Below the pieces are notes generated by a model. It was not told the DNA's origin. It worked only from the letters and a program-made list of their open reading frames with translations, and did not search any database. The position numbers were made by a program, and so were the translations under genes. Shown here piece by piece: positions 1 to 64,000 of a stretch of 64,000 nt of DNA; position 1 is the first letter of the stretch; the number at the start of each line of letters is the position of its first letter. Source of the stretch: an uncultured Poribacteria bacterium (GTDB taxonomy: Bacteria; Poribacteria; WGA-4E; WGA-3G); assembly GCA_958296135.2 (NCBI GenBank), contig CATQHZ020000001.1, positions 2,720,001 through 2,784,000 on the forward strand. The letters are read 5' to 3'.

Positions 1-31
1 TTGTTCCGTGTAAGGCCTATTAAAAAAAGGG

Positions 32-60
32 TTGCTTTTTTAGCGATTTTGCGGTATAAT
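32..60 (+). promoter_or_regulatory. sigma70-type promoter upstream of glnD
   Basis: TTGCTT(32-37)-N17-TATAAT(55-60). Confidence 0.7.
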
Positions 61-145
61 AATTGTGTTCATGACAGACCCAAAATCCGCTAGAGGCCGC
101 TAGAGGCAGTTGCAGCAAACTGGGTATAACCCGCCGCTTGCGACA

Positions 146-181
146 CCGTAGCGCGAGGGAACGAGAAGACCTGGCCCTCGC
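146..181 (+). repeat. GTAG-type REP palindrome, family A (CCGTAG[C/T/G]GCGAGGG...CCCTCG)
   Basis: CCGTAGCGCGAGGG...CCCTCGC. Related copies at ~6954, 8875, 15439, 17488, 17539, 20578, 30176, 40215, 40265, 41213, 52732, 58461. Confidence 0.8.
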
Positions 182-232
182 AAAGTTTCATCGTCATCAG
201 AACCACTTATTGGAAATCCTGCAAACCCGTGA

Positions 233-2971
233 TTGAAAATGGAAAACCGAATTAACTCATACGTTCCAGACTTGAACGTCCCTTTTAACGAGTTGCAAAA
301 ACAACTTACCGCTTTCATCCAAGACGAACGGGCGCAGCTCAAAACCTGCATCCTCAAAGGTGAAAGCGGGCTTGCCGCATGTACCCAGCATACGCAGATG
401 TGGGACATGGTCCTCCAGAAAGTTTACAACGGCGCCTTTCATCAAATCCAGACCGAGTTTGTTAACCAGATCGAAGAGCTCGCCAAACTCGGCGATAGCG
501 AGATAGCCGAACTGCTGTCAGATCTGACGGGGCCTTGGACCCCTGATATTGCTCTATACGCTGTCGGCAGCTACGGACGGCAGGAACTCTGCTACTATTC
601 AGATCTGGACGTTGTCTACACTTCCGCCGTAGACCTCGAGGAAGTCTACGATGAACGAACGCTGGAGCTCATCCGCTGGTTCTACGATTTCTTTGATAGC
701 CTCCACTCTGTCATTCCGGGATTTGAATTTAGTTTCATCTACCGGCCGATAAGCGAAATTCATCAGTGGAACTATCAGGACATGACCGCGCTCATCGATA
801 TGCGGTTCATCGCCGGGGACGCTATTCTCACCGACCGGTTTAAGCAAGCGGTGCAGGAAGAAAAATGTGACATTTCTCTTGTCCTTGACCTGCTGAAATC
901 GCGGGAGAGCACATTGCAGACAGCCGATGACACGATTTACCTGAACCAGCCGAACATCAAGACAGGACGCGGCGGATTGCGAACCCTCCAGTATGCACTT
1001 TGGATGTATGGCCTCGCTGGATTCACGCCGATCACCGAACTCTATAAACGTTTTCATGATGACGAACTGGAGCCCGCGCTCGATTTTGTCCTGAAAGCGC
1101 GGAACCTGCTCCACGTTTTTGCCAATGAAGAGCACGATGTACTGTCCTATGAACCCGAAACCGGCGACCGGATGCAAGCCCGGGTCGCCGCTGCGTTAGG
1201 ATATGCTGGCGAAATAGCAGCAGACCCGGACGAACCCCCCGATGAATGTCGGTACGCATTTATGGCAGATTACTACGCGAAAGCAAAGTATTTGCACTTC
1301 AAAGCGGAACTGTTGATTCGGCGGCTCCTCGCCAACGGCATTCCGTTCTCGGAAGTCCTCGGCGTTCGCAGAGATCTACTTTACTGCATCGATAATAACT
1401 TCGGCGAATTGGATATCGACGAACTGTTTGAGTTGTTCGCCTACTTCCAGCAATATGATTTTGAAATTGATGCCTCGCTTTCCAGCTTCATTTTCTCCTA
1501 CATTGCCGCGTTTGACCTGGACCGGTTCCGGAACCGGATGGCAGAGTTGATGAACCTGCCGGGCGATGTGGAAAAGAGTTTAACCCGGTTGCACCGGCTC
1601 GGCATTCTCGCGCGGCTTGGGGAAGGCGGGAAACGGTTTGAACAGGCGATGCTCACGCGCAGCGAACGCAGTCAAGACCCTTACACTGTCGGCAAGCACA
1701 CGCTTGTTGCGATAGGGTATCTCGATGAAATCCGCCAAACGGAGACGAGTAGCCCCTTTGGTGGCGCGCGCCAAGGGTGGGCAGCACCAGGCCCATCGGC
1801 ATCGCCCGCGAACACTGAGTTAGAGGAACTGAACACCGTTTTCAAGTCACTCTCGGACGCAGGTCTGCTTTACATGGCACTCTTTCTGCACGATATTGAT
1901 AAACCCGATCCGCGGCATCCGGAAACAGGCGCGGAGAAGGCGAAACGTATCGCCCCCGAATTCGGGTTCAACGCGCAGCAGACAGATGAAATCTGCTTCC
2001 TCATTCGGGAACACCTTGCTATGATTTCCCTCGCGCGCTATCATCAGTGGGAGGAAAGCACCATCGCCGAGTTTTGCCAAAAGGTCAACACGCTGGAGCG
2101 TTTGTCCGCGCTCTATCTGCTCACTTACTGCGATTCTAAAGCGAACGGGCCGCAAAACTTCAACAATCTCGTCAAGCATAACCTGAAGCGGTTGTATGAA
2201 GTCGTCCGGAGCCGCTATGTGGGACAAGAGGAGGCGCAGTGGGGTGCCTACGCGCCGCCGGAAGAGTTCCAGCAGTTCTTGCAGCAGATGCCTGTCTCCT
2301 ATCGCATCAGTCTCGCCCCCGAAGAGATTGCGATGCACATGAAGATGGTGGCACAGGCAGAATCAGGTAAGACACCGGAGTCGGAAACGGACGCGAGCAC
2401 CGCTATCATCCAATTTGTCGATGAGCCCGGCTTTACGGAGTTGCATCTATGTGGGAGGAAGCGCATCGGCAGGTTGTACACGGTGAGTGGGCTGTTTTTT
2501 GCGAATAACATTGATGTCCGCGACGCACGCGTCTACCCCAAACAAGACACGGCGATAGAATTGGAAATCTACCGGCTGGTGCATCAGCCGCCGCATCTGC
2601 GCGGGGAACCGATGCCGCTGGATGAGGAAATGAAGCGCAACCTCGATTTTGACATCCGAACCCTCTTGGCACAGGAAGTCACGCTGGAGCAGATTTTCGA
2701 GCGGCACTACGTGAGCCCAACTGGCACGTGGCGGGTTGACGATGTGCGCGTGGAAATGGCGCGAAGTTACACCGAAATCGTCGTCAAAGCCGAGGAAAAG
2801 TTGGGATTTCTCCACTATTTTAGCGGCATCCTCGCAAAACTGGGGCTGAATGTTGATATGTGCAAGTGCTCCGCCCTCGGTGGGCAAGCCGTTGATCGGT
2901 TTTACGTTCAACCGGTCGCGGATACCCGCACCCTGCACGAGCAAATCCTTGCGGAATTACAAGAGGAATAA
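233..2971 (+). CDS. glnD: PII uridylyltransferase/uridylyl-removing enzyme (NTase + HD + ACT-like)
   Basis: AVGSYGRQELCYYSDLDV NTase motif, QPNIKTGRGGLR, YTVGKHTL...LHDIDK HD motif, C-terminal ACT-like region. An ATG at 239 is an alternative start. Confidence 0.85.
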   Translation: MKMENRINSYVPDLNVPFNELQKQLTAFIQDERAQLKTCILKGESGLAACTQHTQMWDMVLQKVYNGAFHQIQTEFVNQIEELAKLGDSEIAELLSDLTGPWTPDIALYAVGSYGRQELCYYSDLDVVYTSAVDLEEVYDERTLELIRWFYDFFDSLHSVIPGFEFSFIYRPISEIHQWNYQDMTALIDMRFIAGDAILTDRFKQAVQEEKCDISLVLDLLKSRESTLQTADDTIYLNQPNIKTGRGGLRTLQYALWMYGLAGFTPITELYKRFHDDELEPALDFVLKARNLLHVFANEEHDVLSYEPETGDRMQARVAAALGYAGEIAADPDEPPDECRYAFMADYYAKAKYLHFKAELLIRRLLANGIPFSEVLGVRRDLLYCIDNNFGELDIDELFELFAYFQQYDFEIDASLSSFIFSYIAAFDLDRFRNRMAELMNLPGDVEKSLTRLHRLGILARLGEGGKRFEQAMLTRSERSQDPYTVGKHTLVAIGYLDEIRQTETSSPFGGARQGWAAPGPSASPANTELEELNTVFKSLSDAGLLYMALFLHDIDKPDPRHPETGAEKAKRIAPEFGFNAQQTDEICFLIREHLAMISLARYHQWEESTIAEFCQKVNTLERLSALYLLTYCDSKANGPQNFNNLVKHNLKRLYEVVRSRYVGQEEAQWGAYAPPEEFQQFLQQMPVSYRISLAPEEIAMHMKMVAQAESGKTPESETDASTAIIQFVDEPGFTELHLCGRKRIGRLYTVSGLFFANNIDVRDARVYPKQDTAIELEIYRLVHQPPHLRGEPMPLDEEMKRNLDFDIRTLLAQEVTLEQIFERHYVSPTGTWRVDDVRVEMARSYTEIVVKAEEKLGFLHYFSGILAKLGLNVDMCKCSALGGQAVDRFYVQPVADTRTLHEQILAELQEE

Positions 2972-2974
2972 GAA

Positions 2975-3556
2975 ATGAATGCACTTGAAACTTCGCAATT
3001 CGTTCCAGAAAAACTTCCGCCTAGCCTGCCAGGCGAAAATGTCACCATGACGTTGGAGGAATTCCTTGCCAGCGATTTAGAAGGATACGAATACGTTAAA
3101 GGAGAATTAGTCCCAATGCCACCCACTTCAATGGAACATGGCGAGATTAGCACCAACGTTGATTGGTACCTGCAATCGCATGTGCGTGCGAATCAGTTGG
3201 GGCGTATCTATACCTCCGACACGGCGTTTCAAGTAGGCGAACGCATGCTAATCCCCGATGTGGCGTTTTTGTCAAATGCAAAAATGCCCGATGACCTGAG
3301 CAAGGCGTTCCCGATTCCGCCGAACCTCGCGGTTGAAGTGGCTTCTCCATCGGACGTGCTGGCACGCGTCGCCGAAAAAGCACTCACCTACTTGCAGGCA
3401 GGCACGCAACTCGTCTGGGTGATTGAACCGGTCGCGCAAATGGTGCTAGTTTACCGCTCCGAAACAGATATCAAGGTGCTCACGCGCAACGACACCCTCA
3501 CCGGTGAGGATGTCGTTGAAGGTTTCGCTTGTAAGGTGGCGCAACTTTTTGAATAG
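2975..3556 (+). CDS. Uma2/DUF820 family PD-(D/E)XK endonuclease-like protein
   Basis: YEYVKGELVPM..., PDVAF, PNLAVEVASPSD, YLQAGTQLVWVIEP. Confidence 0.85.
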   Translation: MNALETSQFVPEKLPPSLPGENVTMTLEEFLASDLEGYEYVKGELVPMPPTSMEHGEISTNVDWYLQSHVRANQLGRIYTSDTAFQVGERMLIPDVAFLSNAKMPDDLSKAFPIPPNLAVEVASPSDVLARVAEKALTYLQAGTQLVWVIEPVAQMVLVYRSETDIKVLTRNDTLTGEDVVEGFACKVAQLFE

Positions 3557-3569
3557 CAGGGTAGAAATT

Positions 3570-4331
3570 ATGAAGCAACGTGTCCTCATCACAGGCGCAG
3601 CCGGCAAAGTTGGCTCCGCGCTCTGGCAAGCATGGGAAAGACAGGATACCTACACGCTCACTTTGATGGACATCAACCCGATTGAAGGAGCGATGTCCCG
3701 CGTGGAACAGGCAGATATGCGTGACTACGTCGCCATGAAGAAATTGTGCCAAGCACAAGATGTCCTCGTGCATCTCGCTTATGTGCGCCAAGAGTCACTT
3801 GGAAAGGTGCCGTGTGAAGTCAGCGACATCGGTGCATCGATGACGTTGTTTGAAGCGGCGCGAGAGGGCGGCGTTCAGAAAATCGTCTACGCCAGCACCA
3901 ATCATGTCTCCGGCTGGAATGAGCGGTTGAGTTCGCCGCCGAGGTTCTCCACCGGTGCCCAGTTTCGCCCGGATGGCTGGTATGGCGCAATGAAAGGCAT
4001 GGCGGAAATCGCCGGCCGCTACCTCGTTGACGCGCACGGGATGCGGTTCATTAGCATCCGCATCGGCAGTTTTAACGGCACTTCGGAACCGAGCGGTATC
4101 CGCCACTGCAGCACCCTCCTCACACCGCGTGATTGTGTGCAACTCTTCGGGCTCGCAGTGGATTACGAAGGTCCGGTGAAATACCTGATTACCTACGGCC
4201 GCTCCGCGAATTCGGATGGGTATCAGCAGAGTTATCTTGATATCAGCGGCGCAGTTGAGGTGTTAGGCTATCAGCCGCAAGACAACCTAGTCAAGACGCA
4301 TCTGCACAAGTTTTTGAACAGCGAATTATGA
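3570..4331 (+). CDS. NAD-dependent epimerase/dehydratase (uronate dehydrogenase-like)
   Basis: VLITGAAGKVG Rossmann motif, YASTNH, YGAMK (YxxxK). Start trimmed to ATG 3570. Confidence 0.8.
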   Translation: MKQRVLITGAAGKVGSALWQAWERQDTYTLTLMDINPIEGAMSRVEQADMRDYVAMKKLCQAQDVLVHLAYVRQESLGKVPCEVSDIGASMTLFEAAREGGVQKIVYASTNHVSGWNERLSSPPRFSTGAQFRPDGWYGAMKGMAEIAGRYLVDAHGMRFISIRIGSFNGTSEPSGIRHCSTLLTPRDCVQLFGLAVDYEGPVKYLITYGRSANSDGYQQSYLDISGAVEVLGYQPQDNLVKTHLHKFLNSEL

Positions 4332-5098
4332 ACGAAGAACCGCGCTACAACCACATCTATTATCAATCCACGACGGTTCACTCTCAACTCATTGACATCG
4401 TCGGTGAGACAGCAACCGCGCTCAGCGAGGTGCAAGCCCCGATTGACTGGCACGCACTTTTCGGGAACGCGTGCCCGGTAGAAATTGAGATTGGCAGCGG
4501 CAAAGGGAGGTTCCTCCTAGAGGTATCAAAGCAGCACCCTGCGATTAACTACATCGGCATCGAACGCGCGCAAAAATATGTGGAACTGACGCGGGAACGG
4601 TTCCAGAAATACATGCGGCATAATGAGGCATCCTTGCATTTAGCCAAGGCACCCCCCGCGCCAGCCAATACGCAGCCAAACACACCCTGCCAGCGAACAC
4701 TGGGTGCCGATACCCCAAAATTCACGAATGTCCGCCTCGTATGGACAGATGCCACTTACTTTTTAACACGGTATGTGCCAACCGAATCTGTGCAGGCATA
4801 TCACATTTATTTTCCAGACCCGTGGCCGAAAAAGCGGCAACGAAAACGGCGAATTTTTCGGAATCAGGATTTCCTAGCTGCGCTGGCACGAACCTTGAGT
4901 GCAGGTGGCAAACTCTACGTTGTGACAGATTACGCGGAATATTTCGCCGAACTCCAAGAACGGATTTCACAACAATCGCCGTTGCAACGTGTAACGCTGG
5001 AGCTGCCGCCTGAGGAACACCACATTCCTACCAACTTTGAACTGAAGTATCTCGCGGAAGGCAGACAGATTTATCGGGCGGTTTACGAGAAGAGGTGA
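4328..5098 (+). CDS. trmB: tRNA (guanine-N7)-methyltransferase
   Basis: EIGSGKG, NYIGIE, YFPDPWPKKR, TD...Y, TNFELKY. Carries a ~33-aa extra segment. Confidence 0.9.
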   Translation: MNEEPRYNHIYYQSTTVHSQLIDIVGETATALSEVQAPIDWHALFGNACPVEIEIGSGKGRFLLEVSKQHPAINYIGIERAQKYVELTRERFQKYMRHNEASLHLAKAPPAPANTQPNTPCQRTLGADTPKFTNVRLVWTDATYFLTRYVPTESVQAYHIYFPDPWPKKRQRKRRIFRNQDFLAALARTLSAGGKLYVVTDYAEYFAELQERISQQSPLQRVTLELPPEEHHIPTNFELKYLAEGRQIYRAVYEKR

Positions 5099-5102
5099 GC
5101 AG

Positions 5103-6926
5103 ATGGGCACTCAAGCGAAACTGTGGCAATCCCTCCCGGACGCGCCGGGGATTTATCTGATGAAAGCCTCTGATGGCACCGTCATCTATGTCGGTAAGGC
5201 ACTGCGCTTGCAGCAACGGGTGCGCTCCTATTATCAACGAAAGGGGACTTCGCTACCCACGACTGTGCAACTCATGCGATACGTCACGGAGATTGATTGT
5301 ATCGTGACAGAGACAGAAATTGATGCACTCATTCTGGAAAGCAACCTGATTAAGGCGCATCAGCCGCGCTACAACGTGAAACTGAAGGATGACAAGCGTT
5401 ATCCGTATCTGCGGGTGACGGTGAATGAGCCGTTCCCACGGATTCACATCACGCGCAATGCCGAAAACGATGGCACGCGGTATTTCGGTCCGTTCGTGCG
5501 CGTCCGCTCCACACGCCAGACGATGAAACAGTTGACGAAAATCTTCCCCATCCGCACGTGCAACCTGCCCCTTGCGGAGATAGGCAACCGATACCGGGTC
5601 TGCTTAGATTACCACATTGGGCGGTGTCCGGGGCCCTGCGCTGATAGAATCAGCGGGCAGGATTACAGCGAGATAGTTCAGAAAGTGTGCCAGTTCCTCG
5701 GTGGCAAGACAGATGCTGTCGTTAACCAATTGAAACAGCAGATGCAAGCCGCCGCCGCAGCACTCGATTTTGAGACAGCGGCAAAATATCGAGATACGCT
5801 CAACGACGTGCAACAGGCGATTACGACGCAGAGTCTGGATAACGTATCAGCAACAGATGAGGATGTCCTCGGGATTGCAGCGAAAAACGATGTCGCTTGT
5901 GTGCAGATATTGCGGGTGCGCGATGGAAAACTTCTTGAACGCGAGCATTACTACCTCAACGATGCGAACCCTGATTCACCCGCCGCTGCATTAGCCGCTT
6001 TCGTTAAGCAGTATTATCAGAACGCGGTCTTCGTGCCAAAGACAATTGCCTTGCCAACGCCGATTGAATCTGTGGAACTTATTGAGAAGTGGCTTACTGA
6101 AAAACGCGGCAACCGGGTCACGCTGCATGTGCCGAAAGCCGGGCGACTGCGACGCTTAGTGGCGATGGCGATGAAAAATGCCGACATTATCGTGACGCAA
6201 CACGAACAAAACGTGGTGTATAGCAGCGGCACGCATCCCGCGCTCGCCGAATTACAAGAACTGCTTGACTTGCCACAGCCGCTGCGGCGCATTGAAGCAT
6301 TTGACATCTCCAATCTCGGAGACCGGTTTGCCGTGGGTTCCATGGTAGTCATGGAGGATGGCGAGCCAGCTTCGGCGGAGTATCGGCGGTTTAAGATTCG
6401 CACCGTCAAGGGCCAGAACGATTTCGCGATGCTGAATGAAATGCTGACTCGCCGACTCCACCGAGCCGTCACACAAGACGAAAAATTTAGCAAATTGCCA
6501 GACCTGATGTTAATTGATGGTGGAAAAGGGCAGCTGAGTGCCGCGCAAGCCGCCATGCGTGCTTATGAAGCGCGCTTACCGCAAAAGATACCGATGATTG
6601 CACTTGCCAAACGGATTGAGGAGATTTTTGTGCCGGGGAAACCAGAACCGATAGTCCTGCGCAAGGATAACCCAACCCTGCATCTCATCCAGCGGTTACG
6701 AGATGAAGCGCATCGGTTCGCCGTGACGTATCATCGTAAACTCCGACAGAAGGCACTCAGCAAGTCGGTGTTAGACGAAATTCCAGACATCGGCCCGAAG
6801 CGGAAGCAGGCATTGCTCCAGCATTTCGGCTCGGTTGATGCGATTCGGGAGGCGAGTTTAGATGAACTTCTGTCTGTAAAAGGCATTCCGCGCCGCGTCG
6901 CCGAAAGACTCCGAAAGCATCTCTAG
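5103..6926 (+). CDS. uvrC: Excinuclease ABC subunit C
   Basis: PGIYLM...YVGKA GIY-YIG, KDDKRYPY, IEAFDISN, PDLMLIDGGKGQL, RDEAHRFA, C-terminal HhH. Confidence 0.97.
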   Translation: MGTQAKLWQSLPDAPGIYLMKASDGTVIYVGKALRLQQRVRSYYQRKGTSLPTTVQLMRYVTEIDCIVTETEIDALILESNLIKAHQPRYNVKLKDDKRYPYLRVTVNEPFPRIHITRNAENDGTRYFGPFVRVRSTRQTMKQLTKIFPIRTCNLPLAEIGNRYRVCLDYHIGRCPGPCADRISGQDYSEIVQKVCQFLGGKTDAVVNQLKQQMQAAAAALDFETAAKYRDTLNDVQQAITTQSLDNVSATDEDVLGIAAKNDVACVQILRVRDGKLLEREHYYLNDANPDSPAAALAAFVKQYYQNAVFVPKTIALPTPIESVELIEKWLTEKRGNRVTLHVPKAGRLRRLVAMAMKNADIIVTQHEQNVVYSSGTHPALAELQELLDLPQPLRRIEAFDISNLGDRFAVGSMVVMEDGEPASAEYRRFKIRTVKGQNDFAMLNEMLTRRLHRAVTQDEKFSKLPDLMLIDGGKGQLSAAQAAMRAYEARLPQKIPMIALAKRIEEIFVPGKPEPIVLRKDNPTLHLIQRLRDEAHRFAVTYHRKLRQKALSKSVLDEIPDIGPKRKQALLQHFGSVDAIREASLDELLSVKGIPRRVAERLRKHL

Positions 6927-6953
6927 GAACAATGAAGCTGCCCGTGAACAATA

Positions 6954-6982
6954 CCGTAGCGCGAGGGAAAACCTGTCCCTCG
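6954..6982 (+). repeat. REP family A copy
   Basis: CCGTAGCGCGAGGGAAAACCTGTCCCTCG; nearly identical inverted copy at 15439-15468. Confidence 0.8.
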
Positions 6983-7136
6983 TAATCTTTCAGTCAAAAC
7001 ATGACAGATTGCGATGGATACAATATGTTCACGTTTGCCGCAAAACTTTTTGCCCCAATTTGTGCTCTCGCACCCGGCGTTTTGCACGTAATTGTGCATC
7101 TGAAACTGAAAATGAGCACAAGCGCGCCGTTTTTGT

Positions 7137-7152
7137 TGGCACCTTTCTTGCA
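7137..7152 (+). promoter_or_regulatory. sigma54 (-24/-12) promoter
   Basis: TGGCAC-CTTTC-TTGCA is an exact match to TGGCAC-N5-TTGCW, ~80 bp upstream of the YibE/F gene. Confidence 0.65.
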
Positions 7153-7232
7153 ACTTACAAAAAATAAGAACCAAAAACGTAGTCATCGACAACGTCGATG
7201 ACAGATATACGGAAAGAGAGGTTATTGCCCCA

Positions 7233-9902
7233 ATGATGCTAATTGAACGCTTTGCGTCAATACGAAACATCAAAATCATCAGTATTCTGCTCATCCTGCT
7301 CAGCGTTGCCGTGTTGCATGTCAAACTCTATCGGTTCGCCGAGGTGACACACGACGGTGTCTTGCAGGTACTCGTCTGCCTCGGCCGCGTCGTTGCGATA
7401 GACACCAGCGACGAGGCAGACCAGGTTTTAACGTTCCGCATCCTCTCCGGGCAGTTTCGCGGCGAGACGGTCGCGGTAAATAACATCTGGACCGGGCGCG
7501 CCTTCGGAGATCGCGTGCTCAGCCGCGGCGATGTGCTGTTCCTCGATATCCCTCTCCGCGACCCGAGCAACCCCACGCTTGACAACGTCCGGATGCGCGA
7601 ATACTTCCGTACCCCGTTCCTGCTTTATCTCGCTGGCGCGCTCGGCGTGCTGATGCTCCTCGTTGCAGGCATGAAAGGGGTGCGCGCGATTTTGACGCTT
7701 TTTGTCACCGCACTCGCCGTGCTTTACCTGCTCGTTCCGTTGACTATCGCTGGTTATAACCCTATCGCCATCGCGCTCGGCATCGCCGCCTTGCTGACAT
7801 TGACGACGTTCGTCCTGATTACTGGTTTCAGCTTCAAAGTGGTCTCCGGTGTACTCGGCACACTTGGAGGCTTGGCAGCGGTGGGCGTGCTGTCTGTGCT
7901 CAGCCAACATGCGATGGTGCTGACTGGACTCGCGCAAGAATTCGGCTTCCTAGAGCTCGGCATCGCACTGTGGCGGACACCGGAATCGCATCACTGGAAT
8001 TTCACCGGCATCCTTTCCGCCGGCATCATCCTCGGTGCTGTCGGCGCAATGATGGATGTCAGCATGTCCATCTCCTCAAGTGTGCATGAAGTCAAACAGG
8101 TAAACCCAAACATCACCGTGCGGCAATCCATCCGTGCGGGGTTGAACGTCGGCCGCGATATTATGGGAACGATGGCGGATACGCTCATCTTCGCCTACCT
8201 CGGGGCGCACATGATGACGATGCTCCTCCCGCGCATCGATTTCCCAGAGGCGGGTGTCCTCTACCCCTTCCTCAGGCTTGTCAACGACGAAGCCACCGCG
8301 GTCGCCATCATCCAAGCCGTCGTTGGCACAATTGGATTGGTGCTAACAGTGCCGATTGCGGCGACGATAGCCGGATTCCTCACCCAATACGCGAAAGTAG
8401 ACAAAACCGATATTCACGAAGACCTGCCTTCAGAAGAGGAGTTAGAGGAACTTTTCCGTGCCGATAACCCGCGCAGCGCATCTCGCATCGCCGTGCCGAT
8501 TGCGATGGTGCTGGTGCTAGTCGGCACGACTTTTGTTTACCATCGCGTCCAACGGAATTCCGCCACGATTCGCGAACAACGCGACGAACAGGGAGGCATC
8601 CTCACGCAGTCGGAGTATGCGAAGGGCAAAGTTATCCGATTGCTGGAATCTAGTGGCGATTTCCTTTTTACCGTATCGGATGAGAATGTCACCGCCAATC
8701 TGGACAACCGCGTCTTTTCACCTGCTTTGCGAGAGGCGTTTGAAAAGCACAACATCCCTATTTCCAATGAGGTCACGGTTTCCATCAAGCCGTGGAAAGA
8801 CAGCCGCTGGCTTCTCTCCGATGAAAAATACGAGCAAACCTATAGTGTTCGCGCGCCCCCCTATTTCCCCAACACCGTAGCGCGAGGGCCTGTCTCTGGC
8901 GAACCCTCGGTCTCGCAATTGCATGTCTACGATACCAAGATCGAGCATCATATCCTTGAAGTTGAGATGCTAAGCGGCATGTATGAAGAACAACGCATCG
9001 TCCTCCGAAACATCGTCAATCATAACATGCCGTTGCTGAGCATCCCTGCGGAGCCGGGAGATATCGTGCTGTGCCGCGTTGGCGGAGACCCCGAGCGCAT
9101 CGGGCTTGTCAACATCGTCCAAGAATATGGACGCGATGGATTTTTGGTATGGATGGTAGGCGGGATGTTGCTGCTCATCATCCTCGTCGGTAGAATTGAG
9201 GGTATCCGCACAGCGGGTGCCATGCTGATTTCGGCAACGGTTATTTACTTTTTTATGCTGCCGCTCATCTCGCAAGGCGCGAACGCCGTGTTTATCGTGA
9301 CGCTCACCTCCGGCGCGATTGCGTTCGTATCGCTCGTGTTCGTCATCGGTCCGAGCCGGAAGACGTTTTCCGCGGTGCTCGGCACGATGGGCGGCATCCT
9401 CGTCGCTGGGCTCATCGTCCTCTTCGCGCAACAGCACCTCCATTTTTCTGGGTTAGAAAACGCCATTTCAGCGGACATCGTCGAAGCGACGCGCACGCCG
9501 CCGTTTGACTTCGTGCAAATTTTGCTGGCAGGGATGTTGATGGGGGTATTAGGCGTAGCCGTTGATGGTGCGATTGAAGTCGCATCCAGCATGGAAGAAA
9601 TCCGGCGCGCGAATCCGAACATGCCGACGTGGCGGCTCATCGCCTCTGGGCTCAACGTCGGCACCGATATCCTCGGCACGATGGTAAACACATTAGTGTT
9701 TGCGTATCTCGGCGTAGAGTTGCTGCTCGTCATCACGATAGCTGCGCCGAACCTAGACTTTTTCAAGTCGCCGCCGGCGCAGTTATTGAGCATCGGCGTA
9801 GTGTCAGCGGAGATTGTGCGGTTGTTGGCAGGGACGTTGGGATTGGTGTTGGCCATTCCGATCACGGCGATGATCTGCGCGTTTTGGAATCCGAAGCGGT
9901 AG
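7233..9902 (+). CDS. YibE/F family multi-pass membrane protein with two YibE/F domains
   Basis: Two repeats of GA(M/V)xDxxxxI(S/A)SS..E...NP...G(L)NVG(R/T)DI(M/L)GTM..TL(I/V)FAYLG. Confidence 0.85.
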   Translation: MMLIERFASIRNIKIISILLILLSVAVLHVKLYRFAEVTHDGVLQVLVCLGRVVAIDTSDEADQVLTFRILSGQFRGETVAVNNIWTGRAFGDRVLSRGDVLFLDIPLRDPSNPTLDNVRMREYFRTPFLLYLAGALGVLMLLVAGMKGVRAILTLFVTALAVLYLLVPLTIAGYNPIAIALGIAALLTLTTFVLITGFSFKVVSGVLGTLGGLAAVGVLSVLSQHAMVLTGLAQEFGFLELGIALWRTPESHHWNFTGILSAGIILGAVGAMMDVSMSISSSVHEVKQVNPNITVRQSIRAGLNVGRDIMGTMADTLIFAYLGAHMMTMLLPRIDFPEAGVLYPFLRLVNDEATAVAIIQAVVGTIGLVLTVPIAATIAGFLTQYAKVDKTDIHEDLPSEEELEELFRADNPRSASRIAVPIAMVLVLVGTTFVYHRVQRNSATIREQRDEQGGILTQSEYAKGKVIRLLESSGDFLFTVSDENVTANLDNRVFSPALREAFEKHNIPISNEVTVSIKPWKDSRWLLSDEKYEQTYSVRAPPYFPNTVARGPVSGEPSVSQLHVYDTKIEHHILEVEMLSGMYEEQRIVLRNIVNHNMPLLSIPAEPGDIVLCRVGGDPERIGLVNIVQEYGRDGFLVWMVGGMLLLIILVGRIEGIRTAGAMLISATVIYFFMLPLISQGANAVFIVTLTSGAIAFVSLVFVIGPSRKTFSAVLGTMGGILVAGLIVLFAQQHLHFSGLENAISADIVEATRTPPFDFVQILLAGMLMGVLGVAVDGAIEVASSMEEIRRANPNMPTWRLIASGLNVGTDILGTMVNTLVFAYLGVELLLVITIAAPNLDFFKSPPAQLLSIGVVSAEIVRLLAGTLGLVLAIPITAMICAFWNPKR

Positions 9903-9943
9903 AGGCGGTTTCCGCAGCGGAGGCTGCTCATCCGCTGCGGAAA
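9897..9943. repeat. GTAG-associated hairpin between convergent genes (possible terminator)
   Basis: CGGTAG supplies the stop codon, followed by TTTCCGCAGCGGA...TCCGCTGCGGAAA. Confidence 0.6.
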
Positions 9944-9952
9944 TGTGAAGGG

Positions 9953-12900
9953 CTAGAACTCTCTTTCTTCGCCAATCTTGGCATGTTCAATGCCCCCATC
10001 CAGTTCTTCCACGTATTCATCAATCCATCGTTTGACATTTGCATCACCTTCAGTCTCTCTGATGCGAAGCAGCTTCTCTCTTTTCCGATCAAAGTGCAAG
10101 CTGCGATCCCCAGTCCAAGATTCCGTGGAATAATTTGCGCGCAGGTTCCTGCGGACATCTTCCCGTTCGCCATAACGAACGAGCGTTGCCCGCGCGAAAG
10201 AATTTGGCCATTCTTCGACAGAAAGGGTGTGGGGAACGAGTCTGTATGCGAAATACCACGCCCGGTTTTCCACGTCCTGATTAACCCATTCCCAAATTTT
10301 TTCGCGTGGGATGAAGGATAACGTTCCTCCTTCTTCCTCGATTGACGATGAATAGCTCCCCGTGAGCCAACTTTCTAGGGACGAAAAGCAGTTTTCCGGT
10401 CCCAAGTGTTTGCTCACGAGCCCCCACACGACTGCAGGGTAGCGTTTCGTGATCTCAGTAAGCACCGATTCAGCATCGGTATTGATTCCGCCAACGATGG
10501 TGCCCCTCTCACCGAAGTGAGCAACCATTAACGCTACAAGCTCCAAACTCTTTTCTGGCCAGCGATTTAGGAACGTTTTCCCAATTTCCGCCCAGAAGTG
10601 GTATGTCATTGCAATATTAAAAGGGGCTCCATCCGATTCTTCAAATAGCACCGGATGAGCAAGCAATCGGTACGCCAATTCAAGCCGCAAGGCTCGGTTT
10701 TCCCGCTCGTGAATATAGTAGAAATAATACAACGGGATTGCAATTGAGATAGCTAACTTATCCGAGCAAGTCAGCAAGAACTCAATCCATGCTGTGAACG
10801 TTTCGTCGGACAAGTTGTCAATAATCTTGCCAGCGACAAAAAGTCCGAAGGCATTGGTACCAATAACCCCCTTTTTGGCAAGAGTGAGGAGGCGCGAACC
10901 AGCGCGATCTGTCAGGCCTGAATATTGCGTCAGTTCTGGAACCAACACATTCAAAGTGGTATCTTCACTTAACGTATCAAGTTGTTCTTCCCACTGTGCC
11001 ACGTCACTCTCAAACATCGTGCGGAAATAGCAGCCGAGAAAAAAGCCGCTTGCATCTTCTCCCGCGTTGCGTTGGGCATCCAGGAGAATTGGCAGCAGGG
11101 AAAAACCGTCGTCCCTATTCCCGAGCGCATATCCAAAGGTTCCCGCATTCTGTGCCGCCGTCGTGACGAGCCACGGCAGTTCTGTTCGTAAAAGAGATGG
11201 ATTCTCAATAGCTTGCTGCGCGAGGTTATGGACTTGCGGATGGCCGTGTTCAAGGTAATTTTTGTTTTCGTCAAACAGGTCCTCCTGCAAGGCCATCCCA
11301 ACATACCGGCGCATGAGGGACTGAAAATCATCTGGAACTAAGCTATCCCTGAGTTGCTCCCAGTGTTTTCGGGTTCCGTCAGGCAAGTCTTCGGCGGCAC
11401 CGCGAAGAAAGTCAACAACGGTTTTGATGAGTTGCTTTTCATCAACCAACGCCTCTTCCGCGAGCATCCGAAGCGTCTCCACAATCATATCGCTCAGATT
11501 CGCTATCTGTCCGAGTCCGTGGGCTTGCACAAGCAGAATGTTTGCGCCGTTTTTTTGTTCCTCCTCTGGCAAACGAGGCAATTGTTCGGCCAGAAGGTGC
11601 CAGACACGGCGGTAGGCATCAAAAAATTCGCCGCATGTCTGCGGATTCCAAAGTTGAGGTTCCTTGCGCAAGCCTTGATATTCTGGCCCCGCCATCCGCG
11701 AAAAACGCCTGGATTCTAACGCTACATCGCAAGCTTTCAACGCCAGCGCGCGTCTCTCCTTTGAACCCGATTCAAACGCCTCTTTCAAGATAGGAAACCG
11801 TTCTTCTGGAGAAGCCTCAGTAGGCGCGACTGGGCCGTATCCCGGCGAAAAGAGCCCCGCGAATACGCCGCTGGCGTTGTTTCTGCAAGTTTCATTCTCT
11901 GCTTCGCCGAGGGCGAGGAGCAACCGCGCTGCATCCGCAAACTGCTCACGCCACATGGCAATCTTTTCAAGAGCCCAGATCACATGCCTTCGTCCCTCTG
12001 TGAATTGCAACAGCGTCTCTTTATCCCAGGTGCCCAGCGTTCGTGTCAGGCACCTTAAGGCAGATTTCGGATCCGCTTCAGTCAGTGCCGAAAAAAAACG
12101 GCTACCCAACCTTGTGTTCAGATACGCATCATCCTGAAATGGCCCATCCGGACTGAGGAGGTCTTTGACGATTCTTGACGCAGCATCCGACTCGGCGGCG
12201 TACTGAAACATCTCATAGAACCACTCAACCAACTCCGATTTTAAGCCTTGGGTGAATTCCTCAAGATTGAAGAGCCGCCCATAAGTGTCCCACCACTCTG
12301 TCCATAACTTGATATGGAGTGCCTTTGGGGTGATGTAAAGCGTAAACTCGCCTTGCAGGATTTTGCGGTCTCTTAGCTCTTTAACAATTTCCTGAAAGTC
12401 TATCCAGGGAACCTTCGCCTTTTTGGCGATAGATTGGGCTTCAGCGATAACCGATCGCTCAAAACCGAACCGTTTAAAGAGCGCAAGGTGTCGAAGCACT
12501 CGCTGACGCTGTTTGACTTTTTGGCTGGCTGGATCGTCGTTCCCGGCAACGTAACGTCCCCAAATATCGACCGTGCTCGGCGTTTTTAGCACGTCATCTG
12601 GATGCCTCACCAAGTTCCCCGCGATGACATGCGCGACTCTCGGAGAGCCGCTACAGAGTTCAGCCCAACGATCGGCTTGGAAATCCAAAATAGGCATATA
12701 GTTCTGGATGATTCGGCGAATTTGCTCGTTATCAAGCGGCGGTATGTCATGGTAGATGATACCCCCGGACCTCGCCTCGTAATCATTAGAGATAGTAACC
12801 AATTTGATCCGCGCACCGCGATATTTGAGTTTATTCCAGATATCAAAACTGCGACCCGAATCGCACTCGTCAATCACCAAAATGGCGGTGAATGGGTTAT

Positions 12901-13747
12901 CGTCCCGGACGAGTTCATTCATCAAAACGCTATTCCGAAACTGAGCCGCGGTGCAATAGACAACCAGCGGCACTAAATCTTCTGCAGCCCGTGTGGCCTC
13001 AAAAACCAGCCTCGTTTTGCCGATGCCGGGTTCCCCCAACACACGCACATGAACCGTATCATCGTTCTGCCGCAGTTCATTTTGGATTTGTGAAATCAAC
13101 TCGTTCTGTGCTTGCCCTGGGACAAATTCAACACGCATGTCTGCATTTTGCGACCAGCTCTGATGCGTCTGAAACTGCGCATGACTGCGTCCATTAACTT
13201 GCAGTGCCAACGATGGAAACTCGTTAAGAAAACCGATTAAAGTGTTCTGGCCCCACACCTCAATCTTGGGATTTTGATAACCACATCTTTCGTTTAGAAG
13301 GGACTTGATGTGACAGAGAGCCTTGCTACGCTGGCTAGCAGAAAGTTCAATACCGGTGCAAACCAAAACGTAAGTGCCATTATCATCAAGACAGGCCTTG
13401 ATGCTTTCTCCAAGTTTTTTTGGCCGGCTTTTTGTGCCGAAGAATTCCTTAAGGATTTCGGATTTTTGCGACGGTTTGAACTCACCGGCTTTAATTTGGT
13501 AACTGGTCTTCCCGGGCTTAATTAGCCCGTTTTCCTCGGTGATTTGAGCATCATCAACGGTAGCATCAACCCCACCATCTTGGACATTAACCCAACTGGG
13601 ACCGGGGACGTTAATCTTATTGATTCCTAGCCCGATCTTGTGGGCTTCGGCCCAAAGCAACTGCTGAAAGAAATCAACCGCTGCCCGATCATTAAGCCGG
13701 CCGAGGTCTTCATTTGTTACGGTGAAAATGTTATGGTGATTCATCAC
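9953..13747 (-). CDS. Large STAND-type NTPase with N-terminal PD-(D/E)XK-like nuclease (Avs-like defence candidate)
   Basis: DGGVDA...YQIK N-terminal motif, Walker A GEPGIGKT, Walker B LVIDEC, GSP motif, long helical C-terminus; 1264 aa. Confidence 0.65.
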   Translation of the reverse strand: MMNHHNIFTVTNEDLGRLNDRAAVDFFQQLLWAEAHKIGLGINKINVPGPSWVNVQDGGVDATVDDAQITEENGLIKPGKTSYQIKAGEFKPSQKSEILKEFFGTKSRPKKLGESIKACLDDNGTYVLVCTGIELSASQRSKALCHIKSLLNERCGYQNPKIEVWGQNTLIGFLNEFPSLALQVNGRSHAQFQTHQSWSQNADMRVEFVPGQAQNELISQIQNELRQNDDTVHVRVLGEPGIGKTRLVFEATRAAEDLVPLVVYCTAAQFRNSVLMNELVRDDNPFTAILVIDECDSGRSFDIWNKLKYRGARIKLVTISNDYEARSGGIIYHDIPPLDNEQIRRIIQNYMPILDFQADRWAELCSGSPRVAHVIAGNLVRHPDDVLKTPSTVDIWGRYVAGNDDPASQKVKQRQRVLRHLALFKRFGFERSVIAEAQSIAKKAKVPWIDFQEIVKELRDRKILQGEFTLYITPKALHIKLWTEWWDTYGRLFNLEEFTQGLKSELVEWFYEMFQYAAESDAASRIVKDLLSPDGPFQDDAYLNTRLGSRFFSALTEADPKSALRCLTRTLGTWDKETLLQFTEGRRHVIWALEKIAMWREQFADAARLLLALGEAENETCRNNASGVFAGLFSPGYGPVAPTEASPEERFPILKEAFESGSKERRALALKACDVALESRRFSRMAGPEYQGLRKEPQLWNPQTCGEFFDAYRRVWHLLAEQLPRLPEEEQKNGANILLVQAHGLGQIANLSDMIVETLRMLAEEALVDEKQLIKTVVDFLRGAAEDLPDGTRKHWEQLRDSLVPDDFQSLMRRYVGMALQEDLFDENKNYLEHGHPQVHNLAQQAIENPSLLRTELPWLVTTAAQNAGTFGYALGNRDDGFSLLPILLDAQRNAGEDASGFFLGCYFRTMFESDVAQWEEQLDTLSEDTTLNVLVPELTQYSGLTDRAGSRLLTLAKKGVIGTNAFGLFVAGKIIDNLSDETFTAWIEFLLTCSDKLAISIAIPLYYFYYIHERENRALRLELAYRLLAHPVLFEESDGAPFNIAMTYHFWAEIGKTFLNRWPEKSLELVALMVAHFGERGTIVGGINTDAESVLTEITKRYPAVVWGLVSKHLGPENCFSSLESWLTGSYSSSIEEEGGTLSFIPREKIWEWVNQDVENRAWYFAYRLVPHTLSVEEWPNSFARATLVRYGEREDVRRNLRANYSTESWTGDRSLHFDRKREKLLRIRETEGDANVKRWIDEYVEELDGGIEHAKIGEEREF

Positions 13748-13844
13748 TTCACTCCAAAAGATTTAGGATATAAATAGGATACCACATTTCGCGCTTCCAT
13801 GTCAAATTAATTTCAACGCAGTGTTTTTGCGCGATAAAATTTGA

Positions 13845-15410
13845 CTATTCAAGAAGCCGAAGAGTTCGCTGAATGCTGGCTTTAAGGCTCTCATCGCCAG
13901 TCTTTTCCGCGAGCCTCAATGCAGTCCACAAATCCTGCTTCGCTTCCCAAGTCCGACCTAGCAAAGCCTTCGCGAGTCCCCGACTGTAATAGGCAAGGAC
14001 AAAATCGGGTTTGAGGCGAATCGCTTGGGTGTAATCAGAGATGGATGCCTCATATTGCTCCAGATTAGCCTTCGCACTTCCCCGATTGTTGTAGGCAGCG
14101 GCATTATCGGGTTTGAGGTGAATCGCCATATCATAGTCGGAGATAGCAGGAAAGTATTGCTCCAGATTAGCCTTCGCATTTCCCCGATTGTAGTAGGCAG
14201 CGGCATCATCGGGTTTCAGACGAATTGCTATATCGTAATCAGAGATGGCGGCAAAGTATTGCTCCAGATTAGCCTTCGCACTTCCCCGATTGTTGTAGGC
14301 AGCGGCATTATCGGGTTTGAGGTGAATCGCCATATCATAGTCGGAGATAGCAGGAAAGTATTGCTCCAGATTAGCCTTCGCATTTCCCCGATTGTAGTAG
14401 GCAGCGGCATCATCGGGTTTCAGACGAATTGCTATATCGTAATCAGAGATGGCGGCAAAGTATTGCTTCAGACTATACTTCGCGACTCCCCGATTGTAGT
14501 AGGCAGCGGCATCATCAGGTTTAAGGCGAATCGCCATATCATAATCAGCAATGGCAGCAGCATATTGCTCCAGATTATACTTCGCACCTCCCCGATTGTA
14601 GTAGGCTACAGCATCATCGGGTTTGAGGCGAATCGCCATATCATAATCAGCAATGGCGGCATGATACAGTCCCAACTCATATTTCGCATGTCCCCAACTG
14701 AAGTAAGTCTCCGCAGATATGGATCGGCTATTCTGCAACAAAGGTTTCGCAGGACGCGCCTTCGCAAGCAATGCCTTCAAATAGTTTGATGGAATCGCAA
14801 AATTCAGATTCTGCGCGTCAAGCGCACGATGAACCGAAACCGAAATCCCGATAACCTCTCCCTCGCTATTCAGCACAGGTCCGCCGCTACTGCCCGGTGA
14901 AATGGGTGCTGTCATCTGAAGCCGCTTTTTCGGATAGCTTTCTCGGCGGCTGATGATGCCGTTGGAGAAGGTGCCTTCCAACCCTTTCGGGTTGCCAGCG
15001 ACGTAGACTGTCGCTCCGATATTCACGGTATCGCTGTCGCCGAGGGGTAACGGGGTGACTCCATACGCGGTGACTTTCAGAACAGCGAGATCGTTGTCCT
15101 TATCGGTGGCGACGATGCCTTCAATTTTATACCGCGTGTATTTGCCGACTAACTTAGCGGTGCCTTGTGCTGCGCCTTCAATAACGTGGAAGTTGGTGGC
15201 AATCTGGTTCGGTTTGACGAAGAAGCCGCTGCCAAAACCGAGCGTCTTGCCGGTGCTGTCTTTCATCTCTAAATAGACGGTGGCGGCTAACGCTTTCTGG
15301 GCAATCTGCTCGGTGGTTAAGGCGGATGCGCCAGTTGTTATGGAGAAGAAAAGCAGTGCCGCGATGATGTAAGGGAGTCGTCTCCACAAGAATTCGGTTT
15401 TGTAGTTCAC
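13845..15410 (-). CDS. Exported trypsin-like serine protease with C-terminal TPR array
   Basis: Signal-like N-terminus, GSGF, TNFHVI, DLAVL, ISPGSSGGP, then ~8 TPRs. Confidence 0.9.
   Translation of the reverse strand: MNYKTEFLWRRLPYIIAALLFFSITTGASALTTEQIAQKALAATVYLEMKDSTGKTLGFGSGFFVKPNQIATNFHVIEGAAQGTAKLVGKYTRYKIEGIVATDKDNDLAVLKVTAYGVTPLPLGDSDTVNIGATVYVAGNPKGLEGTFSNGIISRRESYPKKRLQMTAPISPGSSGGPVLNSEGEVIGISVSVHRALDAQNLNFAIPSNYLKALLAKARPAKPLLQNSRSISAETYFSWGHAKYELGLYHAAIADYDMAIRLKPDDAVAYYNRGGAKYNLEQYAAAIADYDMAIRLKPDDAAAYYNRGVAKYSLKQYFAAISDYDIAIRLKPDDAAAYYNRGNAKANLEQYFPAISDYDMAIHLKPDNAAAYNNRGSAKANLEQYFAAISDYDIAIRLKPDDAAAYYNRGNAKANLEQYFPAISDYDMAIHLKPDNAAAYNNRGSAKANLEQYEASISDYTQAIRLKPDFVLAYYSRGLAKALLGRTWEAKQDLWTALRLAEKTGDESLKASIQRTLRLLE
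14053..14467. repeat. Near-perfect 204-bp tandem duplication (two TPR units) within a 102-bp TPR array
   Basis: TATTGCTCCAGATTAGCCTTCGCACTTCC at 14053 and 14257; identity continues over the whole unit. Confidence 0.9.
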
Positions 15411-15522
15411 CTGGGTCTCCTTTTTGGATCGGGAGATTGCGAGGGACAGGTTTTCCCTCGCGCCACGGGTTAATACGGTTCCGGCTCAGGCGAGCCAGAA
15501 CTACAGACGGTGATGCTACCTC

Positions 15523-16374
15523 TTAACCAAGTGCAGCGAGATTTTGCCGAAGAGCTGCGATAACCCTCGGGTCTCCGCCTTCGGCGAGTTTCAACGCCTT
15601 TTGGATATCCTGCTTCGCCTCCGTGATGCGGCCGAGCATCGCCTTTGCGAGGCCGCGTCCGCCATACGCGCCCAGATCATCGGGATTCCGGCGGAGGACC
15701 TCGTCGAAATCTTCAATCGCGGCTTCCGTTTGTCCGAGGGCCGCCTTTGCAAACCCGCGTTTGCTATAGGTGTCAACCACGGCGGGTGCCAAGCGGATAG
15801 CGATGTCGTAATCGTCAACAGCGGCTTGGAATTGTCCGAGGTTCGCCCGCTCGAATCCGCGATTGCTGTAGGAGATAGCTTGCTCCGGGTTGAATCGGAT
15901 TGCCTCGGTGAAGTCCGAGATTGCCGCTTCAGATTTCCCGAATTTTGCCATCACAACGCCGCGGTTATGGTATGCCTCGGCATAATCGGGGTTTAATCGG
16001 ATTGCCTCGTCGAAGTCTTCAACAGCCTCATCGAATCTGCTCAAGATCATCTTCGCGTTACCGCGACTGCGGTAGGCTTGCGCCGCGCTCGGCATGAGGC
16101 GGATCGCGGTGTCGTAGTCTTCAATGGCAGCTTGGTAATCATCCCATAGCTGTGCCTTTAACACACCGCGGTTGTGGTATGCCTCGGCGTAATCCGGGAA
16201 GAGGCGGATCGCCTCCTCAAATTCCGCAAGGGCGGCTTCCTGTTGCCCGAGCTCCACTTTCGCATTGCCCTCGTCAAAATGCTTGAGTGCCGCCGCTAAC
16301 ACTTCGTTTGGATATTGCGACATCCGGGCGAATTGCACTTCCTGTTCCTCTGAGACATTGCCGTTATCTTTCAT
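15523..16374 (-). CDS. TPR repeat protein
   Basis: ~7 TPRs (AEAYHNRG...AIRL.P). Confidence 0.9.
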   Translation of the reverse strand: MKDNGNVSEEQEVQFARMSQYPNEVLAAALKHFDEGNAKVELGQQEAALAEFEEAIRLFPDYAEAYHNRGVLKAQLWDDYQAAIEDYDTAIRLMPSAAQAYRSRGNAKMILSRFDEAVEDFDEAIRLNPDYAEAYHNRGVVMAKFGKSEAAISDFTEAIRFNPEQAISYSNRGFERANLGQFQAAVDDYDIAIRLAPAVVDTYSKRGFAKAALGQTEAAIEDFDEVLRRNPDDLGAYGGRGLAKAMLGRITEAKQDIQKALKLAEGGDPRVIAALRQNLAALG

Positions 16375-16420
16375 TGAGTCGTCGTTCTCCTTTTTATAGA
16401 ATCTACGCGGAAACGAATGC

Positions 16421-16486
16421 CGTGGGCTCGCTTACAAAGCGCGCCTACCGGCACATAAAGGCAGATATAGAAATCCGCCCTTACAG
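16421..16486 (-). repeat. Adjacent REP family B and family D copies
   Basis: Family B (CCGGTAGGCGCGCTTTGTAAGCGAGCC). Family D (TGTAAGGGCGGATTTCTATATCTGCC) also occurs at 22251-22277 and 48572-48598. Confidence 0.7.
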
Positions 16487-17188
16487 CGGGCACCAGGCTA
16501 TGACGGTGCCGAAACTGGCAAACGCGCTGTTTTCACCGCTGGTCAGGATACGCGAGCCTTGGACGACGATGCGCGCGTCGCAGCTCGTGATTTTGTAACT
16601 GACCGGCGCGTCTTTGGCGATGAGCGGTTTGCCATCTTCGCCTTTCAGTTTATCTATGCGATAATGCACGGAACGGTGCGCCGGCACCTCAAACTCGCAA
16701 GAGACGTTCTCCATCGACGTATCCTCATAAAGCACCTCTAACAGACACCGGGTCCCCCGGTCTGACGTGTTGGAGATGCAGATGGATTCGTGCGAGAAAT
16801 AGCCCCCGCCATCTCGTTCCCATTTCTGTTCTGTCGTGGTTAACGCCGCCATGTAACCGTCCGGGATGAGCCAGACATACGCACCGTCGCCATCGGAATC
16901 ATAGTGCGTGAGTGCCGCCGCGATTTCCTCGGGTCCCGTAATTTTATGCACGGAAGCAATGAGAAAGCGTTGGTAGAACTCGATTCCCTCAATCGGTGCG
17001 GCGTTTTGAAGTTGTCCTGTCACGTTGAGACAGAGCCGGTTTTCCGGTAGCATCGCGAGGTGACTGATGCCTTGTGATGCCAGCCAGTCGCCGAACGTAT
17101 CGTTCAAAAGAGAGTTTAAAGTATCAAAATTCGGGATCTGTGCCTGTTGGTATTCTTGGATCGTTGTCAATAGGGTTTCAAAGTTCAT
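16481..17188 (-). CDS. Protein with C-terminal ASRT (sensory rhodopsin transducer-like) domain
   Basis: WLIPDGY...SHESICISN...VPAHRSVH...IVVQGSR. Start trimmed to ATG 17188. Confidence 0.65.
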   Translation of the reverse strand: MNFETLLTTIQEYQQAQIPNFDTLNSLLNDTFGDWLASQGISHLAMLPENRLCLNVTGQLQNAAPIEGIEFYQRFLIASVHKITGPEEIAAALTHYDSDGDGAYVWLIPDGYMAALTTTEQKWERDGGGYFSHESICISNTSDRGTRCLLEVLYEDTSMENVSCEFEVPAHRSVHYRIDKLKGEDGKPLIAKDAPVSYKITSCDARIVVQGSRILTSGENSAFASFGTVIAWCPL

Positions 17189-17211
17189 CGTGTGTCTCGG
17201 TTTTTTTCTCC

Positions 17212-17643
17212 TTACACCATCCATCGTTCGCCGATGCCGAGGGCGGCGGTTAACGCCTGCAGCAGCACTATTTCTGGCGAGGCACCGACAAATCGGCGAT
17301 GCGCGTCAATGTAGGTGCCGTAATCTGCCGCCCATTCGCGAAGACAGGTCTGGTATTCCCATCCATAGACGGTTTGACGGAATACGGCGGTTTCTGGATA
17401 CGGAAGCTTCTCCGCCAAGAGCGCGAGGAGTTGGGCGCGCGTGGGGAGCCATAAGTTTTCCGGTTCCTCCGGTTCTGCCAGTAGAGCGCGAGGGACAGGC
17501 CCTCGCACTACGGGTTGGGCTGATTCTGCCAGGCACTCGCGAGAGACAGGCCCTCGCACTACGGGTTGGGGACATTTTTCCGGGCGCAGTGCCTGAATTT
17601 CGGGGTGGCGGCACATCGCGACGTATTCTTGCGGCAGGTTCAT
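17212..17643 (-). CDS. Hypothetical protein with two in-frame REP-derived repeats
   Basis: Operon position; QPVVRGPV repeated with a 51-bp period. Confidence 0.7.
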   Translation of the reverse strand: MNLPQEYVAMCRHPEIQALRPEKCPQPVVRGPVSRECLAESAQPVVRGPVPRALLAEPEEPENLWLPTRAQLLALLAEKLPYPETAVFRQTVYGWEYQTCLREWAADYGTYIDAHRRFVGASPEIVLLQALTAALGIGERWMV

Positions 17644-17649
17644 CGGTTT

Positions 17650-18426
17650 TCACGACTGTGGTTGCGTTACCAATGCAGCGATGTCTTGCGGCAAACTCTC
17701 GCCGGTTTCCTCCTCAAATGCCGCGAGGCTTTCGTAATGCTTATGGAACTCCGCGCTCAGGGCCGCCTTCGCTTCAGCATAATCGGATTTGAGGCTGATT
17801 GCATCGCTATAATTCTCAATAGCGAATTCGTAGTAGCCTTTGTCCCGATAGGCGTTACCGCGGTAGTAATACGCCTCGGCAAACCGCGGTCTGAATTTTA
17901 TCGCCCTGCTGAAGTCTTTGATGGCACGCATCAGCGCGCCTTGCTCGTAATAAGCGGTGCCGCGGTTGATACAAGCATCCACAAAATTGTATCGACATTT
18001 TATGGCAGTGGAGTATTCTTCAATCGCTCGCGTCACATCGCCTTGAGCGTAGTAAATTTCGCCGAGCCGGTTGTATGCTTCGGCCAAATCAGACTGGCAT
18101 GTTATGGCGGTGTTATATTCCTCAATCGCTCGCGCCACATCGCCCTGAGCACGGTAGAGTTCGCCGAGATTGTAATAGGCGTAAGGATACCTCGGGTCAA
18201 GTTTCCTTGTAGTGTTAAAGTCCTCACCCGCCAAATCGTATTCGCCTTTAGCCAGATAAGCTAGGCCGCGATAACTATGTGCGTGCACTTGACCCGGTTT
18301 TAACTCAAGTGACTTATTAAAGTCCTCGATTGCCGGGTCGTATTCGTCAGCAGCCAACCTGAAACTGCCACGGATTAAATAGTGCGAGTGGAGGCTAACC
18401 CCGTTAATGACTCTATCTTCGCTCAT
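17650..18426 (-). CDS. TPR repeat protein
   Basis: MSEDRVING start has a GGAG RBS and an ATGA overlap with the upstream gene's native stop; ~6 TPRs. Confidence 0.8.
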   Translation of the reverse strand: MSEDRVINGVSLHSHYLIRGSFRLAADEYDPAIEDFNKSLELKPGQVHAHSYRGLAYLAKGEYDLAGEDFNTTRKLDPRYPYAYYNLGELYRAQGDVARAIEEYNTAITCQSDLAEAYNRLGEIYYAQGDVTRAIEEYSTAIKCRYNFVDACINRGTAYYEQGALMRAIKDFSRAIKFRPRFAEAYYYRGNAYRDKGYYEFAIENYSDAISLKSDYAEAKAALSAEFHKHYESLAAFEEETGESLPQDIAALVTQPQS

Positions 18427-19182
18427 AGGATTTCTCCATAGTAAGGTTTGATGAGATCCATGTCGTAATAGTGCTGTGACGTGTTCCTCTCCCAAAAACC
18501 GGGCGGATCGGCAAAGAGGGTTTCCTCCGAGATTCCCACATTTGCCAATTCGGTTCTCAGCACCGCTTTGTGGGCATGAGGAATGACGATTTCGTTGGAG
18601 ATCATTTCGTTGCGCACTTCGGAGAAACACGGAATATTGCCGGGTGATGCGTTGGGTGTCTACCAATCGGCTATCCAACGCCGGGGCCCAAAGATGCCAT
18701 TTGCTTCCAGCGGGGCCAAAAAAATTTTCTAACCCACTTTCAAGCTCTTTTATTGACTTTATCGCACAAATCTTATCACTGTCGTTTTCCAAAACAATGA
18801 CTTTGCCGCTTGCTTGCTTTTCTGCCACCGCACAGGCAAACCACAAGGCGACAAGCGGATTAAACGTAAAATCGATCAGCCCGGTCGCGACACCGTTATG
18901 TTGCAAGTGTGCCAGACACTCCAACGGAGACAGGCTGCGGTAGATCGAAGGGTATTCAAGTTGAACTTCATCTACGAGTTGAAGAAGATAACCCCAGCAC
19001 AGCGAGGGGAGTAACTGCGTCCGTCCCTTATAAACGCTTAACAAACGGCGAAGGACACCGCTTGTCACGTCCCACTCTGCGTCTTCCTGCCCGCGATACA
19101 GATGACTCTTCTCTGATGTTGCGAAATCGCCGATGTGGTTGAGGTAGTCTTCCAAACGCGAAATCTCAATAGGTGAATTCAT
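18423..19182 (-). pseudogene. FRG-domain gene, frameshifted near 18622
   Basis: LYRGQ, LQHNGVATGLIDFTFNPLVALWFAC, RITRQYSVF. The typical FRG tail (IVIP..K..L..EL..GI..TLF.D) is in another frame ending at 18423. Confidence 0.75.
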
Positions 19183-19279
19183 ACGCCGCTACTTCTATAC
19201 TCTTCGGAGTTCATATTATGATAACCTATTCGGTTGACAAATGTCAATCAAATTTCAGAGGATTTGCACAGAAATGGCC

Positions 19280-19311
19280 CCGGTAGGCGCGGTTACAGAC
19301 CGCGCCTACCG
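19280..19311. repeat. REP family B palindrome
   Basis: CGGTAGGCGCGGTTACAGACCGCGCCTACCG. Related copies at ~22288, 23276, 24133, 26858, 38097, 44238, 46093, 54702. Confidence 0.8.
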
Positions 19312-19326
19312 AATGGGCACGCCTAT

Positions 19327-20529
19327 TTACGCAATCTCACCGATAGGAATCCGACGCTCATCCAAGGATAGCGAACGACGCGGCAGATCGCCGAAGAGGG
19401 GACGGAAATACCCTGCACCCGCCGCTGACATCTGATACCGCGCCGCATCGTAAAACCGCAGGTCCAGGCTGCGACGGATGACATGTCCCGTAGCATCGCG
19501 CTTCAGCACTTGCTCTAATGGCAACAACGTCGGCTCGATACCGGTATCGGTTCGCGTAATCGTTGCGACACCGTTCACCATGCCATCTGCAAGTGCGCGC
19601 ACCGCGAGCGAGCCCGCCTTAATCGCAGTGTCTCTATCCAAAGCGGTTGGGCTCCCACACCGTTGGAGATAGCCGAGTATCAAAGCCCGGAACGCTGAAC
19701 CTGAAATATGAGGGAGCCGATTCTTCATCGCTTCAACGATGATTTCGGAGCATCCACCCGGTTTGGTGTGCCCGAACGCATCCAATTCTGCCTGCGAGGT
19801 TATCATCAATTCGCCTGCATCGTTTCGGATGCCCTCCGAGACGACAACAATCACGTCACCGCGTTCGGCGTGTTTCTCGCGAATCGCTTCCGCCAGCCGG
19901 TCTGGTTGATACGGCACTTCCGGCACAACGATAAGGTCGGCGTGGCCATAAGCAGACGCAAGCGTCAACCACCCTGCATCCCTACCCATCGCCTCCACGA
20001 CGATAACCCTGTCGTGTGAATAGGCGGTGGTGCGCAAGTCGCGGACAGCACTGATAATGCGACTCGCCGCTGTCGGGAACCCGGGGCAGAAATAGTTCAC
20101 CATTTTGGAGTAATCCACAGCATCCCCTTCCGGTGGATTAATGCCAACATCGTTGTCAATTGTTTTTGTGACAAACACGGTTGTGAATTGCTCGGAGAGC
20201 GCGGCACCAACTGTCAGCGTATCGTCACCGCCAATCGGGATGAGGCCGCTGATATCCAATTTTTTTAGGTTCTGAATCGCCTCGTCCAATTTGTGCATCG
20301 CGATGAGGTTGGTACGCGAGCTTTTCAGCAGCGTGCCACCGTAATTTTCGTCAATCAAATCAGGGGTGAGGGCGAAGTAGCGTCCGCCTTTCAGAACGCC
20401 TTTCCACCCTTCCATGAATCCAACGAGTTCAAAACCGAGCTCCTCGGCTTTCAAAGCGATTCCTTTGAGGGTAGCGTTGAGCGCGCTTGTGTCGCCGCCT
20501 CCTGTTAAAACACCGATTTTTTTAGGCAT
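19327..20529 (-). CDS. pfkA: 6-phosphofructokinase family protein, probably PPi-dependent
   Basis: GVLTGGGD, GGDDT, KTIDND, EAMGRDAGW, LGYLQR. Confidence 0.85.
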   Translation of the reverse strand: MPKKIGVLTGGGDTSALNATLKGIALKAEELGFELVGFMEGWKGVLKGGRYFALTPDLIDENYGGTLLKSSRTNLIAMHKLDEAIQNLKKLDISGLIPIGGDDTLTVGAALSEQFTTVFVTKTIDNDVGINPPEGDAVDYSKMVNYFCPGFPTAASRIISAVRDLRTTAYSHDRVIVVEAMGRDAGWLTLASAYGHADLIVVPEVPYQPDRLAEAIREKHAERGDVIVVVSEGIRNDAGELMITSQAELDAFGHTKPGGCSEIIVEAMKNRLPHISGSAFRALILGYLQRCGSPTALDRDTAIKAGSLAVRALADGMVNGVATITRTDTGIEPTLLPLEQVLKRDATGHVIRRSLDLRFYDAARYQMSAAGAGYFRPLFGDLPRRSLSLDERRIPIGEIA

Positions 20530-20670
20530 ATTTAAAATTCCTTTCGGGATTTGGGAATCCCACCGACATTATTAACCCGTAGTGCGAGGGCCCGTCCCGC
20601 GCAATTCACCAATCCAACAGGACCAGGAGTCCCTTCTACTAGAGCCATTAAGCTCCTAAAGGGGCTTTTC

Positions 20671-22230
20671 CTACTTGACAACTTCAACGACGACCGGCTT
20701 CTCCAAAGCGAGTGCCTTTTCAAGCGTCGGTTTAAAATCGCCCAGGTCTTCGACGCGCAGCCCGATTGCGCCGAACGATTCAGCGAATTGCACGAAGTCG
20801 GGGTTCACCAACTCAACCCCAATGCGCTTGCCGAAACGGCGCAGCTGCCCTCGCTCAATAGAGGTATACTGGTTATCGTTCATCACAAGCGTGACAACAG
20901 GAAGGTTATACATCACTGCTGTCGCCAGATCTGGGCTTGTCATGAGGAAGCCACCATCACCGCTGAGCGCGACAACCTTCCGGTCCGGATACGCGACCTG
21001 CGCACCGATGGCACCTGTCAACCCGATGCCCATGGCGACAGAGATGCCGGAGAAGATGAAACTTCCAGGAGAATACACCGGGAAATGCGGAAGCGCGCCG
21101 TAGCCAGTGATGTTGACATCCACTGATAAGATAGCATCGCGAGGCAAAACATCGCGCATCTCTCGCAAGATTTGCGGCACTTCAATTGCGGTGAATTGGC
21201 TCCGCAATTGCCGCACGCCTCCGCCCCATCCATCTGTCCGTTTCTCACTGTGCAGCGCGGCATTCAGCTGTTGCAAGACAAACTTCGGAGCGGCACCGAT
21301 ACCGACGGTCGCGGGGTATTCCTTGTGAATCTCGTCTACATCAGCCTCAATGTGCAACAGGGGTTTATCGATTCTCAGCGTCCAATTGCCGGTATCCCGA
21401 TAGGTAAATCGGGTTCCGATAGCAATGATCAAGTCGGATGCTTCCAATGCCGCTTGCGCAACGCTGTCTCGGAAGATGCCAATGGAGTAGGGCGAGTCTT
21501 CGGGGATAGAGCCTTTGCCCATGCTCGTCATCGCTATCGGCGCATTGAGGGCGCGCGCGAACGCCAGCAGTTCCTCGGTTGCACGGGAATGACTAACGCC
21601 GCTACCGGAGAGAATGAACGGCCGTTCCGCAGCGCAGATAAGTCTCACCGCCGCCGCAATATCTGCATTGCTTGCTGCGGTGCAGATGCCGTTATTTCGC
21701 GGCGGGATAGGCAGCGCGGCAACTGCTTGTAGGGCATCGGTTGCCAATTCAATCAATACAGGCCCAGGCCTGCCTGAGCGCATCGCGCCGAACGCTCTGT
21801 TGACAGCACCCGGAATCTGCGCCACGCGATGCACAATCTCAATGTGTTTTGTCATTGAGGAAAAGGCGGCACGCTGATCTAAGCCGTGAAAACTCTTCCT
21901 CGGGTCTTTCTGTGCAAGGCCCGCTGGATTCTGCCCGGTTATCCACAGCACCGGTGAGCATGCAGTGTATGCCTCGCAAATCCCAATAGAGGCGTTGTTA
22001 GAGCCGGGCCCAGGAACAGTCATGCAGACACCGACATCGCCAGTGGCTCGGGCATAGCCATCAGCCATAAACGCCGTGCCGCCCTCGTGCCGCGTGACGT
22101 AGTGTCGGATGCTCTCTTGGTTGTGATACAACGCCTCATAAACGGTGTCAAGATGGTTCCCCGGCAATCCGAAGATTACCTCAACACCCTGTTCTTTCAA
22201 ACATTCAACGAAGATATGGCCTCCAGTCAT
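20671..22230 (-). CDS. Thiamine diphosphate-dependent enzyme (acetolactate synthase-like)
   Basis: FGLPG, TRHE, GRPGPV, GDGGF...N ThDP motif. The upstream ATG at 22260 lies inside a REP, so 22230 is preferred. Confidence 0.85.
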   Translation of the reverse strand: MTGGHIFVECLKEQGVEVIFGLPGNHLDTVYEALYHNQESIRHYVTRHEGGTAFMADGYARATGDVGVCMTVPGPGSNNASIGICEAYTACSPVLWITGQNPAGLAQKDPRKSFHGLDQRAAFSSMTKHIEIVHRVAQIPGAVNRAFGAMRSGRPGPVLIELATDALQAVAALPIPPRNNGICTAASNADIAAAVRLICAAERPFILSGSGVSHSRATEELLAFARALNAPIAMTSMGKGSIPEDSPYSIGIFRDSVAQAALEASDLIIAIGTRFTYRDTGNWTLRIDKPLLHIEADVDEIHKEYPATVGIGAAPKFVLQQLNAALHSEKRTDGWGGGVRQLRSQFTAIEVPQILREMRDVLPRDAILSVDVNITGYGALPHFPVYSPGSFIFSGISVAMGIGLTGAIGAQVAYPDRKVVALSGDGGFLMTSPDLATAVMYNLPVVTLVMNDNQYTSIERGQLRRFGKRIGVELVNPDFVQFAESFGAIGLRVEDLGDFKPTLEKALALEKPVVVEVVK

Positions 22231-22313
22231 TGTCCCATCCTTTTGTATGCAGGCGGACATGGAAATCCGCCCTTACAATTCTGATGTCCGGTAGGCGCGC
22301 TTTGAAAGCACGC

Positions 22314-24185
22314 CTACGGGCTCCTATTTCTACGGGCAAAAAGCCGCCCTTGTTCATGCGCAAACGCGGTATTTAGATACGTTTTTCCATCTGCATGCCA
22401 AAAATCGACAGCGGTTTTCGTGCCTTCCAGCAGACAAAATTCCTCCACACTTTCCGACTTGCCGCGTATCTCAACCAAGACATCGATCGGTGCACTCTCC
22501 GCGTTGTAGAGATAGAACATGTCGGCATCTTCAGTCACTCGGTGCTGGAACTGGAGTGCGAGCGTCGGTTCATTCACCGGCTTCGCATACACCGAAATGG
22601 CTGGGGTTATCCATTTTCGGAGATACTTTTTCAGTGCGGCCTCCCGTTCGCCCAATGGGCCTCGGAGGATAGTTGTCCGCCGCCCATAGATGAGTTGTTC
22701 CAGTGGATACGGTTTTAATCCGATCCGTCCATTGAGCAGATATGGCACTGGTTCGTTCACTATCAATTTACCTTTCGCCTTCGTCAATGCACGCAGGCAG
22801 TTCACTGTCTCTTCCTGCAGTGAGAGGCAACTCGGCAGTAGCACAACGCGATAAACCTCTGCGCCAGGCGCGCTTTGCTCCGCTGGATTGGCAAAACAGA
22901 GACAGCGACGTTTCCTATCTATCGTGGCAAAACGCAGTTCTCGTTCGGAAACAATCCGAAAGTCGTAACCCAACTGCGATACCGTTTGGCACAGCCACCC
23001 CCACGCTTTCGTCAGATAGTTCCACTGCTTCTCATCAGGTTTTGTCCAGAGACTCTGCGTCGGCGCAACCATCAGCAGTTGCCGCTTTGGATGTCCAACC
23101 GCCAACAGGTTCTCACAAAACGACGGTGGACTTCCAGAAACCCACACGTTAAAGCCAAGGGCAACATCTTGAAGCGACTGCTTTAGTTGATGTGAACCTT
23201 TCCGCGAAATCCCCGCGTAGCGTGCATTGCCAGAAACCCATTTGGAGACGACGCACCGTCTAGCCGTCCCTCCTACGGGAGGCGCGCGTTGCAAGCGCGC
23301 TTTTCCCGCGTCAGACACAGTGAGAATCGGGCAATCTACCTCTGCCAGCATCGCACCCAATTCAAATTCCAACGCTCTTGCACTTTCAGGAATACTCACA
23401 GCGAACTGTAGTCCCTCCTGATGACAGAAATCACGCACGCCGGCGAGAAAGCAATTCGCGAATTGCGTCGTCACCGCTCGCCAAAACGCGTTCCGAACTG
23501 CCGCCGAGTCGTAGGTATCATAAAAGATGAGCGGTAAGTATGCCTGAACCGTGTCTTTCAGCGTCCGACTCCACGGAACCGAATCGGCATCTGATTCTAA
23601 GATAGATAAAAATCGCGGCAATTCGCAGGCGAAACCGATGAGGGATGCTTTCCCGTGAGCGTTGAGGGAACCCATCAGCACTTGTTCTATGAATACCGAA
23701 ACGCCGTTCTCACTCAGCAAATCTGGTAGTCCTTGCGCTGCGGTTTGACGGAGGTGCAGCACGGTTCGCCCGCGCAACCGTGCTGCAATTGCGAGCTCCC
23801 CTGCCACACATCGCTGCACATACTCGCTAATATGATAGCAGGGGGCATCCGCATGCGGCTGTGCAATCAGATAGTGTCGGTGAAATTCGCGATGCTGCTC
23901 CCACTGCCGAAGCACCGCCTGAATGGCTATCGCCCCCTCTGCTTCGCCGAAGGTTCGGCCTACCGCATTTAATCGATAGCGCGTTTGCAGCAAGGCAGAA
24001 GGCAGTTGTATCCACGCGTGCACGCCCCGTGGCACCGTCGATTTTTGTGTGCCTAGCCACGGAAGCAAGACACCACTTGCGATATGTGAGCGATTTGTGT
24101 CCACGAGCCATCCGCCTCTGATTCCATGGTTTCCGATAGGCGCGCTTTGGCAATGCGCAGTTTCAAACCGCGTCTGCCGGGGCAA
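22314..24185 (-). CDS. Hypothetical protein, possibly a degenerate glycoside hydrolase-like protein; start uncertain
   Basis: Long ORF; GYDFRIVSE...YRVVLLPS resembles GATase-like domains of GH proteins; 5' end overlaps a REP. Confidence 0.45.
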   Translation of the reverse strand: MPRQTRFETAHCQSAPIGNHGIRGGWLVDTNRSHIASGVLLPWLGTQKSTVPRGVHAWIQLPSALLQTRYRLNAVGRTFGEAEGAIAIQAVLRQWEQHREFHRHYLIAQPHADAPCYHISEYVQRCVAGELAIAARLRGRTVLHLRQTAAQGLPDLLSENGVSVFIEQVLMGSLNAHGKASLIGFACELPRFLSILESDADSVPWSRTLKDTVQAYLPLIFYDTYDSAAVRNAFWRAVTTQFANCFLAGVRDFCHQEGLQFAVSIPESARALEFELGAMLAEVDCPILTVSDAGKARLQRAPPVGGTARRCVVSKWVSGNARYAGISRKGSHQLKQSLQDVALGFNVWVSGSPPSFCENLLAVGHPKRQLLMVAPTQSLWTKPDEKQWNYLTKAWGWLCQTVSQLGYDFRIVSERELRFATIDRKRRCLCFANPAEQSAPGAEVYRVVLLPSCLSLQEETVNCLRALTKAKGKLIVNEPVPYLLNGRIGLKPYPLEQLIYGRRTTILRGPLGEREAALKKYLRKWITPAISVYAKPVNEPTLALQFQHRVTEDADMFYLYNAESAPIDVLVEIRGKSESVEEFCLLEGTKTAVDFWHADGKTYLNTAFAHEQGRLFARRNRSP

Positions 24186-24198
24186 AAATTAAAAAACC

Positions 24199-24227
24199 TT
24201 GCAGTGTTAAAAATTTAATGGTATACT
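24199..24227 (+). promoter_or_regulatory. sigma70-type promoter
   Basis: TTGCAG-N17-TATACT with TG extension. Confidence 0.55.
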
Positions 24228-24309
24228 ATCATTATAATGTCAATTCGCGAGGGCGCGTCTTATATAGTTTAGCACACCTCGTGAATTCATGCAAGGGAAA
24301 TAAGAAAAT

Positions 24310-25542
24310 ATGAAACTCCTAGAAAATTTTATCTCGGCGTTTTCCGTGCTCCGTGCAAGCAAACTTCGCACTATCCTAACTCTTCTAGGGATTATGATCG
24401 GGATTGCCGGTGTGATTGCAATGATGTCTGTCGGCGCAGGCGCAGAAAAACTCCTCATGTCGGAGATCGAGAAAATCGGGGGGCCCAGCATGTTCGGGGT
24501 TTACCGACCCGGGTGGATTGAGGCCAACGGACGTTGGCGACGCAATACGAGCCCGCATAAACTTGAGATGCGCGACCTGCGCGCAATTCAGGAAGAATGT
24601 CCATCCGTCGAATTTGCCACCGTGGAGACAAGTTACTCCATCGATTTCAAAGTTGATGGGCGACATAGGCGGACCTACATGCGGGCGACAACACGTGAAT
24701 ACCAAGAGGTTCGCCAATGGAAAACCCGATACGGTAGATTCCTCGCCGATACGGACATGAGTTTCTGGTCGAAAGTCTGTGTCATCGGCTCGAAAGTCTG
24801 GGAGGAGCAGTTTAAAGGCGCGGACCCGCTCGGCAAGGAGGTCGCGATTAATGGCAGACGCTTTACTGTCATCGGTGTTATGGAGAGCCGCGGGGACGGG
24901 TTAGAGGCCGGGAGAAGTGACGACAACATGATCTTCATTCCGATTACCACAGCGCAGAACCGTTTTTGGGGCAGCAAAAACGTCGGTGCTATCATGGCAC
25001 GCGCCAAAAGTCCGATGGTTGTCGAACAGGCACTCAAAGAGGTTAAAACCATTCTGAGACGTAACCACAGCGGCGATGACACGTTTTTCCGGACCTGGTC
25101 AGCGAAGCAGGGGATCAAGTCGGCAAAACAGACGATTTTCATCATCGAGATGGTGCTTGTTATCATTGCCTCTGTCTCGTTGATTGTCGCCGGCATCGGC
25201 ATCCTGAACATCATGCTCGTCTCGGTTACCGAGCGGATTCCAGAAATCGGACTGCGGAAAGCTGTCGGTGCGAAAGCGTTTGACATCCGGATTCAGTTTC
25301 TCACGGAATCGGTACTGTTGTGTCTGATTGGCGGTGTGCTAGGTATCGCGCTAGGCGCAATTGTCGGGCAAGGCTTCGCGTGGATAATTGGGAAAATCTT
25401 CGGACACTGGCCCTCTGTCATTACGTTAAAGTCGGTGCTGACTTCGGTTGGAGCGGCGGGTGCGGTGGGTATCTTTTTCGGATTTTACCCGGCGAGTCAA
25501 GCAGCGAAGATGGCTCCGATTGAGGCACTTCGGCATACGTAA
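24310..25542 (+). CDS. ABC transporter permease, MacB/FtsX family
   Basis: RTILTLLGIMIG, GILNIMLVSVTERIPEIGLRKAVGA, PIEALR. Confidence 0.92.
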   Translation: MKLLENFISAFSVLRASKLRTILTLLGIMIGIAGVIAMMSVGAGAEKLLMSEIEKIGGPSMFGVYRPGWIEANGRWRRNTSPHKLEMRDLRAIQEECPSVEFATVETSYSIDFKVDGRHRRTYMRATTREYQEVRQWKTRYGRFLADTDMSFWSKVCVIGSKVWEEQFKGADPLGKEVAINGRRFTVIGVMESRGDGLEAGRSDDNMIFIPITTAQNRFWGSKNVGAIMARAKSPMVVEQALKEVKTILRRNHSGDDTFFRTWSAKQGIKSAKQTIFIIEMVLVIIASVSLIVAGIGILNIMLVSVTERIPEIGLRKAVGAKAFDIRIQFLTESVLLCLIGGVLGIALGAIVGQGFAWIIGKIFGHWPSVITLKSVLTSVGAAGAVGIFFGFYPASQAAKMAPIEALRHT

Positions 25543-25729
25543 TCTGAAGCAGGATTAGCAGGATTTTCTGGATTAGGGGTATCCTCCTTTCATCGTGCTG
25601 CTGTTTTTTTGATAAAAACCGCACGCCGACCACGGCACTAGATGCGCCAGCAACACAGGATTTCCCACGGAAAAAACGGCAGGTTGACAAGGGGCTCTTC
25701 CTAATCTTGTCCATCCTGATTCAGACAAA
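25543..25729. repeat. Inverted pair of TCTGAA(T/G)CAGGAT...GATTAGG elements between convergent genes
   Basis: TCTGAAGCAGGATTAGCAGGATTTTCTGGATTAGG versus the reverse-strand TTGTCTGAATCAGGATGGACAAGATTAGG; related motifs near 32827 and 34675. Confidence 0.5.
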
Positions 25730-25784
25730 TGCAAATGGCGGGAACCTATGCTCCCGCCTAACGACATTGATGCCGACAACACGC

Positions 25785-26828
25785 TTAACGGCTAATCCGC
25801 ACGCTCCCTGCCTGCATCGCTTTCTCTGCCTCTTCGGCTGTTGCCCAGTTGAAATCGCCGGGGAAGGTGTGCGCTAAGGCGGAATAGCCCCCCGCGAAAT
25901 CGACTGCTTCCTGCGGTGGTTTTCCATTCAGCAGACTGTAAATTAACCCTGCCGAGAAACTATCGCCGCCGCCAACCCGGTCTACCAATTCCAAATCTTC
26001 GTAGATGCGCGAGAGATAGAATTCCTCACCATCGAAAAGCAGGGTGCGCCAATCGTTGAGCCAGCCGGTTTTGGCATCGCGCAGTGTCGTGCCGATCATC
26101 TCAATGTTCGGGAACGCGTCTTTGACGCGCTGCGCGACCTCTTTGTAACTGTCGGGTTCAAGTTTGCTGTATGCCTCCGTTGTGCCTTCCGCAGCGAAGC
26201 CGAGGGATTTCTCAAAATCTTCCTCGTTGCCGATGAGGACAGAGACATGCGCCATCATCGGCCGGTTTGCCGCCTGCGCCTGTTCCGCACTCCACAATTT
26301 GGAACGGAAGTTCAGATCGTAACTCGTCTTGACTCCGGATGCGCGCGCCGCTTGCAGTGCCTCCGCCGAGACTGCCGCAGCGGACGCTGATAACGCCGGC
26401 GTTATCCCACTGAGATGAAACCAACTTGCCCCGCTGAAAATGGAGGCCCAATCGAGCTCGCCCGGCTGCACTTTGGAAATCGCCGAATGAGCCCTGTCAT
26501 ACGTGACGCTGCTGGCGCGCGGACCCGCACCTAATTCAAGGTGATAAAACCCGTTCCGCTCCAACCCAACGCCATCGAAATCCACCCAGACGATGTTGGA
26601 CATATCCACGCCCAGTTCACGGCCCTTGTTGCGGATATAGCGGCCAGACCAGTTGTCGACAAGTCGTGAGACCCAGGCGGTTTTCAAGCCGAGTTGTGCG
26701 GCGTTCACGGCAACGTTCATCTCAGCACCGCCAGCGGTAATTGCGAGGGATGTCGCCTGCTCTAGGCGCATAAACTCTGGGGCAGTGAGACGAATCATCG
26801 CTTCGCCAAACGTGACTAAATCATACAT
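25785..26828 (-). CDS. PfkB family sugar kinase (KdgK-like)
   Basis: FGEAM, GGAEMNVA, SYDLNFR, DRVGGGDSF. Confidence 0.9.
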   Translation of the reverse strand: MYDLVTFGEAMIRLTAPEFMRLEQATSLAITAGGAEMNVAVNAAQLGLKTAWVSRLVDNWSGRYIRNKGRELGVDMSNIVWVDFDGVGLERNGFYHLELGAGPRASSVTYDRAHSAISKVQPGELDWASIFSGASWFHLSGITPALSASAAAVSAEALQAARASGVKTSYDLNFRSKLWSAEQAQAANRPMMAHVSVLIGNEEDFEKSLGFAAEGTTEAYSKLEPDSYKEVAQRVKDAFPNIEMIGTTLRDAKTGWLNDWRTLLFDGEEFYLSRIYEDLELVDRVGGGDSFSAGLIYSLLNGKPPQEAVDFAGGYSALAHTFPGDFNWATAEEAEKAMQAGSVRISR

Positions 26829-26837
26829 AAAAGACTC

Positions 26838-27119
26838 CTATGCTTTTTCTGTGTGTTCGGGCGGCACGCTGTGAGCGCGCGTCTCTTGATATTCGCGGTT
26901 CAAATTCTCAATGCATTGCCCACAGAAGCAATAGACTCTGCCGTAGCCGCCAACCTCTTTTTCAAGCAGCTGTTCCATCGGAAATTCGTTTTGGCAGAGC
27001 GCGCACACCTCCATCGGGACTTTCAGGCGCGCTTCGTCATCCGCCTCGCGCCGGGATATGAAATGCAAAATCAGCCAAACCGCAATCGGGATGAGGACGA
27101 CAAAAAAAATAAATAGCAT
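26838..27119 (-). CDS. Small membrane protein with CxxC...CxC.xC metal-binding motif
   Basis: N-terminal TM helix; CALC...CFCGQC. Confidence 0.65.
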   Translation of the reverse strand: MLFIFFVVLIPIAVWLILHFISRREADDEARLKVPMEVCALCQNEFPMEQLLEKEVGGYGRVYCFCGQCIENLNREYQETRAHSVPPEHTEKA

Positions 27120-27207
27120 CGCGAGCGTTCCTCGTCAATAGAATTCAGGATAGTTTACCTGAAAACGGAGAAGAGATCAAGGAAATTTTGCGGCGGAGAC
27201 AATTTTG

Positions 27208-27237
27208 TTGACACGCTATCGGTTTTGGTGGTATAAT
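27208..27237 (+). promoter_or_regulatory. sigma70-type promoter
   Basis: TTGACA-N18-TATAAT with TG extension. Confidence 0.75.
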
Positions 27238-27265
27238 TGATAAAAAGTTTGATAAGGAGCGCACG

Positions 27266-28129
27266 ATGACACAAATCAAACCCTTTACCGTTTCCAATCC
27301 GCTGATAGACGATGCCGAGAAACTGCGCGAGCAAGCGCGACAAGATGGCTACCTCTACTTTCGCGGCCTCATTGATGCCGAGTCTATCCTCAATTTGCGG
27401 CGAGATTTTCTGGTGCTCTGCCATCGCCACGGATGGGTGGAAGGCGGGGAAAACCTGATGGATGCTATCCGCACAAGCACGCCTTTCATGGAAGGCGATG
27501 ACGGATATTGGCCCGTTTTAGACGAATTCCAACGGCTTGAATCCTTCCACGCGTTCGCGCATCATCCAGCGATTTTGGACGTATGCGATAAATTGTTCGG
27601 CGAGAAGACGCTCGTGCATCCGCGGAATATTGGAAGAATTATGTTCCCTGAAAACACTAAATACACAACGCCTGCGCATCAGGATTACATCCACATTCGC
27701 GGCACCGAGGACACCTACACAGGGTGGATTCCGCTCGGCGCGTGCTCTGAAGAGTTGGGTGGGTTGTCCGTGCTTGCCGGTTCGCATCGGTTTGGCATAT
27801 TTCCGGTGAAGCCCGCGCTCGGCGCAGGAGGACTCGGTATTGATACCGCGCCGTTGGAGGCAGACGGCCTCGGCTGGGTGGCGGGAGATTACGCCCTCGG
27901 CGACGCGCTTTTCTTTCACAGTCACACCGTGCATAAAGCACTGCCGAATCAGACCACGGATCGGATTCGTCTCTCGGTGGATTATCGGTATCAGGGAGGC
28001 TCCAAGCCTGTCACGGAGGGCTCGCTGCTGCCACATTTCAATCGGATGGGTTGGGACGAAATTTATGACGGATGGCACGCCACGAAATATCAATACTATT
28101 GGAACGATTTTGACTTGAACCGGGTGTGA
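27266..28129 (+). CDS. Phytanoyl-CoA dioxygenase (PhyH) family protein
   Basis: DGYL, HQD, GGLSVLAGSH, HSHTVH, RLS. Confidence 0.9.
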   Translation: MTQIKPFTVSNPLIDDAEKLREQARQDGYLYFRGLIDAESILNLRRDFLVLCHRHGWVEGGENLMDAIRTSTPFMEGDDGYWPVLDEFQRLESFHAFAHHPAILDVCDKLFGEKTLVHPRNIGRIMFPENTKYTTPAHQDYIHIRGTEDTYTGWIPLGACSEELGGLSVLAGSHRFGIFPVKPALGAGGLGIDTAPLEADGLGWVAGDYALGDALFFHSHTVHKALPNQTTDRIRLSVDYRYQGGSKPVTEGSLLPHFNRMGWDEIYDGWHATKYQYYWNDFDLNRV

Positions 28130-28132
28130 TTC

Positions 28133-28954
28133 ATGAAGAAAGCATGCATGTTTCTCCTCATTGGCACGCTCTGCCTTACAATTAGCGGAAACTGTGAGAA
28201 AGAACTCGCTGACATGGCACTCATTCCCGCCAGCGAATTTCTAATGGGCAGCACCCACGGTGATGCCGACGAAAAGCCCGTGCATACCGTTTACCTTGAC
28301 GCGTTCTACATTGACACGTACGAAGTAACAGTCGGCGAATACAAGCGGTTTGTCGAAGCCACCGGCCATCGGGCGTTACCTGAGTGGGTTGTGCAGTGTT
28401 CTCCAACCGACCGGCATCCTGTCGTAGGCGTGAGTTGGCATGACGCGATGGCCTACGCGCAGTGGGCCGGCAAACGTTTGCCGACAGAAGCAGAATGGGA
28501 AAAGGCGGCGAGAAGCGGATTGAAGGAACAGAAATACCCCTGGGGCAATACGCTTGATGCCAGCAAGGCAAACTATGGAAAGGGCAAGAAGACAAAATCC
28601 CAAACGCAGGCTGAAAAAACAACGCCTGTTGGCACGTATCCTGCCAACCGCTATGGACTCTATGACATGGCGGGGAACGTCTTGGAATGGTGCCTTGATG
28701 CGTATCAGAAGCAGTTTTACGCCAACTCGCCGCGCCGAAACCCTGTTGCAGGAACAATAAACGGGACCTCGGGAGCCGAAGGTATTCATCAGATTATCGA
28801 GAACTCCGCTCAAAAAAAGGAACGGCGTGTGACGCGAGGGGGCTCTTGGAGTTTCAGTCCCGAGGGAGTGCGCGTGGCGAACCGCTTCAGAGAAAAACCT
28901 TCACTGCTGAGTAGCGACATCGGATTTCGCTGTGTGAAGGATATTGAACCCTAA
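28133..28954 (+). CDS. FGE-sulfatase (SUMF1) domain protein
   Basis: FLMGS, RLPTEAEWEKAAR, GLYDMAGNVLEW, RGGSW, GFRC. Confidence 0.92.
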   Translation: MKKACMFLLIGTLCLTISGNCEKELADMALIPASEFLMGSTHGDADEKPVHTVYLDAFYIDTYEVTVGEYKRFVEATGHRALPEWVVQCSPTDRHPVVGVSWHDAMAYAQWAGKRLPTEAEWEKAARSGLKEQKYPWGNTLDASKANYGKGKKTKSQTQAEKTTPVGTYPANRYGLYDMAGNVLEWCLDAYQKQFYANSPRRNPVAGTINGTSGAEGIHQIIENSAQKKERRVTRGGSWSFSPEGVRVANRFREKPSLLSSDIGFRCVKDIEP

Positions 28955-28998
28955 ATGCACAGGACAGAACCTACGGGGTTTGTTCTGCGTCCGTCCTA

Positions 28999-30141
28999 AT
29001 GCCAAAAACTGGAAGGATACAAAAATCATTGGCTAAAAAGATTCTGCTGCTGATCGGCTGGAGTTGCATCGCCGTTTTGGCGGCATCAGCGGAAAACTAC
29101 ACCGGGGATTTTTTGACGAACGGCGTTGGCGGGCGCGCCCTCGGACTCGGCGGTGCCTACGTCAGCATCGCAGACGATGCCACCGCGACCTACTGGAATC
29201 CCGCCGGTATCGCAAGCATCGCGCGCGGACAAACAGCCGAAGAGGAAGGGCACGCCGCCGCCGCTAATCAACTCTGTTTGATGCACGCCGCGCGGCGCTC
29301 GGGATTAGGCGCGTTCAATTACGTCAGCGGCATTCGGCAAATCGTCCCGAACCTCGCGGTTGGGCTTTCGTGGATTCGCGCCGGAATTGACGATATTCCG
29401 ATTTACCCAACCATTCCCGCGTTCGATGAGAATATCAGCGCGGACGCACGGAAAAACATTGAGAGACTGCGCCCGAAGGAGAAAGATTTCGTCCCTACGG
29501 GTTACCTCAGCGATAGCGAAAACGCGTATATCCTCACCCTCGCGAAGCGGTTCGTTGTCAGTCAATCGTGGTGGGACAACTTCGGGAGAGATTCATTGCC
29601 ACCGGAGCTCCTCATCGGACTCAATGCAAAGTGGCTCTCGCAACGCATCAACGGCGGCGGGAGTCTGGACGAGGCATCCGCCGCAATCTACAATTACGGC
29701 AGCCGCGGTTACGGCTTTGATGCAGGCATGCTCATCCGCCTCCCTGACCTGAACGCGCTTTTTGGTTTGCAAATCGGTAGTTTCGCGCTCGGTATCAATT
29801 GGCAAGACATCTCGCAGACAACACTAACATGGAACACGCCGTTCGCGAGTTATAAAGAGTCCATCCCGGCTAATGTGAATATCGGGCTGGCGTATTCCAA
29901 CCGGCGCGTTTTCAATCGGGAACTCATCGTCTCCTATCAGTGGCAGGGACGCTACGGTGGACAAACGCACCTCGGTATGGAATATCATCTCAGCGCACCG
30001 TTGGCACTCCGAGTTGGGTATCGCAACGGCAGCCTCACGAGCGGCGTTGGCGTTCAGTTGCAACAGTTCCGTCTCGACTACGCGCTCCTCCTCGGCGACA
30101 TTATCAATACGCATTTTCTAAGTCTGCTCTGGCGTTTCTGA
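28999..30141 (+). CDS. PorV/FadL-like outer-membrane beta-barrel protein
   Basis: GGRALGLGGAYVSIADDATATYWNPAG; C-terminal LRVGY...DYA...WRF. Confidence 0.75.
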   Translation: MPKTGRIQKSLAKKILLLIGWSCIAVLAASAENYTGDFLTNGVGGRALGLGGAYVSIADDATATYWNPAGIASIARGQTAEEEGHAAAANQLCLMHAARRSGLGAFNYVSGIRQIVPNLAVGLSWIRAGIDDIPIYPTIPAFDENISADARKNIERLRPKEKDFVPTGYLSDSENAYILTLAKRFVVSQSWWDNFGRDSLPPELLIGLNAKWLSQRINGGGSLDEASAAIYNYGSRGYGFDAGMLIRLPDLNALFGLQIGSFALGINWQDISQTTLTWNTPFASYKESIPANVNIGLAYSNRRVFNRELIVSYQWQGRYGGQTHLGMEYHLSAPLALRVGYRNGSLTSGVGVQLQQFRLDYALLLGDIINTHFLSLLWRF

Positions 30142-30244
30142 TTGCTCAACGAACATCGCGTTTCACATTGCTCCACCTGTAGCGCGAGGGAAAACCCGGC
30201 GAGCGCGAATCGCCGAGGGTGCCCCTCGCGAACTCTTCATCCCC

Positions 30245-31438
30245 TTATTTCGGTGCCTTTGACAAATCCGGCAGGTCGCGGAGGATAAGCAGCAGCGGTG
30301 CCATCAACAACGGCAACATCACCAATCCGTCCAACACGATAGGCAAACCGAACAGGTCTCCCAATACACCGACGAGTTTATTCAACAGTCCGCCGACACC
30401 CCACGCCGCGCCCATCATCAGGCTAGACGCAATGTTTTCACGTCCCCGCAGCATCATCTGTGCAAGCACGATGTTAATCGTGATCGAACTCGCGAGGATA
30501 ACGTTGCCTAAAAAGAGGAAGACGAGGAAAGGCAGCCCTTCCGTGTGAAGCGACGCGTAGAGCAGGGGCGGCGCGCCGAGTAGCGAAAATAGCAACAGAA
30601 CATAGGTATTCACCCGGTCGGAGATCCAACCGCCGCCCATGATGCCCACCGAACCGGCAAAGATAAAGAGCGCGAGGATGAAAGAGCGGATCTGGTTCGG
30701 ATAGTCCCGGTTATCAAGATAGATAGACAAGAAACTTTCTAGGCCGACAGCCGTAACCGTCCGAAACGCGGCGATGATGAACAGCACGATGAGCGGTAAA
30801 AAGATGCCGCGCCGTAGCGGCGGCAGCGGCGATCCAACGTCTCTATCTCCATCAATAGAAACATTAAAATGGCGCGCGTCGCGAAACACCCACGGCACGC
30901 ACAACGCCACGATAACGCCCGGTACCATCCCCCACGCCAGTGAGGCCAGCCCGAAACGGTACGGCATCGCCATCAGTGCCAGCGGCCCGAGGGCGCGGCC
31001 GACGTTGCCGCCGGTGAGAAAAATCGAGGTGCCTAACCCTCTCCCTTCCGCGGCGAGCGCACCAGCATAAGTCGTCGCCTGCGGATGAAAGGCGGCGACT
31101 CCGAGCCCGCCAACAGCGAGGAGTAGATACACAATCAACTTGGAAGGCGCCAGCCCTAACAGACTCAGACAGACTGCAGTGAGTAAAACGCCGAAGGTCA
31201 GGAAATGCACCGTCCGCACCCGGTCTGACAGCCATCCGAAAAGAATTTGCCCCAACGAACTGAAGACGCTGTAGAGAGATACGAGTGTGCCAGCGAAACT
31301 ATTCCGCGCCGCTGTTGCAACAAGTTTCGTCAGCAGTAGCGGCAGCAAGTGCGATAATAGCGTCGCGTAAGAGTCCAACACCGTGTGCGTGAAGGTGAGG
31401 AAGTAGAATTGTTTGCGGGTGGATGGGGTGTTTTGCAT
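30245..31438 (-). CDS. MFS transporter (Fsr-like)
   Basis: GWLSDR, GVAAFHP, GGNVGRALGP, about 12 TM segments. Confidence 0.88.
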   Translation of the reverse strand: MQNTPSTRKQFYFLTFTHTVLDSYATLLSHLLPLLLTKLVATAARNSFAGTLVSLYSVFSSLGQILFGWLSDRVRTVHFLTFGVLLTAVCLSLLGLAPSKLIVYLLLAVGGLGVAAFHPQATTYAGALAAEGRGLGTSIFLTGGNVGRALGPLALMAMPYRFGLASLAWGMVPGVIVALCVPWVFRDARHFNVSIDGDRDVGSPLPPLRRGIFLPLIVLFIIAAFRTVTAVGLESFLSIYLDNRDYPNQIRSFILALFIFAGSVGIMGGGWISDRVNTYVLLLFSLLGAPPLLYASLHTEGLPFLVFLFLGNVILASSITINIVLAQMMLRGRENIASSLMMGAAWGVGGLLNKLVGVLGDLFGLPIVLDGLVMLPLLMAPLLLILRDLPDLSKAPK

Positions 31439-31475
31439 ACCGGGGCTCGCCCGTTACTTTTGTGCGGTATAGCAC

Positions 31476-32600
31476 CTAGGGATTCAATTGCAACTGCTTT
31501 ATCCCAAATGAAATCCGTCTATCTGGATTAGAGACTTCAAGCACCACGGCATCAACCTTTTCGCCAATTTGAACGACTTCAGACGGATAAGCCATATTGG
31601 ATTTATGAATGAGCCCTGAAACACCCGCTTCTACCTCAAGGAACGCGCCATAACTCGCCTTGTTAACAACCGTGCCTTGAACTATTGAACCGATCGGATA
31701 TTTCTCCTCGGCATCTATCCACGGATCCTGCGTCATCTGTTTCAAACTCAACGAGATTTCCTGATCTTCTCTGTCAACTCTGATGACCAGGGCTTCAACC
31801 TCATCTCCGATTGAAATGACTTCGGACGGATGCTCAATGCGTTTCCAATTCCAGGCCAATTCAGACTTGGGGACTAACCCCTCAACCCCGCCGAGGTTCA
31901 CAAACGCGCCAAAAGGCAGCAGCCTTTTCACGACACCTCGCACAGGAGTCCCGTTGTGATAAGCAGCGGAAATGGTTTCCCAATCCAGTGCCCGTTCGGC
32001 TGCCCCGTCTGCATCGTGCCTCGGAACAATGTCCAGATGACTCTCCGCTACGCGCGGCAAAGAGATAGCGGGTGGAGACGCCTCTGACTGATTGACAGGT
32101 GAAGGCGTAACGGTGATTTGCGGATGCTCGCCTAGCGATAATGGCAGTTCGCTGGTGTTACGGATGAGCTCATCGCGGAGAGTTAGCACGGCGCGTTTTT
32201 CTTCGGTGGCGTTGATAAGCCCGAGCACCTCGGCGATGTCATACAGGCGAGCTCTGGCATATTCCGGATCGATGTCTTGGGTGGCGGGATGTGCAACGTG
32301 ATTTCGTGCTTCTCCTATTATCCCTATCGTACTCCGAACATCCTTATTGCGGTCGAAAAGCGATTCAAAGTAGGATGCCCCAGTGTGGAGCGGGAGATGC
32401 TCGGGAGGAGACCAGTATCTTCGGAGGAGATGAGGGACATCCTTAATATCTATATCAGCCTCGCTTTGGATCGAGGCTTCGCCTTCCCGATTCGGAAGTG
32501 CCCCTAGCACCCGCGCCATAAACGGTCGAATAGCAGGGAAGTAGAGCTGGTAGATTGCTTTATAGAGCACGTGTTGGTTGGGATATTTTATCATATTCAC
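31476..32600 (-). CDS. Swt1-like HEPN domain fused to two S1 RNA-binding domains
   Basis: EARNHVAH (RxxxxH); FGAFVNLGGVEGLVPKSELAW and YGAFLEVEAGVSGLIHKS S1 repeats. Confidence 0.75.
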   Translation of the reverse strand: MNMIKYPNQHVLYKAIYQLYFPAIRPFMARVLGALPNREGEASIQSEADIDIKDVPHLLRRYWSPPEHLPLHTGASYFESLFDRNKDVRSTIGIIGEARNHVAHPATQDIDPEYARARLYDIAEVLGLINATEEKRAVLTLRDELIRNTSELPLSLGEHPQITVTPSPVNQSEASPPAISLPRVAESHLDIVPRHDADGAAERALDWETISAAYHNGTPVRGVVKRLLPFGAFVNLGGVEGLVPKSELAWNWKRIEHPSEVISIGDEVEALVIRVDREDQEISLSLKQMTQDPWIDAEEKYPIGSIVQGTVVNKASYGAFLEVEAGVSGLIHKSNMAYPSEVVQIGEKVDAVVLEVSNPDRRISFGIKQLQLNP

Positions 32601-32756
32601 CTCTGTAAATCCGATTATTTTTTTGGCGATGAAAGCTTAGATGGCCGTTTGCTCTGAATCTAAAACGATTTCGTTATCCGGTAGGTGTGCGGTGATGGCG
32701 CGGTTCCCTATTAAAAAGCGCGTAGGGAACCGAAAACCGAATGACGTTGTTAATTA

Positions 32757-32785
32757 ATTATACACTAATTGTAGAGAAATGTCAA
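32757..32785 (-). promoter_or_regulatory. Consensus sigma70 promoter for the HEPN-S1 gene
   Basis: TTGACA-N17-TATAAT on the minus strand. Confidence 0.75.
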
Positions 32786-32931
32786 TTTTTTTCTGCGCGA
32801 AAATCTCTGGAACTTTCAGAGCTCATTTGTCTGAATCTCGGATTTACAAGATGAGGGAAATTTCGGGCTCTCGGCATCACACCGGATCATCAGCGGTCTG
32901 CCAAAAAACAACCAAAACGACAAAAATAGTG

Positions 32932-33156
32932 TTACGTGGGAATCCAGCACGGTATGCGTGAAGGTGAGGAAGTAGATTCGTCCTCAACGACCTTGGGGAG
33001 TTTTTCTTCAACCGGTGGGGCGGCCAGAGATGCCTCTGTCGTCTCTACGTCGGGTTCGGATTGCTGTTCAATCTTTTCATTGATAGTCCCTGCTACTGCG
33101 AGCAGAAAAATAATGGCAAGGATGACGAAATGCTTTCTTTTCACGATATACTCCAT
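32932..33156 (-). CDS. Small hypothetical protein with N-terminal TM/signal (possibly a remnant)
   Basis: Hydrophobic N-terminus and acidic tail. Confidence 0.4.
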   Translation of the reverse strand: MEYIVKRKHFVILAIIFLLAVAGTINEKIEQQSEPDVETTEASLAAPPVEEKLPKVVEDESTSSPSRIPCWIPT

Positions 33157-33188
33157 TTGAGAAAAAGTCTACCGGAGAGTCAAGTCCC

Positions 33189-34223
33189 TCAATAGAATCT
33201 CTGTTTCGTTGAAATGAGATAGGAGTAAACCCCAACCTCGTTTGATTGACTAGGTGGCGTTCCGAATACTGCATTAGTTCCTGCAATAACTGCCCCTCCT
33301 GCAATAACCGCGCCAATCGGGTCTCCGCTGAAATAGTTCCATGCTGCCCCTGTTAAACCGATTGCAAACGAAATAGGTTTTCTCCAAGAACTACGATATG
33401 TCTTCCTCAATGCATGAGAAGCATTTTCTAATTCTTCTTGACGTTGTTCAAACCTCATTGCACGTTCTTCTGGCGGCATGAGGCTGAGGTCGCGCGCAAA
33501 TTGACGGACTGATAGGATATAATCTCGGTGTTGAGAGTAATGCTGCTGACGGAAATCAAGCACCTCGTCAATAGGAACTCTGCCGAGATCAACACCCACC
33601 TTTGCCATGTCAAACGAAACAATCTCGCCAATGGAAGGTGACGAAGATTTCGGTCCTGAGATGATCTCCTTCAGGGCATTAACGATATTTCCACGATCGG
33701 TTGCCGGGGAAAGTGTCAACCCCATACTGTCCCCTTTTCCCCTGAGAATCTGGGCAAGGAGAATCAAAATCAACGTTTCTACGGTTCGATGCAGTGGAAT
33801 GGAAACGCCATCCTCAGAGTCACCCGCCAAACCACGTGACTTGAGTTTTTGGAAAATGGTAGCAGCAAGTTTCCGATTGCTAGAATACCCGAGCTTTGAC
33901 ATTGCCAAGGAACCGAAGGCAGAACGTCCATAGTCCTTACCCCTGGTTAGGTAGTCTAATCTCCCAGAGGATATTATATCAGCGAGTACGCTGGCTAACG
34001 CTTCGGCAACTTCTTCATCAACTGTTTTTTCCGGGCGAATCACGTAAAACAGTCCATGTTCCTTCAGTGAAGAAATAATTGCGAGGTTATCAAATGTATG
34101 CTGAGCTGCCATGTTGTCAGGGACTAACACGGCAATTCCATCAAAGAAACAGACTAGGTTTTTAATCCAGTCTACGTCTCTCCAAGATTGGCCAGGGTAG
34201 TAGAAGGCAACGTCTGGTTTCAT
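33189..34223 (-). CDS. Hypothetical protein (DUF6236-like N-terminus) with C-terminal hydrophobic hairpin
   Basis: AFYYP...WIK....FDGI...VP; appears more AT-rich than neighbours. Confidence 0.6.
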   Translation of the reverse strand: MKPDVAFYYPGQSWRDVDWIKNLVCFFDGIAVLVPDNMAAQHTFDNLAIISSLKEHGLFYVIRPEKTVDEEVAEALASVLADIISSGRLDYLTRGKDYGRSAFGSLAMSKLGYSSNRKLAATIFQKLKSRGLAGDSEDGVSIPLHRTVETLILILLAQILRGKGDSMGLTLSPATDRGNIVNALKEIISGPKSSSPSIGEIVSFDMAKVGVDLGRVPIDEVLDFRQQHYSQHRDYILSVRQFARDLSLMPPEERAMRFEQRQEELENASHALRKTYRSSWRKPISFAIGLTGAAWNYFSGDPIGAVIAGGAVIAGTNAVFGTPPSQSNEVGVYSYLISTKQRFY

Positions 34224-34618
34224 AATTTAAAACTCCGAAGCATCGTCAGACAAGATCTTGCGACAACAGTTTGACATTAATGAATGCGCCATGTTTCGGG
34301 AATTTCAGTCGCGCACCTTGGGACCCAGCGAACGCAATTCAAGCGTTATTTCAATTGCCAGATGTCTCATTCGGCCCCGCGCGAACATCGCGCTAGCGCA
34401 GTTCACACAACACATTAATTATACCACATTTGCAGCGATTTTGCAAATTAAAATGCGCGATGTACAGAAACATGTTGAACCTAACGGTGCTAAGCATCAG
34501 GGAACCCTGACATGCTATAAACCTGTCGTGCCTAACAGCACTCAACAACGGAAATACCGGTGGCACTCCAAAGAGGTTCAATAGCGCAGGCTTCCTAATC
34601 GTGTTAATCGCGGAGATC

Positions 34619-34651
34619 TGTCATCTCTGTAGACAACGCTGCAGAGATGTC
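34619..34651. repeat. Palindrome family C (GACATCTCTGCAG...CTGCAGAGATGACA)
   Basis: Copies at 34619-34651 (inverted), ~39612-39648 and ~40276-40310. Confidence 0.75.
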
Positions 34652-34774
34652 TTTCTTGTAGATGCAACCTTGGAAATCCTGATTCAGAAAAAATGCCTTG
34701 ACAAATGGACTGGAATAAGGTATCCTATTTACAAACCATGCATCGGTTGCATGCTAATTGATAAGGATGGGATT

Positions 34775-34999
34775 ATGGACAATAAATTTTGGGATATGAT
34801 TTTTCGGTGGATGGATCGCATTGAAAATCGTCTCGCTGTGATTGAGCAAGACATGAAAGAGTTGATTAAGAATAAAGGGAAATTGGAAGGACATTCTGAG
34901 GCTTCTTCAAAGCATCGCTCGCTTTGGACGCTTGTCCTCAGTCTCATTGGGGCTATTAGCGGACTCATCGCGCTCACCGTCAGTCTGAAAAATTGTTGA
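34775..34999 (+). CDS. Small coiled-coil protein with C-terminal TM helix
   Basis: MDRIENRLAVIEQDMKEL plus TM; upstream TTGACA-N17-TATCCT and AAGGA RBS. Confidence 0.6.
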   Translation: MDNKFWDMIFRWMDRIENRLAVIEQDMKELIKNKGKLEGHSEASSKHRSLWTLVLSLIGAISGLIALTVSLKNC

Positions 35000-35158
35000 G
35001 CCCCTTTTGTGGAGCCTCGTCAATTTTGACATTTCCGAAATTTCAGATTTACTCGGATAAGGGCTGCACATTAGGGTATATCTGTCAGGAAATTAACCCT
35101 CAGAAAACAAGATTGACTTCTTCCGTTCTCTAGAGGGTTAATTTTGCATCGCCGATGC

Positions 35159-35446
35159 CTAGAATTCCCGCAAAGTGAAATATGTCCATGCCTCAGCGAA
35201 ATTATCCGCGCCCGGATAACTGCCGCCGTAGGTGAAAAAATAGTCTCGGTTAGTCGCGCGTCCTAATCTTTCACGAATATCCCAGATAACCTGAACATCA
35301 CGCTTATCTTTTGGACGGACATTAATCTGGAGTCCGCCAAAGTTCCGGTCGCGTTGATGACGCTCTTCATCATATTCTAGATAAGGATACTCCTCCAGAA
35401 TTTGATTGAGAGCCTCTACGACTTGTCTGTCTTCTGATAATCTCAC
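35159..35446 (-). CDS. Hypothetical protein
   Basis: GTG start with an AGGAG-type RBS; 95 aa. Confidence 0.55.
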   Translation of the reverse strand: MRLSEDRQVVEALNQILEEYPYLEYDEERHQRDRNFGGLQINVRPKDKRDVQVIWDIRERLGRATNRDYFFTYGGSYPGADNFAEAWTYFTLREF

Positions 35447-35630
35447 AACATGCTCCTCCTCTGCAATCGGTTGGAAATGCGGGACGAGTGCGCGGTCCCG
35501 CTTTTAAACCGCGCGGGGAACCAAAAATCGAATGTTACAAGAATTATACCAGATCTCCGACGGTTTTGCAAATGAAAATCAGCGGAGCGGAAAGGATACT
35601 CCTCACGAACCCGCGCATCACAAAGCGCAC

Positions 35631-35903
35631 TTAACTGTATGCCCTGCCACGCGGATGAATGCCGCTGACAATGCACTTACGCCGTCGGGTATCTACACTA
35701 TAAAAAATCCGATAACTTCCGACACGGTACCGGTATTGCCCCGCATACCGTCCCCGCAGTTTGGTGATATTAGGCCCGAAAAAGGGATTCTGCATTAACG
35801 TATCAATTGCTGTGTCAACTCGCCGCGTCATATTCTCATCAAGCCTATTGTAATGAGTGTCGGCTTCGCTCGTGAATTGAATCTCAAACGTCGCGTTTAA
35901 CAT
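35631..35903 (-). CDS. RelE/ParE family toxin
   Basis: KLRG...YRYRVGSYRIFYSV...IHPRGRAY. Confidence 0.88.
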   Translation of the reverse strand: MLNATFEIQFTSEADTHYNRLDENMTRRVDTAIDTLMQNPFFGPNITKLRGRYAGQYRYRVGSYRIFYSVDTRRRKCIVSGIHPRGRAYS

Positions 35904-36264
35904 CGTTCCAGCTCTTGAGCCGCCCTGCTTTGATATCGGCCTCGGCCCGCGCTAAACTCTCCGCGATTTCAGGCGAATTTGCCAATTCGCGCGTTGCCGC
36001 CCAGGCTTCCTGTTCCTCCTTCTGCACCTCATGACGTTTGGCTAGTCTGATCCTACCCGCCCGGATTTGTGCCTTTATCCACGAATCTTCCATTACCCGG
36101 CTACCCATACAGCCTTTTTTCCTCCCCGGTTCCAATTTTTCTGTAGGAGAATAAGCGATTGTGCCGCTACGGTTGGACAGCCACTTCCGCATAATCAGCT
36201 TCATCTCAGCGTTGTCCGCATCCATGAATTGATGAAAAGTTTCCGCATCTAAAATAATGTCCAT
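35884..36264 (-). CDS. Probable chimeric ORF: PIN-like N-terminus plus antitoxin-like C-terminus
   Basis: MDIILDA start; C-terminal ATRELANSPEIAESLARAEADIKAGRLKSW is typical of Phd/RelB-type tails; overlaps relE. Confidence 0.5.
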   Translation of the reverse strand: MDIILDAETFHQFMDADNAEMKLIMRKWLSNRSGTIAYSPTEKLEPGRKKGCMGSRVMEDSWIKAQIRAGRIRLAKRHEVQKEEQEAWAATRELANSPEIAESLARAEADIKAGRLKSWNDVKRDV

Positions 36265-36267
36265 CGT

Positions 36268-37560
36268 TTAATCCTCAAAACCCATGAGCCGGTCGGTTTC
36301 TTTCAGGAAAAACTCCCGATAATGCGGCGGGACACCCACTAGGTTGCCCATTTCGTCAAATCCGATGTTATGCACCTTGACGAGATTCCCTTTCGGTTCA
36401 AAATAGACCAGGGACACATCTTCGGGACGAATGTGCCCATTTCGGATGTCGATGCGCGCGCGATCGATCATATAGTCGCTGTGCGTTTCAATGATGAACG
36501 ACCGGTTACTCGTGCTTGCCAACTGAACGAGTAGCGAGGAGAGCTCCGCCTGCGCTTTGGGGTGTAGATGGACTTCCGGTTGTTGTAGCAAGAAAAATGG
36601 ACTCTCGCCATACGCGTCAAAATCCAAAATCTGAACCAGAATGGGCAAAATTTGACTGACACCGTAGCCGACATCAACGATATTGGTACTAGGGCCTCGG
36701 ACCTTGAATTTCAATTGGAACGGGTCACCCAAGGAACGTCCAAGGTTCTTTACCTCTACATTCTGAAACAAGCCGGAGCTCTTTCCAAATTTGACTAACT
36801 GCGCTTTTAGTGCAGCCCAATCGTCTTTTTGGGTTGTTGCCATCCGCATTAACTGCATCGGAACATCGCTACCTTCGGGATCGCTGAATTCGCGTGTCGG
36901 ATCATAGGTGCGTTTGGGCCTTGAGCGAATCGGGGATGTACTAAATACCGATAGATGGTTCCAGATATCCCACGATGTGTATTCACTCGCTTCCAAAAAT
37001 TTCGCTAGGGCATTTTTCCCCTCAGATTCCCCTTCTAAAATACCCGTGGATAGGTCTAGAAAACGGAAAAGGGAGAAACTAGGAAAGAGATCCCATATAC
37101 TAGCCCCACAAACTATTTGATAATGATTCTGTTCGTCATCAAAGTAGGCTAAGCGCAGAAAATGTTCTGGTTCATCTCCAGATTTAAAAACGATTTCGCC
37201 ATCAGTGAATTTCACCGTGACTGAATTCACAGCAGGCTCAATTCGTTCCTTTTTTTGAACAAATTCGACCGTCCACTCAACATCTCGATTAGCGTGTCTA
37301 TAGGCAATCCGTAGTTTAAACGCCTTCTCTTTTTTGCGGCTGTTTCTGACGATGTCCTTAAAGGTGCCCATGGGATAAGGATCGGCATTAAAATCAAGTT
37401 CGTTACGACGCAAATAGTTTGCCAACACCTGGAAACAGGCAAGTGCCGTTGTTTTGCCGGTGCTGTTCTCGCCGACTAGGAACGTGAGAGGCCGAATTTC
37501 TAGCGTCTGGCGTTCGCTAAAACAGCGGACCTCTTCCATTGTGAATTGCGTAATCTTCAT
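36268..37560 (-). CDS. ABC-type AAA ATPase (AAA_15/AAA_21, DUF3696-like C-terminus)
   Basis: GENSTGKT, VGYGVSQILP, QQPEVHLHPKAQ, IETHS. Start at MKITQF. Confidence 0.8.
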   Translation of the reverse strand: MKITQFTMEEVRCFSERQTLEIRPLTFLVGENSTGKTTALACFQVLANYLRRNELDFNADPYPMGTFKDIVRNSRKKEKAFKLRIAYRHANRDVEWTVEFVQKKERIEPAVNSVTVKFTDGEIVFKSGDEPEHFLRLAYFDDEQNHYQIVCGASIWDLFPSFSLFRFLDLSTGILEGESEGKNALAKFLEASEYTSWDIWNHLSVFSTSPIRSRPKRTYDPTREFSDPEGSDVPMQLMRMATTQKDDWAALKAQLVKFGKSSGLFQNVEVKNLGRSLGDPFQLKFKVRGPSTNIVDVGYGVSQILPILVQILDFDAYGESPFFLLQQPEVHLHPKAQAELSSLLVQLASTSNRSFIIETHSDYMIDRARIDIRNGHIRPEDVSLVYFEPKGNLVKVHNIGFDEMGNLVGVPPHYREFFLKETDRLMGFED

Positions 37561-37783
37561 CGTTTTATCTCCGCAAGCGTTACGTGTCAAATATCCTGCG
37601 AATAAACTCTCCGGAGTTGCAGTACCGAATTTCAGGAAAACCGCCGGTCTACAAATTGACTGCCTCCATCTTCAAGTTAGGGGTAGTGAAAAATCGCGAA
37701 GTTCAAGTGCCACTTCTTCGCCACGACAAGGCACGACTCCGCGCATTTGACCATCTATAGTATACCACGAAATTGTCAAAAAG

Positions 37784-39619
37784 TCAAATCTTTTTTCGGG
37801 TGGAATGTGTTGCCTGGTCCCGATTCAATTTCCGCCTCGCGCGCCAATACGCAAACTGCCGCAGATAATAGCCCACATTTTTACGGATATTCACAAAATC
37901 CTGAATGAATTGGCACTTTCCGCCGATCACAATCAACTCACGTTTCGCGCGCGTCATGGCGACATAGAAGACGCGCCGCTCCGCTTGGATATCGTCGCTA
38001 CGATGCGGGAAATGCCGGCCAAGCGTGTTTTGGACGAGGAGCACTCGCTCGTATTCACATCCCTTCGCTTTGTGGATAGTAGTTATCTCTACCGAACCGG
38101 GAGGCCCGCTTTGGACGCGCGCTCGGCGGAGAATCTTTTTGAGTTCAGCAACTTCATAGTTAGTGCGAGCGAGGATGCCAGTCTCCCGCCGCCCTGCTAA
38201 TTCTGCCAATAGGATTTCGGCTAGCGTTTCGGGTGTTGTCTCCACAACGTTTATCTCAAACTGCATCGGGTTTTGGGCGCGGAGGTTTTTCTTGATGCGA
38301 CGGAGGTTTTTCTCCATGCGAGGCACGTTCTTCTCAATTAAGGCTCGCGCATGCTCAACGATGGTTGACGTGGAACGGTAGTTGAGCGTGATTTCGTATT
38401 TTTTGACATCGCGTCGACTGGCGAACGTCTGCATAATCTCCGAATTGCCGCCGCGAAACCCGTAAATCGCCTGATCATCGTCGCCGACAGCAAACAGATT
38501 CTCCGACAATAGCGAAATGAGCCGAAAATCGGTTGGGGCAATATCCTGAAACTCATCCACCAGCACATACGGATATTGATCTACGTAAGTCTCCCGTAAG
38601 TCCGGGCAAACTTCTAGGAGGTGCGCTGCGTAGATGAGCATGTCCTCAAAATCGATGGCGTTCGCCTCCGTTTTAACCTTCTCGTATTTCTCGGCGAAGG
38701 CGCGGGCAACCCGGTCATTGAGAGAAGTCGGGTCGAACAGCCCAGTTTCAACCTGCCGTTTGGCGCGCATAACTACCTCTTTTATCGTGTCAAACTGGGC
38801 GCGAAGGTCTTCAAAATCGAGTTCTCTATCAAGATGTGCAGTGTAAGCGATGCCGAAATGCTGGCAGAACATCTCCAACATGAGTTGGTTACTATACCGT
38901 TCGCGCAACGGATCTGCGCGATTAAACACACCAGCACGGGCTCTATAGAACGAAATCCAGCCCGCCTCGCGGCGATTCGCATCACGGCCGGCAACCCATT
39001 CCAGCACCTCAAAATTGAAGTTATCAACTCCTTCGGCACGGATGGATTGCCGAAGTCTATCGTTTGAGGAGTAACTGAAGTGTTCCCCTCTCCGGCGTTC
39101 CGGGTTCATCGTTTGCCCGATGTAACACCGCCCGGTCTTCTTGCTCGCAATTTTATAGAGAGCAACTCTGGTAGCAGCAGTTTCGCGTGCCAGTTGCTGT
39201 CGCTCTTCCTGAATGACTTGTTCAATTTGCGAAGCCCAGATTTGCGGTTTTTGCGAGAATCCGGCACGAGCGTAGTGCGCCATCACAATATCTTTGCCGA
39301 ACGCGTGCAGCGTGCGAATGGTAACGGGAGCCGCACTTCTCGCTGAAACGCGAGTCTCCATTTCCTCAACTGCTTTCTTATTAAAGGCGATGGCGAGGAT
39401 ATCCGATGGCGGCACATTGTGCGCGTGGATAAGGTTTAGGATGCGTTCGGTGATGACCGTGGTTTTCCCACTTCCAGGCCCGGCGACAACGATGGCGGGG
39501 CCTGTGACATGATTCACGGCTTTTCGCTGGTTTTTGTCGAGTTGCATTTGTTTATTACTCAGAGCAATCCAGTTCTCCCCGCTGTAGTTCGGAATCGACC
39601 CGTGTCGAACAGTGGACAT
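37784..39619 (-). CDS. UvrD/Rep-like SF1 helicase with an inserted GIY-YIG domain
   Basis: AGPGSGKT, VDEFQD, VGDDDQAIYGFRG, NYRS, TIHKAKGCEY, YVAMTRAK; insert LYKI...YIGQT...R..EH...E. Confidence 0.85.
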   Translation of the reverse strand: MSTVRHGSIPNYSGENWIALSNKQMQLDKNQRKAVNHVTGPAIVVAGPGSGKTTVITERILNLIHAHNVPPSDILAIAFNKKAVEEMETRVSARSAAPVTIRTLHAFGKDIVMAHYARAGFSQKPQIWASQIEQVIQEERQQLARETAATRVALYKIASKKTGRCYIGQTMNPERRRGEHFSYSSNDRLRQSIRAEGVDNFNFEVLEWVAGRDANRREAGWISFYRARAGVFNRADPLRERYSNQLMLEMFCQHFGIAYTAHLDRELDFEDLRAQFDTIKEVVMRAKRQVETGLFDPTSLNDRVARAFAEKYEKVKTEANAIDFEDMLIYAAHLLEVCPDLRETYVDQYPYVLVDEFQDIAPTDFRLISLLSENLFAVGDDDQAIYGFRGGNSEIMQTFASRRDVKKYEITLNYRSTSTIVEHARALIEKNVPRMEKNLRRIKKNLRAQNPMQFEINVVETTPETLAEILLAELAGRRETGILARTNYEVAELKKILRRARVQSGPPGSVEITTIHKAKGCEYERVLLVQNTLGRHFPHRSDDIQAERRVFYVAMTRAKRELIVIGGKCQFIQDFVNIRKNVGYYLRQFAYWRARRKLNRDQATHSTRKKI

Positions 39620-39757
39620 CTCTGCAGGGAAACCTGCAGAGATGACAGCGTTGAGGCGTAACAGTCAAGATCCGGCGAGCTGGTTTCCCTACGCGGGCAG
39701 GGCAGCGCATTTTCACTTGGGAATACCAGGAACTGAAGACGAAATACCTCCGGTCTA

Positions 39758-40192
39758 TTACTTCGGAATTTGACGCACCCACAATAGCAACGCCAGATTC
39801 ATCGCACCGACAAAACCGAAAACGTAGGATTGGATGCCCACCAACACTGCGGTTGACTGAATAAAGATGCTCCCCGCAACCGGTAAACCGAGAGCAAGGC
39901 AGGTATAGTAGGTGAGGCTTTTCGCGCCGCTCGCTTGCCAGAAGGTTAACTGGCGTTTCAAAACCTGCAGATAGGTGCGTTGCCACAGCCGCGCCGTCCA
40001 CTCCCCCTGCATAAATCCGAGAATAACGCCCAGCGCATACCCGAAAATCGCCCAACGCAGGTCGATCCGCGAATCTTGCGAGACAGCAAATATCCAGAGC
40101 AACTGCCCAAGCAGCGACACGACGATGAACGCCCAAAAGACTGGAAGTTTCATGTAGAAGGGGAGGAGACTGCGCGTGAGTTTGCGGCTCAT
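39758..40192 (-). CDS. Hypothetical membrane protein
   Basis: About four hydrophobic segments. Start trimmed to MSRKL because the upstream part is REP DNA. Confidence 0.65.
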   Translation of the reverse strand: MSRKLTRSLLPFYMKLPVFWAFIVVSLLGQLLWIFAVSQDSRIDLRWAIFGYALGVILGFMQGEWTARLWQRTYLQVLKRQLTFWQASGAKSLTYYTCLALGLPVAGSIFIQSTAVLVGIQSYVFGFVGAMNLALLLWVRQIPK

Positions 40193-40335
40193 GTTTTTTG
40201 TCAAATCTGGGCACGGCGAAGGACAAACCCTCGCCCTACGGAATTTTGTAATGTCGCCGGACGTGGCGAGGGACAGTGGACATCTCTGCAGCAAGGCTGC
40301 AGAGATGACAAAGTTTCGGCGTGACGGCCCTCGCC

Positions 40336-41169
40336 CTACGAAGCCTTGGCATAATTGACAGCGTTTTTGAAAATCGCTACGCCATCGCCTTCTTCCGGGA
40401 GCGGTTCGCGTGTCCACCGAGGATGGTGCCATTTCGTGAGATACCGCTCAGGATGCGGCATCATCCCGAAGATACGCCCCGTCGCATCGCAGATACCCGC
40501 GATATTCGCATCGGAACCGTTAGGGTTGTCGGGGTATGCTACCCCGTCATAAGGACAAGTTTCTCTCTTCGCCCGCGACGTTGACGAGGTGTAGCGGAAG
40601 ACGATTTGACGATGCGTTTCCAATTGTTCTAACACCGCCGCCGGCGCAGTGAACCGGCCCTCGGCATGCGCGACAGGAAGATAGAGGTGTTGTTTGAGCC
40701 CTTTTGTAAAGACGCACGGGTTTCCCTGTTGTGTCTCCAGCGTTACCCAACGGCACTCGAATGTGGCGGAGGTATTCATCGCTAAGGTGGCTTGTTGTGG
40801 GGAGAAACCGCGGTGAAACCCGTTGACTTTCGGCAGCAACCCTGCCCGGACCAGCACTTGAAACCCGTTGCATATCCCGATGATGAGTTTGCCATCGCTA
40901 ATGAATTGGGTGAGAGCATCCGTCAGTTTGTGCTTCATCTCTGTCGCAAGGAGAATGCCGGCAGAAATATCGTCGCCGTAGGAGAAGCCGCCGGGAATCG
41001 CCAAGATTTGATAATCTTGTAGGCAGGTCCTCTGGTCCCGATTTCTTGATACAAGGTTTTGGATATGGACTAACGCTGTTTCGGCACCGGCGAGTTGGAA
41101 GGCGGCATCTGTCTCGGCATCGCAGTTCGTCCCTGCCGTGCGTAAGATAAGGACTTTCGGTTTCTTCAT
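40336..41169 (-). CDS. purQ: FGAM synthase glutaminase subunit
   Basis: PGGFSYGD, GICNGFQ, PVAHAEG, NPNGS, MMPHPER. Confidence 0.95.
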   Translation of the reverse strand: MKKPKVLILRTAGTNCDAETDAAFQLAGAETALVHIQNLVSRNRDQRTCLQDYQILAIPGGFSYGDDISAGILLATEMKHKLTDALTQFISDGKLIIGICNGFQVLVRAGLLPKVNGFHRGFSPQQATLAMNTSATFECRWVTLETQQGNPCVFTKGLKQHLYLPVAHAEGRFTAPAAVLEQLETHRQIVFRYTSSTSRAKRETCPYDGVAYPDNPNGSDANIAGICDATGRIFGMMPHPERYLTKWHHPRWTREPLPEEGDGVAIFKNAVNYAKAS

Positions 41170-41326
41170 CTTGGCTCCCTTTGATGTCTAAGAATTAAAT
41201 CGGCTCGCCTGCCCGTAGGGCGAGGGCCGTCACGGTCACGCCTACAGCAAACGTGCGCGTGTCGCCCCGCGTAAACACGGCCCCGCCCTACGTTCTAAGG
41301 AGGTTATCGCACGCGAGAAATGGGGC

Positions 41327-43747
41327 CTAGCGCAGCGTCCCCTGCCACGCGGATTTTAGGACGCTGATCGAGGTTTCAATAATTAGGTCGCCTTCCGTGC
41401 CAGTGACACTAAATTCCCCGCCTTCTGTGACGGCACCTAGGTACCCTATCGGCACGTCTGCCATGTGGGTTTCAAAAGCCTCTTGATGGCCAGGTTCAAT
41501 TTCGACGAGAAAGCGGCTCTGTGATTCTGAAAAGAGGCGCATCTCATCGGAGGCACTGTTGGAAACCGCGTCTACCGGCACCGGCGCGAGATGCAAGTGC
41601 ATGCCGTATCCACCCGCGAATGCCATCTCCGCTGCCGCAACACCGATACCGCCTTCCGAACAATCATGGCAGGAACGCACTAACCCTTTACCGATAGCCG
41701 TGCTGAGCGTTTCCATTGTCAACTTCCCTTCGGTTGGACGGACAGTCGGCACATCCTGCGGGGGCAGACCGCGGGGGGCATCGCTAGCGAGCATGCTATA
41801 ATGCGAACCGCCGAGTTCCGGATACGTGTTGCCGATGACATAAATGGCATTGCCGGGTGCTTTCACATCCATCGTGACAGCACCGGTGATATCCTCCATG
41901 ACACAGATAGCGGAGATCAGCACGGTTGCGGGGATAGCGCGCTGCTCGCCCGTGGTCGTATCGCGGTATTCGTTATAGAGACTATCCTTGCCGGAGATAA
42001 AAGGCGTGCCATAGGCGGTGGCGATGTCATAACACGCTTTAGCGGCGCGCACTAATTCGCCGAGCCGCTCAGGTTTGTCCGGATTGCCCCAACAGAAATT
42101 GTCTAATAACGCCGTGCGTGCCAGTGTGCCACCGACAGCGATGACGTTGCGGAGTGCTTCGTCAATGGCGGCCGCGGCACTGTGATAAGGGTCGATGGCG
42201 CTATATTTCGGGTTGATGCCATTGGCAACGATAACGCCTTTCCTGCTGCCGAAGACAGGGGTAGCGATACAGGCATCGCTAGGGCCATCGTTTTCTGCGC
42301 CGACAAGCGGTTTGATGACGAGACCGCCCTGCACCTCGTGGTCATATTGCCGGATGACAGCTTCTTTGCTGGCGATGTTTGGATGCGCGAGGAGGCGACA
42401 AAGCGTTTCGAGGAAGTCCTGTGGCACCGGTAGTTTATCGTGCTGCTGAGGCGCGCGCCCTTTTGGCGGTTTCCACACCGCCGTTTTGACCGGCTGCGGC
42501 AGTCCCTCGTGTAGAAAGGCCATGTCCATATCGGCGACAAGCGCGCCTTCATAGAAGACCTGGAGTTTCTGCGTATCCGTGAACGTGCCGAGGGCTGTCG
42601 CCTCCACGCCTTCCGCTTCGCATACGTCTATCAAGTCGGCAAGATTGTTGGGTGGGACGGCGACTACCATCCGTTCCTGTGCTTCAGAGAGCCAGATTTC
42701 CCACGGCGCGAGTCCGTCGTATTTGAGCGAGACTCGTTCTAAATGGACTTCGGCACCGGTGTGTTGTCCCATTTCGCCGATGGCAGAGGAGAAGCCGCCC
42801 GCGCCGCAATCGGTGATGGAACGATAGAGCTGTTTGTCGCGCGCTTGGAGCAGGGCATCGACAACCTGTTTCTCCATAATCGGGTTACCGATTTGGACGA
42901 CACTGCCGAGGCTTTCCGAAGTCTCATTTAATTCGGCGGAAGAGAAGGTCGCGCCGTGGAGGCCATCGCGCCCGGTTCGCCCACCGATGGAGACGATAAG
43001 GTCACCGGGTTCAACCGATTTCTCGCACCTATCTTTCGGAATTAAGCCGACGTTGCCACAGAAAACGAGGGGATTCGCGGTGTAGCCTTCGTCAAATAAG
43101 ATGGCACCGTTCGCCGTGGGAATGCCCATCCGGTTCCCGTAATCGCGCACGCCGGCGACAACCCCTTTAAAGACACGTTTCGGATGGAGTGTGCCTTTCG
43201 GCAATGCGGCATCAGGCGTATCTAGCCGCCCGAAGCAGAAGACATCCGTGTTGAGAATCGGCTTTGCGCCGAGCCCTGTGCCGAGTGAATCCCGAATCAC
43301 ACCGCCGAGGCCGGTGGCCGCGCCGCCATACGGTTCAATTGCGGAGGGATGGTTATGCGTCTCTACCTTAAACACAAGGTTATAGGTATCATCAAACTCG
43401 ATGATGCCCGCGTTGTCCGAAAAGACAGAGACGCACCATGGCGCGGCGATGTCTCGCGTTGCGCCCTGGATGAACGTCGGGAACAACCCGTCAATCCGTT
43501 CTGGTTTTTTGCCGGGTGCTGTATAATGAATGAGACTTTTAAAGGTTTTGTGAACGCAATGTTCCGACCAGGTTTGGGCTAGCGTTTCTAGCTCCACATC
43601 GGTTGGGTCGCGTTCCAACGCGCGAAAGTGGGACCGGATCGCCCGCATTTCGGTGAGGTTCAGGGACAGCGTGCCTTCGCGGCTGATGCGCATCAGTTCG
43701 GCATCGTTGGCTGTGAGGATTTCAATTTTTTGCACGTTGCTGGACAT
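41327..43747 (-). CDS. purL: FGAM synthase synthetase subunit
   Basis: WSEHCVHK, KVETHNHPSAIEPYGGA, DCGAGG, SEAQERM, QYDHEV, HDCSEGG. Confidence 0.96.
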   Translation of the reverse strand: MSSNVQKIEILTANDAELMRISREGTLSLNLTEMRAIRSHFRALERDPTDVELETLAQTWSEHCVHKTFKSLIHYTAPGKKPERIDGLFPTFIQGATRDIAAPWCVSVFSDNAGIIEFDDTYNLVFKVETHNHPSAIEPYGGAATGLGGVIRDSLGTGLGAKPILNTDVFCFGRLDTPDAALPKGTLHPKRVFKGVVAGVRDYGNRMGIPTANGAILFDEGYTANPLVFCGNVGLIPKDRCEKSVEPGDLIVSIGGRTGRDGLHGATFSSAELNETSESLGSVVQIGNPIMEKQVVDALLQARDKQLYRSITDCGAGGFSSAIGEMGQHTGAEVHLERVSLKYDGLAPWEIWLSEAQERMVVAVPPNNLADLIDVCEAEGVEATALGTFTDTQKLQVFYEGALVADMDMAFLHEGLPQPVKTAVWKPPKGRAPQQHDKLPVPQDFLETLCRLLAHPNIASKEAVIRQYDHEVQGGLVIKPLVGAENDGPSDACIATPVFGSRKGVIVANGINPKYSAIDPYHSAAAAIDEALRNVIAVGGTLARTALLDNFCWGNPDKPERLGELVRAAKACYDIATAYGTPFISGKDSLYNEYRDTTTGEQRAIPATVLISAICVMEDITGAVTMDVKAPGNAIYVIGNTYPELGGSHYSMLASDAPRGLPPQDVPTVRPTEGKLTMETLSTAIGKGLVRSCHDCSEGGIGVAAAEMAFAGGYGMHLHLAPVPVDAVSNSASDEMRLFSESQSRFLVEIEPGHQEAFETHMADVPIGYLGAVTEGGEFSVTGTEGDLIIETSISVLKSAWQGTLR

Positions 43748-43899
43748 TGGCTTCTCCGCTTTTTGTAGAAATTATCTCATACAAGTATAGCATATCCTGC
43801 CAGAGAATACAAGCAGAAAACCACCGTGGCACCGCGATTCAGCTCAAGCTCAGGCGAATCTTCACCTACAGAGACAAGGCAAATCAACGTCATTTGGGA

Positions 43900-44217
43900 T
43901 TAGTAATCATCATTATCCGGATCGTTCTTCTTTGCAAGACGTTCCAGATACCAGTCCCCACCGATGCACAAACCGTAAAAAACGAGGACGAATAAGAGGA
44001 AAAATACCTCAATCCAACCTAACTCCCCTATCACTGCTCCAAAAAACAAGTGGCTAAACAGGATCAGTTTGAACCAGCGCGCAAAGAACCGGAACAGGTA
44101 ACCCTGCCTGATTTTTTCTCCCCGGCCGATGTATAAGTTTATTCCGAGATAACAGATGCAGAGCGTAAGGAGACAGGCATAACCTCTATAAACATAGAAA
44201 AGGATTTCAGATAACAT
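43900..44217 (-). CDS. Small membrane protein (paralog of 44718-45050)
   Basis: Three hydrophobic segments and an acidic tail. Confidence 0.6.
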   Translation of the reverse strand: MLSEILFYVYRGYACLLTLCICYLGINLYIGRGEKIRQGYLFRFFARWFKLILFSHLFFGAVIGELGWIEVFFLLFVLVFYGLCIGGDWYLERLAKKNDPDNDDY

Positions 44218-44252
44218 TGTGCCCCTTAAAATGGACGCGGTAGGCGCGCTTT

Positions 44253-44672
44253 CTAAGCGCGCCCTTCCCCTAAATTTTTCTCCAACGTCCCCGGCGGTAA
44301 ACCGAAGTCGGCTAAGCCCTCCCGAATCATCGCCAGATAGCCGGGCAAGGGGGTAACCAGCGGGAGCGGCTCAGTCATCTGATAAACCATCATCCCATCA
44401 ATCTCCAGCTTCTTGTAGAGATGGGGGTAGCCTTCAATTGCGTCTAGCTGCGTCTCAGCGGCGGCATCAATCTGCCAGCATCCGCCCCAGACGCAGTCTT
44501 CCGGTTCAGATTCAACGATGTCGGCATACTGCCGAAAGACGAGGCGATACCCCTGAATCTTCCGAGGGCCGATAGGGACCGCGGTTGGACAAGCTGTTTC
44601 CATGTGGGCATAGTTGAGATTCATGCCGTATGCGAAATAGAGTTTTGTTTTCATCATGTTGAAACCTGACAA
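44253..44672 (-). CDS. Gamma-glutamylcyclotransferase-like protein
   Basis: YFAYGMNL, LDAIEGYP..Y. Confidence 0.85.
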   Translation of the reverse strand: MSGFNMMKTKLYFAYGMNLNYAHMETACPTAVPIGPRKIQGYRLVFRQYADIVESEPEDCVWGGCWQIDAAAETQLDAIEGYPHLYKKLEIDGMMVYQMTEPLPLVTPLPGYLAMIREGLADFGLPPGTLEKNLGEGRA

Positions 44673-44717
44673 CGGGCGGATTCAGTTCAGAAATTATGGG
44701 CATTCCAGAGCTCCCTG

Positions 44718-45050
44718 TTAACCGGGAGGTGCGTCGTCATCGTCATCCTCTGAAGCAGAGTCTACTACCCACCGAAAAACGATGAGCATTGCCCAAAGGA
44801 CGAGGGTGGCAATGAGCATATAAACGTGGCCCCATGCCACAGGACCAATTGCTACGCCAACGGCCAAATAGCCGATGATGCAAGGCTTCCAATTGCGAAC
44901 GACGAATCGTGTTTTCGGGCTGCGCGCGAGATATGCCTTTCCATTGCCTCTCAGCAAATGAAATACCAGCCAAAAGGCACCGAGTATGCCTACAAAACTA
45001 ATGCAGGCATAAAAGTGCAAAAGTATCCTCAAAAGCACATCAATAACCAT
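44718..45050 (-). CDS. Small membrane protein (paralog of 43900-44217)
   Basis: Shared YAC, RF..R..K and G..IG...W pattern; acidic tail. Confidence 0.6.
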   Translation of the reverse strand: MVIDVLLRILLHFYACISFVGILGAFWLVFHLLRGNGKAYLARSPKTRFVVRNWKPCIIGYLAVGVAIGPVAWGHVYMLIATLVLWAMLIVFRWVVDSASEDDDDDAPPG

Positions 45051-45136
45051 TTTTTTTGCGGATCCTTCAGTCCTGTTATTTTAAGTATAACATATTCTTC
45101 GCGGAGATGCAAGCATTTTTCAAAGTCGCTGCCGTT

Positions 45137-45233
45137 TGTAGGGCAAGATCTCCAGATCTTGCCCAATGCGATGGGGTTGGATCGCTCAAAACAAGTTCCC
45201 ATGTAGGCAGGGATTGCTCAAGCCCTACCTACA
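45137..45233. repeat. Two further GTAG palindromes
   Basis: GTAGGGCAAGATCTCCAGATCTTGCCC and TGTAGGCAGGG...CCCTACCTACA. Confidence 0.65.
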
Positions 45234-45249
45234 AAGGATAGGCGGCATG

Positions 45250-46071
45250 CTACTTCTTAAACGAAGCTGTCACCCGCGGGATGCTCTCTTCACACGCGAA
45301 CCGCTCAATGCTAGAAGCACCGACGAAACCCACCGTATCTGTCTTCTCATTGATAAACGCCGCCTCCGGTGCCTTTGAGATGGGCCCGCCGTGCGCCATG
45401 CATAAAACATCGGGATTCTGGGCTTTCGCCGCGTCACAGATTTCTTGCACGCGCACCGCCGCATCCTCCAATGCGAAGGCGGTCTCCGCGCCGATAGTGC
45501 CGCCCACCGTCGTGCCCATGTGCGCGATAATAACATCCGCGCCGGCTGCCGCCATGTTCTCCGCCTCTGTCGGGTTAAATACATAGACGATAGTGAACAG
45601 GTCCATCTCGTGCGCAGTCCCGATCGTCTCGACCTCTTTGTAGAAGCCCATGCCGGTTTCTTCAAGCGTTTGCCGGAACGTGCCATCAATCACGCCGACA
45701 GTCGGAAAATTGTTGACTCCATCAAAACCGATATCGCGCACCTGCTTAAGAAAATTGCTCATCCGCCGCGTCGGATCCGTGCCGTTGACCCCGGCGATGA
45801 CAGGCGTCTCTTTGACGACAGGAAGCACCTCGCGCTCACCCATCTCCATGACGATAGCATTCGCATCGCCGTAAGCCAACAGCCCAGCACACGAACCGAA
45901 TCCGGACATTCGATACCGTCCGGAGTTGTAAATCACGATGAGGTCTGCGCCGCCCTGTTCGGCAAACTTGGCGGTAATCCCTGTCCCTGCGCCGACGGCG
46001 AGAATCGGTTTTCCTCTCGCTAATTCTCGACGAAGACGGGACAAAACCTGGGGTCTGGTATAATCTGGCAT
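45250..46071 (-). CDS. Phosphoenolpyruvate hydrolase-like TIM-barrel protein
   Basis: GAGTGITAK, IYNSGRYR, YGDAN, NFPTVG, HGGP, GASSIER. Confidence 0.85.
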   Translation of the reverse strand: MPDYTRPQVLSRLRRELARGKPILAVGAGTGITAKFAEQGGADLIVIYNSGRYRMSGFGSCAGLLAYGDANAIVMEMGEREVLPVVKETPVIAGVNGTDPTRRMSNFLKQVRDIGFDGVNNFPTVGVIDGTFRQTLEETGMGFYKEVETIGTAHEMDLFTIVYVFNPTEAENMAAAGADVIIAHMGTTVGGTIGAETAFALEDAAVRVQEICDAAKAQNPDVLCMAHGGPISKAPEAAFINEKTDTVGFVGASSIERFACEESIPRVTASFKK

Positions 46072-46149
46072 GATGTCTCTCCATAGTCTTCACCGGTAGG
46101 CACACTTACAACGCGCGCCTCCGGGTTCGTTCTGCGTCAGTCCTGAAAA

Positions 46150-47574
46150 TTATTCGTCGCGGGATTTGGCTTGCAACTTTGCCGCCTCGCCCGGGTTGCC
46201 GATGTGCATCGTATTGTATGCCTGCTCGGAACTCTTGAACGGGCCGACACCTTTATGGCCGTGCCAATCGCCCTGCGTCATAATCGGGTTGGTTAAACCG
46301 GTCTCCCGTTCGCGCCGGAGGATCCAATTTTTCATCCGCGTCTCTAGCACGTTGACGATGTCCGGATGCGACTCAACGAGGTTGTTGTTCTCGTCCGGGT
46401 CTTGGATTAAGTTATAGAGCTCCACGGGCGGCTTGAAATGAAAGTCCGGTTCCAGTGCCACGATGAGTTTCCATTCAGGTGTGCGCCAGCCGTGCTTCCG
46501 CATCCACGTGCATTCCGTGATGTAAAATTCGCTATCAAACGAGGCAACTTCCCCATTTACCATTGACATGAGGCTTTGTCCATCAAACGCGATGTCAGTT
46601 TCAACACCTGCCAATTCAAGGAGTGTCGGCACCAGGTCTTTGTGTTGGTTATAGCCGGAAACTCGTTTGCCAGCAGGCACGCGCCCTGGATAGCGGATAA
46701 TCAGTGGGACGTGCAGGGTGACATCGTAGAGGCCGTGATGGTCAAACCAACACTCGTGGTCATAGAGGGTTTCACCGTGGTCGCCGTTGATAACGATAAT
46801 AGTCTCGTCCATGACACCGTGCGTCTCCAGCGCGTTGAAAAGCGTCTGAATGCAGGCATCCATATAGGCGATCGCACCATCATACTGCGCGACGACGTAG
46901 TCCTTATCCGTAATCCCGGCCGGCATCCACGAAGCGAAGTAATCACAGAACGGCTTGAAGGACATCACCGGCTCCATAGACTTATTGCTCGGGTCGCACT
47001 CGTCTCCGTGGTAGAACATCCGTTCATAAGGCGCGGGCGGCAAATAGGGAGAGTGCGGATCCATGTGCCGCAGGAACAGGAAAAACGGTTCCCCGTTTTC
47101 GGGCCCCGAGGTCCCGCCTACACGGCTTTCGGCAACCAGCCGATTCAGTTCCGGAACGGCGATGTTGTTGAGACTCTGCGCTTTCGGGCTGCGCCCGGTC
47201 TCATCGCCGCCCCAACCCGAGTAATTGAGATAGGTATCAAAGCCACGCGAACTCGGTCCGCCGAAGCCGATGCAGCTGGTATTGTAACCCACCTTTTTCA
47301 GAATCTCCGCTAACGTTTTGACTTCTTCACGAAGCGGACCTTGGTGCCGCAGCGCGACAACCTGCGTGCTGAACGTATCCAACCCTGTCAGCATCGAGGC
47401 ATAAGCACTTGTCGTCGGGATGTGGGGGCTGTAGGTTCGTTCAAAAAGCGTTCCGCCTTGCGCGAACCTATCGATGTGCGGTGTCGTCAGGCGGTGATAC
47501 CCGTAGCAGCTCATGTGCGTGGCGAGGAGCGAGTCAACGCCCATCAGTACGATATTCGGATATTTTGTTCCCAT
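46150..47574 (-). CDS. Sulfatase/alkaline phosphatase superfamily protein
   Basis: PNIVLMGVDSL, TPHID, DPHSPY, GDHGE, VPLII, ELYNL..DP.E. Confidence 0.85.
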   Translation of the reverse strand: MGTKYPNIVLMGVDSLLATHMSCYGYHRLTTPHIDRFAQGGTLFERTYSPHIPTTSAYASMLTGLDTFSTQVVALRHQGPLREEVKTLAEILKKVGYNTSCIGFGGPSSRGFDTYLNYSGWGGDETGRSPKAQSLNNIAVPELNRLVAESRVGGTSGPENGEPFFLFLRHMDPHSPYLPPAPYERMFYHGDECDPSNKSMEPVMSFKPFCDYFASWMPAGITDKDYVVAQYDGAIAYMDACIQTLFNALETHGVMDETIIVINGDHGETLYDHECWFDHHGLYDVTLHVPLIIRYPGRVPAGKRVSGYNQHKDLVPTLLELAGVETDIAFDGQSLMSMVNGEVASFDSEFYITECTWMRKHGWRTPEWKLIVALEPDFHFKPPVELYNLIQDPDENNNLVESHPDIVNVLETRMKNWILRRERETGLTNPIMTQGDWHGHKGVGPFKSSEQAYNTMHIGNPGEAAKLQAKSRDE

Positions 47575-47653
47575 ACGTGAATTCTCCTATTTTTGTAGAT
47601 GGCGAGATTGCCCTACAGACGCTTCTGTAATCGCGATTCTCCGGTGCTCTCTT

Positions 47654-48460
47654 CTACCAATCGCTATGCCAGACAAGCGGATTCTGCGTGTCGTTGTCAA
47701 GCACGTCACCGATTTTGAGTGAGTTAAAATAGGCCTCGGGGAGGATGTTCTTCTTACCGTTGAAAGTGCATCCGTCGGGCATGAAGCCGCAGGTCATCGC
47801 CCTGCGGTGCGAGAGTGTCATGTTCGCGCCTGCGCCGTGCGCCGTTAACCCGTTATGCCAGACGATCGATCCGGCCGGGCACGGTGCCGCCTGTGGTTCA
47901 ATCTGTTTCCATTCCGGATAGACCGTGAACAGTTCGCCGATATTGACACCGATGCCGACGTTATCAAAGCGCGCCGTTTTGTGCGTTCCGGGCAAATACC
48001 ACATGCAGCCGTTCGCCAGCGTGGCATCGTCTAACGCCATCCAAAACGAAAGCGTGTCCCGCGAGTCGAAGGACCAGTAGGGCACATCAAGGTGCCACGC
48101 GGTAGGGTTGCCGTGCGGCGGCTTGATCAACGCCTGGTCGTGCCAGATGCGCATGCCATCAACGCCCGCAAGTTGCGTAGCCATGCGGCCAAGGCCCGGG
48201 TCGTAGACAAGTTTACGCATACCGGCGTGCGTGTCTGTCAAGCGGAGGCACTGCGTAAAGACGCGCGCGTAAAACTGCTTGGCATCCATCTGGTTCGTCA
48301 TAAATTCGACAGAATTGCCGAGTCGTTCGGCGACAGCTTCATCAGTGCATCGCCGCCATTCGGCGAGTTCGCCTGCATCGAGAAAGTTCTCAATGACGAG
48401 AAACCCGTTTTCCCGATAAGACGCAATTTGTTCAGAGGTGAGTTCGTGTTGCATCTGCAT
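47654..48460 (-). CDS. Phytanoyl-CoA dioxygenase (PhyH) family protein
   Basis: ENGFL, WHLD, NGCM..LPGTH, HGAGAN. Confidence 0.9.
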   Translation of the reverse strand: MQMQHELTSEQIASYRENGFLVIENFLDAGELAEWRRCTDEAVAERLGNSVEFMTNQMDAKQFYARVFTQCLRLTDTHAGMRKLVYDPGLGRMATQLAGVDGMRIWHDQALIKPPHGNPTAWHLDVPYWSFDSRDTLSFWMALDDATLANGCMWYLPGTHKTARFDNVGIGVNIGELFTVYPEWKQIEPQAAPCPAGSIVWHNGLTAHGAGANMTLSHRRAMTCGFMPDGCTFNGKKNILPEAYFNSLKIGDVLDNDTQNPLVWHSDW

Positions 48461-48723
48461 TTTCTCCGTGAGAGTAAAGTTTATTGAATTATCGTATCAT
48501 ATTGGCGGTAAATATGCAAATGAAAAGTGCTGCAACCAGAAAAATTCAGTTCTCGGTTGAACCGTGACACCTGTAAGGACGGATTTCTATATCCGCCCGT
48601 TCGCCGCGTCTGCAAAAATCCTTGACAAAATTCACTCGGATAAGATATCCTATCTATATGAACTCCACCCTCAACCCAGAGGTAGGGATTTCATCACTGA
48701 ACTATTTTTAAAAAGGATACGAA

Positions 48724-49602
48724 ATGGCAACTTTTGACAGTGCCTCAAAAAGACTGGTACAAAAGAACCCACGCGACTTCGTGGCATTTGCCTTCAGCCG
48801 GCGGAACATCGGTGCCGATGAGTTCAGCGACATCAAACTCATCACGCCGGAACTCCCCACGGTGGACATGCACCAAGCGGATGTCCTTATCAAGGTAAAC
48901 CTCCGCGGCAAAGATGTCTTGGTGCATTTTGAGATTCAAACCACGGACAGTTTCGCTCTGCCGATGCCCCTACGGATGGCCGGCTATATTATCCGGCTCG
49001 TCGAAACCTATCGCATGGACGTTTACTCGCATGTGATTTATCTGCGTCCGAACGCAGGACGGAATGACCCGGGGTGTTTTGTGCAGGACATTGTGGGCCA
49101 ACAGATTTTGGTGGAATACCAAGTTATCCGTCTGGCAGCCTTGGATGGCCAGGCAGTTCTCGATGCGAAACATCCCGGCTTGCTCCCGTTCACACCGTTG
49201 ATGCAACCGCCGGCGGATGTAAATGAGGCGGAATGGCTGCGTCGGTGCATTCAAACCGTTGACAGCTTGGAGATGCCGAACAAGTTGGACACGCTGGGTA
49301 TCTTAGCAGTGTTAGGCAGCGCGATTTATGACAACGAGACGATTTTAGATACGATTCGGAGGGTAACGATGAACGAAGCACCGATTGTCCAATACTTGGG
49401 GGCACAAGCCGCCAACGAGCGAGCGCGTGAACACATCCTGAAATTGCTGGCAGCCCGCTTGCAGCCGGCGGCGGCGCGCACCTTTAAGCCCGCGTTGGAG
49501 GCAATTGAAGACTCGCAACGGCTTGAGGCGTTGTTTGACACCGCGATACGGATTGATTCTGTTGAAGAGTTCCATCAGGCCCTGGACGCAAGCGGAAACT
49601 AA
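48724..49602 (+). CDS. Rpn-like PD-(D/E)XK nuclease
   Basis: FD...K, ADVL...HFEIQT, MPLRM..Y, VIYL, LLPFTPL. Confidence 0.75.
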   Translation: MATFDSASKRLVQKNPRDFVAFAFSRRNIGADEFSDIKLITPELPTVDMHQADVLIKVNLRGKDVLVHFEIQTTDSFALPMPLRMAGYIIRLVETYRMDVYSHVIYLRPNAGRNDPGCFVQDIVGQQILVEYQVIRLAALDGQAVLDAKHPGLLPFTPLMQPPADVNEAEWLRRCIQTVDSLEMPNKLDTLGILAVLGSAIYDNETILDTIRRVTMNEAPIVQYLGAQAANERAREHILKLLAARLQPAAARTFKPALEAIEDSQRLEALFDTAIRIDSVEEFHQALDASGN

Positions 49603-49771
49603 CGTCGAATCGCCGTGGTGAAACACTCTGCGCGTTCAATACGTGGGCGCGCAGGGTGCCCCCGCCACAGCGCGCGTGAACACATCCTGAAGTTGCTTGC
49701 AGCCGGAAGCAGCGCGCTACTAAGTCCACATTGAACACGATACTCGGTTTGAAGCAGATTGGAGTTTTAAC

Positions 49772-52700
49772 ATGCTACACGAAGACACCATTACCAGCAA
49801 ACTGGTGGCTCTCCTTGAAGAGATGCACACCGCGTGGAACATTGAACCCCAAAATACACAGACGTTCCTTCGCGAAAGTCAACGCCCGGATATCACTGTC
49901 AAAGAGAACGGCAGAAACCCCATCGTTATTGAGGTGAAAATTGACGAACCCAACGCTCCAAACCGCAGCGGCGAACCGCAGGCACGGAAGCATTTGGGTA
50001 GACAGCTCTCCTCTTATGAACAGGTAACAACCGCAATGGCGTTGCGCATACCGCATCAGTTTCGGCTCGCCGCCCACCGCGAATTAGATGAGGCACTCCG
50101 CCGAACCGATGAACTCCATTATGTCCTACTCAACCTTGACGAACATAGGAATGTCCACCGTTTTCCGAAAGAGGGGTGGGTAAAAGGGAGCCTCGCCGAT
50201 GTGGCGACAGCCATCCGCATCGGGGCCATTCCCAACGCCAGAGTCGACAAGGCCGCTTACGATTTAGAGCACGGCGTGAACGAAGCCGCCACGCTCATCG
50301 CTACCGCTGCCGAAACTCGCCCCGGCCTCGCCGAAAACGTGCAGCGGATTCTCTACCAAGAGGCAGGCGAACAAACGTATCGGATGGCGATGTTGATTAT
50401 CACGAACGCCTTTGTGTTTCAAAGTTCCCTCGCCGGCACATCCGAAATGGAACGTGTGCCTTCCCTCCTCCAACTCCGAACAGTGGAAGAGCGGCTGAAC
50501 TCCGATGACATCTTGGCGGCGTGGGATACCATCCGCAAAGTGAACTACCGGCCTATCTTTGATGTCGCGTACGAACTCATCCTCGCCCTAGCAACAGACG
50601 ATAGCCTCGTCGGCAGGGTGTTGTATCTGCTGCGGAACACCGCGCAAAAACTGGTAGACAGAGGCTTGGCGCAAGTCCACGAATTGGCTGGGATTGTGTT
50701 TCAACGGCTGATTGTGGATAGGAAATTCATCAAGACTTACTACACGCGCCCAGAATCGGTGGCTTTGCTCTCAACACTTGTTGTCCAACGCCGTGTGGTA
50801 GGGTTTCATAAAATAACGTATGTTAAGGGGGGGGGCAAGCAATGGCGTAGCGTGCTTATCCGACATTAAGGTGGCAGATCTCGCTTGTGGGACAGGCGCG
50901 TTGCTCAATGGCGTTTACCAACGTATCTTGGCACTGCACGAACAGGCGGGTGGTAACGGACGCGACATCCATCGGCACATGGTAGAAAATAACCTCGTCG
51001 GGTGCGACATTATGCCGAATGCGAGCCATCTGACAGCGGCGATTCTTGCGAGTGCCAATCCGGACATCAAGATTGGGCAGACGCGCATTCACACGATGGC
51101 ATACGGCTCGCAACGTTCGGATGGGCAATACGCGCTCGGCGCGCTGGATTTGCTGGAAAATCCGCAAGCAACGCTGCCGTTAGGCTTAATCAATACGGAG
51201 CGGGTACGGGGAGATGGCAGTTTCAATGCCGACGAAATTCCAGAATTTCAGCACGGTGAGATGGACATTGTTGTGGATAATCCACCGTTCACCCGTGTCG
51301 GAGCAGACAATAGCTCCCGCGACCCCGAGGTTCCTACAACGGTATTTGGGGATAGAGAGCCAAATGTCGCCGAGGCAATGCAAAGAGTCCTCGGAGAAAT
51401 TAGTTCCATCGGGAATACCAATGCCGGCCTCGGTTCCTACTTCGTTGACTTAGCGGATAGGATGTTAAAGCCGGACGGGGTTATGGGATTCGTGCTGCCT
51501 ATCATTGCCTTGACTTCTCCTCTGTGGCAGAAAGTCCGCGAACTGTGGACTCGGAAATATCACGACGTGGTGGTGATTACCATCGCCGATGCAGACATTG
51601 CAAACTGCGCCTTCTCCGCCGATACGAATATGGGAGAATGTCTCGTCGTCGCTACCAAAGGCAAAGCGGAAAGCACGGGACGGGGAACATTTGTCTGCCT
51701 GCACCGAAGACCCGGGAGCTACCTAGAAGGCGTTGAGATAGCGAAAAGCATCCAGAAACTTGAAAATGTCAGACGTTTTGAAGATGCCCCCATAGGCGGA
51801 AATCTCATCAAAGTCGGCGATGAAGAAAACGGATCCGCTCTAAATTGCCCACTACAAGCAGTTTGGGCGGCATCGCGCATGAGGAATTTTTCGCTGCTCC
51901 AATGCGCCTACCGGCTAATGGATGGACATCTCTGGTTGCCCACTCAACCGGATAAAGTTGAAATTCCGATGACTTCAGCTGGGAAGATTGCAACAATCTA
52001 TTCCTACGATCATCGCAAGAAATCGACGGGCCCCTTTGATATAGAAAAAGGGGCATCCGACGAAGACTTATATCCTGGCTTATGGCATGTCAAATCCGAG
52101 AACCAACGAACCATGGAAGTTAGCCCAGACTGCCACGGTATTATTCGTTCGGGTTCTTGGGAGAGGGCCCAGGAAATCTTAGACAAAAGGGGACGGGTGC
52201 ACCACAACGTAGCCTTACACTTCAACACAAATTCCTTAGCTGTTCTTTTCACGGAACAGCCGACACTCGGTGTCAATCTGCTCCCTAGCGTCAAATTTGA
52301 AAACCCGTTGTATGATTACGTCTGGACGCTGTGGGGAAATTCAACACTAGGTTTGTTATGCTACTGGATGCATTCTGCCAAACGGCAGACTGGGCGCGGG
52401 TGGATCCGTCTGACCGCGTTCCGCTCAATGCCAACGCTGGATGTCAGCAAACTAAACGAAACTGCCCTGCAGAACGCCAAGCGCATCTTTGAGGAAATGA
52501 AACATGAAGAGATGCTGCGGTTCCATCAGATGGACGAGGATGCGACGCGCCATAAGTTGGACCGGCGGCTGTTGTCGGAGGTGCTTGGTTTCAACGAAGA
52601 AACGTGCCCGGAGGTGCATGAAGGGATGCATCTCTTGCGTAAACGTCTACGCGCGGAGCCAAGTATCCACGGTGAGTCCCTTGTATCAGAGCATGAGTAG
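49772..52700 (+). pseudogene. Type IIG/IIL-like fused restriction-modification gene split into two ORFs (49772-50869, 50820-52700) at a G9 tract
   Basis: PD...IEVK nuclease and YYTRP in ORF1; DLACGTG and NPPF (amino-MTase) in ORF2; G9 at 50827-50835 lies in the overlap. Confidence 0.75.
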
Positions 52701-52783
52701 CATCCTGATGGTTTTGCAGGGACCTAGGTACGGCGAGGGACAGCCCCTCGCCCTACGGACAGTATAGCCAATTGGAGAATAAC

Positions 52784-53581
52784 ATGAAAAACCGATTTGG
52801 GTTTGATGCACCGAAGCACAAACCGATTGAAGAATCCATTCAATGGGCAGCGGATAACGGGTTTGGGTATATCGATTTCCAAGCAGACGTTCCGCCGAAC
52901 GATATTGCCTCATTTGACGAAGCGCGCGTCCGCACCGTGCATTATCTGTGTGAAAAACACGACATTTCTATCGGCATCCATCCCTCCTCCGCAATTAACA
53001 ACGCCGAGTATGTGCCGATAATGGCCGAAGCAGTGGATAGATACCTCCATGCGAATTTAGAACTAGCGGCGCGGTTAGGGTGTGGCTGGCTGATAGGACA
53101 TGGTGGGTATCATTTCGGCGATGTGCCTCAACGGCGCGCCGCGGCGATTGCACGGATACAGCGGTTGGTAGACAGCGCGGCACAGGCAGAGATTACCGTC
53201 TTCTTTGAGAACCACAATCGGGAGCCGGAACTCTCGGAAATGCACTATATCCCGCATAACGTTGCGGAAACGCAAGCGTTTTTCGACGCGATTCAGTCCC
53301 CTTATTTTCAGTGGGCGTTCAACGTCGCGCACGGACATCTGGTGCCGGAGGGCTGGCAAGGCTTCTTGGATGCGTTCGGCGTAGCAAACATCGGGCAGGT
53401 GCGCCTCAACGACAATCGCGGTGATTACGAGGTGCATCTCGTCCCCGGCGAGGGGACGATTGATTTTGAGGCGTTATTTGCGGCATTGCAGGGGCGCGGG
53501 TATTCGGGCTGGTTCAGCCTCGGTTTCGGCGATGATGCGGATAAGGTTCAGGTACGGCAGCAGTTTGCGGCGTACTTGTAG
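52784..53581 (+). CDS. Sugar phosphate isomerase/epimerase (xylose isomerase-like TIM barrel)
   Basis: FEN, NVAH, LNDN...HLVPGEGTIDF. Confidence 0.8.
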   Translation: MKNRFGFDAPKHKPIEESIQWAADNGFGYIDFQADVPPNDIASFDEARVRTVHYLCEKHDISIGIHPSSAINNAEYVPIMAEAVDRYLHANLELAARLGCGWLIGHGGYHFGDVPQRRAAAIARIQRLVDSAAQAEITVFFENHNREPELSEMHYIPHNVAETQAFFDAIQSPYFQWAFNVAHGHLVPEGWQGFLDAFGVANIGQVRLNDNRGDYEVHLVPGEGTIDFEALFAALQGRGYSGWFSLGFGDDADKVQVRQQFAAYL

Positions 53582-53663
53582 AGCGCGTGGAAGTGAAGGG
53601 ATTTTTCTTCACACAAGCGTTTTTTGCAGGGTGTCCTATTTGCAAGTCAAAAGGGAAGGAAGT

Positions 53664-53798
53664 ATGGTAGCCTCCCATCAGTACGATTCAGAATACATCC
53701 CGAGTCGTGACAAAGTAGTGTGGATTAACTTCGCCCCTCAAACCGGCGTTGAAATCATGAAACATCGGCCAGCCCTTATCCTATGTGGAAGTGGCTAG
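53664..53798 (+). pseudogene. Truncated MazF/PemK toxin fragment
   Basis: YIPSRDKVVWINFAPQTGVEIMKHRPALIL followed by a stop after 44 aa. Confidence 0.75.
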
Positions 53799-53842
53799 GA
53801 TAGAGGAGACAATTTTATGGGATTGCGTTTCGTCAATTTGGC

Positions 53843-55804
53843 TCAACGGTAAAACGAATAAACCGAAACACCCCAAATCAGCCGGACCAGCACCCAAGCA
53901 CCCCCGACGATAAATTGCCCGAGAATCAGCCCCAAAAAGAGCGGTAACACCCGATGATACAGACGGATGCCGCCAAATCGTAAGATGATGCTCTTAATCG
54001 CCCAACTTATCAGCACGGAAAACCAAAGCCAGCCAAACGTCCAGATACTGCTCGCAACGGCATAGCCGGTGGGATGAAAGGGGAACATCGGGAAACGGGT
54101 GCGCAGCCACCACAGCAAACCGGTGAACAGAAAGCCTGCACCCATGAAAATAACCGCAGGGATGTTCGTTTCGGTTGGGTAATAGAGCCATGAGCGGAGC
54201 ATGTTGTAACCGCCGCTACCCAAACCCGGATTCGCGCCGATGTTATAGGAGACAACCAGATACGCCCAGAACGAGGCAAGGATACCAAAAAAGATGGCGC
54301 ACATCATCGCCACTACCATGCGCCCAGCGCGCATGTTCGCTACCTCAACGAGTTTGAATCCCTCCAGCGTATGGGGCATCGGATGCGCGCGATACCCACG
54401 ATTAAAGGCGAAATAGAGCGACATCATCGTCAGACTCGGCGGCGGAATCGGACGCGAACCGAGCGCGTCGATGATGAACTGCCGCGGATTTGCGACAAAC
54501 ATCTCGTGTGTCGGTGGGCCGACTTCAGCGCGCACGCGCGTAATGCCTAACGCAAGCAGGTAATAGATGGCGAAATAGAGGGCTATCATCCAGACTGCCA
54601 TGCCGCCTTGATTCGAGAAAATGAAGAGAAAAAGCACACCACCGATTAACCCTGCCACCGGCCAGCGGTAATCGGTTGAATCTTGCATTTCTTCAGAAGA
54701 ACCGGTAGACGCGCGCCGGAAGCGCGCAAAAGAACCTATCAGGCCTTTGAAAACGGCATAAAAGTGCTTACGCCCGCCGTAAAGCCCAAAACAAGCGATG
54801 GCGAGATACGCGCCGACTCCCTGAGGGCCGTCATAAGGGAACCCCGGCAAAACTTGTAGGCCCATCGCCCTGCCGAGGATGCGCTCGCCTTTCCAGAAAA
54901 GGTAAAAAAACCACAGAGAAAACGACATCTCCAGCGGCATCAAGAACGCAAGCCCCACCCCGAATGAGAGGATATAGACGGGTGTCCACCCCATCGCATC
55001 CCACGGCTTTTCGGTGAAATAGATGCCCAAGTCTGCTTTACGCACCGGGATTTCGGGAAACGTCGGAAAGAAGGCGTGGATACCGTTAATCAGATCGATG
55101 CTTCCCGCAATCGCGAACCCCAGCCACAACATTTTGTTTTTGAAGAGCCGCCCATCCGAGTGTGTCATCTCTACTGGCAAGCGGACAATCGGATACGTCA
55201 ACCGCTCCCGTTCAATCCACTGCTTGCGGAGAAGTAAATCGATGCAAATCATCACCCACATCAGCACGGACAGAAAGACAGTCCACCATAAAATCGGTTC
55301 CCACCACGCGGAGAGATACCTTCCCGTGTAAAAGGTGGTATCGCCATCGTAAAAATCTTGCAAAACGGAGAGTTCGCTGAGCGTCATCCAATTCGGTAGG
55401 TATCGCCAGAAGAGTTGCTGCCATTCGTTTTCAGGCGTGGCAAACCAGAAGCCGTTCGGGATAACGGGAACGACGGTTTGCATCATGTCATGCCCCGCGA
55501 TAGCTGAGGAGATGGACAAGATGACATAGATTGTGAGCAGCTCACCCTGCCGGAGGGCAAACCGCGGCAGCAGCCATTTGAACAGGAAATTGAGGCATGT
55601 CAACACCGTCAGCGTCACTACCACGTTGTAAATCAGCGACATCGTGGTGGGCAAAGTGCTCCAGTAACGGAGGTGGTTTGCCATGATAAAATAGGTGTTC
55701 GGCAGAATCAGGAGAACCCCAAGCAGAATCGCGCGAAAGGTGACACCGGGATGCCTATTTTGAGAGTGTGGATGTTGCACGTGGAGTTCTGTGTTGTTTT
55801 GCAT
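53843..55804 (-). CDS. Large multi-pass membrane protein (DUF6785/DUF6784-like, putative transporter)
   Basis: ELLTIY, RKQW...ERLTYP, PFHPTGY, LFLGLILG. Confidence 0.75.
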   Translation of the reverse strand: MQNNTELHVQHPHSQNRHPGVTFRAILLGVLLILPNTYFIMANHLRYWSTLPTTMSLIYNVVVTLTVLTCLNFLFKWLLPRFALRQGELLTIYVILSISSAIAGHDMMQTVVPVIPNGFWFATPENEWQQLFWRYLPNWMTLSELSVLQDFYDGDTTFYTGRYLSAWWEPILWWTVFLSVLMWVMICIDLLLRKQWIERERLTYPIVRLPVEMTHSDGRLFKNKMLWLGFAIAGSIDLINGIHAFFPTFPEIPVRKADLGIYFTEKPWDAMGWTPVYILSFGVGLAFLMPLEMSFSLWFFYLFWKGERILGRAMGLQVLPGFPYDGPQGVGAYLAIACFGLYGGRKHFYAVFKGLIGSFARFRRASTGSSEEMQDSTDYRWPVAGLIGGVLFLFIFSNQGGMAVWMIALYFAIYYLLALGITRVRAEVGPPTHEMFVANPRQFIIDALGSRPIPPPSLTMMSLYFAFNRGYRAHPMPHTLEGFKLVEVANMRAGRMVVAMMCAIFFGILASFWAYLVVSYNIGANPGLGSGGYNMLRSWLYYPTETNIPAVIFMGAGFLFTGLLWWLRTRFPMFPFHPTGYAVASSIWTFGWLWFSVLISWAIKSIILRFGGIRLYHRVLPLFLGLILGQFIVGGAWVLVRLIWGVSVYSFYR

Positions 55805-55840
55805 AAGCCTCGTCAGAAAATAAAAATGAGTTCATTTAAA

Positions 55841-55910
55841 ATTATACCTCATTTGGTTTCTTGATGCAAGTCATTTTTTACTTGACTTTTTATGCAAATT
55901 TTGGTATAAT
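55841..55910. promoter_or_regulatory. Divergent sigma70 promoters
   Basis: Plus strand TTGACT(55882)-N17-TATAAT(55905); minus strand TTGCAT-N17-TATAAT. Confidence 0.65.
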
Positions 55911-55950
55911 ATTATTCAGTATCACACAAATCGGCGGAAATCAGGCGCAA

Positions 55951-56202
55951 ATGGCAACGTATCAAATTTTGTATTGGAGAGATATCCCCGCGCAGATAAG
56001 GGTTTATAAGGGAAAACGGCGCATCTCGCGCCAGATGCCTCAACGCTTTCAGAACCGCATCGACCGGATTGCGATGCAGGAGGGCATCGTCGGCAGTGAG
56101 GCGTATCTGGAGCAGTGGCACTGGAGCGAAAAACAGGAGATGCCCGGCGCACCTCACGCCGTTTTGGATACACTCATTCAAGAACTGAGCGGAGAACGCT
56201 AG
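55951..56202 (+). CDS. 'Virulence factor' (CvfA/YWRDIP) family small protein
   Basis: YWRDIPAQ...RF...ID..AM....Y...W. Confidence 0.8.
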   Translation: MATYQILYWRDIPAQIRVYKGKRRISRQMPQRFQNRIDRIAMQEGIVGSEAYLEQWHWSEKQEMPGAPHAVLDTLIQELSGER

Positions 56203-56207
56203 AAACA

Positions 56208-57212
56208 GTGAAGAAAACTTTTCGAGAAAGATTAACCTCTGACGAACCGATGCTCTACGACGGCGGGTTTGGCACGCAGCTGTTCGCTCGCGGCATAGAA
56301 CTCGCCAATAGCGCGCTTGCCAACGAATTGCATCCCAACGCTGTTGCAGATATTCACGCCGTGTATATTCGCGCGGGCGCAGAGGCTATCGGAACAAACA
56401 CCTTTGTCGTTTCTCCCTTGCATCTGCAAATGGCGGGACAGGAAAAATCGGACGCACGAAGACTCACACGGCTCGCCGCTCAGCACGCAAAGATGGCGGT
56501 TGAACAAATGGAATCCTCTCAGGTATATATCGCCGGTTCAATCGGGCCGTCGCCCGGTGCCATTGAAGCAGACAGCGGCGATACAACCTTCGGCATCGCA
56601 AACGCCGAGGTAAGGGAAGCGCATAAACTCGTTATCCACACCCTTGCAGAAGAAGGCGTAGATTTTCTCTGCCTTGAGACGATGTTTTCCGCCAAAGAAG
56701 CCGCCATCGCTGTCGATATTGCGCGTGAGACAGGACTGCCGATTGCTGTCAATCTGACATACAAATGGACAAAAAATCGGCGCACCGGCGACATTATCTA
56801 CCGAACCGACTGGGGACATTCTCCGAAGGACCTGCTCCAGATTCTCGGAGACGACTCGCTGTTAAATGCTGTTGACATCATCGGAATTAACTGCGGGGCC
56901 GAAACACGGCGCGCCGAACATACCGGCATGCCGTATGCGATTACCGGCACGCAGCAACTCCGCGCGGCACTCGCCGAAATGCACATCCGGGACAAACGGG
57001 TGATGGCATACCCAAACGCCGGGATGCCGCAACTTGACAAAAATATGAAAACTGTCTACGCGCAAACGCCAGAGGAAATGGCGAGTCACATCCCAACGCT
57101 GATTGAAACAGGGGCATATCTTATCGGAGGGTGTTGTGGCACAACGCCAGCGCATATCAAAGCGTTCCGTAAACGGATAGCGAAAAATGGAAACGGTAAC
57201 ACTCAAATATAA
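56208..57212 (+). CDS. Homocysteine S-methyltransferase domain protein
   Basis: DGGFGT, TNTF, AGSIGP, GINC, PNAG, GGCCGTTP. Confidence 0.9.
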   Translation: MKKTFRERLTSDEPMLYDGGFGTQLFARGIELANSALANELHPNAVADIHAVYIRAGAEAIGTNTFVVSPLHLQMAGQEKSDARRLTRLAAQHAKMAVEQMESSQVYIAGSIGPSPGAIEADSGDTTFGIANAEVREAHKLVIHTLAEEGVDFLCLETMFSAKEAAIAVDIARETGLPIAVNLTYKWTKNRRTGDIIYRTDWGHSPKDLLQILGDDSLLNAVDIIGINCGAETRRAEHTGMPYAITGTQQLRAALAEMHIRDKRVMAYPNAGMPQLDKNMKTVYAQTPEEMASHIPTLIETGAYLIGGCCGTTPAHIKAFRKRIAKNGNGNTQI

Positions 57213-57687
57213 AAGACTGCCAGACCGGGTTTCACACTTCCAGCAGCGGCTGCACTATGAAGATGAGAACATCATCGTCACATCGCAACGAGTTAAGCCA
57301 TCCTCGCCTATTGTACATAACGGTGAAACGGTGCTGGGAGAGAACTTCACCGCTGTCTGGTTCGTGTTTACGGGGCAGTGGTACGACATCGGGAAAATCT
57401 ACAACCTCAATAACGAGTGGACCGGCTATTATTGCGATATTATTGTGCCGGTGATACGGACAAAAAGCCGTTTTGAAATAACCGACCTGTTCTTGGATCT
57501 CTGGGTATATCCCGATGGCAGTTATGAGATTCAGGATGAGGACGAGTTTGAGGCGGCAATTCAGGCCGGCGCGATTGACACCGACTTGGCCCGAAAAGCG
57601 CGCAAGGCACTTAACGCCTTAATCGCGGAAGTTGAATCAGGAGAATTCCCGCCGCAAATCGTGAGAACCGAAAACGGAATTGTGTGA
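57187..57687 (+). CDS. DUF402 family protein
   Basis: GYYCDI, DLFLDL.V, DEDEF. Confidence 0.85.
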   Translation: METVTLKYKRLPDRVSHFQQRLHYEDENIIVTSQRVKPSSPIVHNGETVLGENFTAVWFVFTGQWYDIGKIYNLNNEWTGYYCDIIVPVIRTKSRFEITDLFLDLWVYPDGSYEIQDEDEFEAAIQAGAIDTDLARKARKALNALIAEVESGEFPPQIVRTENGIV

Positions 57688-57689
57688 AA

Positions 57690-58008
57690 CGCGTGTCAAT
57701 CTATTTGCAATTCTGGGTACCTGTTGCTTGAGCCGTCTCGTTGATGAACTCACACAAAACCGGATTCTTCGGGAAGCCGAAGGGGTAAGCAACTTGAAGA
57801 ACTCGGGTTCAAACATGAGGACGCGTTGCACATCGCATGTGCCGAAAGCGGCAACGCGGCCATCTTATTGACAACCGATGACAAGTTCCTCAGCAGGGCG
57901 CAACACCATGCTGATAAACTTCGCGTCCGAGTTGAAAACCCTTATACATGGTTACAGGAGAACCCTGGCAATGAACATCTTCAAGATGACCGAGCTGGAA
58001 ATTTATGA
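57690..58008 (+). pseudogene. Degenerate PIN/VapC toxin
   Basis: LGTCCLSRLVDELTQNRILREAE in one frame; DALHIACAE...LLTTDDKF...ENP in another. Confidence 0.7.
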
Positions 58009-58435
58009 AGTCGGCATCGAAATTCTGAGGGAGAAACTTGGCCCTGCCATCGATCGGTTTCTCCCACAGTGCAAACCGGGCAAAGGCAACTGGTCCGTTG
58101 ACCGGCACAAATGGATAAATAAAGAGCGGGATGTAGAGACACTCGCTCGACGCATCCAACAAGAGCGCGAGAAGAGGCGCGCGCAGGAACAAGAAGAGGC
58201 ACGTTTGAGACAGCACTGCGCTGCCGCAAGTCACGCCGAAATCCTAAAAATGACAGATTTGGAAATTTACAAAACTGGCATTGAAGTGCTTGGTGAAAGA
58301 CTTGGCCCTGCCGGGATGTCCCGGTTTCATAGGTACTGCGCACAGCGCAACGGCACAAAAGACGAGCGACGCAGCGAGACGGCCGCCAGTTATAAACCAC
58401 AGCCGCCCTTGCAGGAAACGCATCCTTCCCAATAG
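57971..58435 (+). CDS. Putative antitoxin with an internally duplicated domain
   Basis: MT(E/D)LEIY..GIE.L...LGPA...RF occurs twice. Confidence 0.65.
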   Translation: MNIFKMTELEIYEVGIEILREKLGPAIDRFLPQCKPGKGNWSVDRHKWINKERDVETLARRIQQEREKRRAQEQEEARLRQHCAAASHAEILKMTDLEIYKTGIEVLGERLGPAGMSRFHRYCAQRNGTKDERRSETAASYKPQPPLQETHPSQ

Positions 58436-58543
58436 GCGCGAACACTTAGATAGCATAACTGACTGTAGGGCGAGGGTCTACAGTCACTGGCAGTCACTGG
58501 GTGGATTATTGGGAAAACGCAAGGACTCCGAAAAAATAAGATA

Positions 58544-58573
58544 TTGATATTTATTTACAATTAATGGTATAAT
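58544..58573 (+). promoter_or_regulatory. sigma70-type promoter for the terminal operon
   Basis: TTGATA-N18-TATAAT with TG extension, in an AT-rich gap. Confidence 0.6.
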
Positions 58574-58632
58574 AAATGCAACAAAACCCCGTTGTCTCAA
58601 TCAAAATCGGGTAAACCTTTAACAAACAACTT

Positions 58633-60024
58633 TTGAGCGGAGGCAGAGTTACGAAGAACCTCTTTTTTCCAATCGGCGGCGGAAATGAAATCGGCGCGAG
58701 CTGCTACTTTATCCAGTTAAACGGTGCAAAACTCCTCTTGGATTCGGGCATTCGGTTGCATTCCGATTCTACTTTTCCGCGCTTCGATTCGCTTTATGCA
58801 CAAAACTACCTCGATGGCTTGTGGGAGCTGGAGGGAATACTGCTCTCTCACGGACACCTAGACCATGTCGGTTCACTTCCGAATGTCGTCACCGAAGCAC
58901 CGGATGTGCCCATCTACGCGACTCAGGCGACACATGACATTATGGAGATGCAACTGAGCCAAGCCGTAGATGGGGACTCTGTCCCGGATGCAACTTGGCA
59001 GGACTTTCGAGAAGTGCAGCAGTTCAACGCGACCCGGGTGGAACGCGCATTAGAAAACGTTCGGTTCGTTGAATGGGATGAACCTTTTCTCCTAGAGTAC
59101 CAGGGAAGCGTGCGATATCCTCCCGTGCAAGTCACGTTCTATCCTGCCGGGCACATCCTCGGTGCTAGCATGATTTACGTCCAATCCGACGCGGGAAACA
59201 TTTTGTTTAGCGGCGACTTTACGCCGTTCGACCAGATGACTGTCCCAAAGTATCAGATTCCGGACAATTTGGACGTGGATTTACTCATTGCTGAATCGAC
59301 ATACGGGTATCAGGAGGGAACTTACGCGGGAAATGTCGGTGAAGAACGCGAAATCTTCGCGCAAAAAATCGAGCGATGCTTGAACAATAAAGGCAGTGTG
59401 CTCATTCCTGCATTTGCAATCGGAAGGAGCCAGGAACTTGCCCTGATTTTGCAGAACCTCATCCACTCCAAACGGTTGATGCCGTTCACGATTTACATTG
59501 ACGGGCTCGCACAAACGGCTTGTGAGATTTATCAAAATAACGGCGTACGCGTCTTCGGATATCAGGTAGGTAAAGCACCCCGCGGGCTTATCGAAAACCT
59601 TGACATCTTTAACGGCGTGCTCATCGCTAGTTCTGGGATGTTACTCGATAAGAGTGCCTCAGCACGCTACGCTGAAAAACTGCTACCCGACTCAAGGAAC
59701 GCTATTTTCTTTAGCGGCTACCTTGATGAAGAGAGCCCAGGGCGACGGCTAGAACGATTGTATCGGAGCAAAGGCGAACAGTTTCGACTCAATGACAGAA
59801 GTGTGCCTGTCCACGCAAATGTTGATACATACCGGCTCTCTGCACACACCGACAGCGAGGGGATTCTCTCGCTCATTGAAAAAGTTTATCCTAAGAAAGT
59901 CGTTTTCGTTCACGGGTACCCGCAACAGCGGACCGTGGTTAACGTCTATAGTGAAACCTTCCGGCGGTTCGGAAGAGATATAGAGGTCTATCAAGCCACC
60001 AACGGCACGCCTATCTATTTCTAA
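58633..60024 (+). CDS. Metallo-beta-lactamase/beta-CASP nuclease (CPSF73/Ysh1-like)
   Basis: EIGASC, LLDSG, SHGHLDH, AGHILG, SGD, ESTYG, PAFAIGRSQE, SSGML, SAH, VHG. Confidence 0.9.
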   Translation: MSGGRVTKNLFFPIGGGNEIGASCYFIQLNGAKLLLDSGIRLHSDSTFPRFDSLYAQNYLDGLWELEGILLSHGHLDHVGSLPNVVTEAPDVPIYATQATHDIMEMQLSQAVDGDSVPDATWQDFREVQQFNATRVERALENVRFVEWDEPFLLEYQGSVRYPPVQVTFYPAGHILGASMIYVQSDAGNILFSGDFTPFDQMTVPKYQIPDNLDVDLLIAESTYGYQEGTYAGNVGEEREIFAQKIERCLNNKGSVLIPAFAIGRSQELALILQNLIHSKRLMPFTIYIDGLAQTACEIYQNNGVRVFGYQVGKAPRGLIENLDIFNGVLIASSGMLLDKSASARYAEKLLPDSRNAIFFSGYLDEESPGRRLERLYRSKGEQFRLNDRSVPVHANVDTYRLSAHTDSEGILSLIEKVYPKKVVFVHGYPQQRTVVNVYSETFRRFGRDIEVYQATNGTPIYF

Positions 60025-60215
60025 CGAACCATCGGAATAAAAAATCGGGTATGAGGCATCCGGCCTCAAACCATTGATAGCATCGGTAAGGATGCAAAAC
60101 TTTGCATCGAGAACGTAGTCATCGACAACGGCGATGACAGCCCTGGTAAAATCACGTCATTGCACCAGGAACCTCAAACGCGTTCCGAAATACGAAAGAG
60201 ACAGAGGTACCATAC

Positions 60216-61451
60216 GTGGAATTGAAAATCAGCGAGCTGATAAGTAAATACCGGCATAAAGGCAGAAGTCAAGAGAAACACCTCGTTGAACGGCAGCTGA
60301 ACGCTTATCACTTGGCGCGCGCCGTCTTGCATGCACCCGAAAGCCGACCGATCGAACTCGTCACACAACTCAAAAAGGACATGGGCGTGAGTCGTCTCCC
60401 CTTTCGCGTTGTCGACGAATTAGACCGGTATCGCCTCGGGCCCAGAAAACGCGTCACCTGGGCAGAACAGATTACCGAAATCGGGCAATGCCTCTGCGAA
60501 TTCGCAACCGGCGACCCGGCAGACTGCGACCATCAGGCGTTGTATGAGCAGGCGAAACGCTACCTCGCCGCCCCATCGATAGAGGAATACACGCACCTCG
60601 CACCGCACGACGCACGGCCGATAGAACCGAAGGCGATTCTCTACGCTTTTTATGCCGAACTGCCAGAGACAGTGAGCTACAAAGCCATCCTTCACGATAC
60701 CGCTCGGCTGGCGAATTTTAAGCAGACGAAAACCCTCTTGGATGAACTCGTTGAACTCATCGCGCGAGAGAGAGGGCTCCGTCCCAAGAAGTCTGCACAC
60801 GAACGCGCCCTCGGCGGCATCGCCGAAACGCGGGGGCTCCTTGAATCTTTGACGCACCGAAGCACCGCGCCCATCACTTCTTCTCCGATGCCTGAGGACG
60901 ACATCCCCTTTGAGCTCATTGAGGATGAGAATGTCATGGCGGAAGAAGAGGCACTCCACGAAAACGCAGACCTGCGCGCCTCCGCGGAAATCGCGCGGCA
61001 GGAACTTGAAGTTGTCAAAGAAGAACTTGAGCAAGTCAGGGAAGAAGCGGGGCAGGAAGCCGCCCTCGCCTTCTTCCAAGAGATGAATTCCGGGAAACAC
61101 AGCAACTTGCTGGACCAGTTTCTCAAGGCGGAAGAGCTCGTCAAGGGTTTAAAGAAAAATGGGATAGAGATTCCGCAGGAAATTGAACTCATCCCCATTA
61201 TCATCCGCATGTTTAACCGCTTCCTCAAAACCCAAGGCATCCGCCCCCAAGCAGTTGTCGGGGAAAAGAAGGAGATTACCCTCAACGAATCTGATGAATA
61301 CGAATACATCGGTTCGGAATGGAAAGATCCGGAGGAAACGAAGACAGTGGAAGTCATCTCCGCCGGATGGCTCTACAAAGGCACGCTCACAGGCGATGAG
61401 AGTGAGCCTATCGTCATTAACAAACCGAAAGTTCAGGAGGTAACCTCATGA
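60216..61451 (+). CDS. Protein with an unknown N-terminal domain and a GrpE-like C-terminal region
   Basis: Coiled coil, LLDQF helix, then GIRP...VGE...VEVISAGW.Y.....I.KPKV; ATGA overlap with the Hsp70 gene. Confidence 0.6.
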   Translation: MELKISELISKYRHKGRSQEKHLVERQLNAYHLARAVLHAPESRPIELVTQLKKDMGVSRLPFRVVDELDRYRLGPRKRVTWAEQITEIGQCLCEFATGDPADCDHQALYEQAKRYLAAPSIEEYTHLAPHDARPIEPKAILYAFYAELPETVSYKAILHDTARLANFKQTKTLLDELVELIARERGLRPKKSAHERALGGIAETRGLLESLTHRSTAPITSSPMPEDDIPFELIEDENVMAEEEALHENADLRASAEIARQELEVVKEELEQVREEAGQEAALAFFQEMNSGKHSNLLDQFLKAEELVKGLKKNGIEIPQEIELIPIIIRMFNRFLKTQGIRPQAVVGEKKEITLNESDEYEYIGSEWKDPEETKTVEVISAGWLYKGTLTGDESEPIVINKPKVQEVTS

Positions 61452-64000
61452 AATATTGGGTCATCGCGCCAATGGAATCCACCATCCCTGAAGAATTGTT
61501 CCAGAACGCTTGGCAACACGACAAACAACATGGAACAATCGCCGTAGGCTGGCCCGTCCATACGCAGCACGGAACACCCATCTCGCCTGCAGGAGTCCCT
61601 CCTGCAGTCCGAGGGCAGGTGTCCCCTACCGACCAGCTGGCGACTCTATCTGGGTACGGAACCTTTGAAGATTTCCAAGACTACTTCAAGAATTTTAACC
61701 AAGAATGTCAACTTGACTGGGGCCCCCGGGCAGCAAAAATCGTGTGGGAATTCCATCGCGAAATTCAGATAGGGGACAAGGTCATCGCACGGCTCGGGTT
61801 AAGCAAGATTCTGGGCATCGGCACCGTTACCAAAACCGCCTACTACGATTGGCCGCAAGCGATAACTCGCCTGGGAACCTCCACCCCCATTCCCGAGGTG
61901 GACTATTCCCACGTTCGGCCGCGGTTCATCGAAGTCAACTGGGAACACACCGGAGAATTTCCAGCCAAATTGGCATGGAGACGCAGTGTTCAGGAAATCA
62001 CCAGCCAGCAATTTCACGAGGTGCTGGCTGGGTTGAACCTCGAAGCAGTTCCTATAGATTCAGAGCCCCCGAGCCGAACTGAAGCACCGGACCTCGCATC
62101 CCAAGCCTATCCGGAATCCACGCCGGAGACGGTTCAGCCGCACCCGCCTGTAACAGAGGAAGCAGAGCCAACACGAAGGGCTTCGGCACCCATTGAACAT
62201 GAAACCGGCAGAGATGGGAGTCAGCCGCAATCGGCACCTCAGCGGAGCACAACAGAGCCAGAGGATACGACAACGTCAAGGATGCAGTCACCTCCCTTTG
62301 GCCGTTCAACAGGGCTGAAGGCGATTCTACCGCACGAGGTGGACAGACAGCACAAACCTTCCGTTCGTGCCGCAATCCCTGCGCCGGATGCTCCAACCGA
62401 ACCCGCGCACCCGAACTATTACATCGGCATCGATTTAGGCACGACGAACTCTGTCATGGGATGGGGCACGCTCAATCCACAGACGAACAAGTTAGAACCC
62501 AAAGTCGTGGAAATTAACATGATGATTGAGCGGGGCGGTATGGGGAAAAAGGAGTTGTTACCGTCGTGCGTCTATTTCAAAGAAGGAAGCCCACCGATTA
62601 TCGGGGAATACGCGAAGACGATGATAGGACGGCAGACAAGCCGGGTAGTGAAATCTGTTAAGAGCGACATAGGTACACCGAAGCAGTATGAGTTCGATAA
62701 CACCACTTATAGCGCAGCGGAAATCTCATCGCAGATTCTCAAGCACCTCGTCGCCAGTGCAAAGACCTTGTTCGGATTCATGCCCGATGATGTCGTCATC
62801 ACCGTGCCTGCCTCCTTTGATTCGGATATGCGGGCAGCCACGATTGAAGCCGCGCGCCTCGCCGGATTCCGCACACACGAAGACGATGGAAGTCCACGGA
62901 ACATTTTGCTCGATGAACCGCGCGCCGCACTCTACGATTTCATCAATAGACAGGACAAAGGGGAAATCCCTGAAACGCTCATCAACTTCCACACGCCGAA
63001 ACTAGTCCTCGTCTTTGACCTAGGCGGCGGCACCTTAGATGTCTCTTTACACAGAGTCTCTTATGAGGACCACGAATTCCGTCTGAACATCGAAGATTTG
63101 GCCGTCTCGCGGTATACGCAAATCGGTGGAGATGATTTCGACCAGAAACTTGCCGACCATTTCTTCGCAGCCTACGCGAATAGGCTCCCCAATAACCTTA
63201 ATGATTTCCAGATGAATCTGATTAAGAGTGACTTCCTGGAATTCGCAGAACAAGCCAAGATTGATCTGAGCAGCGAGATTGAAACGAGCAAATTAATGCG
63301 GTATTTTGACCCGGATACAGTTGAAACGACGATTATCCAAACGCCGTGGGAAAATCTCGTGTTTCAATACGATTTGACGCTAACCGAATATGAAGACATC
63401 ATTGAGCCGCTCCTCGCGAATCAACTCACGCTGGAATCGGTCGCGCAACTTGACACACTGCCCGCCTGTGATAACATCATCTACCCTATCCTTGATGTGT
63501 TACGAAAAGGGGAACGCAAACTCGGGACGATGCCGCAGGTCGATGCCGTGCTCCTCAACGGCGGCATGACGAAACTCCACACTATCCAAAAACGGTTGGA
63601 GACGTTCTTCGGTTTCCCACCGATTACTGCTGGCGATGCCGACAAAGCTGTCGCACGCGGCGCAGTGGTGTATCACTACGACTTGCACAGAGGGATTAAA
63701 CCGGCACGCATCCTCAACGATACTATCGGCATTGAAATCGCTGGTGGTAGAGTCAAACCGCTTGTGGAAGCAGGAACGATTCTGCCGTTGTCGGCACCGC
63801 AATCGATTGAGGGACTGCAGGTAAGCGACGGCGCGCCCTCCTTGCGGCTGCCGTTTTACCTCGGCAGCCGCAAGGATACCAAACCACCGAATCGACGCAT
63901 CCTTGAACGGAACGTGCGATTTAGGCGGCCGCTCCTCAAAAATGAACCCATCTACATACAAGTGCAGGTGGACGAGCGCGGCATTATGAACGTCGAAGGG
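61448..64000 (+). CDS. McrB-N/EVE-like domain + Pro-rich linker + divergent Hsp70 (runs off the window)
   Basis: Manual translation is open for 851 codons: MKYWVIAP...AVGW...WEFHREIQIGDKVIA...GIGTV...VNW; from 62417 IGIDLGTTNS, VITVPASF, DEPRAA, FDLGGGTLDVS, GGDDFD, LNGGMTK, AVARGA. Confidence 0.88.
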   Translation, partial: MKYWVIAPMESTIPEELFQNAWQHDKQHGTIAVGWPVHTQHGTPISPAGVPPAVRGQVSPTDQLATLSGYGTFEDFQDYFKNFNQECQLDWGPRAAKIVWEFHREIQIGDKVIARLGLSKILGIGTVTKTAYYDWPQAITRLGTSTPIPEVDYSHVRPRFIEVNWEHTGEFPAKLAWRRSVQEITSQQFHEVLAGLNLEAVPIDSEPPSRTEAPDLASQAYPESTPETVQPHPPVTEEAEPTRRASAPIEHETGRDGSQPQSAPQRSTTEPEDTTTSRMQSPPFGRSTGLKAILPHEVDRQHKPSVRAAIPAPDAPTEPAHPNYYIGIDLGTTNSVMGWGTLNPQTNKLEPKVVEINMMIERGGMGKKELLPSCVYFKEGSPPIIGEYAKTMIGRQTSRVVKSVKSDIGTPKQYEFDNTTYSAAEISSQILKHLVASAKTLFGFMPDDVVITVPASFDSDMRAATIEAARLAGFRTHEDDGSPRNILLDEPRAALYDFINRQDKGEIPETLINFHTPKLVLVFDLGGGTLDVSLHRVSYEDHEFRLNIEDLAVSRYTQIGGDDFDQKLADHFFAAYANRLPNNLNDFQMNLIKSDFLEFAEQAKIDLSSEIETSKLMRYFDPDTVETTIIQTPWENLVFQYDLTLTEYEDIIEPLLANQLTLESVAQLDTLPACDNIIYPILDVLRKGERKLGTMPQVDAVLLNGGMTKLHTIQKRLETFFGFPPITAGDADKAVARGAVVYHYDLHRGIKPARILNDTIGIEIAGGRVKPLVEAGTILPLSAPQSIEGLQVSDGAPSLRLPFYLGSRKDTKPPNRRILERNVRFRRPLLKNEPIYIQVQVDERGIMNVEG

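What the first reader, a model, noticed from the sequence alone, without database searches (positions are those of the whole stretch)
8875..61630. REP palindromes inserted in-frame inside many protein genes
Seen: the intergenic GTAG repeats also occur inside ORFs without breaking frame. Examples: YibE/F 8875-8909 (TVARGPVS); the 143-aa gene at 17488 and 17539 (PVVRGPV x2); ~23276 (KARLQRAPPV); ~26858; UvrD ~38097 (RARVQSGPPG); purQ ~41018 (RDQRTCLQ) and degenerate ~40552 (SRAKRETCP); sulfatase ~47099 (RVGGTSGP); DUF6785-like ~54702 (ARFRRASTG); Hsp70 fusion ~61601 (PAVRGQVS). Both orientations occur. Known: Rickettsia palindromic elements behave this way, whereas GTAG REPs are usually extragenic. 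Inference: several repeat families are generating new peptide loops here, even in core enzymes.
Basis: partly seen in the sequence, partly recalled or inferred. Interest (0 to 1): 0.75.

Follow-up and report, generated by a model that had tools for sequence, protein, structure and literature searches.

The report
REP repeats inserted in-frame in genes
Short mobile GTAG-tagged hairpin repeats that normally sit between genes have landed in frame inside well over a hundred intact protein genes of this Poribacteria-like bacterium, adding small extra loops even to core enzymes; the phenomenon is already known from other bacteria, but it is unusually frequent here.

Summary
The chromosome carries at least 7 GTAG-type REP families: 2,495 loci at nhmmer E<0.01, against 0 hits in a codon-block-shuffled chromosome. 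It also has two RAYT-like transposase genes, each flanked by REP arrays.

- 10 lie in frame in ORFs, and all 10 coincide with insertions missing from orthologues of other genera. One of these (Hsp70 fusion) rests on a single outgroup.
- 8 are demonstrably REP copies: YibE/F, the 143-aa gene (two copies), the 623-aa gene, purQ aa44, sulfatase, DUF6785.
- 3 are lineage-specific inserts whose REP origin is not shown: UvrD-like, purQ aa198, Hsp70 fusion.
- 1 (26858) is upstream of the gene and is not a REP.

Genome-wide, 174 REP copies (7%) in 130 ORFs sit in an open frame with coding signal on both sides, against 47% of random sites. In a random 40 of these ORFs, 37 have Pfam domains and 18 carry the REP peptide inside a domain (LpxK, PanB, class I tRNA synthetase and others).

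The families are genus-specific, and some inserts are species-specific, so the process is recent.

Intragenic GTAG REPs were described by Di Nocera et al. 2013 (70 rows for Opitutus terrae), and Rickettsia RPEs behave alike. This is therefore a new and very dense member of a known kind.

The parts
8873..8903 (+). Family A REP (CCGTAGCGCGAGGG..., degenerate 3' arm) read as TVARGPVSGE. It sits in the linker between the two YibE_F domains of ORF 7233-9902.
   Evidence: nhmmer E=1.7e-7. Pfam finds 2 YibE_F stretches. The segment is present only in the window and G001 (VARGPVPR, E=5e-9) and absent in 10 orthologues of other genera.
17487..17564 (-). Two family A REPs (17487-17513 and 17537-17564), read as PVVRGPVPR and PVVRGPVSR, inside the 143-aa gene 17212-17643.
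   Evidence: E about 1e-6 each. The gene is real: orthologous open frames of 119-127 aa in 3 other genera lack the REP-bearing segment, while G002 carries it.
23275..23303 (-). Family B REP read as KARLQRAPPV in the conserved 623-aa protein (ORF 22314-24185, no Pfam family).
   Evidence: E=3e-3. The G001 copy at the same site has E=1.7e-6. The 12-aa segment is absent in 3 other genera.
38096..38125 (-). B-like remnant (RARVQSGPPG) in the UvrD-like helicase ORF 37784-39619. REP origin is plausible but not shown.
   Evidence: A 6-7 aa insertion relative to G012 and G005, with a diverged counterpart in G002. Only 6.2 bits to profile B.
41019..41041 (+). GTAG REP of a C-like subfamily, antisense to purQ (ORF 40336-41169, minus strand), read as NRDQRTCLQ at about aa 43-51.
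   Evidence: 25 relatives at <=4 mismatches in the chromosome against 0 in the shuffle. G001 and G002 carry a related REP in the sense orientation at the same site, and its 23-mer has 171 relatives at <=3 mismatches. Other genera lack 7 aa here.
40543..40587 (-). 14-aa (42-nt) insertion in purQ found only in this genome (STSRAKRETCPYDG). REP origin not shown; there is a weak likeness to family E.
   Evidence: Absent in G001, G002, G005 and G012. 0.1 bits to profile E. Predicted as a disordered loop, with pLDDT<50 at residues 199-206.
47099..47121 (-). GTAG REP inside a 27-nt insertion (RVGGTSGPE) in the sulfatase ORF 46150-47574, within the Pfam Sulfatase envelope.
   Evidence: 41 relatives at <=4 mismatches against 0 in the shuffle. 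The insertion is shared with G001 only and is absent in G002 and 3 other genera. Pfam envelope covers residues 6-324.
54705..54727 (+). B-like GTAG REP, antisense to the DUF6785 gene (ORF 53843-55804, minus strand), read as ARFRRASTG inside the DUF6785 envelope.
   Evidence: 37 relatives at <=4 mismatches against 1 in the shuffle. The G001 orthologue has a clear family B copy (TRLQTAPTD, E=6e-5). G002 and 3 other genera lack it.
61556..61630 (+). 12-aa insert region (…PAGVPPAVRGQVSP…) near the N-terminus of the Hsp70-fusion ORF 61448->64000. REP origin not shown.
   Evidence: Present in the window, G001 and G002, and absent in the only outgroup found, G004. No profile or 23-mer support.
26840..26900 (.). 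Site '~26858': NOT part of the phenomenon. It lies upstream of the pfkB-family gene 25785-26828.
   Evidence: An in-frame stop lies between it and the ATG. No REP hit at E<=10, and no hit even at E<=100000 on the 61-nt segment.

Best explanation
These are copies of GTAG-tagged REP elements: 23-40 nt hairpins with a 5' GTAG. They belong to several genus-specific families, presumably mobilised by the genome's RAYT (REP-associated tyrosine, Y1/HUH) transposases. Most copies are intergenic. A minority landed inside protein-coding DNA.

Purifying selection removes insertions that break the frame, bring a stop or hit structured cores. What survives is in-frame, stop-free copies of 18-42 nt per single insertion; the double-REP segment of the 143-aa gene adds 36 codons. 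They sit in linkers and surface loops, where they are translated as 6-14 extra residues. Recurrent peptides are:
- family A: VARGPVPR, RGTGPRAT
- family B: ARLQSAPTG
- family C: PVGETSRSR, IETGRALL
- family E: GGYRNPPLQ

The copies then decay by point mutation and small deletions. The process is ongoing: some inserts are shared by the genus, some by two species, and some are unique to this genome.

Shown: the identity of the repeats, their in-frame position in intact conserved genes, their absence from orthologues, and the REP-flanked RAYT genes.

Inferred: that RAYTs move them, that selection is the filter, and that the peptides are translated and mostly neutral.
For: - Repeat families: 2,495 loci at E<0.01 against 0 in shuffled DNA. 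1,354 GTAG-plus-perfect-hairpin sites against 25 in the shuffle.
- RAYTs: RAYT1 scores 125 bits to NCBIfam REP_Tyr_transpos (cut-off 80) and is flanked on both sides by C/G REP arrays. RAYT2 scores 56 bits and is flanked by D/A arrays.
- Window genes: 10 of 11 sites are in frame, and all 10 are lineage-specific insertions in otherwise conserved proteins.
- Genome-wide: 174 of 2,495 REP loci (7.0%), in 130 ORFs, have an open frame and a dicodon coding score >10 in the same frame in both 240-nt flanks. Random 30-nt sites pass in 1,418 of 3,000 cases (47%), so REPs are depleted in genes but far from absent.
- Random 40 of the 130 ORFs: 37 have a Pfam family at E<=1e-5. In 18 a REP peptide lies within a domain: 17 inside the best-stretch envelope, and PanB between the two halves of a split match.
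- PanB and LpxK inserts are absent from orthologues.
- The same DNA element is read in up to five frame and orientation combinations. For family A the counts are 22, 14, 8, 5 and 2, which points to a DNA-level rather than protein-level origin.
- Genus specificity: the exact 27-mer of family A occurs 161 times in G000, 49 in G001 and 331 in G002, and 0 times in 28 genomes of 12 other genera.
- The three purQ insert sites are coil in a confident model (pTM 0.90).
Against: - No RNA or protein data show that the REP codons are translated.
- Three window sites (UvrD-like, purQ aa198, Hsp70 fusion) are inserts without statistical REP support.
- No RAYT was found next to families B, E or F. RAYT2 is below the NCBIfam cut-off.
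- Transposition by RAYT is inferred from the literature, not tested here.
- The 174/130 count rests on my own dicodon classifier. Only 40 of the 130 ORFs went to Pfam, and only 2 genes outside the window were compared with orthologues.
- Some copies are not independent events: three 848-aa WD40 paralogues carry the same C doublet at the same residues.
- In-gene copies are only slightly more degenerate than others for families A, B and E, and not for C.
- Family B uses one reading frame in 32 of 44 cases. A pure neutral filter does not obviously predict this.
Confidence: 0.85

Rival explanations
1. The REP peptides are not neutral passengers but recruited modules. Under this reading they serve as flexible Pro/Ser/Thr/Gly/Arg-rich linkers or recognition tags, and selection keeps particular frames because the peptide is useful.
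For: There is a strong frame bias. 32 of 44 in-gene family B copies are read as AR(L/F)(Q/E)SAPTG, and 22 of 51 family A copies as VARGPVPR. The same purQ loop carries a REP in all three species of the genus, in opposite orientation in this one. Some inserts are retained across the genus.
Against: The hosts are functionally unrelated proteins. Presence varies between sister species (DUF6785, sulfatase, PanB, LpxK). Copies decay, for example the YibE/F 3' arm, the UvrD-like remnant and purQ aa44. Frame bias is equally expected if only the most hydrophilic, loop-compatible reading is tolerated.
Confidence: 0.1
2. The REPs are not translated. Under this reading the ORFs are mis-called: fused neighbours, wrong starts or pseudogenes, with the repeats effectively extragenic.
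For: This is true for site 26858. Di Nocera et al. note that many N-terminal 'intragenic' REPs in other species are annotation artefacts (passage). The YibE/F REP sits between two YibE_F domains and so could look like a gene boundary.
Against: The double YibE/F protein is one open frame of 864-909 aa in the 22 full-length orthologues listed outside G000. Pfam envelopes straddle the REP in sulfatase, DUF6785 and purQ and in 17 of 40 sampled ORFs. Residues N-terminal to the purQ and Hsp70-fusion inserts are conserved. No stops occur, and coding signal lies in the same frame on both sides.
Confidence: 0.04
3. This is chance or compositional resemblance. Under this reading GC-rich loop-coding DNA merely looks like REPs, and the indels are ordinary loop length variation.
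For: Three window inserts have no significant REP similarity. The purQ aa198 loop also varies in length in unrelated lineages.
Against: There are 0 profile hits at E<0.01 in the shuffled chromosome against 3,169 real ones. The in-gene 23-mers have 25-41 relatives against 0-1 in the shuffle. Sister-species copies at the same sites reach E=1e-6 to 5e-9.
Confidence: 0.03

Closest known systems
Intragenic GTAG/CGTC REPs (Di Nocera, De Gregorio, Rocco 2013, BMC Genomics 14:522, PMC3733652)
   Same: Both are short GTAG-tagged palindromes associated with RAYT genes and mostly intergenic, with a minority lying entirely within ORFs of known proteins and encoding about 7-10 aa per unit. Singles, dimers and double hits per gene occur in both. 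The same kinds of host gene appear in their Opitutus terrae list: LpxK, ASPIC/UnbV, WD40, UvrA/helicases, and the FGAM synthase PurL (the pathway step to which PurQ belongs). I read passages and Additional file 3 part 1.
   Different: The REP families here differ in sequence and occur in another phylum; the nearest named relatives are Candidatus Poribacteria MAGs. The number is higher: 174 copies in 130 ORFs by a strict test, against 70 rows in 62 ORFs for O. terrae (my count of the listing). Here the insertions are additionally dated by orthologue comparison to genus and species level.
Rickettsia palindromic elements (RPE)
   Same: Both are palindromic repeats inserted in frame in unrelated metabolic genes and compatible with protein fold. 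The 2024 MITE review PMC10969869 states 44 integrations in R. conorii genes (passages read).
   Different: RPEs are about 150 bp per that review and have no known RAYT partner (recalled). The elements here are 23-40 nt GTAG REPs with RAYT genes. No sequence comparison with RPEs was made.
REPIN-RAYT systems of Pseudomonas and E. coli (Nunvar 2010 PMC2817692; Bertels and Rainey 2011 PMC3116915; seen as search listing and abstracts only)
   Same: Both show a GTAG plus hairpin architecture, hundreds of copies, RAYT genes flanked by their REPs, vertical lineage-specific families and tandem or inverted doublets.
   Different: Those systems are described as extragenic. Here about 7% of copies are inside genes, and at least 7 families coexist with only two RAYT-like genes found.

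Membership tests
GTAG-type REP / REPIN elements | Short (about 20-40 nt) imperfect palindrome able to form a GC-rich hairpin | tested here: met
   Family consensi come from 12-mer assembly. 1,354 sites show GTAG followed by a perfect stem of >=7 bp, against 25 in the shuffled chromosome.
GTAG-type REP / REPIN elements | Conserved GTAG tetranucleotide at one end | tested here: met
   Families A, B, C, D and G start with (C)GTAG, and family E with GTAAG.
GTAG-type REP / REPIN elements | High copy number, dispersed, mostly extragenic | tested here: met
   2,495 loci on a 5.0-Mb chromosome. 93% fail the in-gene test, against 53% of random sites.
GTAG-type REP / REPIN elements | Cognate RAYT (Y1/HUH transposase) gene flanked by the REPs | tested here: met
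   RAYT1 scores 125 bits to NF047646 (cut-off 80) with C/G arrays on both sides. RAYT2 scores 56 bits (below cut-off) with D/A arrays on both sides. No RAYT was seen beside families B, E or F.
GTAG-type REP / REPIN elements | Mobilisation by the RAYT (binding and cleavage of the hairpin) | not testable with these tools
   This needs biochemistry or mobilome sequencing.
Intragenic REPs in the sense of Di Nocera et al. 2013 | REP lies entirely within an ORF of >=120 aa that encodes a recognisable protein, in frame and without a stop | tested here: met
   Window. Genome: 130 ORFs of 252-2,923 aa, and 37 of 40 sampled have Pfam families.
Rickettsia palindromic elements (RPE) | Element of roughly 100-150 bp encoding a 30-50 aa peptide, found in Rickettsia | tested here: not met
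   Units here are 23-40 nt and encode 6-14 aa. The organism is Poribacteria-like. It works like an RPE but is not a member.
MITE | Terminal inverted repeats plus target-site duplication | tested here: inconclusive
   Codon-level junctions show no evident duplications, but the flanks have diverged, so this is not decisive.

The most novel reading that the evidence does not exclude
In this Poribacteria-like genus the REP-RAYT systems act as a continuing generator of protein surface-loop variation. The same permissive loops are hit repeatedly or turned over. The glutamine amidotransferase PurQ has three REP-bearing loops that differ among three sister species, including a REP in opposite orientation at the identical site. 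Particular reading frames are favoured. Under this reading, repeat invasion is a quantitatively important source of protein indels, possibly the densest case in any bacterium, and may be partly adaptive.
Probability: 0.25. Interest if true: 0.7.

Novelty: new member of a known kind. Interest (0 to 1): 0.5.

Why it matters
It shows, with orthologue-level dating, that extragenic palindromes can colonise coding DNA on a large scale in a free-standing 5-Mb genome. At least 130 genes are affected, including PurQ, PanB, LpxK, a class I tRNA synthetase and NAD synthase. This is not confined to reduced intracellular genomes such as Rickettsia.

Practical consequences:
- REP-derived segments can split or truncate domain matches. 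The PanB match is split in two.
- They will inflate apparent protein divergence.
- They give species-level presence/absence markers.
- They offer a natural catalogue of insertion-tolerant loops in many enzyme folds.

Tried and rejected
- Site 26858 was rejected as an in-gene REP.
- The seven profiles miss several window sites, which score 8.7 bits or less. A 23-mer neighbour count against a shuffled chromosome rescued three of them. It did not rescue the UvrD-like or Hsp70 sites, and no GTAG 23-mer could be taken for purQ aa198.
- My first family B seed was too palindromic and gave only 8 matches. I rebuilt it from 304 copies.
- One search failed on an nhmmer option and was re-run.
- The look-up of sequencing runs listed four runs of a single sample and study that hold the stretch. 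This may be the source sample, so it is not independent. No RNA holder is listed.
- The search of earlier findings returned nothing for this genome.
- Literature: 'Poribacteria' + 'palindromic' gave 31 papers. Judged from titles and abstract starts, the 10 listed concern sponge or marine microbiology and none mentions REPs. 'Poribacteria' + 'repetitive extragenic' gave 1 unrelated review. I therefore found no description of REPs in Poribacteria in that library. Subscription journals are not covered.
- Considered and rejected: assembly artefact, because the same in-gene sites recur in the separate assemblies G001 and G002; and protein-level motif spread, because one DNA element is read in up to five frames.
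- Not done: orthologue comparison for the other ~120 ORFs; a check of RAYT catalytic residues beyond the family match; a search for other Y1 or TnpB genes.
Full report
**Setting.** The window is C1:2,720,001-2,784,000 of a 5.19-Mb assembly in 4 contigs. C1 is 5.01 Mb with 54% GC. By purQ, the nearest named genomes are Candidatus Poribacteria MAGs at 63-70% identity. I therefore treat the organism as Poribacteria-like; this is an inference, because the genome itself is unnamed.

**The repeats are real and abundant.**
- GTAG-N-GCGAGGG occurs 945 times on C1.
- Greedy assembly of over-represented 12-mers gives at least seven families. Family A is CCGTAG[C/G]GCGAGGG-CCTGT-CCCTCGC, with longer nested variants. 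Family B is GGTAGGCGCG(C/G)TTT..AAA(C/G)CGCGCC. C, D, E, F and G are further GTAG or GTAAG hairpins.
- nhmmer profiles give 842, 698, 483, 450, 247, 114 and 335 hits at E<0.01, 3,169 in all. These merge to 2,495 loci.
- A chromosome shuffled in codon-sized blocks within 1.5-kb windows gives 0 such hits.
- A family-agnostic scan for GTAG followed by a perfect GC-rich stem of 7 bp or more finds 1,354 sites, against 25 in the shuffle. Of these, 236 lie outside the seven profiles, so the totals are underestimates.

**Transposase genes.** Two Y1_Tnp genes exist.
- RAYT1 (C1:3,734,399-3,735,221, minus strand) matches NCBIfam REP-associated tyrosine transposase at 125 bits (cut-off 80). Arrays of C and G REPs lie on both sides.
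- RAYT2 (C1:4,791,067-4,791,745, minus strand) scores 56 bits, below the cut-off. D and A arrays lie on both sides.

**Genus specificity.** The families are confined to the genus. The exact 27-mer of family A occurs 161 times in G000, 49 in G001 and 331 in G002. It occurs 0 times in 28 genomes of 12 other genera of the same family and order. Profile scans of about 30 kb from each of G004, G005 and G012 give 1, 0 and 0 hits.

**The eleven sites.** All but one lie in frame in an ORF. I compared each host protein with orthologues from two same-genus genomes (G001, G002) and three other genera (G004, G005, G012). For YibE/F the comparison used 11 orthologous loci.

1. **YibE/F, 8873-8903.** Family A, E=1.7e-7. 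The 889-aa protein with two YibE_F domains is a conserved single frame: the 22 full-length orthologues listed have open frames of 864-909 aa. The TVARGPVSGEP segment exists only here and in G001 (TPVARGPVPREP, E=5e-9). Ten orthologues of other genera lack it.
2. **143-aa ORF, two copies.** This is a real gene. The orthologous open frames in three other genera are 119-127 aa and align at both ends but lack the REP-bearing segment. G002 has the double REP plus extra tandem repeats.
3. **623-aa protein.** KARLQRAPPV is a family B copy (E=3e-3; the G001 copy has E=1.7e-6). It lies in a 12-aa segment absent from three other genera.
4. **Site 26858.** It lies upstream of the pfkB-family start, with a stop in frame, and has no REP hit. 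Rejected.
5. **UvrD-like helicase.** There is a 6-7 aa insertion relative to G012 and G005. Its peptide RARVQSGPPG resembles the family B reading ARLQSAPTG, but the DNA scores only 6.2 bits. REP origin is plausible but not shown.
6. **purQ aa43-51.** G001 and G002 carry a GTAG REP in the sense orientation. Its 23-mer has 171 relatives at 3 mismatches or fewer in this chromosome, against 0 in the shuffle. This genome carries a related GTAG REP in the antisense orientation at the same place (25 relatives at 4 mismatches or fewer, against 0). Other genera lack 7 aa.
7. **purQ aa195-208.** A 42-nt insertion unique to this genome. REP origin is not shown.
8. **Sulfatase.** A 27-nt insertion containing a GTAG hairpin (41 relatives against 0). 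It is shared with G001 only and lies inside the Sulfatase domain envelope.
9. **DUF6785.** A B-like copy (37 relatives against 1). G001 has a clear family B copy (E=6e-5) at the same site. G002 and three other genera lack it.
10. **Hsp70 fusion.** A 12-aa insert in all three genus members relative to the single outgroup found. REP origin is not shown.

The alignment also revealed a third purQ site. G001 and G002 carry a family B copy followed by an E-like unit (judged by eye), where this genome has a short remnant.

In an AlphaFold model of this PurQ (pTM 0.90, mean pLDDT 89), all three sites are coil between secondary-structure elements. The 14-aa insert has pLDDT below 50.

**Genome-wide picture.** I trained a dicodon log-odds model on 800 ORFs of 500 aa or more. 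In-frame 300-nt windows score 43 ± 17, and shifted frames score −101. A REP counted as in-gene only if one frame was stop-free across the REP ± 240 nt and scored above 10 in both flanks.
- 174 of 2,495 REP loci (7.0%) pass, against 1,418 of 3,000 random sites (47%).
- They fall in 130 ORFs of 252-2,923 aa. 94 ORFs have one copy, 30 have two, 4 have three and 2 have four.
- REPs are thus about 6.7-fold depleted in coding DNA, yet numerous there.
- Not all are independent events. Three 848-aa WD40 paralogues share one C doublet.

From a random 40 of the 130 ORFs (seeded draw), 37 have a Pfam family at E≤1e-5.
- In 18 a REP peptide lies within a domain. In 17 it is inside the best-stretch envelope. 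In PanB it lies between the two halves of a split match.
- The hosts are DUF790, DsbD_N, UPF0182, DUF6785, GT9, PolyA_pol (CCA-adding type), FtsJ, ABC_tran, LPG_synthase_C, tRNA-synt_1, UvrD_C, MmeI_Mtase, LpxK (two sites), ADH_zinc_N, DUF4175, UbiE, Amino_oxidase and PanB.
- In the remaining 19 with Pfam families, the REP lies in linkers or outside the listed envelopes.

Orthologue checks outside the window agree.
- PanB has a 24-aa insert with the family E peptide GGYRNPPLQ, unique to this genome.
- LpxK site 1 is unique to this genome. Site 2 is variable between this genome and G002.

**DNA-level, not protein-level.**
- Family A is read as VARGPVPR (22 copies), RGTGPRAT (14), ARDRPSRYG (8), EGQALALR (5) and RSARACPS (2). 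The sixth frame has a stop in the consensus and is unused.
- Family C uses five frame and orientation combinations.
- Family B is skewed: 32 of 44 copies read as AR(L/F)(Q/E)SAPTG.
- In-gene copies have slightly lower median scores than others for A (26.5 vs 29.9 bits), B (22.3 vs 26.7) and E (23.9 vs 28.2), but not for C (34.3 vs 30.8).

**Mechanism.**
- Shown: GTAG REP families with REP-flanked RAYT genes; in-frame copies in intact, conserved genes; absence from orthologues; gains at genus, two-species and single-species depth.
- Inferred from what is established for RAYT/REP and IS200/IS605-type Y1 transposases: single-strand, hairpin-guided mobilisation. A selective sieve then leaves only stop-free insertions that are multiples of three in tolerant loops and linkers, and mutational decay follows.
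- The family B frame skew and the re-use of the same purQ loop fit a strict sieve. They equally leave room for some recruitment of the peptides.

**Comparison with the known.**
- Di Nocera et al. 2013 (PMC3733652; passages and Additional file 3 part 1 read) state that REPs inside genes occur in several species. Their largest GTAG case is Opitutus terrae, with 70 rows in 62 ORFs by my count. It includes LpxK, PurL, UvrA, ASPIC/UnbV and WD40 proteins.
- A 2024 review (PMC10969869, passages) gives 44 RPE integrations in Rickettsia conorii genes.
- The present case is the same kind of thing in a phylum where I found no such report. It has roughly twice the O. terrae number under a conservative test, and direct evidence of recency.

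**Verdict.** This is a new, very dense member of a known kind.

Noticed in passing
G000:C1 whole chromosome, 250-kb bins: The orientation of family C REPs follows the sign of GC skew. Bins with positive skew (0.5-1.5 Mb) hold 19-44 minus copies against 4-6 plus copies. Bins with negative skew (2.0-2.75 Mb) hold 15-26 plus against 2-6 minus. This would fit strand-specific (replication-linked) insertion by a Y1 transposase, or gene-orientation bias. The skew changes sign several times along C1.
   Followed up: partly
window 40336-41169 (purQ) with L030 and L031: Sister species carry a GTAG REP in the sense orientation at purQ aa44, where this genome has a related REP in the antisense orientation. 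This could be independent hits on one permissive loop or an in-situ flip. A third purQ loop (about aa 109-127) holds a family B copy followed by an E-like unit in G001 and G002, but only a remnant here.
   Followed up: partly
window 37784-39619 (-): The UvrD-like helicase has a GIY-YIG nuclease domain (aa 154-227, E=7.8e-8) nested inside the UvrD-helicase N-terminal domain match (aa 27-401). This is an unusual architecture.
   Followed up: no
window 13863-14774: There are seven tandem copies of a 102-nt unit (34 codons, TPR-sized) inside ORF 13845-15410 (minus strand). Related 77-nt units occur at 15640-16229 in the neighbouring ORF.
   Followed up: no
window 7160-7204 and 60096-60140: A 45-nt repeat (82% identical) contains GTAG plus a GTCATCGAC/GTCGATGAC hairpin. 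It lies upstream of the starts of the YibE/F ORF (7233) and of ORF 60216-61451. The genome-wide GTAG-hairpin scan finds 3-4 copies of each of two variants, so this is a minor extra REP family.
   Followed up: no
G000 contigs C2-C4: C2 (143,886 bp) has 36.8% GC, against 54.4% for C1. C3 (17 kb) has 67% and C4 (15 kb) has 60%. These are probably foreign contigs in the bin, or an extrachromosomal element.
   Followed up: no
G000:C1 (genome-wide 12-mer assembly): A 30-nt unit, CTTTTAATCGCACCAGTTTGGAATTGAAAC, was assembled from a 12-mer that occurs 74 times. It looks like a CRISPR repeat.
   Followed up: no
L017 and L034 (genome G004, another genus): G004 has its own different inserts at the same UvrD-like and purQ loops, one of them containing GTAGCGCAAGG. 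Relatives may therefore carry their own REP families that also enter genes.
   Followed up: no
G000:C1:221439-223985, 224577-227123, 513547-516093: Three 848-aa WD40 beta-propeller paralogues carry the same family C REP doublet (IETGRALLQGEIETGRSLLRAAD) at aa 694-715. The REPs were therefore copied along with the gene.
   Followed up: no

Follow-up and report, generated by a model that had tools for sequence, protein, structure and literature searches.

The three-gene cassette lies at the end of the window, the 64,000-nt stretch of DNA that we analysed, in the genome of a sponge-associated-type bacterium (Candidatus Poribacteria), and it has members in distant bacteria as well. All three genes are co-oriented on the forward strand, as are all features given below. 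They encode a β-CASP metallo-β-lactamase nuclease with the RNA-type C-terminal motif RMMBL (gene 1, positions 58633..60024, 463 aa), a GrpE-like protein (gene 2, 60216..61451, 411 aa) and an Hsp70 (gene 3, 61448..64000, open at the window end). The genome sequence past the window completes gene 3, which encodes 1244 aa and ends at window-equivalent position 65183, 1.2 kb outside the window. A predicted sigma-70-like promoter (TTGATA-18 nt-TATAAT with TG, 58544..58573) agrees with the consensus at 11 of 12 positions, lies 60 nt upstream of gene 1 and was the top site of its kind over the 8.3 kb scanned. Genes 2 and 3 share 4 nt (ATGA), an arrangement indicating translational coupling that recurs in 10 loci as judged by ORF coordinates. 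The ORF coordinates and the near-consensus site agree with the first-pass annotation of this DNA, which had described three co-oriented genes behind a promoter, the last two of them coupled.

The product of gene 1 scored above the cut-off for Pfam Lactamase_B (48.8 bits), Beta-Casp (46.9 bits) and RMMBL (33.7 bits). Its best NCBIfam matches, aCPSF1 (187 bits, cut-off 580) and Cas14 (166 bits, cut-off 800), fell far under their cut-offs, and a partial match to a ligase-associated DNA-damage-response exonuclease reached 73 bits (cut-off 325). The protein had been said to carry all the MBL/β-CASP catalytic motifs, and the family alignment bears this out: D37, H73xH75xD77H78, H174, D195, H405 and H427 are invariant in the 13 aligned members, and E221 is kept in 12 of them. 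With its catalytic motifs intact, gene 1 probably encodes a competent enzyme.

Gene 2 itself gave no match in Pfam, NCBIfam or PADLOC. In the predicted structure its C-terminal half (residues ~231-411; 60906..61451) forms a long helix, a helical bundle and a beta domain. When the model was searched against 48,161 PDB chains the top three were all GrpE (Z 7.9-8.0), and the C-terminal half matched six GrpE entries with Z of 7.4-8.3, the next match being at 4.7. Pfam GrpE (PF01025) was matched by 17 of 40 distant members of the gene 2 family, 7 of these 17 over the cut-off. The model and the relatives therefore both support the earlier description of a GrpE-like end made of a coiled coil and a beta region, and the C-terminal half of gene 2, as modelled, has a GrpE fold. 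The N-terminal part (residues 1-190; 60216..60785) is predicted to be an all-helical domain, with pLDDT mostly of 82-94, and is conserved in the family, where profile matches span positions 1-378 in many distant members. A structure search with this domain returned the C-terminal region of yeast Stn1 as its sole, weak lead (Z 6.1).

The match of gene 3 to Pfam HSP70 (149 bits, residues 326-850) covers an ATPase domain and a substrate-binding beta domain, encoded at 62423..64000. Since the match begins only at residue 326, the N-terminal extension of ~320 aa noted on this divergent Hsp70 is real. The extension comprises a PUA-like domain of EVE/YTH fold (residues 1-205; 61448..62062), identified by structural matches to PH1033 (Z 11.7), YTH domains (9.4-10.5), VcaM4I (10.4) and the McrB N-domain (8.0), and a linker rich in Pro, Thr and Glu by composition (residues 206-325; 62063..62422), for which no family match was found. 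The Pfam EVE match to the N-terminal domain is sub-threshold and DUF8426 is a lead; the region is 48% identical to a protein whose precomputed Pfam annotation lists DUF8426 and DUF1016. The extension had been taken for a sensor, and its fold is indeed that of modified-base readers, but the EVE/YTH domain is found in only 3 of 16 loci and is therefore accessory, outside the core. The DLGTTNS, DLGGGT and GGMT[KR] motifs and the equivalents of K70 and E171 are conserved in 14/14 Hsp70 sequences, so that the protein is probably ATPase-competent, and the Pfam match extends to profile position 482-547, the substrate-binding beta domain thus being kept. Beyond the window, up to window-equivalent 65183, follow a Pro-rich linker and a HEAT-repeat domain (HEAT_2, 28.3 bits, residues ~1048-1116). 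This domain is conserved among the cassette Hsp70s and lay outside the view of the first reading. Because the genome has a canonical GrpE and two DnaK genes, separate and elsewhere, the cassette pair is an extra set.

Linkage of the three genes in other genomes had been set beforehand as a test, and the order nuclease, GrpE-like protein, Hsp70-HEAT was found in 16/16 loci examined (9 from Poribacteria, 3 from Clostridia and 4 metagenome contigs forming a third family branch). The linkage thus extends over several phyla; at locus L037 the nuclease is 7.7 kb away. Two Clostridia, Acetatifactor and an Oscillospiraceae genome, encode nuclease and GrpE-like protein as a single fusion protein of 771-783 aa. 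The cassette is rare and patchy: in the phylum 10 of 151 genomes have it, and among Clostridia 2 of 300. At its usual Poribacteria site it is flanked by a homocysteine methyltransferase/DUF402 pair on one side and a DegT aminotransferase on the other, and in all five genomes without the cassette that were compared the site is empty, DUF402 and DegT being adjacent; two of eight Poribacteria loci have a different site. Within Poribacteria the cassette and its flanks have diverged in step, a pattern that agrees with vertical inheritance over a long time, with losses, and not with fast turnover. Searches with two query sequences found no plasmid- or phage-borne member.

Restriction, STAND/NACHT, toxin or transposase genes are often neighbours of the cassette. 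They include a type I R-M system, MazF and a resolvase at G179; a kinase-NACHT-WD40 protein and PP2C in Acetatifactor; an HmaC fragment and an NB-ARC-TPR STAND protein at L034; a NERD+UvrD candidate and ParB-like genes at G095; and AbiEi at L036. In the present genome the neighbours are a D12 methylase and a PIN-domain toxin gene remnant outside the module (57748..58008), which matches positions 87-115 of the 120-position PIN profile with E 0.0017 and 19.4 bits, below the 23.6-bit cut-off. Next to it, also outside the module, lies a 185-aa ORF, possibly antitoxin-derived (57878..58435), with an internal duplication (72 nt directly repeated at a distance of 264 nt with 74% identity). The decayed toxin-antitoxin pair read here earlier thus stands in part: the C-terminal remnant of a PIN domain can be recognized, but its score is sub-threshold and the adjoining ORF has no family match. 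Ordinary metabolic genes surround L027 and L037, as they do the usual Poribacteria site, and the flanks scanned with Pfam contain no J-domain partner. The several loci among metabolic genes, the divergence that follows the flanks, the outcome of the two plasmid and phage queries, the lack of a J-domain partner in the scanned flanks, the small share of loci with a reader (3/16) and the lack of a convincing match of the core proteins in PADLOC-DB v2 are observations that speak against a defence reading.

From the patchy distribution, the empty site, the neighbours and the domain logic we infer an anti-phage or conflict role in which the Hsp70 cycle would gate or target the nuclease, a proposal to which we give an even chance. 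The module would be a self-contained, three-protein unit of conflict or defence type. The Hsp70, with its HEAT repeats and, here, an EVE/YTH-type reader of modified nucleic acid, would serve as NTP-driven sensor and switch, and gene 2 would supply its private nucleotide-exchange factor. The N-terminal helical domain of gene 2 may tie the GrpE-like part physically to the nuclease, with which it forms one polypeptide in some Clostridia. Because GrpE binds Hsp70 in its ADP or empty state, the nuclease would be delivered to the Hsp70, or released by it, only after target engagement and ATP hydrolysis. The RNA-type β-CASP enzyme would then cut the nucleic acid held by the reader or HEAT part, more likely RNA than DNA, after which nucleotide exchange would return the system to its starting state.

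The same genes might instead form an accessory machine for RNA surveillance or processing unrelated to immunity, with a CPSF/RNase J-type RNase acting on cellular RNA or RNP, the Hsp70-HEAT protein and its exchange factor remodelling the RNP, and the YTH-like domain reading methylated RNA. The RMMBL motif of RNA specificity, the aCPSF1 and Cas14 matches, the YTH folds (m6A RNA readers) and the many Poribacteria copies at one conserved site amid metabolic genes, diverging with their flanks, are all consistent with it, and Hsp70 is noted as able to bind RNA and ribosomes in the portions considered here of Bell et al. (eLife 2024, PMC11090510). Presence in 10/151 and 2/300 genomes and clean empty sites are unlike a housekeeping function, however, and several unrelated loci have conflict-type neighbours, so we regard this explanation as possible but rather unlikely. 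Enzymes of the β-CASP type also act on DNA ends or crosslinks in the manner of SNM1/Artemis, and a chaperone that loads or unloads one would make the cassette an accessory of repair or recombination. The partial match to the DNA-damage-response exonuclease points that way, as do EVE domains able to read modified DNA (THYN1, VcaM4I and McrB-N are among the matches) and the RmuC, UvrD-like and glycosylase genes close to some loci; yet RMMBL indicates RNA-type enzymes, ligase, Lhr and Ku-type partners are absent from all flanks scanned, and the distribution is patchy, which makes this idea very improbable.

A doubtful alternative is a chaperone-addicted toxin module like the toxin-antitoxin-chaperone (TAC) systems, in which the Hsp70/GrpE-like pair would hold a latent nuclease toxin inactive or foldable until the chaperone is titrated, as by a surge of phage protein, which would free or kill the nuclease. 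It overlaps the gated-nuclease proposal, differing solely in the direction of control, and would account for a dedicated chaperone set closely linked, and fused, to the nuclease, for the retained substrate-binding beta domain, and for the toxin-antitoxin remnants or MazF adjoining two loci; phage defence is reported, in the part of that literature considered, for TAC systems whose chaperone is SecB-like. The cassette, however, has no conserved small antitoxin-like partner, and the reader domain and HEAT repeats suggest target recognition beyond folding.

The first-pass annotation knew of no named system with this composition, and we met none combining a β-CASP nuclease, a GrpE-like protein and Hsp70 in PADLOC-DB v2 or in the full-text literature searched. 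The core proteins had no convincing match in PADLOC-DB v2, just two weak local ones (E 2e-4 and 8e-4), and five family members gave none at 1e-5. By its sequences the cassette looks like an undescribed defence-type system. With type IV (modification-dependent) restriction, as in McrBC or EVE-HNH (VcaM4I), it shares the logic of a PUA-like/EVE reader, an NTPase and a nuclease, but its NTPase is an Hsp70 instead of an AAA+ GTPase, its nuclease is β-CASP instead of PD-(D/E)xK or HNH, and the reader is missing from 13/16 loci. Cas14 of type VII CRISPR-Cas and archaeal aCPSF1 are β-CASP RNases that share catalytic motifs with gene 1, whereas the cassette lacks KH domains and has no CRISPR array or Cas genes nearby. 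Like the cassette, the housekeeping DnaK-GrpE-DnaJ system has a protein of Hsp70 fold with the full set of ATPase motifs and an exchange factor of GrpE fold. Gene 3, in contrast, scores 144 bits where the DnaK equivalog cut-off is 648 and has a Pro-rich linker and HEAT repeats in place of the helical lid, gene 2 has an additional 190-aa domain, and the cassette contains neither DnaJ nor HrcA.

The pairing of Hsp70 and GrpE within predicted conflict systems is already published: the portions considered of Kaur et al. (eLife 2020, PMC7159879) describe systems centred on a GAP1-N2 GTPase that include HSP70 and GrpE. These systems and the cassette both encode an additional HSP70 accompanied by its own GrpE, and the NTPase is thought there to set a threshold; HSP70-like NTPases have been proposed, in the literature as far as considered, as switches in place of STAND. 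As described there, the GAP1-N2 systems also have FNIII repeats joined in one protein to DnaJ or TPR, and neither a β-CASP nuclease nor a HEAT domain on the Hsp70; the cassette has both of the latter, and we saw in it neither a GTPase nor an FNIII or DnaJ protein. With its C-terminal HEAT repeats gene 3 resembles the named protein CnuD of Type III CoCoNuT (coiled-coil nuclease tandem) systems, which are McrBC-like, in domain layout as published for CnuD (PMC11090510). In CnuD or CnuCD as in gene 3, an Hsp70-like ATPase and substrate-binding unit precedes HEAT-like repeats; both occur in predicted nucleic-acid-targeting conflict systems, and those of CoCoNuT also include YTH-like reader domains and have RNA as the suspected target. 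The McrB-like GTPase (CnuB) and DUF2357 McrC-like protein (CnuC) are absent from the cassette flanks scanned, and that paper mentions no GrpE-like factor, nucleotide exchange not coming up in it. As described there, the CoCoNuT nuclease is HEPN and CnuD has degenerate Walker A-like motifs, whereas the cassette has a β-CASP nuclease and an Hsp70 with intact ATPase motifs.

The cassette is a run of three genes on the forward strand, about 6.5 kb in all. Gene 1 (window 58633-60024, 463 aa) encodes a beta-CASP nuclease, gene 2 (window 60216-61451, 411 aa) a GrpE-like protein, and gene 3 (window 61448 to window-equivalent 65183, 1244 aa; ORF call completed with 20 kb of genome sequence) an Hsp70 with HEAT repeats. 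An ATGA overlap joins the end of gene 2 to the start of gene 3. A predicted sigma-70-like site, TTGATA-18-TATAAT with TG (11/12 consensus matches; window 58544-58573, forward strand), lies 60 nt upstream of gene 1 and is the best-scoring one in the 8.3 kb scanned. The ORF calls and the promoter scan thus bear out the arrangement described in the first-pass annotation, that is, three co-oriented genes behind a promoter with genes 2 and 3 coupled. The downstream neighbour is a DegT-type aminotransferase gene that starts 500 bp beyond gene 3. No bracketing repeats were found around the cassette, and an Rfam scan at E<=0.1 returned only one chance-level match, to a mammalian lncRNA model (22.8 bits vs 40). 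The window corresponds to G000:C1:2720001-2784000, and the organism names attached to close homologues assign this genome to Candidatus Poribacteria.

The gene 1 product contains Lactamase_B, Beta-Casp and RMMBL domains, all above the Pfam cut-offs, and is the only Beta-Casp match in its own genome. The top NCBIfam families are aCPSF1 (187 bits, cut-off 580) and Cas14 of type VII CRISPR (166 bits, cut-off 800), and RNase J models score 52 bits (cut-offs 400 or 820), so the protein is not at equivalog level for any of the three. Across 13 aligned members of the family, drawn from three lineages, residues D37, H73, H75, D77, H78 (HxHxDH, 73-78), H174, D195, H405 and H427 are invariant and E221 is kept in 12 of the 13; we take these positions to correspond to MBL motifs 1-4 and beta-CASP motifs A-C. 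The full catalytic set that had been noticed on first reading is therefore present, and by these residues the nuclease is catalytically intact.

Gene 2 itself gave no Pfam match even at E 10, none in NCBIfam or PADLOC, and its profile found 0 matches among PDB sequences at E<=10. An AlphaFold2 model (mean pLDDT 73, 22 homologues in the alignment) begins with a confident all-helical domain (residues 1-190). Beyond a linker that is disordered come a helix of 55 residues (236-290), two shorter ones (298-314 and 325-339) and a small beta domain with strands in 342-408, the layout of GrpE with its long helix, helical bundle and C-terminal beta domain. Foldseek against the PDB was weak, with nothing at E<=0.001 and GrpE entries only at E 0.2-0.4. 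When the Foldseek candidates were aligned with VIA-align, six GrpE entries led at Z 7.4-8.3, the next match being at 4.7, with alignments spanning 139-150 residues within 230-411 of the model; in an unbiased search of 48,161 chains, GrpE took the top three places (Z 7.9-8.0). Taken absolutely the scores are moderate, yet the whole GrpE chain is covered and a clear gap separates it from the rest.

Relatives of gene 2 point the same way. A family HMM run against 1.84 billion representatives matched 328 clusters with the threshold at E<=0.001, and 267 with it at E<=1e-10. The family thus numbers 328 or more clusters (50% identity), most of them without a name. Among 40 distant relatives, 17 match PF01025 (GrpE) at E<=0.01 and 7 reach its gathering score of 25.8 bits, covering profile positions ~6-161 of 165; source annotation calls one family member GrpE. 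Since the fold and this transitive sequence evidence agree, we assign a predicted GrpE fold to gene 2, as its C-terminal half had suggested at first sight. By the family HMM, much of the family shares a conserved N-terminal domain. Its sole structural lead, the C-terminal region of Stn1 (Z 6.1), was not trusted, inspection by eye saw no HPD motif in it, and a prediction of its complex with the nuclease scored 0.00 in a run without controls, which says nothing either way.

In gene 3, Pfam HSP70 (PF00012) matches residues 326-850 with 149 bits (cut-off 20.6), in keeping with the original description of a divergent Hsp70 carrying an N-terminal extension of ~320 aa. The protein falls far below the DnaK and HscA equivalog cut-offs (144 vs 648 for PRK00290, 141 vs 822 for TIGR02350 and 127 vs 620 for HscA). 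We aligned 14 family members with the two canonical DnaK proteins of the same genome. DLGTTNS, the K70-equivalent lysine, the E171-equivalent glutamate, DLGGGT and GGMT[KR] are kept in all 14 relatives, and by reference to DnaK we take them to be the phosphate-1, K70-equivalent, E171-equivalent, phosphate-2 and adenosine motifs. Judged by these motifs, the Hsp70 is catalytically intact. Its C-terminus consists of a Pro-rich linker followed by HEAT repeats (HEAT_2, 28.3 bits, cut-off 27.7), and HEAT_2 also exceeds its cut-off in another Poribacteria genome, G113 (31.2 bits), and in locus L034 (28.8 bits); tblastn alignments of gene 3 extend to residue 1242 in three lineages. The same genome encodes a further atypical Hsp70 of 927 aa (G000:C1:3543085-3546522; 496-3282 of the stretch L041, reverse strand); its N-terminal region is Ig-like, its Hsp70 ATPase domain begins at residue 356, and the architecture is unlike that of gene 3.

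The extension had been called a sensor. Residues 1-205 match Pfam EVE below threshold (E 0.0073, 16.7 bits vs 23), and the Atlas lead for this region is DUF8426 (score 0.95). A model of the domain (pLDDT 65, from a shallow alignment), compared with the 48,161 chains, gave fourteen at Z>=8. The top one is the EVE protein PH1033 (Z 11.7, 116 residues aligned), and matches include YTH domains (Z 9.4-10.5), the modification-dependent endonuclease VcaM4I (Z 10.4), DrmAB (Z 8.2), the McrB N-terminal domain bound to m5C DNA (Z 8.0) and THYN1 (Z 7.7). Because the model matches EVE, YTH, VcaM4I and McrB N-terminal structures, we interpret the presumed sensor, residues 1-205, as a PUA-like reader such as type IV restriction systems carry, a putative modified-base reader by fold. 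The reader is confined to 3 of 16 loci (the present one and those of genomes G080 and G061); the remaining Hsp70 proteins, of 883-950 aa, begin at the ATPase domain. Two other proteins carry reader-type sequences. In a Lokiarchaeota record, the N-terminus of the 294-aa protein P0267 is 48% identical to the reader over 35% of the reader's length. The precomputed Pfam domains of P0267 are DUF8426 and DUF1016, so the reader module also occurs joined to a different protein family. In the 1295-aa protein P0146, a gene 2 N-terminal domain (31% identity) is joined directly to reader, Hsp70 and HEAT parts, which indicates that reader-bearing versions exist outside the genus of our genome. P0146 is a singleton without the GrpE part; we take it for a deletion variant or an assembly artefact and do not count it as evidence of fusion.

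The three genes are conserved together, coupled, and sometimes fused. With gene 2 as query, the family was found in 10 of 151 genomes sampled from the phylum, distributed by genus as g1 2/2 (own genome included), g3 6/57, g2 1/38 and g5 1/1. The order nuclease, gene 2, Hsp70 is kept in all eight further Poribacteria loci examined. Loci beyond Poribacteria were found using a single fused protein and a sub-family alignment as queries. The fused form is represented by a 771-aa protein in which the nuclease is joined to the GrpE-like protein; relatives with the fused gene occur in Acetatifactor sp. and in an Oscillospiraceae genome, where it overlaps the start of an Hsp70-like gene of 883-888 aa. 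In a Clostridia sample the family is present in 2 of 300 genomes, counting the centre genome and with one more genome left unscored; in the second of the two, G179, the three genes are unfused and follow the usual order. A third sub-family comprises 4 metagenome loci, three with the standard order. In the fourth, L037, the nuclease lies 7.7 kb away and gene 2 is truncated by an insertion of five unrelated genes. These opposite-strand genes (region L037 2365-10600), for a P-type ATPase, a histidine kinase, a response regulator, a ClC channel and a PEP-utilising enzyme, stand between the nuclease and a gene 2 copy without its N-terminal domain; the cassette appears broken by insertion or rearrangement.

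Overall, the linkage of the three genes, on which the proposal of an operon depended, recurs in 16/16 loci, of which L037 is disrupted and G113 has its Hsp70 split in two ORFs beside IS elements; G122 (L012), a contig end with only the C-terminal part of gene 2, was left out of the 16. The split Hsp70-HEAT gene of G113 (L018 6397-9104) consists of overlapping ORFs of 390 and 513 aa and is either a decaying copy or a sequencing frameshift. A profile search of a 5.8-billion-protein set gave, among the matches listed, almost only Poribacteria. A DUF402 gene and the DegT gene enclose the cassette in 6 of 8 Poribacteria loci, and these two genes are adjacent in 5/5 genomes without gene 2, from three genera; in genomes G095 and G067 the cassette is at other sites. 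Among the Poribacteria loci, cassette identities track flank identities, which fits old vertical inheritance with many losses and occasional relocation. No plasmid copies were found by tblastn with gene 2 or with a central family member, nor phage copies with gene 2.

We then consider the neighbours of the cassette, called with Pfam and PADLOC on the flanks. In G179, the S and M subunits of a type I R-M system and a fragment of its R subunit accompany a resolvase, a primase-like protein, MazF and an HTH protein. Acetatifactor has a kinase-NACHT-WD40 protein and a PP2C; L034, a STAND protein of NB-ARC-TPR type and an N-terminal piece of HmaC; G095, RmuC, two ParB-like proteins and a candidate NERD+UvrD protein (225 bits); L036, FHA, PP2C and AbiEi; and G067, an IS605 TnpB. 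The own-genome flank contains a PIN remnant that scores below threshold, a small ORF with an internal duplication and a D12 adenine methylase 4.2 kb downstream. Otherwise ordinary genes surround L027, L037 and the standard Poribacteria site. These neighbours are suggestive, not a measure of enrichment.

As for the decayed toxin-antitoxin genes reported next to the cassette, the stretch between DUF402 and the cassette (within window 57665-58435) holds a frameshifted PIN-toxin remnant, with a Pfam match below the cut-off (E 0.0017). It also holds a 185-aa ORF in which a ~25-residue motif occurs as two diverged copies (72-nt repeat units, 264 nt apart and 74% identical). In G113 the interval from DUF402 to the nuclease contains transposase genes of the IS4/5 and DDE_3 types, and an RRXRR protein follows the cassette in G069, so the site seems to collect mobile debris. 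The D12-class N6-adenine DNA methyltransferase (13402-14235, reverse strand, of L002, the stretch fetched around the cassette) lies 5.4 kb past the window end; it scores 379 bits with PADLOC MTase_II and also matches an orphan-MTase model, with no restriction enzyme recognised adjoining it. Also in L002, overlapping ORFs of 259 and 214 aa in different frames (12063-13152, forward strand), rich in TSGGSI/TSGGNL repeats, look like one repeat protein split by a frameshift, or an assembly error. Two paralogous membrane proteins of ~640 aa flank the region, at window 53843-55804 and at L002 14273-16174, 10 kb beyond the window end (both reverse strand); the downstream one is DUF6785+DUF6784, and other Poribacteria loci likewise have ORFs of 630-650 aa, of similar kind, close to the cassette.

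In textbooks, Hsp70 and GrpE are paired as housekeeping proteins. GrpE, a homodimer, binds the Hsp70 ATPase domain and speeds ADP release; it binds ADP-bound or empty Hsp70 and resets it. Here, a complete private Hsp70-GrpE pair is hard-wired, and even fused, to a nuclease, in a cassette conserved from Poribacteria to Clostridia. A possible reading of the whole, which we put forward tentatively and as somewhat less probable than its failure, is an undescribed class of prokaryotic immune system, in which an Hsp70 and a GrpE-type factor stand in place of McrB GTPases or STAND NTPases and RNase delivery is gated by the Hsp70 cycle. Recognition of a target by the HEAT or EVE/YTH parts would drive the Hsp70 ATPase cycle. 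Through its physical coupling to the exchange factor, the beta-CASP RNase would be delivered only to the post-hydrolysis state, and chaperone kinetics would set the immune threshold. Apart from this immune reading, established GrpE biology, in which GrpE binds ADP-bound or empty Hsp70, suggests a mechanism: with the extra N-terminal domain of gene 2 as its link to the nuclease, the exchange factor would meet Hsp70 only after target-induced ATP hydrolysis, and nuclease action would be coupled to the chaperone cycle. No J-domain protein was seen in the flanks scanned. RNA is the target that we favour, by the RMMBL motif and the YTH-like matches, while DNA is left open by the EVE matches to 5mC-DNA readers. 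Fusion of a nuclease to a private Hsp70-GrpE pair is unusual, and the small system, with clear point mutants for each part, is directly testable. Should its role lie in defence or conflict, no earlier system would have had the Hsp70 nucleotide cycle, exchange factor included, as the control element of a nuclease.

The first-pass annotation knew of no named system with this composition. Against PADLOC-DB v2.0.0 the core proteins gave only two weak local matches, PDC-S02 over the reader (E 2.3e-4) and PDC-M61B over the DLGGGT region (E 8.1e-4), and five family members from four lineages had no match at 1e-5. Full-text literature searches likewise yielded no description of a beta-CASP, GrpE and Hsp70 system; supplements could hold related neighbourhoods. 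According to the available text of two preprints, HSP70-like NTPases can replace STAND NTPases as switches (2026) and DnaK-like proteins are fused to EACC1-protease modules (2025).

Two described systems come closest. As given in the available text on CoCoNuTs, CnuD combines Hsp70 NBD/SBD with HEAT repeats in Type III CoCoNuT McrBC-like systems, which have YTH-like domains and HEPN RNases; the Walker A-like motifs of CnuD are degenerate, and that text does not mention nucleotide exchange, DnaJ or beta-CASP (Bell et al. 2024, PMC11090510). Gene 3 shares the Hsp70 NBD/SBD and HEAT-like repeats, a likeness drawn from the description of CnuD, whereas Pfam found no CnuB (NxD McrB-like GTPase), CnuC (DUF2357 McrC-like) or HEPN nuclease in the cassette flanks of 12 loci. 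GAP1-N2 GTPase conflict systems, in the text available, include HSP70 and GrpE, and are defined by a GTPase and an FNIII-repeat protein with DnaJ or TPR beside them (Kaur et al. 2020, PMC7159879); the flanks scanned, in contrast, have no GTPase, FNIII or DnaJ Pfam match. With McrB, DUF2357, HEPN, GTPase, FNIII and DnaJ all missing from these flanks, the cassette is not a member of either system, though its parts and logic are common to both. If the cassette does serve defence or conflict, it would link two scattered predictions, the Hsp70-HEAT CnuD of CoCoNuTs and the HSP70 and GrpE of the GTPase systems. The cassette, whose function in conflict is putative, appears akin to NTPase-gated, reader-equipped nuclease conflict systems and to the Hsp70-HEAT proteins of CoCoNuTs.
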